From NCBI GenBank assembly GCA_029864385.1, contig JAOTTL010000003.1, forward strand, positions 1 through 47,975: a DNA stretch of 47,975 nucleotides. Direction: 5' to 3'. The position numbers and the translations under genes are program-made. The stretch is from Betaproteobacteria bacterium (GTDB lineage Bacteria; Pseudomonadota; Gammaproteobacteria; Burkholderiales; SG8-41). A model generated the notes under the pieces. It searched no databases and had not been told where the DNA came from. It worked only from the letters and a program-made list of their open reading frames with translations. This document shows, in pieces, positions 1 through 47,975 of the stretch; position 1 is the stretch's first letter; every line of letters starts with the position of its first letter.

Positions 1-24
1 CGACATTCGCTGGAGCCTTTTCGT

Positions 25-200
25 ATGTGGCCCGTGTTTCAAGCGCTACTGGCGATCATTTGTACCGCAGCCAGATCGCGGCTGTCGTTGCAGTTGGAAG
101 TGGTTGCCCTGCGGCATCAGCTGAGCGTCTATCGGCGATCGGTTGAGCGCCCGAGAATTCGGCCGGGAGACGGGGGTTCTACCTGGCATGGCCGTTCGAG
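25..200 (+). pseudogene. N-terminal remnant of an integrase-core (rve) transposase-like gene
   Basis: RSRLSLQLEVVALRHQLSVYRRSVERPRIRPGD resembles the N-terminus of rve integrase-core proteins (LQLENLALRHQL..L.R...RP); similarity breaks by frameshift near 172 and no catalytic domain follows. End coordinate approximate. Confidence 0.55.
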
Positions 201-539
201 AAGATTCGCCAGACAGTGCCTGGCGAATCTTCGGGCGCAGTATTGCCGTCGTCGTCAGCGCAGTTGAGGGGAATTCCAACTTACCCGATGGTGCGCGCTG
301 CTTTCCGCTCCCTTCGTCAGCCTACGTGCGTCTTCTTTCGGCCAAAAAAATGTGGGAATGGCTCACTACGCGGCCACTGGCCGAGCTAAATGGGTTGAAC
401 GCAGTGACACGGCGGAGACGAGCGCGGCTATCAAGCGTGGCGTCCGAGCCGCCGGACACGTTGAGCTAGCCTCTCCTCCCAAGTTCTGGTGTAGGTGGCA
501 GTGTAGGTCGAGAGAATTTCTTCCGATCTCTAGAGGGGA

Positions 540-587
540 AAGGTACTGCTGCATCATGGGCGTATGGCGCTCAAGGGGTTGCTGCAT
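540..587 (-). pseudogene. mutS: Truncated 5' end of mutS (16 codons); probable attachment site of an integrated element
   Basis: Minus strand ATG at 587 reads MQQPLERHTPMMQQYL. HTPMMQQYL is the conserved MutS N-terminal motif; similarity stops right after YL and the frame closes at 366. Confidence 0.75.
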
Positions 588-716
588 GTGGTGTATGGAC
601 GGCAGCGATACCGGGCGCCGGTATTTTGACACGTTGACCATCGATATTGTCGAAGAGCCAGCTCTGGCGAGCCGGGTAATGCTGCTAAAATTGCCCCCTC
701 ATCATTGCTGGCTTGA

Positions 717-1946
717 GTGACTATGAGAACCGGACATCGCGCGCTGGCGGTCCTGGTCTCCCTCTTCCTCCTTGCGGGAGGGCCTGTTTCCGGGGCGGCT
801 GCGGCGCAGCCGCAGAGCGATACCAACAAGGATTGGCAATTGCGCGTCAACTCGACCGCGCGGCTGATCGCGGGACTCGTCCCGACTCACCCGGACCATC
901 GCGCGCTCGCCGAGCGGCCGGATTGGAAGGCTCATAGCGCCAAGCTGCGGGCATCCTGGGCATGGCTGCGGGATCAGCAGATCGCGCCCCTGACGGCTTG
1001 GCGCAACGGGGCCGTGCCCCCGGTTTGTCCGGTTGGCAGCACGCTGCTCTACCCGTTCAGCGGCCCGGATTTTTTCAATGCCTACTGGTTGTTTCCCAAT
1101 TGCGAGGCCTATGTCCTGTTCGGGCTCGAGCCGATCGGCAGCCCGCCGGCGATCGAGACGATGAGCGATGTTCAGTTGGCGCGCCTGCTGACCGATGTCC
1201 GTGAAGCGATGGCCAATCTGCTTGCCCGCAACTACTTCGTCACGTCGAGAATGGACAAGCAGATGCAGGCCGAGGAACTCAACGGAGTGGTGCCGATCAT
1301 CATGATCTCGATGGCGCTTGCCGGTATCGAGGTCCTTCGCATCGCGCCGCTCACGCTGGGACGGGCCCAGCACGCAGCGTCGGAGGCGAATGCCGAGTCC
1401 ACCGTCCGGCCGCGGCGAAAGTTGAAAGGCGTCACGATCGAGTTCCGGCGGCTGGGTGCGCCCGTGCCGCAACGCTTGAACTACTTTTCCGTGGATGCTT
1501 CGAACGCGGGGATCGCTCGCAATCCGCAGTTCCGTGATTATCTGCGGGGGCTGGCACCGACGACAACCCTCATCAAGTCGGCGTCCTATCTTCTGCACGT
1601 GAGCGAGTTCAAAAGGCTGCGCCACGTGCTGCTCGACGTAAGCGGATTCCTGGTTCAGGACGACACAGGAGTGCCGTACGCGATGCTGGCCAAGCGCGGC
1701 TGGCAGTTGACCGTCTACGGCCGCTACGAAGTGCCGATTCCGCCGTTCGAGCGCCACTACCAGCCGGACCTGGCGGAGGCATTCGTCGTCACGAACCCCC
1801 AGCCGTTGTCGTTTCGTTTCGGCTACCGGCGCAGTATTCGCGATGACCGCTCCAACGTGATGGTCGCGCAAAGGACGCTGGCGCGGCGCCTGGGGCCGGA
1901 CAAGGACGCAGCGGGTGCGTCCGCGCCGGCGCAGCTCGGCCGGTAA
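717..1946 (+). CDS. Conserved hypothetical exported protein
   Basis: 409 aa ORF with signal-peptide-like N-terminus and motif-like blocks YPFSGPD, KSASYLLH, QDDTGVPY; start codon uncertain (717/723). Confidence 0.75.
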   Translation: MTMRTGHRALAVLVSLFLLAGGPVSGAAAAQPQSDTNKDWQLRVNSTARLIAGLVPTHPDHRALAERPDWKAHSAKLRASWAWLRDQQIAPLTAWRNGAVPPVCPVGSTLLYPFSGPDFFNAYWLFPNCEAYVLFGLEPIGSPPAIETMSDVQLARLLTDVREAMANLLARNYFVTSRMDKQMQAEELNGVVPIIMISMALAGIEVLRIAPLTLGRAQHAASEANAESTVRPRRKLKGVTIEFRRLGAPVPQRLNYFSVDASNAGIARNPQFRDYLRGLAPTTTLIKSASYLLHVSEFKRLRHVLLDVSGFLVQDDTGVPYAMLAKRGWQLTVYGRYEVPIPPFERHYQPDLAEAFVVTNPQPLSFRFGYRRSIRDDRSNVMVAQRTLARRLGPDKDAAGASAPAQLGR

Positions 1947-2026
1947 CGCGGCACCGCTTCGCGCCGCCATAGGCACTGCCGTGCGATGGCCCGCGCGGTC
2001 GCGTTGGAATGCGCTTTTTTTGCGCC

Positions 2027-2869
2027 ATGAGCGTGGAGATCCATAGTGCCACCTTTGTCACCTCGGACGGCGTGCGCCTGCGCGTGATGGAGGCGGGGCC
2101 GTGCGGGTCGGACAGCGCGGTCGCGGCGACGATTCCTGTGATGGCGTTCGTGCCCGGCTGGTCCATGCCGGCCGACATCTGGCAGCCGCAGCTGGCCGCG
2201 CTGGGTGCCAGCCATCGCGTTGCGGCGCTCGATCCCCGCGGCCAGGGCGAATCGGAAATACCGGCACGCGGTTTCGATATCGAACGGCGCGCGACCGATG
2301 TGCGCGAATTCGTCGCGCGCTATGAGCGTGTCGTGCTGGTGGGGTGGTCGCTCGGAGCGCTGGAAGCACTTCAATGTGTGCATCGCTATGGCGATGCCGG
2401 GCTCGAGGCGCTGGTGCTGGTCGATTCTTCGGTGGGTGAGGATCCCCCGCCGCTGCCCGCTGCCCAATTTATCGAGGCGCTCCAGCGGAACCGTCGCGCC
2501 ACGATCGAGGTGTTCGTGCGCGAGATGTTCAGTTCGCCCCGGACCACGCTCGAGCTTGACGCGCTGGCGGACGCTGCGTTGCGCATGCCGCTCGAAGCGA
2601 GCCTCGCGCTCTTTCCGCGCGGCATGCCGAGGGAACACTGGCGCGGTATCGTGCGCGCCTTCGGCAAGCCGCTGCTATACGTCGTCACGGAGCAACTTGC
2701 CGCGCAGGCCCAAAACCTCCTGCGCAATCGGCCCGGGACGCGCGTCGAGGTGTTCGAGACGGCCGGGCATGCGCTCTTCGTCGACGAGGCCGATCGCTTC
2801 AACCGGCTGCTGGTCGCCTTTGTCGACGAGATCGCCGCGGCCGCGCGCCAGGCACCCTCTCGCGCGTGA
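2027..2869 (+). CDS. Alpha/beta hydrolase
   Basis: FVPGW oxyanion region, DPRGQGES, nucleophile elbow GWSLG, C-terminal GH (TAGHALF). Confidence 0.88.
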   Translation: MSVEIHSATFVTSDGVRLRVMEAGPCGSDSAVAATIPVMAFVPGWSMPADIWQPQLAALGASHRVAALDPRGQGESEIPARGFDIERRATDVREFVARYERVVLVGWSLGALEALQCVHRYGDAGLEALVLVDSSVGEDPPPLPAAQFIEALQRNRRATIEVFVREMFSSPRTTLELDALADAALRMPLEASLALFPRGMPREHWRGIVRAFGKPLLYVVTEQLAAQAQNLLRNRPGTRVEVFETAGHALFVDEADRFNRLLVAFVDEIAAAARQAPSRA

Positions 2870-3001
2870 GTCGGTCCTCGCGAACCCGTGTTTGCGGGTG
2901 CGCCATCTTTTTCTTGCAACATTTCGGGACGAGGCTTTCCACCCCGCAGGGGCGATCGCCCCGGCCGGAGGGAGTACAATCCGCCCGTGCAATCAAGCGC
3001 G

Positions 3002-3721
3002 GTGAAGTTATGGCGAGTGATCGCGCTCAAGGTGCGAGCCGCGATCTGTGTGTCGGCCATATCGGCGCTCGCCGGCTGCACTCCCGCGCAGCAGCTGCTG
3101 TTTAGCTTGATTCCCGATGGCACCTTTCCGATTCTGCTCAGCCACCTCGAGAAGACGAGCGAGACCAACCGCCGCCGCGTGGCCGAGCTCGACGCGCGCG
3201 GTGACTGGACCGGCCTGGTGCAGTTCGCCGAGGAGAACCTGGCGCATGACCGCTCCAATACGGACTGGTGGATGGTCAAGGGCTATGCCTATATGCAACT
3301 CGGGCGGCACGAGCAGGCGGCCGAGTGCTATGCGGAGATTGTGCGGCTCAGGCCCGACGATATGCTCGGGTGGAATCTGCTGGCGGAGTCCCAGCGCGCA
3401 GCGCGGCAGCCGCAGCGCGCCGCGCAGACGCTCAACAACGCTTTGCTCATCCGCCAGGACTCGCCGGCGACGTGGTATCTGCTGGGCGAGAGCTACACCG
3501 ATCTCGGACGCTACCAGCCCGCAGCGTTGGCCTATCGGCAAGCCGTGCGATTGAACCGCGAATTTGCGCAGGCCTGGTACGGGCTTGGGCGCTCCTATGC
3601 CCGACAGGGACGTCAGGCCGACTTCGAGCAGATCGTTCACACGCTGGCGAGCCTCAACCCGCCGCTGGCGCAACAGCTGGCAAAGGAGCGGCCGGCGCGT
3701 GAAGTACCCCGAACACCCTAA
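3002..3721 (+). CDS. TPR-repeat lipoprotein
   Basis: Lipobox LAGC after a hydrophobic stretch; several TPR units (WYLLGESY, AWYGLGRSY). GTG start at 3002 inferred. Confidence 0.8.
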   Translation: MKLWRVIALKVRAAICVSAISALAGCTPAQQLLFSLIPDGTFPILLSHLEKTSETNRRRVAELDARGDWTGLVQFAEENLAHDRSNTDWWMVKGYAYMQLGRHEQAAECYAEIVRLRPDDMLGWNLLAESQRAARQPQRAAQTLNNALLIRQDSPATWYLLGESYTDLGRYQPAALAYRQAVRLNREFAQAWYGLGRSYARQGRQADFEQIVHTLASLNPPLAQQLAKERPAREVPRTP

Positions 3722-3727
3722 ACCACC

Positions 3728-3982
3728 TTAGCCGCAGATAAACGCAGATAAACGCAGATACAGCTCAAGAACCCTTCTGCCTTGTTGTTTCTAGCCTCCG
3801 ATCGATGCCTCTGTGTACGGGTGTGTAGTGAATGGTGAGTAGACTGACCCGTCAGTCATCACCAGTTGCTCGTCACGGATTTGATCGGCGTTCATCGGCG
3901 TGTATCTGCGGCTAATTCGCGGTTTTCAAACGCGGCTCGACTCACGATTCACCATTCACGATTCACGGAATTGATCGTGAGT
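3728..3982. repeat. Interleaved tandem-repeat hairpins (10-mer and 7-mer arms)
   Basis: TTAGCCGCAGATA 3728-3740 is the perfect inverse of TATCTGCGGCTAA 3903-3915, each continued by 10-nt units; GTGAATGGTGA 3828-3838 pairs with TCACCATTCAC 3949-3959 inside a TCACGAT-type 7-mer run. Confidence 0.85.
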
Positions 3983-3989
3983 TAGTGCG

Positions 3990-4790
3990 TCAGCCGCGCT
4001 GGAGCGCGGGCGTTAGGTGCGGCGACAGCGCCTGGAGCAGCTGGACAAAAACTTTCGGCGCGCCGGCCACGATGTTGCCGGTCTGTATGTAATCGGGCTC
4101 GCCCCGCAGGTCGCCCACCAGGCCGCCGGCTTCGGAGATGAGGAGCGAACCCGCCGCAATGTCCCAAGGGCTCAGCCCAAACTCCCAGAACCCGTCGAGC
4201 CTGCCCGCCGCCACGTAGGCGAGATCGAGGGCCGCAGAGCCCGCGCGCCGGATCCCGGCCGAGTTCTTCATTATGTCGCGCAAGATCGCGAGATAGACCT
4301 CCAGGTGCTCGAGTTGTCGGAATGGGAAGCCGGTTCCGATCAGGGCGGACTTCAGGCTCACGCGCTTGCTCACGCGCATGCGCTGGTCGTTGAGAAAGGC
4401 GCCGCGCCCGCGCGATGCGGTGAACAGATCATTGCGGCCGGGATCGTAGACGACGGCCTGCGTGACGGTGCCCTTGTGTACAAGCGCGATCGCGACAGCG
4501 TATTGGGGAAAGCCGTGGATGAAATTCGTCGTTCCGTCGAGCGGATCGATGACCCACTGGTAATCCGACTGGCCGGACGCGCCGCTCTCTTCTGCTAGAA
4601 TCGCGTGATCGGGGTAGGCTTCGCGCAGCGTGCGAATGATCGACTGCTCTGCTTCACGATCGACGTCCGAAACGAAATCGTTCGCTGCTTTCTCCTGGAA
4701 GCTGACGATGTCCAGATTGCGGGTCGCGCGGTTGATAATGCCGCCGGCACGCCGCGCCGCCTTGACCGCGATGTTGAGCATTGGATGCAT
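3990..4790 (-). CDS. suhB: Inositol monophosphatase SuhB
   Basis: [16 protein letters not shown] start, [12 protein letters not shown] and [10 protein letters not shown] motifs; divergent from trmJ. Confidence 0.95.
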
Positions 4791-4798
4791 GGTCGGCG

Positions 4799-4834
4799 AA
4801 GGAGTTTGTCAGGCTTGGCGCCGACAAACTCCTT
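4799..4834. repeat. 36-bp REP/MITE-like palindrome, copy 1
   Basis: AAGGAGTTTGTC-N12-GACAAACTCCTT; the same arms recur at 35548-35583. Confidence 0.85.
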
Positions 4835-5009
4835 AATATGATGACGTTGGATACGGTGCGGTCTTGCAGTCTGTGGCCGGTCAGGCCTCGAGGCTCGACG
4901 GGCTGCCAGGTTGATGAATGCCATATTCTAAGGGAATACAGTGATTATCGGCGGCGTTTCAGTGTCTAGCGCGCGTGATTACCGCCTATAGTCGAATGGC
5001 AGGTGCGGG

Positions 5010-5753
5010 GTGAGCGCCGCCGATAAGCTCAAAAGCATTCGCATCGTGCTTTGCGGAACGGTGCATCCCGGCAATATCGGCGCCGCCGCACGTGCATTGA
5101 AAACGATGGGGCTTGGGCAGCTCCATCTCGTCTCGCCCGTCTGTTTTCCCCATCCGCAGGCGGAGTGGCTCGCCGTGGGCGCGGTCGACGTGCTACGGCG
5201 CGCCAAGGTGTGTGCGACCCTCGACGAGGCGCTCAGCGGTGTTGTGTTTTCGGTCGCCTGCACCGCGCGCACGCGCGAGCTCGCTGTGCCGATGGTGACG
5301 GCGCGGGAGGCCGCGGCCCGCGTCATCCGGCGCGCGCGCGGCGGGACGGTCGCGCTCGTCTTCGGCAACGAAACCTTCGGGCTCACGGGCGAGGAGGTCG
5401 GCAAGTGCCGCCTGCTCGCGACGATTCCCGCCGATTCGCGCTACCCCTCGCTCAACCTCGGTGCGGCGGTGCAGGTCTTCTGCTACGAGCTGCGGCAAGC
5501 GGCGCTGGGCGATCGCGCGCCGCGCGCGAGGCAACCCCCGCCGGTGCCTCACGAGGAGGTCGAGCGCTTCTTGGCCTACCTCGAGCGGACGATGATCGAG
5601 ACTGGATTCCTCGACCCGAAACATCCCAAGCGGCTGATGCCGCGGTTGCGACGCCTGTTCTCGCGCGCGCAACTCGAGAAGGACGAGGACAATATTCTGC
5701 GCGGGTTGTTCGAGGTACTGCGGCGGCCCAAGGCTCGCTCGAAAGTTGACTAA
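5010..5753 (+). CDS. trmJ: tRNA (C32/U32)-2'-O-methyltransferase, SPOUT family
   Basis: HPGNIGAAARALKTMG, VFGNETFGLT, YPSLNLGAAVQV; conserved position between suhB and cysE/iscR. Confidence 0.92.
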   Translation: MSAADKLKSIRIVLCGTVHPGNIGAAARALKTMGLGQLHLVSPVCFPHPQAEWLAVGAVDVLRRAKVCATLDEALSGVVFSVACTARTRELAVPMVTAREAAARVIRRARGGTVALVFGNETFGLTGEEVGKCRLLATIPADSRYPSLNLGAAVQVFCYELRQAALGDRAPRARQPPPVPHEEVERFLAYLERTMIETGFLDPKHPKRLMPRLRRLFSRAQLEKDEDNILRGLFEVLRRPKARSKVD

Positions 5754-5766
5754 ATTAGTAGGATAT
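5742..5766 (+). promoter_or_regulatory. Putative IscR type-1 operator upstream of cysE
   Basis: AAAGTTGACTAAATTAGTAGGATAT resembles the 25-bp type-1 site (ATASYYGACTRwwwYAGTCRRSTAT); overlaps the trmJ stop codon. Confidence 0.6.
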
Positions 5767-5802
5767 CGTAAGCTGCGCGCCCTGATCATTGATTCGTAAA
5801 CG

Positions 5803-6531
5803 ATGTTTTCCCGTATCAGAGAAGAGATCGCGGTCGTTTTTGAGCGTGATCCAGCCGCTCGTAACACCTGGGAGGTGATTACGTGCTACCCCGGCTTCCA
5901 CGCCATGTTGTTCCATCGTCCCGCCCATTGGCTGTGGATGGCGGGATTCAAGTGGATGGCGCGACTGGTTTCGCACGTCGCGAGATGGCTGACGGGAATC
6001 GAGATTCATCCGGGTGCCACCATCGGACGGCGTTTTTTTATCGATCACGGCATGGGCGTTGTCATTGGCGAGACGGCTGAGATTGGAGACGACTGCACGC
6101 TCTACCACGGCGTAACCCTTGGCGGGACTTCCTGGGAGAAGGGCAAGCGTCATCCCACCCTCGGAAAAGGCGTCGTTATCGGCGCCGGCGCGAAGATACT
6201 GGGTCCGATCATGATCGGTGACGGGGCCCGGATCGGGTCGAACGCGGTGGTGGTGAAGGAGGTGCCGCCCGGCGCCACGGCGATCGGCATCCCGGCGCGC
6301 ATCGCGGAAACGGCGGGGGCAGCACCGAACGGCCGCTTCGCTGCCTATGCCGTGGCGAAGGATCTCAACGATCCGGTGGCGAAAGCGATTCACGAGCTAA
6401 TCGACCATTGCGTGGAGAACGACAAGCGTATCGACCAGATCCTTGTCGAGCTGCAGCGCCTTGGCTGCAAGGTCGAGGGACAGGAGGGTGCCCAACTTGA
6501 CGCGAGCCATCTCAATAAAATGGTTGACTAA
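5803..6531 (+). CDS. cysE: Serine O-acetyltransferase
   Basis: [39 protein letters not shown] hexapeptide repeats. Confidence 0.96.
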
Positions 6532-6574
6532 AACGCTCGGGTAAGCTATAAACTTGAGCGAATTACCAGAACAT
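6520..6574 (+). promoter_or_regulatory. Putative tandem IscR type-1 operators / iscR promoter
   Basis: ATGGTTGACTAAAACGCTCGGGTAA (6520-6544) and AAACTTGAGCGAATTACCAGAACAT (6550-6574), arranged like the tandem autoregulatory sites of PiscR; AT-rich region. Confidence 0.65.
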
Positions 6575-6622
6575 TGCGCCCTAAAAATATCTGTTTTATT
6601 TCAATACATTAAGAGGCGGAAT

Positions 6623-7105
6623 ATGAGACTGACGACAAAAGGCCGGTTCGCGGTTACTGCGATGATGGATCTGGCGATGCACCATGGCAGCGGTCCGGTA
6701 ACGCTGGCCGAAATCAGTGGTCGGCAAAAGATTTCGCTGTCGTATCTGGAGCAGTTATTTGGCAAGCTGCGGCGGCACCAGTTGGTCGAGAGTGTGCGCG
6801 GGCCGGGTGGCGGCTATTGCCTCGCGAAGGAGACGGGTGACTTGACGGTTGCCGACATCATCCTGGCGGTGGATGAGCCGATCGACGCCACTCAATGCGG
6901 CGGCAAGGAGAACTGCCGCGACGAGCAGAAGTGCTTGACCCACGACTTGTGGGCAACGCTGAACGAGCGCATTTTCGACTACTTGGGGTCCGTGACATTG
7001 CGCCAGCTCGTCGAGTCGCACAAAGCCAAAGAAGCGGGCGTGGCGCAGGTTCATGACATGCGAGAAGCGCCGCACAAGCGCACGCCGAGCGCCGTTTCGG
7101 CATAG
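6623..7105 (+). CDS. iscR: Fe-S cluster assembly transcription factor IscR
   Basis: MRLTTKGRFAVTAM, SLSYLEQLF, SVRGPGGGY; ligands C-x5-C-x5-C-x2-H (TQCGGKENCRDEQKCLTH). Confidence 0.96.
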   Translation: MRLTTKGRFAVTAMMDLAMHHGSGPVTLAEISGRQKISLSYLEQLFGKLRRHQLVESVRGPGGGYCLAKETGDLTVADIILAVDEPIDATQCGGKENCRDEQKCLTHDLWATLNERIFDYLGSVTLRQLVESHKAKEAGVAQVHDMREAPHKRTPSAVSA

Positions 7106-7144
7106 ATCGGCGCCGTGGAGCGAGCCCAGGCAGGGACGCTGACG

Positions 7145-8290
7145 ATGGAGCACGTTTACTTCGATCACAACGCGACAACGCCGCTCGATGACACGGTGTT
7201 CGAGGCGATGCTGCCGTACTTTCGCGGCCGCTACGGCAATGCGTCCAGCCGCCACGAGCTGGGAACCGGTGCGCGCAAGGCCGTGAATATTGCGCGCGAG
7301 CAGGTCGCCGCACTGGTCAACGTGCAACCCGCGCAGGTCACTTTTGTCTCGGGCGGGACCGAAGCCAACAATTTCTTCATCAAGGGCGCCGCGGGCTATC
7401 TCAAGCCCATGCAGATTGCTGTGAGCGGCGTCGAGCACCCGTGCGTGGCGAAACCGGCGCAGGAGATTGCGCGCCAGGGTTGGAAATTGCGCCGGCTCGC
7501 CGTCGGCGCGGACGGCCGGGCGGATCTTGCCGACGTGGACGAGGCGCTCAAGGAGCCGACCGGGATCGTATCGCTGATGCTGGCAAACAACGAGACGGGC
7601 GTAATCCAGCCGGTAGCCGAAGTGGCGGAGCGGGCGCGCCGTGCGAAAGCCTGGATGCACACCGACGCGGTCCAGGCACTCGGCAAGATCGCGGTCGACT
7701 TCGACGCGCTCGGGGTGCACGCGATGACGCTCTCCGCCCACAAGCTCTACGGTCCCAAGGGGGCCGGCGCACTGATCATGGACAAGCGGCTGCAACTTCG
7801 CCCGCTCATCCATGGCGGCGGTCATGAGCACGGATTGCGTTCGGGCACTGAGAACGTGCCGGCGATCGCGGGATTTGGCGCCGCTTGCGAGCTGGCAGCG
7901 TCACGGCTCGAGACAATCGGTCCCCGGCTCGAACAGCTGCGGGGGCGGCTCGAGCAGGGTCTGCATGGCTTAGGCGCCGTCATCTTCGGGGCACGCGCAC
8001 CGCGGATTTCCAACACGTCCTACTTTGCGTTCAAGGGCGTCGTGGGGGAAACCCTCGTCATCGAGCTCGACAAGTCCGGCTTCGCGGTAGCCCCGGGCGC
8101 CGCTTGTTCCAGCGCGAACCCTGAGCCATCAGCGACCCTGCTCGCAATGGGCGTCGAACCGGAGTTCGCGCGGGGCGCGGTACGGTTCTCCCTTGGCGTC
8201 GGCAATACACAGCAGGAAGTCGACGAATTCCTCCGGGCGCTAAAGACCGTCCTGTCCCGTTTGAAGAGCTTGACGGCGATGTCGGTCTAG
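7145..8290 (+). CDS. iscS: Group I cysteine desulfurase (IscS/NifS-like)
   Basis: YFDHNATTP, HTDAVQ, SAHKLYGPKG (PLP lysine), RSGTENV, GAACSS catalytic Cys. Confidence 0.88.
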   Translation: MEHVYFDHNATTPLDDTVFEAMLPYFRGRYGNASSRHELGTGARKAVNIAREQVAALVNVQPAQVTFVSGGTEANNFFIKGAAGYLKPMQIAVSGVEHPCVAKPAQEIARQGWKLRRLAVGADGRADLADVDEALKEPTGIVSLMLANNETGVIQPVAEVAERARRAKAWMHTDAVQALGKIAVDFDALGVHAMTLSAHKLYGPKGAGALIMDKRLQLRPLIHGGGHEHGLRSGTENVPAIAGFGAACELAASRLETIGPRLEQLRGRLEQGLHGLGAVIFGARAPRISNTSYFAFKGVVGETLVIELDKSGFAVAPGAACSSANPEPSATLLAMGVEPEFARGAVRFSLGVGNTQQEVDEFLRALKTVLSRLKSLTAMSV

Positions 8291-8312
8291 TGTTGGTGAC
8301 GAGTGAATTGAC

Positions 8313-8657
8313 ATGGCGATACAACTGACGGAAAACGCGGCGAAGCAGATCAAGGCGCAGCTCGCCAAACGGGGCCGCGGATTGGGACTGCGGGTGGGTG
8401 TAAAGACCGTTGGCTGCTCGGGCTACGCTTACACCTACGACTATGCCGACGAAGTTCGCGCTGGCGATCAGCTCTTCGAGGCGCACGATGCCAGGCTCGT
8501 GATCGATGCGAAGAGCGTGGAATTTCTGGAGGGCTCCACGCTCGACTTCGTCAAGGAAGGGCTAAAGCAGGTGTTCAAGTTTCATAACCCAAACGTTGAT
8601 GCGACCTGCGGCTGCGGCGAGAGCTTCAGCGTCCGGACGGAAGACAGTAAACGGTAA
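8313..8657 (+). CDS. iscA: A-type Fe-S carrier (IscA/SufA)
   Basis: GCSG and CGCGESF motifs. Confidence 0.9.
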   Translation: MAIQLTENAAKQIKAQLAKRGRGLGLRVGVKTVGCSGYAYTYDYADEVRAGDQLFEAHDARLVIDAKSVEFLEGSTLDFVKEGLKQVFKFHNPNVDATCGCGESFSVRTEDSKR

Positions 8658-8719
8658 ACGGTAATCGGCGAAGCGCGGTGAAAACGATGTGGGTTGCGTC
8701 CATTCATCATTCACGCATT
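8646..8719. repeat. Degenerate 7-mer tandem-repeat hairpin at the iscA/sufB junction
   Basis: AGTAAAC-GGTAAAC-GGTAATC-GGCGAAG, then CATTCAT-CATTCAC on the other side; contains the iscA stop codon. Confidence 0.55.
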
Positions 8720-8731
8720 TGAGAAAAAGTA

Positions 8732-10165
8732 ATGAGCAGCGTACTGGAACATCTGGTCAATCAGCCCTACCAGCACGGTTTCGTGACCGACATCGAGTCG
8801 GACACCGCGCCCAAGGGGCTGAACGAGGATACGATCCGGTTCATTTCGGTGAAGAAAAGCGAGCCGGAATGGCTGTTGGAGTTCCGCCTCAAGGCGTACC
8901 GCCACTGGCTCACCATGCAGGAGCCCAAGTGGCCGAACGTGAGGTACCCGAAGATCGACTTCCAGGACATCATTTACTACTCGGCGCCCAAGCCGAAGAA
9001 GCTCGCGAGCATGGACGAGGTCGACCCGGAGCTGCTGCGCACCTTCGAGAAACTGGGCGTGCCGATGAACGAGCGGGCCAAGCTTGCCGGGGTGGCGGTG
9101 GACGTAATCTTCGACTCGGTGTCGGTCGCGACCACCTACAAGCAGAAACTGGCCGAGGTCGGCATCATCTTTTGTTCGATCTCGGAAGCCGTGCGCGAGC
9201 ATCCCGAGCTGGTGCGGAAGTATCTGGGCACCGTGGTGCCAACCGGCGACAACTACTACGCGGCGCTCAATTCCGCGGTCTTCACCGACGGCTCGTTCTG
9301 CCACATCCCGAAGGGCGTCAAGTGCCCGATGGAGCTCTCGACTTATTTCCGCATCAACACCGAGTCTTCCGGGCAGTTCGAGCGGACCCTCATCGTCGCG
9401 GAGGAAGGCGCTTCGGTTTCCTACCTCGAAGGCTGCACGGCGCCCAAGTTCGACAGCAACCAGCTTCACGCGGCGGTGGTGGAGCTGGTCGCGCTCGATG
9501 ACGCCGAGATCAAGTACTCGACGGTCCAGAACTGGTACGCCGGCGACGAGAACGGCGTGGGCGGGATCTACAACTTCGTGACGAAGCGGGGGCTCTGCAA
9601 GGGTGTCAACTCCAAGATCTCCTGGACCCAGGTCGAGACCGGCTCTGCGATTACCTGGAAGTATCCCTCCTGCGTGCTGCTGGGCGAAAACTCGATCGGC
9701 GAGTTCTACTCGGTCGCGCTCACCAACCATCACCAGCAGGCGGATACCGGTACCAAAATGGTGCATATCGGCAGCAACACGCGCAGCCGGATCATCAGCA
9801 AGGGCATCTCAGCGGGCCAATCGAACAACAGCTACCGAGGCCTGGTGAAGATCGGCGCGCGCGCGGAAGGCGCGCGTAACTTCTCGCAGTGCGACTCGAT
9901 GCTGATAGGCGCGAAGTGCGGCGCCAACACCTTCCCGTATATTCAGGTGCACAACAACAGCGCCAAGGTCGAGCACGAAGCGACGACGTCCAAGATCGGC
10001 GAGGACCAGCTGTTCTACCTCGCGCAGCGCGGCATCGGTGCGGAAGAAGCGGTGTCCATGATCATCAACGGGTTCTGCCGCGACGTATTCCAGCAGCTGC
10101 CGATGGAATTTGCCGTGGAGGCGACCAAGCTGCTTGGCCTCAAGCTTGAAGGGAGCGTGGGATGA
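8732..10165 (+). CDS. sufB: Fe-S cluster assembly protein SufB
   Basis: [50 protein letters not shown]. Confidence 0.97.
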
Positions 10166-10938
10166 CCCGACCGGACTCAAGAATTCTGCTCGAGGTGAAA
10201 GGGCTCCACACCAACGTGGCCGGGGTGGAGATCCTGAAGGGCATCGATCTCACCGTGCGGGCCGGTGAGGTGCACGCGATCATGGGGCCCAACGGCTCCG
10301 GGAAGAGCACGTTCGCCAAGGCGCTCGCGGGGCATCCTGGCTACAAGGTGACCGCTGGCACGGCCACCTTCGAGGGACGGAACATTTTTGAGATGGCGCC
10401 TGAGGATCGGGCCCGGGCGGGTCTGTTCCTGGGCTTCCAGTATCCCGTGGAGATCCCCGGGGTGTCGAACACCGCGTTCCTGCGGCTTGCCTACAACACC
10501 GTGCAGGGCGCCCGCGGCAAGGACGAGCTCGACCCGCTCGAATTCGACGATTACGTGCGCGAGAAGATGAAGCTGCTCGACATGGATGTGGGCTTTCTCG
10601 ACCGCAGCGTCAACGATGGCTTCTCTGGCGGCGAGAAGAAGCGCAACGAAATCCTGCAGATGGCGCTGCTCGAGCCGCGGCTCGCGATCCTCGACGAGAC
10701 GGACTCGGGGCTCGACATCGACGCGCTGCGCGTGGTCTCGGGCGGCGTGAACCGGCTGCTCACGCCTGACAATGCGGTGGTCCTCGTCACGCATTACCAG
10801 CGCCTGCTCAATTACATCGTGCCGGATTACGTGCACGTCATGGAAGGCGGCCGCATCGTCAAGACGGGCGGCAAGGAGCTTGCCGTCGAGCTGGAAGCGC
10901 GGGGCTACGACTGGATCAAGGGGAAAGCGGCGGCATGA
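10162..10938 (+). CDS. sufC: Fe-S cluster assembly ATPase SufC
   Basis: [49 protein letters not shown]. Confidence 0.97.
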
Positions 10939-12245
10939 ACACGGCGGTTGGCGCGACGCATCCCTACATCGAGGCCCTGCTGAAGGGCTGCGAGCCTGGG
11001 CACGACCGACCCTCCTGGCTCGGCGAGCGGCGCGCGGCTGCGCTCGAGCGCGCAAATGCGCTCACGGTTCCGACCACGCGCGACGAGGAGTGGCGCTTCA
11101 CCGACATCACGCCGTTGACCCGCGTGCCGTTCCGGGCGGCAGACGCAGCATCGCGCCCGGGCACAACGGAGATCGAGCGCTTCATCGCGCCGGAAGCCGC
11201 CGTGCGCCTGACGTTCGTGGACGGCACATTTGCCCCTGAGCTGTCGGTCAACGCGGGCTTGCCCTATGGGGTGGTGGTCACCAACCTTGCTGCCGGGCTC
11301 CTCACGCACGGCTCTGTGATCGAACAGCATCTTGCGCGCCACGCGCCGTTCCAGCAGGACGTGTTCGTGGCACTGAATACCGCGCGGTTACACGATGGCG
11401 CGCTCGTCTGGGTTGCAAAGGACCAGCGGTGCCCGACGCCCGTTCAGTTGCTGTTCCTCTCGACGCAAAAGGAGACGGCTACCTACCCGCGCTGCCTAGT
11501 CCTGGCGGAGGCGGGGGCTGACCTCACGCTGATCGAGGATTACGCGGGGTTGACCGACGGGGCGTATTTTACCGACGCAGTGACCGAGGTTGCCATCGGC
11601 GATGGCGCGCGGGTGCGGCACGTGAGGCTGCAGCGTGAGGCGGGCAGTGCGTTCCACATCGCCACCTGCGCCGTAGGGCTTGCGAAGGATGCCCGTTACG
11701 CTTCTCACGCCATCACGCTCGGCGCGCGCATTTCGCGGCACAGCCTCAACGTGAGGCAGAACGGCGAGGGCGTGGAGGCTCATCTCGATGGACTTACGCT
11801 GATCGCAGGGCGGCAGCTGGCGGATACGCATACCGTGCTCGACCACGGCAGGCCCAACGGCAGGAGCCGGCAGCTGCACAAATGCATCGTCGGCGGCGCG
11901 GCGCACGCAGTCTTCGACGGCAAGATCGCGGTGGCGCCGGGCGCCCAGCTCACCGACTCTGCGCAAGAGAGCCGCAACCTGCTGCTCTCGGACAAGGCGC
12001 ACGTGGACACAAAGCCGCAACTCGAGATTTTTGCCGATAACGTGAAGTGCGCGCACGGTGCGACGGTTGGACAGCTCGATGCCGAACAGCTGTTCTATCT
12101 GCGGAGCCGGGGGCTGTCGCAGCAGAGGGCGCGCAACCTGCTCACGTACGCCTTTGGCGCAGAGGTCATAGACCGCATACCCGTCCCCTCGCTCGTCGAG
12201 GAGCTTGAGGAAACCGTGCTCGCCGAGATCCAGAGCGCCGAATGA
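10935..12245 (+). CDS. sufD: Fe-S cluster assembly protein SufD
   Basis: [42 protein letters not shown]. Confidence 0.95.
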
Positions 12246-13507
12246 CGATGACTGCCCCGCATGCAGCGATAAAGGCCTCGCGTCACGTCGGTCTCGACGT
12301 GGAGCGCCTGCGGGCCGATTTTCCGATTCTGAGGCTGCGTGTGAACGGGAAGCCTCTCGTGTTTCTCGACAGCGCGGCATCAAGTCAGATGCCCCAGCCC
12401 GTGCTCGATCGGTGGATCCGCTACCAAACTACGCAGCACGCCAACATTCATCGTGCGGTCCACTACCTCTCGGAGACTGCGACCGCCGAATACGAGGGCG
12501 CGCGCCGCAAGCTGCAAGCTTTCATCAATGCCGGGGACGAGAGCGAGGTCATCTTCACGAGCGGGACCACCGATGCCATCAATCTCGTCGCGCATGGCTA
12601 TGGCCGCAAATTCATCGGGGCGGGAGACGAAATCGTCCTGACGACGCTCGAGCATCATGCCAACATCGTTCCGTGGCAGATGGTTGCCGAGGAGAAGGGC
12701 GCCCGGATCCGCGTCGTTCCGGTGAATGACCGCGGCGAGCTCCTCATGGAGGAGTACCTGAAGCTGCTCGGTCCCCGCACCCGGCTCGTTGGCGTGACGC
12801 ATGTTTCCAACGCGCTGGGTACGGTGAACCCGCTGCGTGAAATGATTGCCGCCGCGCATGAGAAGGGCATCCCCGTTCTCGTGGATGGCGCGCAGGCCGT
12901 GCCGCACATGAAGGTCGACGTGCAGGCCCTCGACTGCGATTTTTACGCTTTCTCGGGGCATAAGATGTTCGGCCCTACTGGCATCGGTGTGCTCTACGGC
13001 AAGGCGGCCTGGCTCGAGAAGATGCAACCTTTCAAGGGCGGCGGGGACATGATCCTCTCCGTGACGTTCGAGAAAACGGTCTACAACACGATCCCGTTCA
13101 AGTTCGAGGCCGGCACGCCGCCGATCGCGGCGGCGGTCACCTTGGGCGCCGCCGTCGATTACCTGGCCGGCATCGATATAGCGGATATCCAGGCGCACGA
13201 TACCGATATCCTCGACTACGCGACCAGGGAGATGAACCAGATCCCGGGGTTGCGCATCATCGGCACCGCTGAGAAGAAGGCGGGTGTCATCTCGTTCACG
13301 ATCGATGGTGTGCATCCCCACGATGTCGGCACGCTCCTCAATGATGAGGGCGTCGCCGTTCGCACTGGCCACCATTGCGCGCAGCCGGTCATGCAGCGAT
13401 TCGGCATTCCTGCCACCTCGCGAGCGTCATTCGCGTTCTACAACACCCTGGCTGAGGTCGACGCGCTCGTGGTTGGCATCAGGAAGGTGCAGAAGGTCTT
13501 TGGTTAA
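12242..13507 (+). CDS. sufS: Group II cysteine desulfurase SufS
   Basis: LVFLDSAASSQ, SGHKMFGPTG, EAGTP, RTGHHCAQP. Confidence 0.95.
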   Translation: MTMTAPHAAIKASRHVGLDVERLRADFPILRLRVNGKPLVFLDSAASSQMPQPVLDRWIRYQTTQHANIHRAVHYLSETATAEYEGARRKLQAFINAGDESEVIFTSGTTDAINLVAHGYGRKFIGAGDEIVLTTLEHHANIVPWQMVAEEKGARIRVVPVNDRGELLMEEYLKLLGPRTRLVGVTHVSNALGTVNPLREMIAAAHEKGIPVLVDGAQAVPHMKVDVQALDCDFYAFSGHKMFGPTGIGVLYGKAAWLEKMQPFKGGGDMILSVTFEKTVYNTIPFKFEAGTPPIAAAVTLGAAVDYLAGIDIADIQAHDTDILDYATREMNQIPGLRIIGTAEKKAGVISFTIDGVHPHDVGTLLNDEGVAVRTGHHCAQPVMQRFGIPATSRASFAFYNTLAEVDALVVGIRKVQKVFG

Positions 13508-13536
13508 AAGGCGATGAACGGCATTGGTTTTGGGTC

Positions 13537-14025
13537 ATGGCAGATAGCAAGCAGCTATATCAAGAAGTGATCCTCGATCACAACCGGAAGCCACGCAACT
13601 GGGGCGTGCTCGAGGATGCCACTCATAAGGCCGAGGGTCACAACCCGTTGTGCGGAGATCACATCAAGCTCACCGTGAAGCTGGGCGATGACAACGTCGA
13701 TGCGATCAATGTCGAGGGCCAATCCTGCGCGATCTGCAAGGCTTCCGCTTCCATGATGACGACAGTGGTCAAGGGCAAGCCGAGAAGCGATGCGGAGCGG
13801 CTCGTTCAGGAGTTCCGCGACATGGCGACCGGCAAGCTCGATCATGAGCGGCAGCCCCATCACCTGGGCCGGCTAACGGTGTTCGCCGGCGTACGTGACC
13901 TGCCGACCCGGGTAAAGTGCGCGATCCTGCCGTGGCACACGCTGCACGCTGCGCTCAATGCGCAGGCGAACACGACTACCGAAGCGGAAGCCGATCCGAT
14001 GCATGCCCCGATCGGCGGCGAGTGA
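13537..14025 (+). CDS. sufU: SUF system sulfur acceptor SufU
   Basis: YQEVILDH, HNPLCGD, CAICKASAS, RVKCAILPWH; lacks the IscU LPPVK motif. Confidence 0.92.
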   Translation: MADSKQLYQEVILDHNRKPRNWGVLEDATHKAEGHNPLCGDHIKLTVKLGDDNVDAINVEGQSCAICKASASMMTTVVKGKPRSDAERLVQEFRDMATGKLDHERQPHHLGRLTVFAGVRDLPTRVKCAILPWHTLHAALNAQANTTTEAEADPMHAPIGGE

Positions 14026-14048
14026 AGGACAACATGACTAGATTTAGT

Positions 14049-14677
14049 TTCTCTTGGCGCCTTGGCGGTTAGTTAACTGGATTTCGAAGATGCCGAAGAT
14101 CGCTGAAATAGAGCCGACGCCGAATCCCAACGCAATGAAGTTCGTCTTGCGGGAGCCGCTCACGTGGGGGATGTCGCGCTCGTTCGACACCGCCGAGCAG
14201 GCCCAAAGCGATCCGCTCGCGTCCGCCCTGTTCGATATCGAGCACGTTACGAACATTTTCTACGTGGATCACTGGATCACCGTGACGCAGGACGGGAAGG
14301 GCGACTGGCAGGAGCTGATGCGCAAGCTCGCGGTGCCGATCCGCGAAGCGCCTTCGGCCGACGCCGACTCGGCCCGCCATGCGGTCCACGCGGAAACGGG
14401 CGCCGCTCTGGAGAATCTTCCGGATGCCGACCGGGAGCGGCTCTCTCGTATCAACGCGCTGCTCGACGAGCAGGTGCGCCCGTATCTGCAGGGCGACGGC
14501 GGCGACCTCTACGTCGTCGGCCTGGAAGGCAACCGCCTCACGGTGCACTACCAGGGGGCCTGCGGCAGCTGCCCGAGCTCCATCTCCGGCACGCTCACCG
14601 GCATCGAGAGCCTGCTGCGGCCGATCGAGCCCGACATCGAGCTCGTTGCCGTGTGAATCGCCGAGACGCCGAGAGAA
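14049..14677. repeat. 22-bp imperfect inverted repeats (8-nt period) bracketing the Nfu gene
   Basis: TTCTCTTGGCGCCTTGGCGGTT 14049-14070 versus AATCGCCGAGACGCCGAGAGAA 14656-14677: 18/22 complementary. Confidence 0.7.
14090..14656 (+). CDS. Nfu/NifU-like Fe-S carrier (Nfu_N plus NifU-C domains)
   Basis: EPTPNPNAMKF N-domain; VRPYLQGDGGD...GACGSCPSS C-domain. Confidence 0.93.
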   Translation: MPKIAEIEPTPNPNAMKFVLREPLTWGMSRSFDTAEQAQSDPLASALFDIEHVTNIFYVDHWITVTQDGKGDWQELMRKLAVPIREAPSADADSARHAVHAETGAALENLPDADRERLSRINALLDEQVRPYLQGDGGDLYVVGLEGNRLTVHYQGACGSCPSSISGTLTGIESLLRPIEPDIELVAV

Positions 14678-14699
14678 GCAAAAGCAATTTGTCTTTGGC

Positions 14700-15020
14700 A
14701 TGTCTGATTGGGTCACCGTAGCCAAGGCGGGTGAAATCGCGCCTGGCGGCTTTCGTACCGTCGATGTGGATGGCGTTAACGTTGCCGTGTTCAACCTCGC
14801 CGGTGAATATTTCGCCCTCGAAGACGTGTGCACCCACGATGGCGGCCAGCTGACCGGCGGCATCGTCGAGGGTGAGGAGATCATTTGCCCGCGGCACGGC
14901 GCGAGCTTCTGCATTCGTACCGGCGCTGCGCTTTCCGCACCGGCATACGAGCCAACGGTTAAGTTCCCCGTGCGCGTGGAAAACGGCGAGCTTCAGGTGC
15001 GGGATGACCGCTGGGACTGA
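14700..15020 (+). CDS. Rieske-type [2Fe-2S] ferredoxin
   Basis: CTH...CPRHG ligands; ATG at 14700 (MSDWVTVA). Confidence 0.93.
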   Translation: MSDWVTVAKAGEIAPGGFRTVDVDGVNVAVFNLAGEYFALEDVCTHDGGQLTGGIVEGEEIICPRHGASFCIRTGAALSAPAYEPTVKFPVRVENGELQVRDDRWD

Positions 15021-15026
15021 ACAACG

Positions 15027-15122
15027 TTGACCGGTGATCCGTAACCAGTGCGCGGCCACGCAAATTTGTCAACGGCCTTGGGCGGTAGCAGCGACCAGTC
15101 ACTGTTCACCGGTCACGAGTAA
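15027..15122. repeat. 7-mer tandem-repeat hairpin
   Basis: TGACCGG-TGATCCG-TAACCAG versus CCAGTCA-CTGTTCA-CCGGTCA; TGACCGGTGA 15028-15037 is the perfect inverse of TCACCGGTCA 15106-15115. Confidence 0.75.
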
Positions 15123-15136
15123 CGCTGTTCGACTAA

Positions 15137-16192
15137 ATGGACACGCTAACCCACGCCCTCTCCGGCGCCCTGCTTGCCCGCGCGACGGCGCCGCAGCAGT
15201 CGGACAAGAATATCCTGCCGCTGCGTCGCAGGGTATTTCTGGGCTTCGTCGCGGCCGCTATGCCCGATCTCGACTTCGTGATGGGGCAGTTCGGTACCGT
15301 GACCTACCTCCTGCACCATCGCGGTGTGACGCACTCGCTCATCATGCTGCCGCTGTGGGCCTTCGCGCTGGCGTGGATATGCGCACTCATCTGGCGCCGC
15401 GACCGTTCCTGGCGTGCCTATTTCGGCGTGTTGGCGCTCGGCATCGGCATCCATATCGCAGGGGACTGGATCACCTCGTTCGGCACCATGGTTCTCGCGC
15501 CGCTCTCCGACATGCGTGTCGGCATCGGGACCACCTTCATCATCGATCTCTGGTTCACGTCGATCATCCTCGTGGGGCTTGCTGCCGCACTCGTCTGGAG
15601 AGCGTCACGAGTCCCGGCGCTGGCAGGCCTTGCAGTGCTGTGCGGCTACGTTGCGTACCAGGGCCTGCTGCAGCAGCGGGCGGTCGAATGGGGCGAGGCC
15701 TATGCGAAGGCAGCGGGCCTGGAGCGCGCAGAAGTCACCGCTCAGCCACGGCCGATCTCGCCGTATAACTGGATGGTGGTGGTGCGCGACGGTGAGGCGT
15801 TGCGTTACAGCCTGGTCAATCTGATTCGGGGTGAGCCACGCACCTTGGCGCCGGACGCCGGGTTGATTGCGCGTCTCGACGCCCCTTACCTGCCCTTAAC
15901 GCAGGCGCGGTGGGTGCACGCCGCGCACTTTGGCTCGAATGCGGAGCGCGCGATTGCCCGGGAGGCCTGGAGCCAGGGCCAGTTCAGTTTCTTCCGCTGG
16001 TTCGCCGCTTACCCGATTCTGTATCGCGTGGACACCGGTAATCCCTCCACCTGCGTCTGGTTCCAGGACCTGCGTTTCTTGACGCCAGGGCGCGGGCGGT
16101 GGCCGTTCCGCTTCGGCCTGTGCCGCGAGGAGGGGAGGCCATGGGAGCCATTCCAGCTGGTCGGCGAGAACACGCGCATTCCGGCCCGCTGA
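15137..16192 (+). CDS. Membrane-bound metal-dependent hydrolase (YdjM-like)
   Basis: MDTLTHALSG, PDLD, HRGVTHSL, HIAGDWITSFG motifs with TM helices. Confidence 0.88.
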   Translation: MDTLTHALSGALLARATAPQQSDKNILPLRRRVFLGFVAAAMPDLDFVMGQFGTVTYLLHHRGVTHSLIMLPLWAFALAWICALIWRRDRSWRAYFGVLALGIGIHIAGDWITSFGTMVLAPLSDMRVGIGTTFIIDLWFTSIILVGLAAALVWRASRVPALAGLAVLCGYVAYQGLLQQRAVEWGEAYAKAAGLERAEVTAQPRPISPYNWMVVVRDGEALRYSLVNLIRGEPRTLAPDAGLIARLDAPYLPLTQARWVHAAHFGSNAERAIAREAWSQGQFSFFRWFAAYPILYRVDTGNPSTCVWFQDLRFLTPGRGRWPFRFGLCREEGRPWEPFQLVGENTRIPAR

Positions 16193-16305
16193 AAAATGGA
16201 CTCGCAAAAAAATGGGCTCGGAAGGACCGCGCCCGAGTATCCGCTCTTCTGACGTGAGAATGCCGGGCTGATGTCTTTCACGATTGGACACCGAGCCCAT
16301 TTTTT
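16191..16305. repeat. REP/MITE-like inverted repeat element
   Basis: AAAAAATGGGCTCGG 16207-16221 and CCGAGCCCATTTTTT 16291-16305 form a perfect 15-bp IR; an extra partial copy AAAAATGGACTCG lies immediately upstream. Confidence 0.7.
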
Positions 16306-16395
16306 CGATTAAGCTACCCCGGACGCAAAAAGCGAAGGCACTGAGGGTTTCCCTGTATTTGAACTAAGGTCAGGGCTTGGTGCCGCGTGGACGAT

Positions 16396-17217
16396 ATGAG
16401 AACGATGGCCTTCATTTTGCGAGGTGGGCTGCTGGCATGGATGCTGGCCCTGACCTCGTGTCAGACCGTGCAGACGACCCGGCCGGGAGCGGTGGGTGTG
16501 GATCGGCAGCAGACGATGCTCGTTTCGTCGGAGCAGGTCAATAAGAGTGCTGTCCAGGCATACCGCCAGGAGCTCAAAAAGGCGGCCGCGAAAGGCGCGC
16601 TGAACCGCGATCCGGCGCAGGTTGCGCGCGTGCGCGTGATTGCGTTGCGGCTGGCAGCCGCTTCCGGCGCGTTCCGGCCGGATGCGCCGCGCTGGGCTTG
16701 GGAATCGAACGTCATCACTTCCAAGGAGATCAACGCGTGGTGCATGCCGGGCGGCAAGATGGCGGTTTATTCCGGACTCATCGATCGCTTGCGGGTGACG
16801 GACGACGAGCTCGCGGCGGTGATGGGCCACGAGATCGCGCATGCGCTGCGCGAGCACGGTCGCGAGCGCGCTTCCCAGGCGATGGCGCAGGGGCTCGCGC
16901 TATCGGTTCTCGGCGCAGCGGTCGGTGCGAGCAATTCCACCGTTCAGCTGGCGCAGGTGGTCACCGACGTCACGATCAACCTGCCAAACTCGCGCGGGCA
17001 CGAGCAAGAGGCTGACCGCGTCGGTGTCGAGCTGGCTGCACGGGCGGGCTACGACCCGCGCGCGGCCGTAACGTTGTGGCAGAAAATGGCGCGGGCAAGC
17101 GGCGGCGGGCCGCCGCAATTCCTATCGACCCATCCTTCTCCCCAGAATCGCATCCGCGACCTGCAGGGCTACGCAGCCAAGGTCATACCGCTGTACGAAG
17201 CGTCGCGCCGGCGCTAG
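16396..17217 (+). CDS. M48 family metallopeptidase lipoprotein
   Basis: Lipobox LTSC, NAWCMPGGK, HEIAH zinc motif, EQEAD, STHP. Confidence 0.93.
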   Translation: MRTMAFILRGGLLAWMLALTSCQTVQTTRPGAVGVDRQQTMLVSSEQVNKSAVQAYRQELKKAAAKGALNRDPAQVARVRVIALRLAAASGAFRPDAPRWAWESNVITSKEINAWCMPGGKMAVYSGLIDRLRVTDDELAAVMGHEIAHALREHGRERASQAMAQGLALSVLGAAVGASNSTVQLAQVVTDVTINLPNSRGHEQEADRVGVELAARAGYDPRAAVTLWQKMARASGGGPPQFLSTHPSPQNRIRDLQGYAAKVIPLYEASRRR

Positions 17218-17463
17218 CTCTCTGCTAGCGCCGTTTACGGGACCTGGAAGATCGCCTCGACTTCGCAGGCTGCGCCACCAGGCAGCGCGTTGACGCCGAT
17301 CGCAGCAGAAGCACTACCTGCAAAAATGGGGGTTGTGCCAGGCACTTGGATTCCTCCATTCATGGGATGGCTGACGATACCGGCTATTCCTATAATATGG
17401 TCGCGGCAGGGTTCGTTGGGAACGCTGGGGGTCAGATGCGACTTTTCCTATGGGAGACAGGCC

Positions 17464-17856
17464 ATGAACACAAGCAAATGGGCGGCAATACTGGCGTCGG
17501 TTTTTGCGCTGTTAATCGTTGGCTGCCGGTCGGCTCCGGTGTACAACGTCAGCAACGCGCCCGTGACTTCGTCGAAAGCTAACCTGACGCTGGACGACGT
17601 TTCGAAAGCGATCATGCGCGCAGGCGGGGGTCTTGGCTGGCAGATGAAGGTAACGAAACCGGGCCATATACTGGCGTCGCTGCACCTGCGCACCCACGTT
17701 GCCGTGGTGGACGTGAACTACAGCCTGAGTTCGTACAGCATTACGTACAAAGAAAGCACTGATCTTCAGTACGACGGGACCAATATCCACAGCAACTACA
17801 ACGGATGGATTCAGAATCTGGACCGGGGCATACGCACCCAACTGAACCTTATGTAG
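17464..17856 (+). CDS. Hypothetical lipoprotein
   Basis: GGAG RBS, lipobox IVGC, C-terminal IHSNYNGWIQNL typical of a small lipoprotein family. Confidence 0.82.
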   Translation: MNTSKWAAILASVFALLIVGCRSAPVYNVSNAPVTSSKANLTLDDVSKAIMRAGGGLGWQMKVTKPGHILASLHLRTHVAVVDVNYSLSSYSITYKESTDLQYDGTNIHSNYNGWIQNLDRGIRTQLNLM

Positions 17857-18018
17857 CGCTTGCCCACCCGTCGCGGCCACCGGACTTCGGTTCCGCCGTC
17901 GTGACGGGCCTCGATTTCGGGGGCTGCCCGACAATCGAGGCCGGAACCATAATCTTCACAGCGGGCGCCGGCACGGTATCATAGTCATCTCCTAGCGAAG
18001 CGGACAGGGGAAAACAGG

Positions 18019-18285
18019 GTGTTGGAGCAGACGGAATTCGTAGGGGAGGTGGCGCAGTTGATCGTCGAGGCGGTCAATCTCGACCAGGCAGCCGACGCGC
18101 TCGACCCCGACGTGCAGCTGTTCGGCGAGGGCCTTGGGCTCGATTCGATCGATTTGCTCGAAGTAGCGCTTGCCATCTCGCGGCGGTACGGATTTCAGCT
18201 GCGCTCGGATGATCCGGACAATCGGCGCATATTCTCGTCGCTGCGCGCGCTGAGCGCGCATATCGCTCAGCATCGCACGCGGTAA
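18019..18285 (+). CDS. Acyl carrier protein
   Basis: LFGEGLGLDSIDLLE phosphopantetheine site, the type seen in aryl polyene/xanthomonadin clusters. Confidence 0.92.
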   Translation: MLEQTEFVGEVAQLIVEAVNLDQAADALDPDVQLFGEGLGLDSIDLLEVALAISRRYGFQLRSDDPDNRRIFSSLRALSAHIAQHRTR

Positions 18286-18293
18286 CGCCTTTC

Positions 18294-18920
18294 ATGTCCC
18301 GGCGCACGGCTATCCTCGCAATCGCCGCGTGCTGTTCTTACCCGTTGTTGAATCATCTGGGAGCGGTGACGCAGGAGCCGCTCTGGCCCGCGAGCGGAAT
18401 CGCTCTCGTCACCTGGGCCCTCTTATCCGGACGGTTTCAGGGGGCGGGGGCGGTATTCCTCGGGCTGCTGACCCTTGGCCTGGGTATCGGACTTTCCTCG
18501 TTGTTCCCCGGCGTCCTGCTTTATGCGCCGCCGCTCGCACTCAATCTTGCGCTGTGCGCCGCCTTTGCCGGCACCTTGCGACCTGGCCGGGAGCCGTTGG
18601 TCGGCCGGTTTGCGCGCATCGAACGCGGCAGCGATTTGCCGCCGGATCTCGTACGTTACACGCGGGTGCTGACCGGATTGTGGGCCGCATTCTTTGCGCT
18701 GATGGCGGTTGTTTCCCTCAGCCTCGCGTTATGGGGTTCCACGGCCGCCTGGTCGCTATTCACCAATCTGCTGAACTACGCGCTGGTTGTGGTTTTCTTC
18801 GCGCTCGAATATCTCTATCGGCGCCTTCGCTACCGGCATTATCGTCACGCGAGCCCTGGCGAGTTGGTGCGGCGCTTGCACACCTACCGTATCTTCCCGC
18901 GGCACGCGGACGGGAGCTAG
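18294..18920 (+). CDS. Predicted membrane protein of aryl polyene-like clusters (COG4648-like)
   Basis: Multiple TM helices; YTRVLTGLWAAFF, WSLFTNLLNY, EYLYRR. Confidence 0.8.
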   Translation: MSRRTAILAIAACCSYPLLNHLGAVTQEPLWPASGIALVTWALLSGRFQGAGAVFLGLLTLGLGIGLSSLFPGVLLYAPPLALNLALCAAFAGTLRPGREPLVGRFARIERGSDLPPDLVRYTRVLTGLWAAFFALMAVVSLSLALWGSTAAWSLFTNLLNYALVVVFFALEYLYRRLRYRHYRHASPGELVRRLHTYRIFPRHADGS

Positions 18921-18923
18921 AGA

Positions 18924-20270
18924 GTGAGCACTGAGTTTCCTCTCCTCAGCGGGTTCGAGCCGAGCGCAACCGTGAGCTGGTCGGGCGGGGAGCCGATCAG
19001 CGCGGCGCGCTTTTGCGCCGCGGCCACGCAGCTTGCGGCGGTCTTGCCGCGCCGGCGCTACGTCCTGAACGTGTGCGAAGATCGCCTGAACTTCATGCTG
19101 GGCTTCGCGGCCGCGCTCATCGCGCAACAGGTAAGCCTGTTGCCGTACTCGAAGGCGCCCGGCGTCGTGCGCGACCTCTGCGTCAGCCATCCCGACAGCT
19201 ATTTCCTCGCGGACAGCGGGGATCTGCCCGCAGGGCTGCCGGCGTTCATAGTGCCGCCGTGGTGCGCGCTCGAAGGCGCTGCAGCGGTGCCGCAGCTTCC
19301 TTCCGATCTGGACGCGTTGGTCGCGTTTACTTCGGGCAGCACCGGGCGGCCTCAGGCGCATTCGAAGACCTGGGGCTCGCTGGTCTCCGACGCCCGATCT
19401 CTATACTCCGATCTGGGTATGGCAGGGAACGACGCCTGCTGCGTTCTCGGTACCGTGCCGCCCCAGCATGTTTATGGCCTCGAGACGACCGTGATGCTGC
19501 CGCTGCAGAACGGCGCCTCGGTGCATTCGGGGATTCCCTTGTTGCCGGCCGACGTGACCACAGCTTTGGCTGGAATGCCCGCGAATCGCTGGCTTGCGAC
19601 AACGCCGTTGCACCTGCGGGCATGTGTCGCCGACCGCGCGTCACTGCCGGGGCTCGCAGGAATTGTTTGCGCGACTATGCCGCTATCAGTGGAACTCGTG
19701 CGGGAAGCCGAGCAGATGTGGGCGGCGCCAGTCCAGGAGATCTACGGCTGTACGGAAGCCGGGGCCGTTGCCGTGCGCCGTCTGGCTCGCACCGAGCGCT
19801 GGCACGTTCGTTTCGGCATGCGGTTGCAACAGAAAGGCCCGGATACCTGGGTGGAGGGAGGACATCTCCCGCACCCGATGAGGCTGCCGGATCACATCGA
19901 GCTTAACAGCGACACCGAATTCACTTTCCTCGGGCGGCCCGGTGATATGGCGAAGATTGCGGGCAAACGCGTCTCGCTCGAAGCGCTCAATCACGAGTTG
20001 CAACGTGTGCCCGGCGTGCGCGACGGCGTATTCTTCGTTCCTGACGATTGTCCGCCGGGGGAGGCGCGGCTTGCCGCGTTGGTTGTCGCCCCCGAGCTCG
20101 ACGCCGGGGCGATCCTGCGCGCCCTGCGTGAGCGCATCGATTCGGTGTTCCTGCCGCGCCCCCTGCTGATCGTCGACGCGCTCCCGCGCGGGGCGACGGG
20201 CAAAATTCCGCGTGAGGGTTTGCTCGCGCTCGCGGAGGCGGCTCAGGCGCGAAGCCGGCGGAGCGCGTGA
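18924..20270 (+). CDS. AMP-binding acyl-CoA/acyl-ACP synthetase
   Basis: FTSGSTGRP, HVYGLE, EIYGCTE, KIAGKRVSL, LPRGATGK. Confidence 0.9.
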   Translation: MSTEFPLLSGFEPSATVSWSGGEPISAARFCAAATQLAAVLPRRRYVLNVCEDRLNFMLGFAAALIAQQVSLLPYSKAPGVVRDLCVSHPDSYFLADSGDLPAGLPAFIVPPWCALEGAAAVPQLPSDLDALVAFTSGSTGRPQAHSKTWGSLVSDARSLYSDLGMAGNDACCVLGTVPPQHVYGLETTVMLPLQNGASVHSGIPLLPADVTTALAGMPANRWLATTPLHLRACVADRASLPGLAGIVCATMPLSVELVREAEQMWAAPVQEIYGCTEAGAVAVRRLARTERWHVRFGMRLQQKGPDTWVEGGHLPHPMRLPDHIELNSDTEFTFLGRPGDMAKIAGKRVSLEALNHELQRVPGVRDGVFFVPDDCPPGEARLAALVVAPELDAGAILRALRERIDSVFLPRPLLIVDALPRGATGKIPREGLLALAEAAQARSRRSA

Positions 20271-20569
20271 TGCGCGTCCGGGATTTCGTCGACCCGGCGC
20301 ATCCGGCTCTCGCGGGGCATTTCCCCGGCAATCCGATCGTCCCCGGCGTGCTGCTGCTGGGTCGAGTCCTGCGGGCGGTCGGCGCCACGCTGGGTGCCGC
20401 GGTGAACGCGATACCGACGGCGCGGTTTCACGCCGTGCTCCGACCCGGCGAGGCCTTTGACATCGAGCTGGAACGCGGCGCAGGGGCCACGGTCAAGTTT
20501 CGCGTGTTGCGCGCGGAGACCTTGATCGCAGCGGGTGCCCTGGGCCTCAGCGCCGCTGCGGCCGCATAG
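20267..20569 (+). CDS. FabA/FabZ-like hotdog dehydratase
   Basis: HPALAGHFPGNPIVPGV catalytic motif. Confidence 0.88.
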   Translation: MMRVRDFVDPAHPALAGHFPGNPIVPGVLLLGRVLRAVGATLGAAVNAIPTARFHAVLRPGEAFDIELERGAGATVKFRVLRAETLIAAGALGLSAAAAA

Positions 20570-20576
20570 GCGCGAC

Positions 20577-21482
20577 ATGAGCGCGGCGTGGCTTGCCGAG
20601 CCCGAGCGTGGCAGCCCAGCGGCCATCGGGCTCATCACGTGGCTGACACGGGCGCTCGGGCGCGCGGCAACGCGCTGGCTGCTTTATCCGATCTGTCTTT
20701 ACTTCTTCGCGTTCTCGCCCCGCTCGCGCCGGGCCTCGCGGGCCTATCTCGCGCGGGCGCTGGGCCGTGAGCCGCACAGCAGCGATGTGCTGCGCCATTA
20801 CCATGCCTTTGCCGCGACCGTGCATGATCGCGTGTTCCTCGTGCGCGGCCAGTACGAGCCTTTCGACATCGTCGTGAATGGCGCCGGCGACGTCGACCGG
20901 CTGCTCGCTATGGGCCGCGGCTGCATTCTGCTCGGCTCCCATCTGGGCAGCTTCGAGGTGTTGCGCGCGCTGAGCCGGTTCTACACACACTACGCGGTCA
21001 ACGTTGTCATGCATGAGGCCAATGCCGGGAAAACGGGCCGGGCGCTGGCGAACCTGGCTCCGGATCTGCGCGAGCGAGTGATCGACCCCGGCCGACCCGA
21101 CGCGATTCTTCGGGTGAGGGAGTGTCTCGAGCACGGGGAAATCGTCGGAATCCTCGGCGACCGTCCCTATCGCGGCAGCAGAACACGCCCATGCAGTTTC
21201 CTGGGTGCGACAGCCCGCTTTCCGCTCGGGCCGCTGCTGCTGGCCGGGGCGCTGGGGGCGCCCGTGGTGATGTTCTTCGGTCTATACCGTGGCGGCGCAC
21301 GCTACGAGCTGCACCTGGAGACGCTCACGGAAGGAGCGCTGGTGTCGCGCGAGGCGCGTTCAGCGACGGCCGAGAGGCTGCTCGAGCGCTACGTCGCGCG
21401 GCTGGAGCATCATACCCGGCAGGCTCCCTACAACTGGTTCAACTTCTACGATTTTTGGGATGAGGATGAAGGCGCGCGCTGA
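20577..21482 (+). CDS. Lipid acyltransferase (LpxL-like)
   Basis: WLAEPERGS start, HLGSFE motif, PYNWFNFYDFW end. Confidence 0.88.
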   Translation: MSAAWLAEPERGSPAAIGLITWLTRALGRAATRWLLYPICLYFFAFSPRSRRASRAYLARALGREPHSSDVLRHYHAFAATVHDRVFLVRGQYEPFDIVVNGAGDVDRLLAMGRGCILLGSHLGSFEVLRALSRFYTHYAVNVVMHEANAGKTGRALANLAPDLRERVIDPGRPDAILRVRECLEHGEIVGILGDRPYRGSRTRPCSFLGATARFPLGPLLLAGALGAPVVMFFGLYRGGARYELHLETLTEGALVSREARSATAERLLERYVARLEHHTRQAPYNWFNFYDFWDEDEGAR

Positions 21483-22050
21483 GCTGGCTCTCGTCGCGTG
21501 CGTGAGCGGCCTGCTGGGGAGTGCCGCGGCTGCAGCGGATCTCGACGAGCAGGTGCTCATGCGATTGCTCGCTAGCGTGGAACGCGCGAGCGCGCGATTT
21601 GTCGAGACGCGGCATAGCGCCTTGCTGACAGCGCCCCTCGTGTCGCGCGGTACCCTGCTCTACGAGCGGCCCGACCGGCTGGAGAAACATGTTTCCTTTC
21701 CTTATGACGAGCGCATCGTGCTGGAACGCGGGCAGATGACCATCGACAACCGGACACGCGGCCGGAAGACGACGATAACGATCACGAGAGCGCCGGGTAT
21801 TGCGGGCCTGGTGGAGAGCATCCGCGCGACGCGCGCGGGCGATCTCGGAGCGCTCGAGCGCTTCTACAAGGTCGAGGTCGGCGGAAACCGCGGCGAGTGG
21901 TGGCTACGCCTGAGGCCCCACGATCAGGAACTGGCGGAATACGTAAACGCCGTGACGGTGAAGGGCGCGGGTCCGCGTATCGAGCGGATCGAGGTGGACG
22001 AGAGGAGCGGGGATCGCACCGTCATGGAAATCAACGAAGAATTCAGATGA
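21466..22050 (+). CDS. LolA-like periplasmic carrier
   Basis: Signal peptide; FVETRHSALLTAPLVSRGTLLYERPDRLEKH. Confidence 0.82.
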   Translation: MKARAELALVACVSGLLGSAAAAADLDEQVLMRLLASVERASARFVETRHSALLTAPLVSRGTLLYERPDRLEKHVSFPYDERIVLERGQMTIDNRTRGRKTTITITRAPGIAGLVESIRATRAGDLGALERFYKVEVGGNRGEWWLRLRPHDQELAEYVNAVTVKGAGPRIERIEVDERSGDRTVMEINEEFR

Positions 22051-24362
22051 GAGGGCTGTGGAAGGTAATGCTGGCGATCTGGCTGGTCGCGTGCGTCGCC
22101 TGCGGTACCTGGCTGTACCGGAATTTGTCGGTCACGACGGACCTCACGGTTTTCCTGCCCCCGTCGGCAACGCCCGTCCAGCGGGTACTGGTCGGCCAGC
22201 TGCGCGACGGCGTCGCGTCCCGCCTGATATTGATTGCGCTCGAAGGCGCGCCCGACACGGCGCTCGCGCGTGCCAGCACCAAGCTCGCGGGCCGGCTGAA
22301 GACGAGAGAGCTCTTCTCTTCGGTCAGCAATGGCGGTCCGGGCGCGCTGAAGAAGGAGCGCGAACTCCTATTCGCGCATCGTTACGTGCTGAGCCCGGCC
22401 ATCAGCCCGGAGCGGTTTTCCGTCGCGGGCCTGCACTCGGCGCTCCGCGAAAGCCTCGAGCTGCTGTCCTCACCAGCCGGGGCGTTCATCCGCCCGCTGC
22501 TGCCGTCGGATCCGACCGGTGAGATGCGCGAGCTCGCGCGGCTCATGATCCCGGACGGCGCCCCGGGCAGGCGCCATGGTGTGTGGTTCTCACGCGACGG
22601 CGCACGGGCGCTTTTGGTCGCGGAGACGCGCGCCGCGGGCTTCGATGTGGAGGCGCAGCGGCGCGCGATCCAGTCGATTCGAGACGCCTTTGCGGCCATT
22701 CAGCCGGAAGGCGGGCGTATCGTGCTCTCGGGGCCGGGTGTCTTTGCTTCACAGGTTCGCTCGACGATCGAGGGCGAAGCGTGGCGACTCGCCGCGCTGG
22801 CGGCGGTCCTCGTCATCGCGATTCTGTTTGCGGTCTATCGCTCGGCTGTGACGGTGGCCGCGAGCATGCTGCCCGTGGCAACCGGCCTCCTCGTCGGGGT
22901 AACTGCAGTCAGTCTCGGCTTTGGCGAGGTCCACGGAATCACGCTGGGATTTGGGGCGATGCTGATCGGGGAGGCCGTCGACTATCCGAGCTATCTCTTC
23001 ACGCAGGCGGCCGTCGGCGAGCGCCTCGATGCGACGCTGGCGCGCATCGGCAGCACGCTCCGGCTGGCCGTGCTGACCACCGTCTTCGGCGCACTGGCGA
23101 TGGCGCTCTCGAGCTTCGAGGGACTCGCGCAGCTCGGCGTGCTCACGATCATGGGCGCCACGGCTGCAGGCTTGACGACACGCTGGGTGCTGCCCGCCCT
23201 CGCGCCCGGGGTGTTCGCGCCGCGCAGGGCCCGCGCGGCCCCATTCGACCTGTCGATGCTGGCGACGAGCGGGCGCGGTGCACGATGGGTCGTTGTTCTC
23301 CTAGTGGCCGCGGGGCTTGCCGTGGTGGTGTGGCGCCACGAGCGCCTGTGGGACGACGACCTGGCCAATCTCACGCCCGTCCCGGAGGCGGCCAAGTTGC
23401 GGGATCGTGCCCTGCGCAATGAGCTCGGCGCTCCCGACGTGCGCTATATCGTGGTCGCGCGGGGGAAGAACCGCGAAGCCGCGCTGCAGGCGAGCGAGGC
23501 CGCGGCCGCGTGGCTAGGAGAGAGCGTCGCGCGGGGTTTGCTCGCCGGGTTCGACGTACCGTCCCGTTACCTGCCTAGCGCAAAGACGCAGGCGGCGCGG
23601 CGCGCAGCGCTCCCGGACGCCGCGACACTGGCAGGCAACCTCGATACCGCCATGCGCGATTTGCCGTTCCGGGAGGGGCTGTTCGCGCCGTTCCTCGACG
23701 CGGTCGAACGCAATCGCGCGGGCCCGCCGCTCGAGGCGGAAGCCTTGCGCGACTCCATGCTCTCGCTCAAGGTCGAATCCCTCCTGATCCGTGACCAGCA
23801 GGGGTGGACCGTGCTTGCGCCGCTGCGCGGCGTGCGGGCGCCGGAGGCGCTGTCGCTCGCCGCGAGCCGGGCGGGACACCAGCTCCTCGATCTCAAGGGC
23901 GAGTCCAATCGGCTCGTCAACAGCTACCGCGACCAGTCGCTGTGGCTCATCGCGCTGGGGTTGCTGTGCATGACGGTCGTGCTCGCCTGGGGCCTGCGCA
24001 GCGCAGCCCGTGCCCTGCGCGTGCTCGTGCCCGCCCTCGCCGCTGTGGTGCTGGACGTCGCGATCCTGCTGCTGCTCGGAGAGCGGCTCTCGCTCTTCAA
24101 TCTCGTCGCACTGCTGCTGGTCGTGGGCATGGGGCTCAACTACGCGCTGTTTTTCGAGCGGCCGCAGGGTGATACAGCGGAGCAGGCGCGCACACAGCTC
24201 TCGCTCGTGGTCTGCGGCGCGACCACGCTCGCGGCCTTCGGCTGCCTGTCGCTGTCCGAAACGCCCGTGCTACATGCGATCGGCGTGACCGTTGCGCTCG
24301 GCTCGGTATTATCGCTGCTCCTCGCTGCGGCGCTCACCGGCCGCCGTGGGAATCCGGTCTAG
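22047..24362 (+). CDS. MMPL/RND-like lipid exporter
   Basis: Two TM bundles separated by periplasmic loops; GEAVDYP and GMGLNYALF motifs. Confidence 0.88.
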   Translation: MRGLWKVMLAIWLVACVACGTWLYRNLSVTTDLTVFLPPSATPVQRVLVGQLRDGVASRLILIALEGAPDTALARASTKLAGRLKTRELFSSVSNGGPGALKKERELLFAHRYVLSPAISPERFSVAGLHSALRESLELLSSPAGAFIRPLLPSDPTGEMRELARLMIPDGAPGRRHGVWFSRDGARALLVAETRAAGFDVEAQRRAIQSIRDAFAAIQPEGGRIVLSGPGVFASQVRSTIEGEAWRLAALAAVLVIAILFAVYRSAVTVAASMLPVATGLLVGVTAVSLGFGEVHGITLGFGAMLIGEAVDYPSYLFTQAAVGERLDATLARIGSTLRLAVLTTVFGALAMALSSFEGLAQLGVLTIMGATAAGLTTRWVLPALAPGVFAPRRARAAPFDLSMLATSGRGARWVVVLLVAAGLAVVVWRHERLWDDDLANLTPVPEAAKLRDRALRNELGAPDVRYIVVARGKNREAALQASEAAAAWLGESVARGLLAGFDVPSRYLPSAKTQAARRAALPDAATLAGNLDTAMRDLPFREGLFAPFLDAVERNRAGPPLEAEALRDSMLSLKVESLLIRDQQGWTVLAPLRGVRAPEALSLAASRAGHQLLDLKGESNRLVNSYRDQSLWLIALGLLCMTVVLAWGLRSAARALRVLVPALAAVVLDVAILLLLGERLSLFNLVALLLVVGMGLNYALFFERPQGDTAEQARTQLSLVVCGATTLAAFGCLSLSETPVLHAIGVTVALGSVLSLLLAAALTGRRGNPV

Positions 24363-24411
24363 CTGAAGACGCCGTCCGGTATACTTGTCGGGTCATACGC
24401 GGGGGCTGCAC

Positions 24412-25602
24412 TTGAGGCCATTAGTCATCACTGGTTTGGCCACCGCGAATCCGCTGGGACTCGGATGCGAGGCGACCCTCGTGGCGCTGCGTGAACGCCG
24501 CGGCGCATTGCGGTGCAACGACCTGGAATCCGCCGCTGGGCTCGACACGTGGATCGGACGCGTGGACGGTCTTGAAAACGAGCCGGTAACGGAGCGCCTG
24601 GCGGAATTCGACTGCCGAAACAACCGCCTTGCCCAGCTCGGCCTGCGCCAGGACGGCTTTGAGCAGGCCGTTGCGCGAGCGCGCCGTCAATACGGGGCGC
24701 ATCGGATCGCGGTCCTGATCGGGACCAGCACGTCAGGCGTCCGGGAATGCGAGCGCGCCTACTGCGAGCGCGATGCTCAGAGCGGTGCCCTGCCGGGCTG
24801 GTTCGACGAGCGCCACACGCACAACCTCTACTCCGTCGCGGATTTCGTGCAGCGCTACCTCGAGCTGCACGGAGCGGCGGTCGCCATCTCGACGGCGTGC
24901 TCGTCCAGCGCGAAGGTGTTCACAAGTGCGCACCGGCTCATCGAGGCAGGCTTTGCGGATGCTGCGGTCGTGGGCGGGGTGGACAGCCTGTGTCTGACCA
25001 CGCTCTACGGTTTCGCTTCGCTCGAGCTGCTCTCGCGCGAGCCGTGCCGGCCGTGCGACGCGCATCGTGACGGCATTTCGATCGGCGAGGCGGCCGGATT
25101 TGCCTTGCTCGAGCGAGCGGACGGTGCGGAAAGCGGCACGACATTGGCTGGCTATGGCGAGAGCTCGGATGCCTATCACATGTCATCTCCCCACCCGGCG
25201 GGCGAGGGCGCGTATCGCGCGATGCGGGACGCGCTCGACCGGGCGGAGATCACGGCGGCGGATGTGGGTTACGTCAACATGCATGGCACGGGCACGCACG
25301 CCAACGACCGCGTCGAAGATGAGGCGCTCCATCGCATCTTTGGCCATTCGGTGCCGTGCAGCTCGACGAAGGGCTGGACCGGCCACACGCTGGGTGCTGC
25401 CGGAATTCTCGAAGCGGTCATCGCGGCGCAATGTCTGGCGCATGGCTATGTGCCGGGCAGCCTCAACGTCCGGGAAATCGACCCGGCGTTCAAGAGCCGG
25501 ATTGCGCTGGAGCCCGTGGCGCGCGATTTGCGTTACGTGCTCTCGAATTCCTTTGGCTTCGGGGGCAACAATTGCAGCCTGTTGTTCGGGAGGTTGGCGT
25601 GA
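24412..25602 (+). CDS. Beta-ketoacyl-ACP synthase
   Basis: STACSSS active Cys, HGTGT, STKGWTGHTLGAAG, SNSFGFGGNN; start uncertain (24385/24412). Confidence 0.93.
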   Translation: MRPLVITGLATANPLGLGCEATLVALRERRGALRCNDLESAAGLDTWIGRVDGLENEPVTERLAEFDCRNNRLAQLGLRQDGFEQAVARARRQYGAHRIAVLIGTSTSGVRECERAYCERDAQSGALPGWFDERHTHNLYSVADFVQRYLELHGAAVAISTACSSSAKVFTSAHRLIEAGFADAAVVGGVDSLCLTTLYGFASLELLSREPCRPCDAHRDGISIGEAAGFALLERADGAESGTTLAGYGESSDAYHMSSPHPAGEGAYRAMRDALDRAEITAADVGYVNMHGTGTHANDRVEDEALHRIFGHSVPCSSTKGWTGHTLGAAGILEAVIAAQCLAHGYVPGSLNVREIDPAFKSRIALEPVARDLRYVLSNSFGFGGNNCSLLFGRLA

Positions 25603-26393
25603 GCGGGCTCTATCTCTCCGGCGTCGGTGTGCTCGGCCCGGGGTTACCGGACTGGCCGGCTGCACACGAATTGCTGGGCGGGAAGCGGGAGTATCACCAC
25701 GAGCCGCCGCCTCAACCCGATGCCCGCGTTCTGCCGCCAAACGAGCGCAGACGCGGCGCGAAATCCGTGCGTTGGGCGGTCGCGGCGGCGCAAGAGGCCC
25801 TGGACGGCGCAGACATCACGGCGGCCGAAGTCGCAACGGTTTTCGCGTCGAGTTCGGGCGACGGTGAGACGCTGCATCAACTCTGCGAAGCGCTTGCGGG
25901 GCCGGCGCGTGAGGTCTCGCCGACCCGCTTTCACAACTCCGTGCACAATGCGCCCGCTGGCTATTGGAGCATCGCGGCGGGATCGCAGCAGCCTTCGGTG
26001 ACCTTGTGCGCCTACGATGGTTCTTTTGCCGCCGGCCTGATCGAGGCCGCAGCGCAGGTGCACGCGTACGGCGCGCCGGTGCTTCTGGTCACCTACGATC
26101 TTCCTTACCCGGAACCCCTCGCAAGGGTGCGCAAGATCAGAGAGCCGCTCGCCGTGGCACTGCTGTTCTCGCGCGAGCCGCGGGCCGGCACGCTTGGGCT
26201 GTGGCGCGTCGCCGTTTGCGAAGGCGCGTCGGCTACACGTTTTCCCGAGTCGCTCCCGCCGGGGCTGTGCACCAATCCCGCGGCGCATGCGCTGCCGTTG
26301 CTCGCCACGGTGGCGCGGAACGTATCCGAAACCGTCGCCATCACCTACGTGAACGGGTGTCATCTCCGGGTCGAGACCCAGCCATGGTCGTGA
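25599..26393 (+). CDS. Beta-ketoacyl synthase chain-length factor
   Basis: LPPNERRR, SPTRFHNSVHNA; lacks the catalytic Cys motif; GTG overlaps the KS stop. Confidence 0.88.
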   Translation: MSGLYLSGVGVLGPGLPDWPAAHELLGGKREYHHEPPPQPDARVLPPNERRRGAKSVRWAVAAAQEALDGADITAAEVATVFASSSGDGETLHQLCEALAGPAREVSPTRFHNSVHNAPAGYWSIAAGSQQPSVTLCAYDGSFAAGLIEAAAQVHAYGAPVLLVTYDLPYPEPLARVRKIREPLAVALLFSREPRAGTLGLWRVAVCEGASATRFPESLPPGLCTNPAAHALPLLATVARNVSETVAITYVNGCHLRVETQPWS

Positions 26394-26821
26394 GCCATGA
26401 GACACTTGCAGGCCTGATTCCCCATCGCGGCGCGATGTGCCTGCTCCACGAGGTGCTGCACATGGACGACGAGAGCATAACGTGCCGCGCAATAAGCCAC
26501 CGTGATCCCGACCATCCGCTGCGCGAGGAAGGGATCCTGCCGGCACTCTCGGGAATCGAGTATGCGGCGCAGGCAATGGCCGTGCACGGCGCACTCCGCG
26601 AGTCGCGTGGTCCGCAATCTGGCGTGCTGGCGGCGGTGCGTGACGTCGTATTGAATGTCGAGCGCCTGGACGATATCCCGGACGATCTCGTGCTCACGGC
26701 ACGCCGGCTGCTCAACGATCACACCCGGCTGCTGTACGAATTCGAAGTACGGGCTGGTTCTCGGGAGCTGCTGCGAGGGCGCGCCGTGGTGGTGCTAGGC
26801 GTGAACGGAGCTATGGCATGA
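26384..26821 (+). CDS. Hotdog-fold 3-hydroxyacyl-ACP dehydratase
   Basis: LIPHRGAMCLL, EYAAQAMAVHG. Confidence 0.88.
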   Translation: MVVSHETLAGLIPHRGAMCLLHEVLHMDDESITCRAISHRDPDHPLREEGILPALSGIEYAAQAMAVHGALRESRGPQSGVLAAVRDVVLNVERLDDIPDDLVLTARRLLNDHTRLLYEFEVRAGSRELLRGRAVVVLGVNGAMA

Positions 26822-27591
26822 CCGCCATAGCTGCCGTCATACCGGCCTACAACGAGGCACGCACGATCCGCGATGTCGCTGAACGCACATTGCAGCACGT
26901 TCCGTTTGTTGTTGTCGTGGACGATGGTTCCTCCGACGGTACCGGCGCCGCGCTGGCTGGACTGTCTGTGACGCTCCTCCGTAACGACGGGAACCGCGGG
27001 AAGGCGGTTAGCCTTGCGAAGGGAGCGGAATATGCTCTCGCGCGGGGTGCCCGTGCAATCCTGACACTGGATGGAGACGGGCAGCATCGTCCAGAAGATA
27101 TTCCCCGCTTGGTGGCAGCCTATGAGCGCGACCCGGGAGCAGTCGTTATCGGCTCGCGGCTGCACGATGGCGATCGCATCCCTCGGGACCGCTACCTGGC
27201 CAACCGGTTTGCCAATTTCTGGATCGCGTGGGCGGCGGGCCAGCCGATCGCCGACAGCCAGTCCGGTTTCCGGATCTATCCTGCTGCGCTGCTGCGTGAG
27301 GTCAGGCCCCGGGCCGACCGCGCCTCGGGCTTCGTGTTCGAGAGCGAGATTCTGATCGAGGCTGGACGCCGCCGCGTGCGGCTGATGAACGTGCCGATTT
27401 CGGCGATCTACCCGGTGCGCGCACGGCGCAGCCATTTCCGCCCGGTACTGGACATCGCGCAGATCACGCGCATGGTTGCGTGGAAGCTGCTATCCCGCGG
27501 CCTTTATCTGCCCGGGCTGGTGAGAAGCCTTCAGCCGACCGCTCGCGATGAAGTTGGGGACCAAACAGGCGGGCGGGGCGAAGCGCGCTGA
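26818..27591 (+). CDS. Glycosyltransferase family 2
   Basis: IPAYNE, VDDGSSDGT, DGDGQH, DSQSGFRIY, SHFRP. Confidence 0.93.
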   Translation: MTAIAAVIPAYNEARTIRDVAERTLQHVPFVVVVDDGSSDGTGAALAGLSVTLLRNDGNRGKAVSLAKGAEYALARGARAILTLDGDGQHRPEDIPRLVAAYERDPGAVVIGSRLHDGDRIPRDRYLANRFANFWIAWAAGQPIADSQSGFRIYPAALLREVRPRADRASGFVFESEILIEAGRRRVRLMNVPISAIYPVRARRSHFRPVLDIAQITRMVAWKLLSRGLYLPGLVRSLQPTARDEVGDQTGGRGEAR

Positions 27592-27604
27592 TGTACAGAA
27601 AGAA

Positions 27605-27723
27605 GTGATGAGTAATGGTGATGAGTGATCGTGATGAACAATGGTGATAGGTAACCTGCTTTCTATCATCAACTCTCATCGCCTGTAACCATCACCACTT
27701 CTCATCACCTGTTCTCATCACCT
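27605..27723. repeat. 13-mer tandem-repeat hairpin
   Basis: GTGAT cores at 27605, 27618, 27631, 27644 and complementary TCATCAC-type cores at 27663, 27676, 27689, 27702, 27715; both arms have a 13-nt period. Confidence 0.85.
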
Positions 27724-27724
27724 T

Positions 27725-28966
27725 TCAGTCGAGCACGTGCGAGACCATGCCGTCGGCCAGCTTAGGTTCGAACCAAGTGGACTTCGTCGGCATGACTCCG
27801 CCCGCTTCGGCAACGGCTATCAAGTCCTCCATGCTCGTGGGATAGAAGGCGAAGGCGGCAGCCATCTCGCCGCTGTTTACGCGCTTCTCCAGTTCCGGCA
27901 GGCCGCGGATGCCGCCGACGTAGTCGATGCGCTTGTCGCGGCGCAAATCCTTGATGCCTAGAACTGGCCCGAGCAAGTGGTCAGACAGGAGCCTCACGTC
28001 GAGGCGAGCTACGGGATCGTCGACGGGAATCAGCTCACGGCGGATCGCGAGGCGATACCACTCGCCGGCGAGGTACAGGCCGAATTCGGCCCGCTTCGCC
28101 GGCTTCACCAGCGTGGGACTGCTTTCGACGGAAAAGTTTTCCCGCACGCGCGCGAGGAAAGCCCCGGCGTCCATGCCATTCAAGTCGGCGACGACGCGGT
28201 TGTAGGCGAGAATCGGCGTTTGGTGGTGGGGGAAGATCACTGTCAGGAAGTAGTTGTAGTTTTCCTCTCCGGTGTGGCGCGGATTGGCGGTGCGGCGCGC
28301 AGCGGCGACGCGCGAGGCAGCCGCCGAGCGGTGGTGGCCATCGGCGATGTAAAGGGCGGGCAAGGCATCAAAGGCCCGGGTCAGTCGCGCCTGGATTTCG
28401 GCGTCGCGCACCACCCATAGAGAGTGGCGGATGCCGTCGTCGGCGGTGACGTCCGCCTCGAGCGCGCCGGCCGAGCAGCGGGCCAGGATGTCATCTATTT
28501 CTTGCGCGCCCGGATACGCGAGCAGGACCGGGCCGGTCTGGGCATTCAACGCTTCGATCTGGCGCACGCGGTCGTTTTCCTTGTCCGTTTGCGTGTGCTC
28601 ATGTTTGCGGATGCGGTTATTGTCGTAATCCGCCACCGAGGCCGCCGCCACCAGGCCGATCTGTGTGTGCTCGCCCATGATCAGGCGGTACACGTAGTAG
28701 GCGCGCACCGGGTCACGGGTGAGGATGCCTTCGCGCAACATGAGACCCAGATTTTCCGCTGCCTTGGCGTAGACTTGAGGCGCGTAGGGATTGGTTCCCA
28801 CCGGCAGGTCGATCTCCGGCTTGGAGATGTGCAGGAAGCTCCATGGCTTGCCGGCGGCTCGCGTGCGCGCTTCGTCGGTGGACAGCACATCGTAGGGGGG
28901 AGCGATGACTTCGGCGGCGCGACCGGAAGCGGGGCGCAGCCCGGCGAAGGGTCGAATCAGGTGCAT
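27725..28966 (-). CDS. DUF1015 family protein
   Basis: PPYDV, SFLHISKPEID, YIADGHHR, MPTKSTWFEPKL. Confidence 0.92.
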   Translation of the reverse strand: MHLIRPFAGLRPASGRAAEVIAPPYDVLSTDEARTRAAGKPWSFLHISKPEIDLPVGTNPYAPQVYAKAAENLGLMLREGILTRDPVRAYYVYRLIMGEHTQIGLVAAASVADYDNNRIRKHEHTQTDKENDRVRQIEALNAQTGPVLLAYPGAQEIDDILARCSAGALEADVTADDGIRHSLWVVRDAEIQARLTRAFDALPALYIADGHHRSAAASRVAAARRTANPRHTGEENYNYFLTVIFPHHQTPILAYNRVVADLNGMDAGAFLARVRENFSVESSPTLVKPAKRAEFGLYLAGEWYRLAIRRELIPVDDPVARLDVRLLSDHLLGPVLGIKDLRRDKRIDYVGGIRGLPELEKRVNSGEMAAAFAFYPTSMEDLIAVAEAGGVMPTKSTWFEPKLADGMVSHVLD

Positions 28967-28990
28967 GTCGGTTTCCTATGACAAAACATT

Positions 28991-29278
28991 TTATAGCCGG
29001 ACCCGTCTTTTTATCAGCGCCCGGCGGGCGCGGGCGTGGGCATCGAGACCTGGTATCTTCAAAGCCTCGATAATCCGCTTCCTGTAAGCACGGGCATCCT
29101 TTATCCGCCTGAAACTGGCTATGGAAATCGTCTCGCCATCACTCGTAAGCGTGACATCGAACCATTTGCCGTCCCACTGATTTTCAGGGATCACGGCCAC
29201 GCGCACGGGATGCGGTATCTTCTCGCCTTCCTGCAGGGATCGGTTGATGACGCGAGCAAGCAAGGCTTTCCGAGCCAT
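28991..29278 (-). CDS. Hypothetical basic protein (95 aa)
   Basis: AGGGGG RBS before ATG 29278; fills the gap between two minus-strand genes; no recognised family. Confidence 0.5.
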   Translation of the reverse strand: MARKALLARVINRSLQEGEKIPHPVRVAVIPENQWDGKWFDVTLTSDGETISIASFRRIKDARAYRKRIIEALKIPGLDAHARARRALIKRRVRL

Positions 29279-29476
29279 CGCAATTCCCCCCTTAACAAGT
29301 TTCACTCTTTCACCTCTCTTTTCCGGCGCGGCGCTGCGTGCCCGCGTAGGCGTCGTAATTGAGAACGCGCATGCGCTTTCTTCTTTCTTGCGTTCGATAC
29401 TGCCATGGTGGATCCGAGATGTGTCCGGCGGGGTATGCCGGACGGACGGACGAAGATTCAGCTCTTGAAGCTGCTC

Positions 29477-29965
29477 TCAAGAGCGCTTGAGAGCAGCAGG
29501 TGAGACAAGGACGCTGAACTGCTCGCACCAGATGACCACCGTTTCGTAGCGGGACAGGTCGACCCCGGCGGGTATCGCATAATTCTGGCTACCCTTGAAC
29601 GCCTTGAGCCGGCCCAGATCGACGTACATTAGTCTTGCCACGTTGGTCGACGGCGTGATGTTCTTCTCGGGCACGAGATACACGTGGAATTTCGGTCCCG
29701 GCCCGACCTCGAAATCGCTCTCGAGATGCAACAGGTCCTGATAGACGGTCACGCCGCCCTTGCCGTAGTGGATCGGGTCGGAGGGGTTTGCGTGTATGAA
29801 CGTGCCGGTCGCGACGACCTTCCTTGCGCCGGATCTCTCGACTTTTTCCATCGCGACGATATCAGCGAGGAAGATGTAGGGGTAGACGAAGATCCCGAGC
29901 GCAAATCCGGCGGCCGTACCGAGCAGGCCACCGGCGATAAAAACGAGGACGTATCTAGAACGCAT
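29477..29965 (-). CDS. DM13 domain protein with N-terminal membrane anchor
   Basis: GPGPKFHVYL, LGRLKAFKGSQNY, VIWCEQFSV. Confidence 0.9.
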   Translation of the reverse strand: MRSRYVLVFIAGGLLGTAAGFALGIFVYPYIFLADIVAMEKVERSGARKVVATGTFIHANPSDPIHYGKGGVTVYQDLLHLESDFEVGPGPKFHVYLVPEKNITPSTNVARLMYVDLGRLKAFKGSQNYAIPAGVDLSRYETVVIWCEQFSVLVSPAALKRS

Positions 29966-29988
29966 CTCAAAAATATAAAAACACCATT

Positions 29989-30082
29989 AACCGCAGATCA
30001 ACGCGGATAGAAAACCGAAATAAACCTATACAATTCTTTCTTATCGGCGTCAATCGGCGTCAATCGGCGTTCATCGGCGGTT
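29989..30082. repeat. 10-mer tandem-repeat hairpin
   Basis: AACCGCAGATCAACGCGGAT versus ATCGGCGTCA x2, ATCGGCGTTC, ATCGGCGGTT; same unit as 3728-3915. Confidence 0.85.
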
Positions 30083-30106
30083 GTATTACGGCTTTCCGAG
30101 CGACTT

Positions 30107-33100
30107 CTAGCTCAGCGCGGTAAATGCCTCGCGCACGGCGGCGACGCGGGCGCCCATGTCGGGCAGCTCGGCCTCGATGCGCAGCCGGTCCGGTCCGGCG
30201 AGGCGGTAGTTGCGGCGTGTTTGCTCCAGGTTCAGCACCTTTATCGGCTCGATCGGCGGCTTCGGCACGAACTGAATCTGGACTGCCGAGTCGGTGGCGT
30301 CGACGCGAGCGATGCCGAGCGGCCTGCCCAGAATGCGCAGGCGGTGGCATTCCACCAGCGCGCGCGCCGCGTCGGGCAGGGTGCCGAAACGGTCGATCAG
30401 TTCCTCGCGGAGCTGCTCGAGTTCCTCGGAGTTGTCGCAATTGGCGAAGCGCTTGTAGAGCACGAGACGCTCGTGCACGTCGGAGCAGTAATCATCAGGG
30501 AGCAGCGCCGGCACGTGCAGATTGATCTCCGTGGTGACGCCGAGCGGCGCAGCGAGATCCGGCTCGTGGCCCTGCTTGAGCGAGCGCACTGCGCTGTCGA
30601 GCATGCGCACGTAGAGGTTGAACCCCACTTCCTGCATCTCTCCGCTCTGCGATTCGCCCAGGACCTCGCCCGCGCCGCGGATCTCGAGATCATGCATTGC
30701 GAGGAAAAAGCCCGAGCCCAGCTGCTCCATCATCTGGATCGCTTCCAGCCGTTTCCTGGCCTGTCCGGTGATGGCGCCTTCATCGGGCAACATCAGGTAG
30801 GCGTAAGCCTGGTGGTGCGAGCGCCCGACCCGACCCCGCAGCTGGTGTAGCTGCGCCAGTCCGAACTTGTCCGCGCGGTTCATGATGATGGTATTCGCGG
30901 TCGGAATGTCGATGCCGGTCTCGATGATGGTGGTGCAGAGGAGCACGTTGAAGCGTTGCTGATAGAAGTCGCGCATCACGTGCTCGAGCTCGCGTTCGCG
31001 CATCTGGCCATGTGCGATACGGATGCGGGCCTCGGGCAGCAGCTTCACCAGCGTCTCCTCGACGTGCCGGATGGTGTCGATTTCGTTGTGCAGGAAGTAG
31101 ATCTGTCCGCCGCGGTTGAGCTCCCGCAGCACTGCTTCGCGAATTAGCGCCTTACTGTGCCGCAGGACGAAGGTCTTGATCGCCAGGCGGCGCTCGGGGG
31201 CGGTCGCGATCACCGAGAAGTCGCGCAGGCCCTCGAGCGACATCGCGAGGGTGCGCGGGATGGGCGTTGCCGTGAGTGTCAGCACGTCGACCTCGGCCCG
31301 CAGCGCCTTCAAGCGCTCCTTCTGCCGCACCCCGAAGCGATGCTCCTCGTCCACGATGACGAGTCCCAGCTTCTGGAACTTGACGTCGCGCTGCAGCAGC
31401 CTGTGGGTGCCGATCGCGATGTCGACGCGGCCGTCGGCGAGGCCGGCCATTGTCGCGGCCTGTTCCTTGGTGGTGCGGAAGCGGGAGAGCTCCGCGATCC
31501 TCACCGGCCAGTCGGCAAACCGGTCGGAAAATGTGTTGAAATGCTGCTCGGCGAGCAGCGTGGTCGGGACGAGCACGGCAACCTGCTTGCCGTCGGCGAC
31601 GCCGACGAAGGCCGCCCGCAGCGCGACTTCCGTCTTGCCGAAACCGACGTCGCCACAGATCAGCCGGTCCATGGGCTTGCCGCTCCCGAGATCCTCGATC
31701 ACGGCCTTGATGGCGGCGGCCTGGTCGGCCGTCTCCTCGAACGGGAAGCCGTCGCTGAACGCCTCCACGTCGTGCGGGTTTACCTGGAAGGCATGGCCGT
31801 GGCGCGCTGCGCGCTGCGCGTAGAGGTGGAGCAGCTCGGCCGCGGTGTCGCGCACCTGCCTGGCAGCCTTGCGCCGCGCTTTTTCCCACTGCCCGCTGCC
31901 AAGCTCGTGCAGGGGTGCCGCGTCCGCTGGCGCGCCACTGTAGCGGCTGACAAGGTGCAAGCTGGAGACAGGAACGTAAAGCTTGGCGCCGCGCGCGTAC
32001 TCGAGCACCAGGAATTCCGTCTCGCCCTCGCTGAGGTTCATGTTGACGAGGCCCTGGTAGCGCCCGATGCCGTGCTGTTCATGCACAACTGGATCACCGA
32101 TATTGACCTCCGAGAGATCGCGCAGCATGCCCTCCGGCGTGACGCGCACCGCGCCTTCGCGCTCGCGGCGCGGGCGTGCCTGAAGGGCGTAGAGCTCGTT
32201 TTCCGTGACGATCGCGAGCGGCGGCGCAGCCAGCGTGAAGCCCATGTGCAACGAACCGACCGCAAGCATGAAGGGCTCTGTCGATGCGGCGAACTGGGCA
32301 TACTCCTGCGCGAGCGCGGGAACGAGGCCGTGTTGAGCGAAGTACTCGAGCATCGTTTCACGCCGGCCCGGGCCCTCGGCGAGGACCAGCACGCGGCCTT
32401 CGAATGAAGCAAGGTACGAGCGCAGGCGGTGCAGAGGGTCGTCGGCCCGCCGCTCCACCGCCAGCGGCGGAAGCGGTGATGTCACCGCTGCCTCCGCTTG
32501 CGGGTTCAGGGTTCCGGGTTCAATGTTTAAGGTTCCAGGTTTCATATTACTGGTTTCAACTTTGAACTCGGAACTTTGAACTTTGAACGTTGAACCCAAG
32601 CCCGCGAGCTCGATGCGGGCGAAGGGTTTAATGGCGCCGAAGAACTGATCGGTCGTCAGGAAGAGCTCCTGCGGCGGCAGCACCGGATTGGTGCGGTCTC
32701 CTCGCAGCATGGCGTAACGCGTATGCGTATCGCTCCAGAACTGCTCGATGGCCTGCTGCAGGCCGGGCTGGACGCAGAACAGCGTGTCCGCCGGAAGGTA
32801 GTCCGTGAGGACCGCGGTGTTGTCGAAGAAAAGCGGCAGGTAGTACTCGATGCCGGCGCTCCCGACGCCCTTGCTCACGTCCTTGTAGATGGGGCTGCGG
32901 GAGGGGTCGCCTTCGAATGTCTCGCGGAATTTGCGGCGAAAGCGCGTCTGTCCCTCTTCGTCGAGCGGAAATTCCCGAGCCGGGAGGAGACGCACCTCAT
33001 TGACCTTGTAGATCGAGCGTTGCGTGTCCACGTCGAAGCTGCGAATGCTCTCGACGATGTCGTCGTCGAGCTCGATGCGGTAGGGCAGGGTGCTGCCCGT

Positions 33101-33607
33101 CGGAAACAGATCAAGCAGGCCGCCGCGCACGCAGTACTCGCCCGGTGCCACGACCTGCGTGACATGGGCGTAGCCTGCAGTGACGAGCTGCTGACGCATC
33201 GACTGCGCCTGGAGCGTCTGCCCCTGCCTGAAAAAGAACGAGCGCGCGGCGAGATAGTCGACGGGGGCCAGCCGGTAGAGCGCCGTCGTGACCGGAACGA
33301 TCGCCACGTCGAACTCACGGCGCATGAGCTGGTAGAGCGTGGCGAGCCGCTCCGACACCAGGTCGTGATGTGGCGAGAGCTGATCGTAGGGCAGCGTCTC
33401 CCAATCCGGGAATAAGTGGACCCTTATTCCCGGATCAAAAAACGAAATTTCTTCCAGCAGCCGTCGAGCGTCGGAGGCAGACGCGGTAAATACGGCGAGC
33501 GGGTGCCTCTGCCGCGCCAGTTGCGCGAGCAGGAGCGCATCGGATGAGCCGTAAAGAGGGAGCGTACATGCGCGCTCCCCCGGCGCCGGCAGTGGGAGCT
33601 GCAGCAT
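30107..33607 (-). CDS. mfd: Transcription-repair coupling factor
   Basis: FPDWETLPYD, RGGLLDLFP, CGDVGFGKT, DEEHRFGV, TATPIPRT, QLRGRVGRS, TRCF C-terminus; start ATG 33607 or TTG 33628. Confidence 0.98.
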   Translation of the reverse strand: MLQLPLPAPGERACTLPLYGSSDALLLAQLARQRHPLAVFTASASDARRLLEEISFFDPGIRVHLFPDWETLPYDQLSPHHDLVSERLATLYQLMRREFDVAIVPVTTALYRLAPVDYLAARSFFFRQGQTLQAQSMRQQLVTAGYAHVTQVVAPGEYCVRGGLLDLFPTGSTLPYRIELDDDIVESIRSFDVDTQRSIYKVNEVRLLPAREFPLDEEGQTRFRRKFRETFEGDPSRSPIYKDVSKGVGSAGIEYYLPLFFDNTAVLTDYLPADTLFCVQPGLQQAIEQFWSDTHTRYAMLRGDRTNPVLPPQELFLTTDQFFGAIKPFARIELAGLGSTFKVQSSEFKVETSNMKPGTLNIEPGTLNPQAEAAVTSPLPPLAVERRADDPLHRLRSYLASFEGRVLVLAEGPGRRETMLEYFAQHGLVPALAQEYAQFAASTEPFMLAVGSLHMGFTLAAPPLAIVTENELYALQARPRREREGAVRVTPEGMLRDLSEVNIGDPVVHEQHGIGRYQGLVNMNLSEGETEFLVLEYARGAKLYVPVSSLHLVSRYSGAPADAAPLHELGSGQWEKARRKAARQVRDTAAELLHLYAQRAARHGHAFQVNPHDVEAFSDGFPFEETADQAAAIKAVIEDLGSGKPMDRLICGDVGFGKTEVALRAAFVGVADGKQVAVLVPTTLLAEQHFNTFSDRFADWPVRIAELSRFRTTKEQAATMAGLADGRVDIAIGTHRLLQRDVKFQKLGLVIVDEEHRFGVRQKERLKALRAEVDVLTLTATPIPRTLAMSLEGLRDFSVIATAPERRLAIKTFVLRHSKALIREAVLRELNRGGQIYFLHNEIDTIRHVEETLVKLLPEARIRIAHGQMRERELEHVMRDFYQQRFNVLLCTTIIETGIDIPTANTIIMNRADKFGLAQLHQLRGRVGRSHHQAYAYLMLPDEGAITGQARKRLEAIQMMEQLGSGFFLAMHDLEIRGAGEVLGESQSGEMQEVGFNLYVRMLDSAVRSLKQGHEPDLAAPLGVTTEINLHVPALLPDDYCSDVHERLVLYKRFANCDNSEELEQLREELIDRFGTLPDAARALVECHRLRILGRPLGIARVDATDSAVQIQFVPKPPIEPIKVLNLEQTRRNYRLAGPDRLRIEAELPDMGARVAAVREAFTALS
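32502..32597. repeat. 96-bp 7-mer tandem-repeat hairpin inside mfd, in frame
   Basis: Six GGGTTCA-like units, a 12-nt spacer and six TGAACTT-like units; outer GGGTTCA/TGAACCC are perfect inverses; AT-richer than flanks. Confidence 0.9.
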
Positions 33608-33705
33608 TTCGGGTTGAAAGTGCTTCAAAAACCGCTTGTTATTATACCGGCGCGCCGTAAACCGGCGCGCTTGCCGGTCGGGTCACGCCGGTTTAGTCAC
33701 CGATT

Positions 33706-34788
33706 TCAAACGGGGGTGTGGATGGCGATCGGAATCCGGCGCCGTCCGAACTGACCCTTGAATTCTTCGTAGCGGCCGGCAATTGCCGCGCCACAATCGG
33801 GGCATTTGCCCTCGGCGGTAACGCGATACTCCTCGATCCGGTACCAGTCGCGCACGATCAGGGCCGTGCGGCACGAAGGGCAGTAAGTGGCGCCGCCTCG
33901 CTCGTCATGGATATTGCCGGTGAAGACGTAATGCAGGCCTTCGCTGAGCGCGATCTCGCGCGCCCGGCGCAGCGTCGCGGCCGGCGTCGCGGGGATGTCC
34001 GGCATCTTGTAATCGGGATGGAAGGCCGTAAAGTGCACCGGGACGTCGGCCCCCAGCTCTTTACGGATCCACTTGCACTCGGCCTCGATCTCCGCATTCG
34101 AGTCGTTCTTGCCCGGGATCAGCAGCGTCGTGATTTCGACCCAGACCTCGGTTTCGTGCTTCAGGTAGGCGAGCGTGTCGAGCACGGGCTGGAGCCGCGC
34201 CCCGCACAGCTTGTAGTAGAAATCATCGGTGAACGCTTTCAGGTCCACATTTGCAGCGTCCATCTTCGCGAAAAACTCGCGGCGGGGCACCTCGTGAATG
34301 TAGCCCGCCGTGACGGCGACGGTCTGCACGCCATGCGCGTGGCACGCGTCCGCAATATCCATCGCGTACTCGGCGAAGATAACCGGGTCGTTGTAGGTAA
34401 ACGCGACGCTCTTGCAGCCCGCGGCAAGCGCGGCTTTCGCGATTGCCGCGGGCGAAGCTTCGTCCGCGAGCCGGTCCATATCGCGCGATTTGGAGATGTC
34501 CCAGTTCTGGCAGAACTTGCACGCAAGGTTGCAGCCGGCGGTGCCGAACGAGAGGATGCTCGAGCCGGGGTAGAACTGGTTGAGCGGCTTTTTCTCGATC
34601 GGATCGATACAAAAGCCGGAGGAGCGCCCATAGGTGGTGAGCACCAACTGGTCGCCGTTTCGCATGCGCACGAAGCACGCTCCGCGCTGGCCCTCGTGCA
34701 GCCGGCAGTCGCGCGGGCACAGGTCGCACTGCATGCGACCGTCCTCGAGCATGTGCCACCACCGGCCGGGATATTCGCGTTCGCTCAT
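33706..34788 (-). CDS. amrS: AmmeMemoRadiSam system radical SAM enzyme
   Basis: CDLCPRDC..C N-terminus, IDPIEKKPL, CNLACKFC (CxxxCxxC) QNWDISK, C-terminal CxxC pairs. Confidence 0.93.
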   Translation of the reverse strand: MSEREYPGRWWHMLEDGRMQCDLCPRDCRLHEGQRGACFVRMRNGDQLVLTTYGRSSGFCIDPIEKKPLNQFYPGSSILSFGTAGCNLACKFCQNWDISKSRDMDRLADEASPAAIAKAALAAGCKSVAFTYNDPVIFAEYAMDIADACHAHGVQTVAVTAGYIHEVPRREFFAKMDAANVDLKAFTDDFYYKLCGARLQPVLDTLAYLKHETEVWVEITTLLIPGKNDSNAEIEAECKWIRKELGADVPVHFTAFHPDYKMPDIPATPAATLRRAREIALSEGLHYVFTGNIHDERGGATYCPSCRTALIVRDWYRIEEYRVTAEGKCPDCGAAIAGRYEEFKGQFGRRRIPIAIHTPV

Positions 34789-34796
34789 CGCAGTTC

Positions 34797-34909
34797 GTAA
34801 TGAGTAATGGGGGATGGATAATGCGAAAGAGCCGATGCGCGGCCCGCGCAACACCCATCACCCATCACCCATCACCCATCACCCATCACTCATCACTCAT
34901 CACTCATCA
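34797..34909. repeat. 7-mer tandem-repeat hairpin at the amrA/amrS junction
   Basis: (CCCATCA)5(CTCATCA)3 at 34854-34909 opposed by GTAATGA-GTAATGG-GGGATGG-ATAATGC at 34797-34824. Confidence 0.9.
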
Positions 34910-35533
34910 CGCTTCCTCGCGCCACTTGGTCACGACATAGCGCGAGAGCTTCACGTCGCTGTCCCAGAAGTCGGGCGGTAGCCCGGCCTTGTAGCGCAGG
35001 TGCGCGAGAAATTCAGCGGGATCATCGAATTGTTCCCACACCTGGGGCAGGAACGTACCCGTATGGTAGCCGTACTGGAACACGATCCCGTCGACGCCTG
35101 GCCGCAGCTGTCGAACGGCATCCTGCTCGTCGGCCACGGTCATTGGCTCAAGAGCGGAAAGCACCGAGATTTCGAGCGCCACGGCAGCAAACTCGCCGGG
35201 CGCCAGCGGCTTGAACCGGGGATCGCGGAAGGCGGCGGCCACCGCGTTCGCCTTCACGTCCTCGAGCAACGTGCGGTGCGCTCGCAGCGTGCCGATGCAG
35301 CCGCGCAAACGCTTGCTCGCCATGAGCGTGATGAAACAGGCGCCCGGTTGCCTGAGCCAAGGGAAGTCATCGCTTGCCGCGTGATCGACGCCGAGTTCGT
35401 TGGCGATCGCCGAGCGGGCGACTGGCAGCAGCACCTGCCCCGCATCCTGCGGCCAGGGTGACGGCCCGCTCGAGTGCAAGACGACCCGGCCCGATGCGGC
35501 GGGTACCATGATCGGGTCCGACTTATCGGGCAT
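34907..35533 (-). CDS. amrA: AmmeMemoRadiSam system protein A (AMMECR1 domain)
   Basis: LRGCIG, AAFRDPRF, EISVLS, TFLPQVW. Confidence 0.93.
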   Translation of the reverse strand: MPDKSDPIMVPAASGRVVLHSSGPSPWPQDAGQVLLPVARSAIANELGVDHAASDDFPWLRQPGACFITLMASKRLRGCIGTLRAHRTLLEDVKANAVAAAFRDPRFKPLAPGEFAAVALEISVLSALEPMTVADEQDAVRQLRPGVDGIVFQYGYHTGTFLPQVWEQFDDPAEFLAHLRYKAGLPPDFWDSDVKLSRYVVTKWREEA

Positions 35534-36398
35534 CCTGTTCGTCCTCGAAGGAGTTTGTCGGCCCAAAGTCCGACAAACTCCTTACGACGGGCTGCTCGTA
35601 AAACGCGAACGCGCCGTAGCCCACCACGCGCTGTTTGTCCCCCGCGGTGTCACCCGAATTTCGCAGATCGATGAGTTCGGCCTTGAGCCCTCGCTTGCGC
35701 GCTGTGTAGGTCAGGCCCGTTACCGGCGTAGCGCCGCACGCTTGCTCGTGCGAGATATCGGCCGTCAGGCTCAGGATCGCCTGCGCGGTCGCGCGGTCAA
35801 GCGTCTGCGCGTCGGCGTAGGGAAGGTAGTGCGACAGGTCGGAGCTCACCACGATCAGCGTCTCGGGGCCGCCCCACAGGGTGTCGATCACCTCCGCCAC
35901 CGCGGGGGCGTCTGCCCGTCCCACCGCCAGGGGCACGAGCGTGAAACGCTCGAGCACCGTCTGCAGGAAGGGAACGTGCACCTCGATTGAATGCTCGGGG
36001 GCGTGTGCCTGGGCGCTGGTTCCGACCTGCGGCAATGCGCCGAGCGCAGCCACGGCCTCAGGGTCGATGGCGACCACGCCGAGCGGGGTCGCGAACGCGG
36101 CAACCCCGGGAAGCGCGAGTCCGCGCACCGGGACCCGATGAGTGGGACCGAGCAATACCACGCGCCTGATCGTCTGGCGCGCGGGGGCGAGCAGCGCATA
36201 TACGCTCGCAGCGATCGGTCCGGAGTAGATGTAGCCTGCGTGCGGCGCAATGATGGCCTTGGGCACCGGGCGCTCGGGCGCGACGCTCGCTGCCGTACCC
36301 AGCATTTGCGCAATGGAGCGCGCGAGCTCGACCCGATCGCCGGGATAAAACATGCCGGCCACCGCCGGGCTACGCGTGGAGAGCGCCGATTGCAGCAT
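35523..36398 (-). CDS. amrB: AmmeMemoRadiSam system protein B (Memo-like)
   Basis: PAVAGMFYP, PHAGYIYSG, EHSIEV, SSDLSHY, ACG, VVGYG. Confidence 0.94.
   Translation of the reverse strand: MLQSALSTRSPAVAGMFYPGDRVELARSIAQMLGTAASVAPERPVPKAIIAPHAGYIYSGPIAASVYALLAPARQTIRRVVLLGPTHRVPVRGLALPGVAAFATPLGVVAIDPEAVAALGALPQVGTSAQAHAPEHSIEVHVPFLQTVLERFTLVPLAVGRADAPAVAEVIDTLWGGPETLIVVSSDLSHYLPYADAQTLDRATAQAILSLTADISHEQACGATPVTGLTYTARKRGLKAELIDLRNSGDTAGDKQRVVGYGAFAFYEQPVVRSLSDFGPTNSFEDEQDAR
35548..35583. repeat. 36-bp REP/MITE-like palindrome, copy 2 (inside amrB 3' end)
   Basis: AAGGAGTTTGTCGG-N8-CCGACAAACTCCTT, a perfect 14-bp IR. Confidence 0.85.
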
Positions 36399-36498
36399 AC
36401 TGGTTTCATTATGCGCCCGGAAAGCGCTTTTTCAAGTGCGGAAAACGCGCGCGCCAATGCTGCTAAAATCGCAGCAATAACAGCGTTTTTCGCCCCGC

Positions 36499-37248
36499 GT
36501 GTCGAAGACCTACGCCCTGATTCCAGCAGCCGGTTCCGGTTCGCGCGTCCGCGCGGCCGTGCCCAAGCAATACCTGGAGATTTCCGGGCGCCCGCTGCTC
36601 TACTACGCGCTGAGGCCGCTCGTGCGGCACCCGCGTATCGAGCAGGTGTTCGTGGTCCTGGCGCAGGGCGACACGAATTTCAGGGATTACGATTGGCGCG
36701 ACTTCGGCGCCAAAGTCGAGCCGTTGTACTGTGGTGGTGTGACGCGCACAGCAAGCGTGTTCAATGGATTAATGGCCGCGCGCGACATGATCGAGCCTTC
36801 GGACTGGGTGCTGGTGCATGATGCGGCACGGCCGTGCCTGAGCGATGCGGCGCTCGAGCGCCTCCTCATCGAGGCAGGCGGTGACGAGACTGGTGGACTC
36901 CTGGCAGTGCCGGTGTCAGACACGCTCAAGCGTGCGAACTGCGATCTGCGCGCAGTGGGGACCGAGCCCCGGGAGCACCTGTGGCTCGCGCAGACGCCGC
37001 AAATGTTCCGCTACCGGTTGCTGATCGACGCCCTGCGCCTGGCTGATCCGGGCATCGCAACGGACGAAGCGCGGGCGATTGAGGGAGTGGGCTTGAAGCC
37101 CCGCCTGGTGATGGGCGACACCCGCAACCTCAAGGTGACTTATCCTGAGGACCTCGGCATTGCGGAGCTGATCTTGAGGAGCCAAGGCGCATCCGCCACT
37201 ATGCCGGGACGGCGAGCCAGGCCAAAAGTGAAACCACGGAAAGCTTGA
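36499..37248 (+). CDS. ispD: 2-C-methyl-D-erythritol 4-phosphate cytidylyltransferase
   Basis: PAAGSGSR, PKQY, LVHDAARP, AQTPQMF, NLKVTYPED. Confidence 0.96.
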   Translation: MSKTYALIPAAGSGSRVRAAVPKQYLEISGRPLLYYALRPLVRHPRIEQVFVVLAQGDTNFRDYDWRDFGAKVEPLYCGGVTRTASVFNGLMAARDMIEPSDWVLVHDAARPCLSDAALERLLIEAGGDETGGLLAVPVSDTLKRANCDLRAVGTEPREHLWLAQTPQMFRYRLLIDALRLADPGIATDEARAIEGVGLKPRLVMGDTRNLKVTYPEDLGIAELILRSQGASATMPGRRARPKVKPRKA

Positions 37249-37475
37249 TGAATGCGGGGCCGTGCCCAACAAGCGGGTAGGGATTAATCCGGGCGCGGGA
37301 TTTTGTCCGCGCTTACTGATAAACTTGCGTACAAGCCTGCTCTGCGGTGGTATGAGACGCGTCGTCCTGGCCCTCCCACCGGCGTTGGTTTGAGCGGCTT
37401 GATGCTAACGCTTTCGTTCTGTGCGGCGCTTCGGCGTCCCGGCGGGCAGTAGTGAACGGGAAATTCGTCACATTA

Positions 37476-37593
37476 AAGAAATCTCTGCACAAGAGGGTGT
37501 GCAGAGATTTCTTAACAAGGTTAATGATGGTCGTTCACGAATCATACAAAGTAGTCTTATTAGGATTCTCTGCAAACTATTGCAGAGAATCCT
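37476..37593. repeat. Two related perfect palindromes upstream of ispF
   Basis: AAGAAATCTCTGCACA-N6-TGTGCAGAGATTTCTT (37476-37513) and AGGATTCTCTGCAA-N4-TTGCAGAGAATCCT (37562-37593). Confidence 0.85.
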
Positions 37594-37600
37594 TAACACG

Positions 37601-38110
37601 ATGAGAATCGGGCAGGGGTTTGACGCACACGCGCTGGTGGCGGGTAGAAAGCTCGTCATCGGCGGCGTGCCGGTTCCTTTTGATAAAGGACTCGCCGGGC
37701 ACTCGGATGCCGATGTGCTGATCCATGCCGTTTGCGATGCCCTGCTGGGCGCGGCCGGCCTGGGAGACATCGGCGCGCACTTTCCGGACACCGACCCCCG
37801 GTACCAGGACGCCGACAGCCGGGCCTTGCTGCGGGAGGTGGGGCTGCTGCTGGGGCAGGAGCGCCTGCGCGTCGTCAACGTGGACGCCACGGTCATCGCG
37901 CAGGCGCCGCGACTGGCGCCACATCTCCCGGAGATGCGCGCGAATCTCGCCTCGGACATTGGCATCCCGCCGGATTTCGTCAACATCAAGGCCAAGAGCA
38001 CCGAGCGCCTCGGTTTTACCGGGCGCGGCGAGGGCATCGCGGCTGAAGCGATAGCACTGATCACGTGGGTAGATCCAGAAAACGCCGAAACAACCCGGCC
38101 CCGGGCCTGA
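37601..38110 (+). CDS. ispF: 2-C-methyl-D-erythritol 2,4-cyclodiphosphate synthase
   Basis: [37 protein letters not shown]. Confidence 0.97.
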
Positions 38111-38203
38111 GGGCGCCGGGCCCGCACCAGAGGGCGCCGGGCCCGCGCCAAAGGGCGTCAGGTCCGCGCCAGATTGCTCCGGGCCCGCGCCAGAGCGCTC
38201 CGG
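38109..38203 (+). repeat. 21-bp tandem repeat, about 4.5 copies
   Basis: GAGGGCGCCGGGCCCGCRCCA-like units starting at 38109, 38130, 38151, 38172, 38193. Confidence 0.85.
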
Positions 38204-38736
38204 TGGCGGCAGCCTCGAGCACCCGGTTGTTTTTCGCTGCATGGCCTGCGCCCGATGTGCAGCATGCGTTGGGCGGCTTTGCGCGCTCGGCGCAGCGTGA
38301 GTGCGACGGTCGCGTCGTGCCCGCCCACAATATCCATCTCACGCTCGTGTTCCTCGGCGCGGTTCCGCGCGAGCGCCTCGACGGACTCGAGACGCTCGCG
38401 GCGACGATCGTGGGAGAGCCGTTTACGCTGGCGGTCGACCACGTGGATTACTGGCGCCACAACCGGATCGTCTGGGCCGGCGTCAAGGAGTGCCCGGATG
38501 GTTTGACCGCGCTGGTGAAGCGGATTGCACAGGTGCTCACCGGCGCGGGTTTCCAGCTCGATAACCGACCTTACGTGCCGCATGTCACTCTGCTGCGGGA
38601 CGCGGCCCGCGCGCCCGCCCAGAACCGGCTCGCCCCCATTGCGTGGCCGGTAACCGAATTCGCCCTCGTCGAATCGGTCCAGCTCGATCACTCGCACCTG
38701 TACGAGGTACTGCAATCCTGGCCGCTGGGGACTTAG
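38203..38736 (+). CDS. thpR: RNA 2',3'-cyclic phosphodiesterase (2H family)
   Basis: RLFFA start and two HxT motifs (HLTL, PHVTL); start GTG 38203, or 38065 if the repeat is translated. Confidence 0.92.
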   Translation: MAAASSTRLFFAAWPAPDVQHALGGFARSAQRECDGRVVPAHNIHLTLVFLGAVPRERLDGLETLAATIVGEPFTLAVDHVDYWRHNRIVWAGVKECPDGLTALVKRIAQVLTGAGFQLDNRPYVPHVTLLRDAARAPAQNRLAPIAWPVTEFALVESVQLDHSHLYEVLQSWPLGT

Positions 38737-38754
38737 AGCGCGTAACAGAATCGG

Positions 38755-40983
<2,229 letters not shown>

Positions 40984-41286
40984 AGTGGGATTCTGGTACA
41001 AAAACCGGAGGGATTACAGGAGGCGGACATCGATCGGATACAACCCCGGGAGCGGATCATGACACCCTTGAGCACCCCCGACAAGCTGTTTAAGCGCCCC
41101 TAACAGGATGAAACGCGCGTGCGGTGCGGGCTGGCACGATTCTTGGCCCATAGTGCCCTCTCTGATTTACCCTGAAACTGGCTAATCCAACACTTTTCGC
41201 ATGTTCCCCGCCAAATCGTCGCTTCAAATTCACGCGGAATCGACATACCCATAGCGCATTCAGGTGCAACGTAGCTGCGAGTAAGT

Positions 41287-41381
41287 GGCTAACGCCTTGC
41301 TCCGCTTGAGGGATGTCAACTGCAAGCGCACAATGACACCTTACAAACCGCCTAATTTGTCAACCAATTCACTTGTTGGGC
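41287..41381 (+). other. Degenerate attC-like site upstream of the hemolysin III gene
   Basis: Starts GGCTAAC (R''-like) and ends GTTGGGC (exact GTTRRRY), followed by RBS AGGAG and ATG; internal pairing is weak. Confidence 0.4.
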
Positions 41382-41399
41382 CGTGTAGGAGATGCCGCG

Positions 41400-42053
41400 A
41401 TGGTCGAAGTTTCGGGGTTGCAAGAGCGGCCGCAGTCCCTCGGCGAGGAGATCGCCAACAGCGTTAGCCACGGTCTCGGCTTGCTGGCGGCGCTCGCTGC
41501 CTTCCCGGTTCTTGTCACCGCCGCGCATCAACGTGGAAACGTAACCGAAATCGTAGGCGCGAGCGTGTTCGCGACCACCGTGGTGCTGCTGTATCTCACA
41601 TCCGCGCTCTTTCACGCTTTGCCGGGGTGCCGCGCGAAGCGCGTATTCCAGATTCTCGATCACTCGGCAATCTACCTCCTCATCGCCGGGACCTACACGC
41701 CGTTTACCCTCGGCGTGCTCCGCGGCGCCTGGGGCTGGACGCTGTTCGGGCTCGTGTGGGGCTTCGCCGTCGTCGGTACGGTGCTGAAGGTCTTCGGCGG
41801 CGTTCGAGACACGACGATCTCGACGTGGGTGTATCTCGCGATGGGTTGGTTGATCCTAATCGCGGCCGATGTGGTGTGGACTCTTGTGCCCAATTGGGGG
41901 CTTTTCTGGCTGATCGCAGGGGGTATCGCTTATACGGCAGGTGCGGCGTTTTTTATGGCGGAACGAATCAGATACTTTCACTTTGTGTGGCACCTGTTCG
42001 TTATCGCGGGCACGGCGTGTCACTTTATCGCGGTTCTGTGGTACGCGGCCTGA
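41400..42053 (+). CDS. trhA: Hemolysin III / PAQR family membrane protein
   Basis: EEIANSVSHG, SALFH, LDHSAIYLLIAGTYTP, HFVWHLFV; about seven TM helices. Confidence 0.92.
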   Translation: MVEVSGLQERPQSLGEEIANSVSHGLGLLAALAAFPVLVTAAHQRGNVTEIVGASVFATTVVLLYLTSALFHALPGCRAKRVFQILDHSAIYLLIAGTYTPFTLGVLRGAWGWTLFGLVWGFAVVGTVLKVFGGVRDTTISTWVYLAMGWLILIAADVVWTLVPNWGLFWLIAGGIAYTAGAAFFMAERIRYFHFVWHLFVIAGTACHFIAVLWYAA

Positions 42054-42105
42054 CCAAGCGCTGCAGCCGATCACAGGACGCGGCGGCTGAGCGCCAACGT
42101 TGAGG
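42048..42105 (+). other. attC-like integron recombination site (58 bp)
   Basis: GCCTGAC (R''-like, contains the stop codon), GCGCTgCAGCCG pairing with CGGCTGAGCGC with one extra base, ending GTTGAGG (R'-like). Confidence 0.6.
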
Positions 42106-42191
42106 GTGTAGAGAACGCCATGCCGTAACTTGCTTGAACGGCCGTACCCTCTACTGCTTTAGGGTCCCTTCTTCAGAAGGGAGAACGTGAG

Positions 42192-42476
42192 ATGCGATCT
42201 CTTATCATTACCGTCATAACGCTCTTTCTCGCTGTTACAGTAGGGTGTGCTGGTAATCCGAACAGCTCTTTAGCGATGCGGTGCGACAATGGCCTGGAAG
42301 TGGCCTATAAAGAACTGGACTTCGCCAAGGCCAATGGTTTTGACGGCACCGTGGAATATTCAAAAGCGGCCAGTTTGCTGGCGGCCGCAAAGATCCAGTC
42401 GGAATTTGGCAAATATCCCAACTGTATAGACAAGGTCCAGCGAGCCAGGGCTTATATCGTTAAATCAAGGAAATGA
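42192..42476 (+). CDS. Small hypothetical lipoprotein
   Basis: GGGAG RBS, lipobox TVGC, two further Cys, helical; visibly lower GC than neighbours. Confidence 0.75.
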   Translation: MRSLIITVITLFLAVTVGCAGNPNSSLAMRCDNGLEVAYKELDFAKANGFDGTVEYSKAASLLAAAKIQSEFGKYPNCIDKVQRARAYIVKSRK

Positions 42477-42496
42477 TAAGCGGCTCGATTCGCAAG

Positions 42497-43810
42497 CTAA
42501 ACCGTTCGCGCCAAAGGCAGCTCGACCCGCGCCTGCAAACCTCCGCCATCGCGCGGCGCGAGTTTGACGTCCCCGCCGTGCATGTGGGCAATGCGCTCGA
42601 CGATCGCGAGCCCGAGCCCGGTGCCGCTTCCTGAGCGCGCGTTATCCTTGCGCGTGAAGGGCCGCATCATCTGCTCGACCGCTTCCACAGGAATGCCCGG
42701 TCCGCGGTCGAGTACGTCGATAACGGCCCGGCCGTTTTCGGCCGCTGTCCGGACCTCGACTTCGCCATTGCCGTGGCGGAGCGCGTTGTCGATCAGGTTG
42801 GCGATCAACCGCTGGACGGCCAGGGGGCGCAACGGCAGAGGCGGCAGCTCCGCGAGCTGCAGTTTGAGGGGCTTGCCGCCACGCGCATAGCGCTCGCCAA
42901 TGCCGTGCACGATGGCGTTGAGGTCGCCATCGTTGACGACGGCCTCTCCCTGCCCCGCGCGCGCGAAGTCCAGAAACTGATTGATCGCAGCATCGATGTC
43001 ATCGATGTCTTGCACCATCCCGGAGGTAAGCGCAGCGTCCTCCTGGTTCGGGAGCATCTCGATGCCGAGACGGATGCGTGAGAGCGGCGTGCGAAGGTCG
43101 TGAGACACCCCGGCCAGCAGGAGCGCGCGCTCGTCATCGGCGCGCTTCAGGTCCGCCGTCATTTGATTGAACGCGCCCGCAAGCGTGCGGATCTCCGTGG
43201 GCCCGGTCTCGACAATCGGGGGCGGGGTGCGCCCGCGGCCCACCTCCGCTGCGGCGCGGCTCAGCGCCTTTAGCGGGCGGTTAACGCGCGCGACAATCAA
43301 GGTCGCGCCGATGAGAGAGAGCGCAAGCACCAGCGCGCCCCATCCGATCCAGCGCAGGGGGTCGTTGAGCTCCAGCCGCGAGCGCGGAAGGAAGACCCAG
43401 TACTCGTCCCCGTCGATTTCAAAACTGACCCACGTGCCACGTACCCCGTCACGGCTCACGGCGAGGCGGGTGCTCGTGCCGAGCTTGCGCTTGAGGTCGT
43501 CCTCGACGATATTGAGGAACGGCCGGTCTGGCAGGGGCGCGGTGCGCTCTTCGGGCTCGCCGACGTAGACCTGGATTCCCTCCTCGCGGGACAGATCCTG
43601 CAACAGTGCCAGACGTTTCGAAGGCTGCGCGCTAATCAGCGCCGCGCGTGTGAGGTTGACGACGCTCACGATCTGCTGCGCGACCCGGTGCGCGCGTGGC
43701 TCACGCTCGGTCACACGCAGAATCGCGAGCCAGGCGAGGTGCGCGACGATCATCACCAGCGCGATGAGCAGCACGCTGCGCCAGAGCAGCGTGCGTGGCC
43801 ACAATGTCAT
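42497..43810 (-). CDS. envZ: EnvZ-like sensor histidine kinase
   Basis: Two TMs, HAMP, GVSHDLRTPL, NLIDNA, DRGPGI, GTGLGLAIV; ATG 43810 (MTLWPRTLLWR). Confidence 0.9.
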   Translation of the reverse strand: MTLWPRTLLWRSVLLIALVMIVAHLAWLAILRVTEREPRAHRVAQQIVSVVNLTRAALISAQPSKRLALLQDLSREEGIQVYVGEPEERTAPLPDRPFLNIVEDDLKRKLGTSTRLAVSRDGVRGTWVSFEIDGDEYWVFLPRSRLELNDPLRWIGWGALVLALSLIGATLIVARVNRPLKALSRAAAEVGRGRTPPPIVETGPTEIRTLAGAFNQMTADLKRADDERALLLAGVSHDLRTPLSRIRLGIEMLPNQEDAALTSGMVQDIDDIDAAINQFLDFARAGQGEAVVNDGDLNAIVHGIGERYARGGKPLKLQLAELPPLPLRPLAVQRLIANLIDNALRHGNGEVEVRTAAENGRAVIDVLDRGPGIPVEAVEQMMRPFTRKDNARSGSGTGLGLAIVERIAHMHGGDVKLAPRDGGGLQARVELPLARTV

Positions 43811-43818
43811 GACGGAGC

Positions 43819-43946
43819 GTGACGGGTGATAGGTGACAGGTGACCGGAAAAAACCGTGACCGGTGACCAGTAACCGGTGACCGGAAACATCCAAATTGCC
43901 GATTTCGTCAAATCACTCGCCACTCGTCACTCGTCACTCGTCACTG
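43819..43946. repeat. 7-mer tandem-repeat hairpin at the ompR/envZ junction
   Basis: Two blocks of four GTGACCG-like units (43819-43846, 43856-43883) opposed by about five TCACTCG units (43913-43946). Confidence 0.9.
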
Positions 43947-44667
43947 GGCCTTTGCCGTCGGGGATGAAGACATAGCCGAAGCCCCACACGGTCTGAAGGA
44001 AGGCGGGCTTGGACGGATCCGCCTCGATGAGCTTCCGGAGCCGCGAGACCTGCACATCGATCGACCGGTCGAACGCCCCGAATTCACGTCCGCGGGCAAG
44101 CTCCATCAGCTTGTCGCGCGAGAGCGGGGTGCGCGGATGCTGCGTGAGCACTTTGAGCAGCGCAAACTCCCCCGTCGTGAGGGGCACCTCCGCGCCACCG
44201 CGGGTGAGCGAGCGCGCGGCAAGATCGAGGTGGAAAGATCCGAACTCGACAACCTGGTGATCGGCGCTCGGCGCGCCGGGCGGGGCCGGCGGCGGCTGAC
44301 GTCGCAGCACGGCCTGGATGCGGGCTACCAGCTCGCGCGGATTGAACGGTTTGGGCAGGTAATCATCGGCGCCGATCTCGAGCCCGACGATCCGGTCTAC
44401 TTCGTCGCCCTTGGCGGTGAGCATGATGATCGGCATCTTCTCGCCGCCGCCGCGCAGCCGCCGGCAAATGGAAAGACCGTCTTCGCCCGGCAGCATCAGA
44501 TCGAGAATCATCAGGTCGTAGCGCTCGCGGGCCAACTGCCGGTTCATTTCGGTCGCGTCGTGGACGACACGCACCGCGAATCCCTGCTCATTGAGGTAAC
44601 GGTTGAGCAGATCGCGCAGCCGCGCATCATCGTCGACCACGAGAATCTTTGTCTTGCTTTCAGCCAT
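43927..44667 (-). CDS. ompR: Response regulator OmpR
   Basis: ILVVDDD, LDLMLPGEDG, KPFNPREL, RSIDVQVSRLR, QTVWGFGY. Confidence 0.95.
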   Translation of the reverse strand: MAESKTKILVVDDDARLRDLLNRYLNEQGFAVRVVHDATEMNRQLARERYDLMILDLMLPGEDGLSICRRLRGGGEKMPIIMLTAKGDEVDRIVGLEIGADDYLPKPFNPRELVARIQAVLRRQPPPAPPGAPSADHQVVEFGSFHLDLAARSLTRGGAEVPLTTGEFALLKVLTQHPRTPLSRDKLMELARGREFGAFDRSIDVQVSRLRKLIEADPSKPAFLQTVWGFGYVFIPDGKGPVTSDE

Positions 44668-45123
44668 GGGCCAATCGTACCCGCTCGAACCAACCGGTGC
44701 CACAACATTGTAAGTCTTTATTGCGGCTGCTGCGCTTGCAACAGTCTGTTACAAAAAGTGAAGTTTCTGCAATGAATGTTGCCGGTTGCGCCGCTAGTCT
44801 GGGCGGCAGGCGGATCGGCGATAGGCGTGCCGGGCGCGGACAAAGTCGGTATTGGCGTTGCCGGGGATACACGTGATTTTTCCCGACGTGTACTTCCCGT
44901 GGTCGCAATGAGCCGCAGGCGGGACGGCCGTGGCATTTGTCACACGACCTTGCGGGCCGGCCCGCCATCGAAACATCTTGTTACAAACAGGTCCCAATGG
45001 AAACAGTCGATTTACATGCTCGGTTTAGCATGCATCAACGCCTGAATCCATTGGGGCGTCGCCGGCGGCAAGGGCCGAACAAGGCCCGCGCAACACCGGC
45101 ATTAACTTGAAACGGAGACAAGC

Positions 45124-45885
45124 ATGAAGAGCATGACAATCAGTGCACTGTTGGTAGCATTACTCGCGGGCGTGGTCGCGGTGCCCGCCGTGGCGGCGGA
45201 GCGTGAGCGCGGCATGCGCGAACGCGGTGTCAACGCACGCCAGCAGACGCAGCAGCAACGCATCCGTCAAGGCGTGCGGCAAGGCGACTTGACACGCGGC
45301 GAGACGCGCAACCTGCAGCGTGAGTCCCGCAACGTGCGCCGCGAACAGCGGGCCTTCCGGGCTGATGGAAATCTGAGCGCTAGCGAGCGGCGGCATCTCA
45401 ACCGTGATCGCAATCGTCTCTCGCGCGATATTCATCGCCAGCGTAACAACGGTCAGCGTCGCTTCACGAATCGCGGCAGTGATCGGCGCTTCGCGAATCG
45501 CGGCCAAGGGCATGCATTCGGGCGTCACGGCACCGATCGCCGATCCTGGGGTCGAGGCGCCGAACGCCGTTTCGGGACCCACGGCAGTCATCCCCGTTTC
45601 GGCAATCGGTGGGGTCATCGCTCTCAGAGCCGGGCTTCGTCGCGTATCGATAGGATGCAGGCTAAGCAGCACCGTCGTATCGTGCCGGGTATACGCTCCG
45701 GTGAGCTAACGCAGCGCGAAGCACGGCGCTTGCGCGGCGAGCAGCGCATGATCCGGCGCCAGGAGCGTGCTTATCTCGCCGACGGCCGTCTAAGCCGTGG
45801 CGAGCGGCGCGACCTCTACGGGGATCTACGCAGCGCGAACCGGCCCATCTATAATCAGACTCACGATGCCCAGACGCGGCGTTGA
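45124..45885 (+). CDS. Arg-rich exported protein with internal duplication
   Basis: GGAG RBS, signal peptide (AVA-A), two copies of QxxRIxxGxxxGxLTxxExRxL...ADGxLSxxERRxL. Confidence 0.8.
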   Translation: MKSMTISALLVALLAGVVAVPAVAAERERGMRERGVNARQQTQQQRIRQGVRQGDLTRGETRNLQRESRNVRREQRAFRADGNLSASERRHLNRDRNRLSRDIHRQRNNGQRRFTNRGSDRRFANRGQGHAFGRHGTDRRSWGRGAERRFGTHGSHPRFGNRWGHRSQSRASSRIDRMQAKQHRRIVPGIRSGELTQREARRLRGEQRMIRRQERAYLADGRLSRGERRDLYGDLRSANRPIYNQTHDAQTRR

Positions 45886-45900
45886 TCGATAGGTGCCCTT

Positions 45901-46185
45901 GTGAAAATGCTGTTCCTGGTTGCTGCGGTGAGTGCGCTGTTGCTGCCGTCGCCGGCCGATGCCCGCGATTGGCGCCGCTCCGGCGCATTCCTCCAGACTC
46001 AGGCGCGGCAGGCCGACAAGGACCGAGATCAGTATCGGCGCGGCAGCCGTGATGCGCGGCGCACCGAGCGTAACGGCCGCAACCGGGGACGCCGTGACCA
46101 CCTAACCGAGGAAGAGCGGCGCGAATTACATCGCGACCTCGACCGGGCGCGGCGCGAGATCTACCGGCGCGATCGAAGCCGCTAG
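45901..46185 (+). CDS. Small Arg-rich exported hypothetical protein
   Basis: Signal peptide (ADA), LTEEERRELHRDL...REIY C-terminus. Confidence 0.7.
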   Translation: MKMLFLVAAVSALLLPSPADARDWRRSGAFLQTQARQADKDRDQYRRGSRDARRTERNGRNRGRRDHLTEEERRELHRDLDRARREIYRRDRSR

Positions 46186-46205
46186 CCTGTACGACCTCGG
46201 GTGTT

Positions 46206-46427
46206 TTGGCGCTAGCGGCCCTGGCGTGTCGGGTGCGCGGCGGGCGCTACGGGCGGGCACCTGGCCTGTCTCGCCTGGAGGGTAACGGGAACATGCCGTT
46301 CGCCGTGGATTTTCGCGATCTCTATGCGAAGGTGCTCGAGTGCTGGTGGGGCGTTGACTCGGCTCGAGCCCTCATCGACCGTTTCGCGCCCGTCGGGCTG
46401 CTGCGGGCCGTCATGACGGCGTATTAG
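46206..46427 (+). pseudogene. C-terminal fragment of a DUF1501-like gene
   Basis: RVRGGRYGRAPGLSRLEGNGNMPFAVDFRDLYAKVLECWWG matches the usual DUF1501 C-terminus; the N-terminal part is absent. Confidence 0.65.
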
Positions 46428-46575
46428 GACCCAGGCCGAAGGCGCCCGGGGCCGGCGGCCGGCTTCCTCGCTTAGGTCGCCTCAAGAGGCTAAAATAGCG
46501 TTGCTGCCCGGGCCTGGACGCCCTGGGCGGGGGTTTTTGCAGGCTCAAGACCAATAACTCCGGGACAACCAGGCC

Positions 46576-47706
46576 ATGCTTGCTACGCGCATCCGACAGA
46601 AGGACAGCATCTTTTATTTCGCGAGTTGTCCGGCGAAGGACATTCTGGGCAAGGTCAGGTTCATCAGCCGCTATTACGGGGAGGGGGAGCAGATCGCGCC
46701 GCAGGTGATCTCGCAGACCGACGAGATCGCCCAGTTCATCGCCCGCATTGAGCACAACGACGCCGCCTTCCAGCGACAACTCTCTCGCGCCAAGGTGAGG
46801 GCGCTGAAGAACTTTTACGAAATGGCGGTCGGCCAGCCGCCGCTACCCGGCACCGTGCTGCTCTTCACGCACGAGACGCTCGGCTTCCAGGCGCTAAGTG
46901 GCGAGCAGAGCGTGGGGCGTCTGCAGGAACCGCAGTCGAAGTACCTCATCATCGACGGCCAGCATCGGCTGGCCGCATTGCATTTCTACCTGCGCGAGCG
47001 GCCAGGCGAAGGCAACAACCTTCAAGTGCCGTGCATCATCTTCGATGGCCGGAGCGAGGACTTCGCCGCCGAGATGTTCGTCATCATCAATTCCACGCCG
47101 ACGCGCATCAACAAGAGCCACTTGGTGGACCTCTATGAGCGCATCTCCTGGGCCGATCCGGACCGGCGCTTCGCGGCGCGTCTGGTGGAGAAGCTCTACA
47201 GCGAGGGTGACAGCCCGCTCCGGTACCGCATCAACCGGCTCGGGGGGCGTAGCCAGCAGGACAAGTGGATCCTGCAGGCGGAGCTCTTCAACGAGCTGCA
47301 CCGCTGGGTGAGCGGCGAATGGCGCAAGATTCAGCGCGCGTCGCACGTGAGCCGCGAGGCCGAGCGCTACTACGCGATCGTGCGGGACTTCCTCAAGGCC
47401 GCGCAACGGGTCTGGGGCAACGGCTGGGGCCATCCCAACTACATGGTTACCAAGCCGGTAACGTTGAAAGCGATGATTCGCGTGTGCGCTGACCTTGCCC
47501 GCGACGATGCCGATCCGACTGACGGGCGCCAGCAACGCTGGGAGGCCCGGCTCGCGCCGTGGACCGAGAAAGTGCGCGAGTTTCGCGTCGAAGGTTTCTA
47601 CGAGCGCTTCCCCGCGAAGGGACAGATCGAGCGCGTTACGCGCATCCACCGCGACCTCGATCGACTCGCGCACATCGAACCGCGCGCCAGGGCTGCGCGC
47701 GACTGA
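46576..47706 (+). CDS. DGQHR domain protein (DndB-like, ParB/Srx-related)
   Basis: FQRQL, IIDGQHRLAAL, MFVIIN motifs. Confidence 0.9.
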   Translation: MLATRIRQKDSIFYFASCPAKDILGKVRFISRYYGEGEQIAPQVISQTDEIAQFIARIEHNDAAFQRQLSRAKVRALKNFYEMAVGQPPLPGTVLLFTHETLGFQALSGEQSVGRLQEPQSKYLIIDGQHRLAALHFYLRERPGEGNNLQVPCIIFDGRSEDFAAEMFVIINSTPTRINKSHLVDLYERISWADPDRRFAARLVEKLYSEGDSPLRYRINRLGGRSQQDKWILQAELFNELHRWVSGEWRKIQRASHVSREAERYYAIVRDFLKAAQRVWGNGWGHPNYMVTKPVTLKAMIRVCADLARDDADPTDGRQQRWEARLAPWTEKVREFRVEGFYERFPAKGQIERVTRIHRDLDRLAHIEPRARAARD

Positions 47707-47975
47707 CACCCGCGGCACCATCGCACCCGACGAGGCGGCGCGCAGCCTTAAGCGGCGAAGTGCACGACCTCGGCCCCGCTATCGGCAAGCAATGGAGGCC
47801 ACCGCGTCGACCGCCTGCCCACCTCCGGGGTCACATCCCCGCTGAAGCGGGGCGGCTGTCGAGGTGGAGCAGGGGCCCCAATCTCAGATTGGGGATGCGA
47901 CCCGAGATCAGACGCAAAGGGACCGCCCGCCGCCCTCGACCGCCTGCGAGGTCAGATCCCCGAGCAATAAAGGTC

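Follow-up and report, generated by a model that had tools for sequence, protein, structure and literature searches.

Tandem-repeat elements in the window

The window, by which we mean the whole analyzed stretch of 47,975 nucleotides on contig JAOTTL010000003.1 of a Betaproteobacteria bacterium, carries short tandem-unit arrays at the junctions of genes such as iscA, nfu, the AMMECR1 gene (amrA) and ompR, and within mfd (Table 1). A first-pass annotation of the same DNA had described one shared architecture, with an arm of tandem units, a spacer and a reverse-complementary arm, and this observation was partly confirmed. Tandem Repeats Finder and direct reading located arrays at every site that it had named, but the hairpin is not universal: five of the ten elements fold well beyond shuffled sequences (z -5.8 at 27600, -5.5 at 34790, -3.7 at 3925, -3.2 at 32495 and -3.0 at 29985), two are marginal (-1.8 at 3815 and -1.9 at 43815), and those at 8640, 14655 and 15020 are indistinguishable from shuffles in their folding. 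Nor do the arrays around nfu, at 14049 and 14656, form the pair that had been suggested, since they stand in the reverse of an otherwise invariant polarity; we read them as two separate degenerate elements (14053-14068 and 14659-14674). The CGCCAAGA family, which bears on the first of these, flanks GxxExxY genes in relatives. The claim that units differ between sites holds only in part: they fall into genome-wide families with conserved cores and, in the 8-10-mers, a conserved terminal cap as well. All eleven window copies lack cargo, and most copies overall are likewise cargo-less, short and hairpin-forming.

Table 1. Tandem-repeat elements of the window, with their units, surroundings and folding relative to shuffles.
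Element	Position	Strand	Units and context	Folding
Class G composite	3727..3915	.	between TPR gene (+, stop 3721) and inositol monophosphatase family gene (-)	
left arm of composite	3733-3760		cap TTAGC + CGCAGATAAA x2.8 (10 nt x2.8, Tandem Repeats Finder)	
right side of composite	~3882-3915		ATCGGCG x2, then ATCTGCG, GCTAAT	
Class H 7-mer hairpin	3820..3878 (array 3822-3877)	.	nested in loop of 3727..3915; GTGTGTA GTGAATG GTGAGTA ... ATCACCA GTTGCTC GTCACGG	-23.1 kcal/mol, z -1.84 (marginal)
7-mer array	3935..3988 (array 3938-3967)	.	CGATTCA x4.3 + short complementary arm GATCGTGAGTTAGTG; sole window copy where the TCAC arm comes first	z -3.69
7-mer array	8647..8720 (array 8647-8668)	.	GTAAACG x3.1, includes iscA stop; weak CATTCAT/CATTCAC stretch ahead of sufB	z +1.33, no significant hairpin
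Class G right-arm-type 8-mers	14053..14068	.	CTTGGCG x2; upstream of nfu; solitary or degenerate half element	
Class G left-arm-type 8-mers	14659..14712 (array 14659-14674)	.	CGCCGAGA x2; begins 3 nt past nfu stop; one weak partner, TCTTTGGC	z -0.09
Class H 7-mers	15027..15125	.	Rieske gene / ydjM junction; GTTGACC GGTGATC CGTAACC, spacer, CAGTCAC TGTTCAC CGGTCAC GAGTAAC	outer arms paired in MFE structure; z just -0.85
Class H 13-mer hairpin	27605..27723 (arms 27605-27648 / 27674-27723)	.	GTGATGAGTAATG x3.4 / TCTCATCACCTGT x3.8; glycosyltransferase (+) / DUF1015 gene (-), convergent	-46.7 kcal/mol, z -5.81
Class G MITE-like family member, ~155 nt	29955..30110 (10-nt arrays 29989-30009 / 30043-30079)	.	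CTAGAAC..A-rich..TTAAC cap, CGCAGAT-type units, 32-nt spacer, ATCGGCG x4, ..TTCTAG; left outer segment overlaps called DM13 start (29965)	z -2.98
Class H 7-mer hairpin in mfd	32503..32595 (32503-32541 / 32554-32595)	-	GGTTCAA x5.6 / TTTGAAC x6.0	z -3.16
Class H 7-mer hairpin	34797..34910 (34797-34826 / 34852-34910, 7 nt x8.4)	.	AMMECR1 / radical-SAM gene (both -); in transcript sense TGAGTGA x3, TGGGTGA x5, GC-rich loop, CCATCCCCCATTACTCATTAC; terminates 8 nt ahead of radical-SAM start	-60.5 kcal/mol, z -5.45
Three class H 7-mer arrays	43819..43945	.	ompR / RisS-type kinase gene; GTGACNG x3.7, GTGACCG x4.1, TCACTCG x4.7	z -1.88

Across the whole genome, with gene positions taken from our own crude gene caller, 1,496 intergenic arrays with a period of 7-10 or 13 lie on 883 of 3,288 gene junctions and cover 13% of intergenic bases. 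By these calls, periods 7, 10 and 13 are over-represented and mainly intergenic (780/932, 328/485 and 312/361, respectively), while coding-type periods are not (20/324 for period 12 and 8/90 for period 15). A reverse-complement partner was found within 200 nt of 420 of the 1,496 arrays and a direct partner for 45, with 22 and 17 in scrambled-orientation controls. Clear inverted partners accompany 122 of the 628 7-mer arrays as against 203 of the 255 13-mer arrays; the other 506 7-mer arrays have no clear one. The 7-mer units are highly diverse, with 171 canonical units. The unit families that recur over the genome include CGCAGATAAA (75 arrays), GTGAATC (73) and GTGATGG (47). Nested elements make up 18 of 136 inverted pairs, besides one five-layer stack.

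Two cassette classes and their cargo genes

Class G and class H are two related kinds of small cassette, each bounded by terminal inverted repeats of tandem short units. A class G arm consists of the cap TNAGC and exactly three units of 8-10 nt with the core CRCNRA, such as CGCAGATAAA, and its full-length form encloses a single gene for a GxxExxY (PF13366) PD-(D/E)XK nuclease. Class H arms comprise about four units of 7 nt, or compound units of 13-15 nt, mostly with a GTGA core, and the full-length form holds a single four-helix-bundle gene of the 23S-rRNA-intervening-sequence family (PF05635/TIGR02436). Two full units and a third core were found in 152 of 161 CGCMGAT arms, three cores in 29 of 32 CACAGAG arms and four in 126 of 215 GTGA arms, and the successive cap positions T-T-A-G-C are conserved in 126, 109, 137, 131 and 159 of 161 arms. 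Each family also keeps one polarity (GTGA-first 18:0, 13-mer 24:0, CGCMGAT 17:0, CACACGG 14:0, CACAGAG 13:0 and GGACAC 9:0), with GTTC (5:4) as the exception and 0-8 mixed pairs per family.

The spacers are mainly unrelated among copies (similar pairs 22/528, 4/300, 2/561 and 11/666), so that most copies are not copied and pasted in the simple manner of MITEs or REPINs. A 10-mer subfamily of ~155 nt is MITE-like, with long inverted ends and with spacer, outer segments, interior and CTAG ends all conserved. A target-site duplication cannot be defined, as the CTAG ends lie inside the inverted repeat and the relatives compared are too distant for base-level empty sites.

Cargo genes were surveyed in the studied genome and 30 relatives, with a cut-off of an inverted match score of at least 14 between the two flanks of a gene. 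Among 25 GxxExxY genes, 23 reached this score, as did 25 among 30 four-helix-bundle genes; in reversed-sequence controls the counts were 0/25 and 0/30. This bears out the link of 7-mer arms with TIGR02436 genes and of 10-mer arms with GxxExxY genes that the first-pass annotation had proposed; the periods are broader than proposed, however, being 8-10 nt for GxxExxY and 7 or 13-15 nt, with two 8-nt cases, for the four-helix-bundle genes, two of which stand beside 13-15 unit copies. Both GxxExxY genes of the studied genome have inverted 10-mer arms, and one of its two TIGR02436 genes (C294) has 7-mer arrays on both sides, although this cassette scores below 14 because its arms share just the 4-nt core GTTC/GAAC. 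The suggested connection with RAYT genes finds no support: the two Y1_Tnp fragments of the studied genome lie at contig ends, and arrays adjoin neither.

GxxExxY phylogeny co-varies with arm type, in that the seven CRCMGAT-armed proteins, which come from five genomes, group without exception in a single clade (support 85/82, and 100/100 when its sister is included) and the two CACAGAGAA-armed proteins form their own (98/99). We know of no transposase-like activity for the GxxExxY or four-helix-bundle families. The studied genome has 171 canonical 7-mer units and just two four-helix-bundle genes, too few for resident proteins with unit-specific recognition to account for every copy. A single further cargo fragment turned up in the studied genome, too little to document that full cassettes decay.

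Orthologous sites and placement

In mfd, the hairpin is translated in frame as part of the linker that joins the UvrB-interaction domain to domain D3 (residues ~344-375 of 1,173). This linker measures 30-57 nt in relatives of other families and is repeat-free in 11/11 recoverable cases (one further locus is incomplete); within the genus it measures 66-177 nt, with unit families that differ in most members, and 45 nt in G012. The linker is in frame in 13 of 14 recovered genus segments, and the mfd element is an in-frame insertion. Elements also sit in frame inside other essential genes, with copies in dnaE, uvrD and lnt. At the junction that precedes the C298 411-aa gene, G027 and G029 are empty, G016 is repeat-free, G009 has a cargo-less CGCCGAT hairpin and the studied genome has a full cassette; orthologous sites thus grade from empty through cargo-less hairpin to full cassette, and the empty sites that had been anticipated in relatives are found both here and at the mfd linker. 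The nearest relative, G013, was compared at three junctions and differs at all of them. Two four-helix-bundle proteins, L160 and L161, are 84% identical and have the same AGGATTG/CTCAATC arms in unrelated flanks: one cassette lineage is found with its own arms in two unrelated contexts.

Matches to the 10-mer array are absent from all 12 other-family relatives and occur in 14 of the 18 members of the genus, and the highest counts (78-114) fall in the five genomes with CRCMGAT-clade GxxExxY. G013 has 77 10-mer pattern matches and no GxxExxY match at 92% completeness, and G003 has 103 GTGA matches and no four-helix-bundle match. All four counts inter-correlate across the genus (rho 0.64-0.83, kin not being independent), so that the correlation is not specific. 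The same architecture occurs in 18 further genomes of the genus as well as in other phyla, where the same units also recur, and Pyrinomonadaceae and Chlorogloeopsis records have it downstream of the sufB stop. Paired heptamer repeats have already been published for Xanthomonas and Nostoc; in the literature we found no paper connecting them with GxxExxY or four-helix-bundle cargo.

Direct reading confirmed that three elements hold the upstream stop codon: the stops of iscA (8655-8657), AMMECR1 (34907-34909) and ompR (43927-43929) all lie inside arrays, the last in the third array of its element together with the final ~16 coding bases of ompR. For mfd, the stop codon (30107-30109) coincides with the TAG of the terminal, right-hand CTAG of element 29955..30110. 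The proposal that the elements target gene ends is weak: arrays overlap the gene end at 113 of 1,026 gene-end sides, but the remaining distances to stops are close to random placement in the same spacer (133 observed and 134 random at 0-5 nt) and in-gene copies exist. Gene starts are avoided. Broad insertion followed by filtering by selection fits this pattern.

Discussion

With arms that flank cargo genes and empty sites in relatives, the reading of the window elements as cassettes that are mostly empty has good support; of the initial interpretation, this part and the cargo link stand, gene-end targeting is weak and the RAYT link finds no support. On balance, the window elements are probably mobile cassettes of two kinds together with their cargo-less derivatives, a reading built on the observed architecture, cargo association, co-variation of GxxExxY phylogeny with arm type, one cassette lineage in different contexts, presence and absence at orthologous sites, in-frame survival and MITE-like subfamily.

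Alternatively, the elements could be MITEs of a conventional DDE transposon, with an IS5-like transposase acting in trans on the capped ends and the cargo genes as passengers (addiction or defence). The ~155-nt 10-mer subfamily, whose inverted ends are long, whose interior is conserved and which carries CTAG at either end, would suit such an origin, CTAG being an IS5-type target; on C272 nested arms are stacked around a central DDE_Tnp_1 remnant, and on C315 a 10-mer array follows 55 nt after a 462-aa DDE gene. We consider this origin unlikely, however, because the remnant on C272 is a C-terminal fragment of 130 aa, not one of the five longer DDE_Tnp_1 genes of the studied genome has arms on both sides (seven matches examined), and a GxxExxY phylogeny that tracks arm type is unexpected for interchangeable passengers.

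It is similarly improbable that host selection maintains the elements as RNA or DNA structures, whether bidirectional terminators, RNase III-processing or stabilizing hairpins, or regulator binding sites, although a mobile origin would still be compatible with this. Convergent junctions are enriched (190/458 occupied, with 597/2,399 co-directional and 96/431 divergent), 5′ arms are rich in A/G, and 3′ arms in T/C, on either strand, the outer flanks of the 10-mer family, being A-rich, resemble bidirectional terminators, and starts are avoided; PMC4692102 describes most Xanthomonas heptamer repeats as transcribed and often conserved in position. Nevertheless, only one of 19 terminator-like matches over 39 kb overlaps an element (43878-43859, in 43819..43945), and such matches are rarer than in shuffles (8 against 14.9; 11 against 15.4). 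Furthermore, orthologous junctions of the nearest relative have different units, no unit or composites, relatives of other families have the same operons without elements, and in-frame copies in mfd, dnaE, uvrD and lnt are hard to reconcile with regulators.

Polymerase slippage in place at pre-existing hairpins, with quasi-palindrome (template-switch) correction mirroring each expansion, would require no mobility, and PMC4692102 cites slippage for heptamer over-representation. It suits the long unequal arms (8.4 copies against ~4 at 34797-34910), the 13-15 copies at two four-helix-bundle genes, and the copy number at the mfd site, which varies between species. Identical units and caps at anything from dozens of sites to over 100, the fixed core number per arm, invariant polarity, arms that move with cargo to new contexts, and the same units in other phyla make it a very unlikely explanation overall; slippage accounts for length drift, not origin. 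Assembly artefacts of a fragmented metagenome bin are scarcely credible: the genome is in 347 contigs and public-run contigs often break at elements, where depth piles up, but the architecture recurs in 18 other genus genomes and other phyla, in-gene copies keep reading frames, and an independent contig of another run spans 31625-34519, mfd element included, with no differences, which weighs little as it is possibly from the same sample.

For the mobile cassettes we tentatively suggest a possible mechanism in six steps. The elements would move as DNA; the cargo protein would bind its own tandem units, with about one protomer per unit, in parallel to the multimeric transposases that bind repeated sites at Tn7 or Mu ends; and the class G PD-(D/E)XK nuclease would cut at the cap. 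Preferred landing sites would be the loops of existing elements and short spacers beside stop codons, and selection would purge insertions wherever these disrupt starts, promoters or reading frames. Finally, the transcript stem of 27-30 bp would be an RNase III substrate, so that the cargo mRNA would be cut from the host operon, much as rRNA intervening sequences are excised, and this release would make insertion into operons tolerable.

Tandem-unit arrays across the genome

The eleven elements of the window lack cargo and belong to two classes of cassettes with tandem-unit ends, which elsewhere in the studied genome (G000) and its relatives carry genes for GxxExxY nucleases or four-helix-bundle proteins. 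Using Tandem Repeats Finder and direct reading, we found short-unit arrays at every position where the first-pass annotation had placed one, and running the program across the whole genome, a bin of 3.93 Mb in 347 contigs with 62.7% G+C of which the window is contig C71, showed that they belong to a larger, genome-wide population: 3,990 arrays were found at a score of at least 30. The 932 arrays of period 7 were mostly intergenic (780), as were those of period 10 (328 of 485) and period 13 (312 of 361); periods typical of coding repeats lay mostly within genes, with 20 of the 324 arrays of period 12 being intergenic. By our own, crude gene calls, 883 of 3,288 junctions held at least one array cluster, the share being 41% for convergent, 25% for co-directional and 22% for divergent ones, and the clusters covered 13% of intergenic bases. 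The array finding is real, and larger than was first seen.

A loose k-mer test for partner arrays gave control values almost equal to the signal and was therefore discarded in favour of other pairing counts. By these, 420 of 1,496 intergenic arrays had a reverse-complement partner within 200 nt, compared with 45 direct partners and 22 and 17 in two orientation controls. A partner was found for 203 of 255 13-mers, 92 of 180 9-mers, 110 of 320 10-mers, 122 of 628 7-mers and 21 of 113 8-mers; thus the hairpin architecture described for the window is real but not universal, least of all among the 7-mers. When ten window elements were folded, five beat every or nearly every shuffle, two were marginal and three were indistinguishable from shuffles. 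No Rfam RNA family matched the window at the gathering score, one of 19 consensus matches to intrinsic terminators (GC-rich stem, loop of 3-8 nt, T-run) overlapped an element, and the totals of terminator-like matches were below those of shuffles.

The proposal that structure rather than sequence is conserved held only in part: the units recur genome-wide, and sequence is conserved as well as structure. Most 7-mers consist of GTGA followed by three variable bases (GTGAATC, 73 arrays; GTGATGG, 47; GTGACGA, 45; GTGACGG, 39); the 10-mers are CGCAGATAAA (75 arrays), CGCCGAT variants or CACACGGAAA, the 13-mers are GGTGATG plus six bases, and the 9-mers are GGACACAAA or CACAGAGAA. Among the 161 capped CGCMGAT arms of the genome, 152 had two units and a third core, and the cap T-T-A-G-C was conserved at 126, 109, 137, 131 and 159 arms, respectively. 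Three cores were present in 29 of 32 CACAGAG arms, preceded by a corresponding cap whose G and C are invariant (100%), and four cores in 126 of 215 GTGA arms, with a tail to 14. Arm polarity was fixed, the A/G-rich form being the 5′ arm on both strands: the counts in six families were 18:0 (GTGA-first), 24:0, 17:0, 14:0, 13:0 and 9:0, with 0-8 mixed pairs per family. The sole exception was the GTTC family (5:4). Given that periods 7, 10 and 13 are each 1 modulo 3, the presence of stop codons in every frame was considered as the reason for polarity. On inspection this suits GTGA, CGCAGATAAA and 13-mer units, but the 9-mers and CACACGG contain no stop, and it was rejected as a general rule.

In the assembly of four DNA sequencing runs, contigs broke at elements and chimeric joints formed between unit arrays. 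One joint, seen in X4 with the intervening letters undefined, is at most a hint of a different allele.

The nearest relatives of the window's SufB came from uncultured Burkholderiales/Betaproteobacteria bins (87-92% identity), and Pfam scans showed ordinary housekeeping gene content (Table). Isc-type genes (Rrf2 regulator, cysteine desulfurase, IscA), Suf-type genes (SufB, C, D, S), NifU-N and Nfu form one co-directional run, three of whose junctions hold elements. The spacer that separates ispF from a LigT-like phosphoesterase gene contains 5.2 copies of a 21-nt GC-rich unit, CCGGGCCCGCGCCAGAGGGCG; this repeat differs from the AT-containing 7-13-mers and has three terminator-like matches on its left edge. 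The rpoD frame is 748 aa long and region 1.1 begins only at residue 138, reflecting either an unusually long N-terminus or an over-called start. A DndB-like (PF14072) gene at the window end hints at a DNA-modification or defence locus.

Table. Locations of window genes, elements and other loci in the studied genome
Feature	Location	Detail
TPR protein, inositol monophosphatase family gene, SpoU-family methylase	window	Pfam
iscR, iscS, iscA, sufBCDS, nifU, nfu, Rieske protein, ydjM	window	Pfam
Lipid-related cluster, glycosyltransferase, DUF1015, DM13	window	Pfam
mfd; radical-SAM / AMMECR1 / Memo trio	window	Pfam
ispD, ispF, rpoD, RisS-type kinase and OmpR-type regulator, DndB-like gene	window	Pfam
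Isc/Suf run	window 6662-14656	
MITE-like subfamily copy	window 29955-30110	
X4 joint	34788 -> 34917	
CCGGGCCCGCGCCAGAGGGCG repeat	window 38095-38203	
rpoD frame	window 38755-41001	
DndB-like gene	window 46576-47706	
Lnt	C12:16202-17704	array between its two domains
DnaE	C244:18325-21873	array between NTPase and finger domains
Second DnaE-like polymerase	C323:3232-6372	array within HHH domain
UvrD	C190:22644-24941	arrays at two sites
UvrA-like frame, 2,004 aa	C134:2964-8978	arrays at four sites
CCG/ferredoxin protein	C65:7828-9084	
GDP-mannose dehydratase	C316:10210-11289	
Stacked arms (L012)	C272:4200-5150	
Four-helix-bundle frame (L018)	C294:15700-17000	
Extra cargo fragment	C192:17568-17639	
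Y1_Tnp fragments	C243:1-420; C270:1-420	

Cargo genes between the arms

The first-pass annotation had stated that similar arms flank GxxExxY and four-helix-bundle genes, and this link was supported. G000 and 30 relatives together contributed 25 GxxExxY genes and 30 four-helix-bundle genes; flanks with an inverted match score of at least 14 enclosed 23 of the former and 25 of the latter, and none of the reversed-sequence controls for these flanks reached that score. The GxxExxY arms have periods of 8, 9 or 10 nt in about three copies; the four-helix-bundle arms have periods of 7 or 13-15 nt (8 at two loci) in about four copies, with a different unit at nearly every locus. The GxxExxY tree tracks arm type: all CRCMGAT-armed proteins, seven in number and drawn from five genomes, group in a single clade and the two with CACAGAGAA arms in another, in a reading that omits two loci (L144 and L150) with very long branches, probably wrong-strand translations. 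The four-helix-bundle protein is related to XCC0516, its nearest solved structure (2gsc, E 2.5e-9); for GxxExxY, no solved relative was found by sequence.

In G000 itself, each of the two GxxExxY genes is enclosed by inverted 10-mer arms. Of its two four-helix-bundle genes, one lies between GTTCAAA and GAACCNG arrays and the other is TAG-interrupted and without clean arms. At one locus (L018), a four-helix-bundle frame passes stop-free through a 13-copy right arm into the next gene, and this 336-aa open frame may reflect either read-through fusion or over-calling. In the window, no element copy holds a PF05635/TIGR02436 gene. A search of G000 with 50 cargo proteins (tblastn) recovered one extra fragment. 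Long-gap inverted pairs were rejected as a source of new cargo. Pfam scans covered 18 of the 19 listed ORFs that such pairs enclose, and identified 16 ordinary genes between neighbouring junction elements (glyoxalase, hydrolases, RraA-like, PlsY, TauE and others), a DDE transposase remnant and the known GxxExxY cassette. The 19th was a spurious 66-aa call within the second GxxExxY gene.

The suggestion that some copies might enclose RAYT genes found no support in G000, where there are only two PF01797 (Y1_Tnp) fragments, both at contig ends with no tandem arrays nearby. The same IS200/RAYT-like fragment lies beside a GGGGTCTGACCCC-type palindrome at each of these ends, and may represent a separate REP-like system without tandem arrays. 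DDE_Tnp_1 had seven matches in G000, none flanked by arms on both sides except for a remnant within a nest of arms.

A MITE-like subfamily and nesting

Seven copies, one of them in the window, align over about 155 nt and form a MITE-like subfamily. From the left, the layout runs from CTAGAAC through an A-rich segment and the cap to three CGCCGAT units and a conserved 35-nt spacer, and continues with three ATCTGCG units, a T-rich segment and GTTCTAG; the CTAG at both ends belongs to the inverted repeat. In the window copy, the terminal CTAG forms the mfd stop codon and the opposite end overlaps the called DM13 start. Copies other than the aligned seven share their ends only, with similar spacer pairs at 22 of 528, 4 of 300, 2 of 561 and 11 of 666. 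Nesting was also seen, other arrays being enclosed in 18 of 136 pairs. One locus (L012) resembles a "Russian doll", in which about five different stacked left arms are followed by a transposase remnant, the 130-aa C-terminal part of DDE_Tnp_1, and then by the matching right arms.

Distribution, gain and loss in relatives

The GTGA pattern occurred 2-470 times in each of the 18 genus relatives; it was absent from 10 of the 12 relatives of other families, and the remaining two had four matches each, no more than the controls. The CGCMGAT pattern was present in 14 of the 18 and none of the 12, and the five genomes with a CRCMGAT-clade GxxExxY gene had the five highest CGCMGAT counts (78-114). Both array counts and both cargo-family counts all intercorrelated (rho 0.64-0.83), across 18 genomes that leave out G010 and are kin rather than independent. 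G010, an unpublished genome, enters only overall tallies and supports none of the claims. The nearest relative, G013, has 77 triple-CGCMGAT matches and no GxxExxY match at 92% completeness; likewise, 103 matches to the GTGA pattern in G003 come without any to the four-helix bundle.

Similar arms were found in distant lineages: directly after the sufB stop, a Pyrinomonadaceae record carries four GTGACAR units separated by a 10-nt loop from four YTTGTCA units, and a Chlorogloeopsis record carries CACAGAT-type 10-mer arms at the same position. No cargo gene was found in 80 SufB-anchored loci of other lineages at E 1e-6, so the cross-phylum statement is one about arm architecture only.

Empty sites in relatives, anticipated by the first-pass annotation, were seen at the mfd linker and at a junction on contig C298. 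The mfd element lies in the linker preceding domain D3. In other-family relatives this linker was 30-57 nt long and repeat-free at all 11 loci with both sides recovered (one more locus was incomplete), and within the genus it was 66-177 nt in most members and 45 nt in G012. Its units were GTTCAAA/GGAACC in five species, and other units or palindromes (CATCCCT, CAGTCGT, GGGACTC, others) in the rest of the genus. Among the 14 segments recovered from the genus, 13 kept the insertion in frame; that of G005, at 83 nt, did not, which may be a boundary-estimate error. The C298 junction, which lies upstream of a 411-aa gene, showed a series of states, with no spacer in two relatives, a repeat-free spacer in one, CGCCGAT arms around 170 nt with no significant similarity to the 50 cargo proteins (tblastn) in G009, and the full GxxExxY cassette in G000. 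Turnover was also seen in G013 (Mfd 89% identical), in which all three neighbouring junctions compared differed from those of G000: one had another unit, one had an element where G000 has none, and one held a 338-nt composite versus 144 nt. Two four-helix-bundle cassettes with 84% identical proteins and the same arms lay in unrelated contexts, and two others were orthologous.

Arrays inside genes and at gene ends

Besides mfd, further frames in G000 contain arrays deep within continuous coding sequence, with canonical domain order on both sides (Table). These are 7-mer (and 14-mer) arrays, mostly between Pfam domains, and are stop-free on the coding strand, as required of any array in an open frame; by inspection, the GTGA-type copies place the complementary TCAC arm on the coding strand. 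The comparison of in-gene copies with relatives covers mfd only. Context change, the presence/absence series, nesting, in-frame insertions and the conserved MITE-like subfamily together support mobility.

Arrays overlapped the adjacent gene end on 113 of 1,026 gene-end sides, and starts were avoided (36 arrays within 5 nt versus 89 expected). The idea that the elements target gene ends or stop codons is weakly supported, since the distances beyond the overlaps resembled random placement in the same spacer; we read the position pattern as selection acting on broadly targeted insertions, not as aiming at stop codons. The elements supply stop codons to ompR, AMMECR1 and iscA, as first described, and additionally to mfd, and in these genes they supply C-terminal residues as well.

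Discussion

Judging from the accessible portions of the sources, the nearest mechanistic parallels are REPIN-RAYT (Bertels and Rainey 2011, PMC3116915) and the Rickettsia palindromic elements and MITEs (review PMC10969869). As described in those portions, REPIN-RAYT likewise comprises hundreds of intergenic hairpin doublets and a few protein genes flanked by the repeat, protein and repeat type co-vary, and new copies nest in or beside old ones. There, however, the REP is a single palindrome of 20-40 nt and the protein a Y1 transposase, whereas the G000 arms are three to four tandem units, the flanked genes encode a PD-(D/E)XK nuclease or a four-helix bundle, and most spacers are unconserved. 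MITEs, in the available sections of the review, share small size, non-coding sequence, inverted ends and many copies, and the 10-mer subfamily also has a conserved interior; the in-frame persistence of Rickettsia palindromic elements in housekeeping genes is paralleled here in mfd, dnaE, uvrD and lnt. The G000 elements differ from MITEs in that their ends are tandem units and most copies share ends only. For these elements, whose cargo is GxxExxY or a four-helix bundle, neither a target-site duplication nor a cognate transposase was identified.

The cyanobacterial STRRs are a further set of intergenic heptamer repeats. In the available passages of Rehm et al. (2015, PMC4692102), the GGGAATC heptamers of Xanthomonas form 70-75 pairs that are always convergent, lie near the upstream gene, vary in length and are mostly transcribed; these passages also give the Nostoc repeat GGGGAYT, discuss quadruplexes and cite a slippage hypothesis. 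The part of MacGregor (2015, PMC4679880) available to us describes TAACTGA repeats in Beggiatoaceae, cyanobacteria and Bacteroidetes and proposes translational control. On these excerpts, the published repeats resemble those of G000 in having 7-nt tandem units that are strongly intergenic and lie nearer the end of the upstream gene, with a length that differs among relatives, and the always convergent Xanthomonas pairs match the fixed polarity in G000. In contrast, the excerpts describe one unit per genome, whereas many unit families coexist in G000, and they make no mention of cargo genes, of arms built from capped 8-10-mers, of 13-mers or of copies in frame. The supplements of both papers may list loci bearing on the cargo link. 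Our literature search, which left subscription journals and database family notes outside its scope, found no paper tying tandem-unit arms to GxxExxY or four-helix-bundle genes.

The ends of Tn7 and Mu contain several tandem protein-binding sites, and Drosophila Foldback elements have long inverted arms of tandem subrepeats. Inverted ends of three to four repeated sites, variable arm length and forms with and without an internal gene recall the G000 elements, as resemblances of design only. rRNA intervening sequences are excised by RNase III, and those of 23S rRNA carrying a four-helix-bundle ORF were reportedly described by Ralph and McClelland in 1993. They share with the cassettes the cargo family PF05635 and its enclosure by a long stem; they differ in location, all copies examined here being situated within protein genes or in the spacers between them rather than in rRNA. 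In the passages available from Zhang et al. (PMC3936711), 23S_rRNA_IVP genes wedged in cas operons are read as functional partners.

We consider it possible, though short of probable, that GxxExxY and the 23S-IVS four-helix bundle are mobility or maintenance proteins of cross-phylum selfish cassettes, a previously unrecognised class with tandem-array ends. The tandem ends would be arrays of the unit that the protein itself binds, and the cassettes' cargo-less descendants would be the intergenic, long-unexplained STRR-type heptamer and decamer repeats of cyanobacteria, xanthomonads, acidobacteria and others. ORF-bearing rRNA intervening sequences would derive from the same cassettes, as would short peptides inserted in frame into proteins including Mfd, DnaE and UvrD.

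To our knowledge, over-represented bacterial heptamer repeats have been noted for decades and have no accepted origin. A link between such repeats and two abundant families of small genes whose role is unknown yields a testable model with three targets, namely the origin of the repeats, the role of the proteins and the rise of ORF-bearing rRNA intervening sequences. The elements sit at about a quarter of G000 gene junctions, break assemblies, supply stop codons and C-terminal residues, and lengthen essential replication and repair proteins by peptide segments. They therefore affect how genomes of many uncultured lineages are annotated and binned and how their proteins are aligned.
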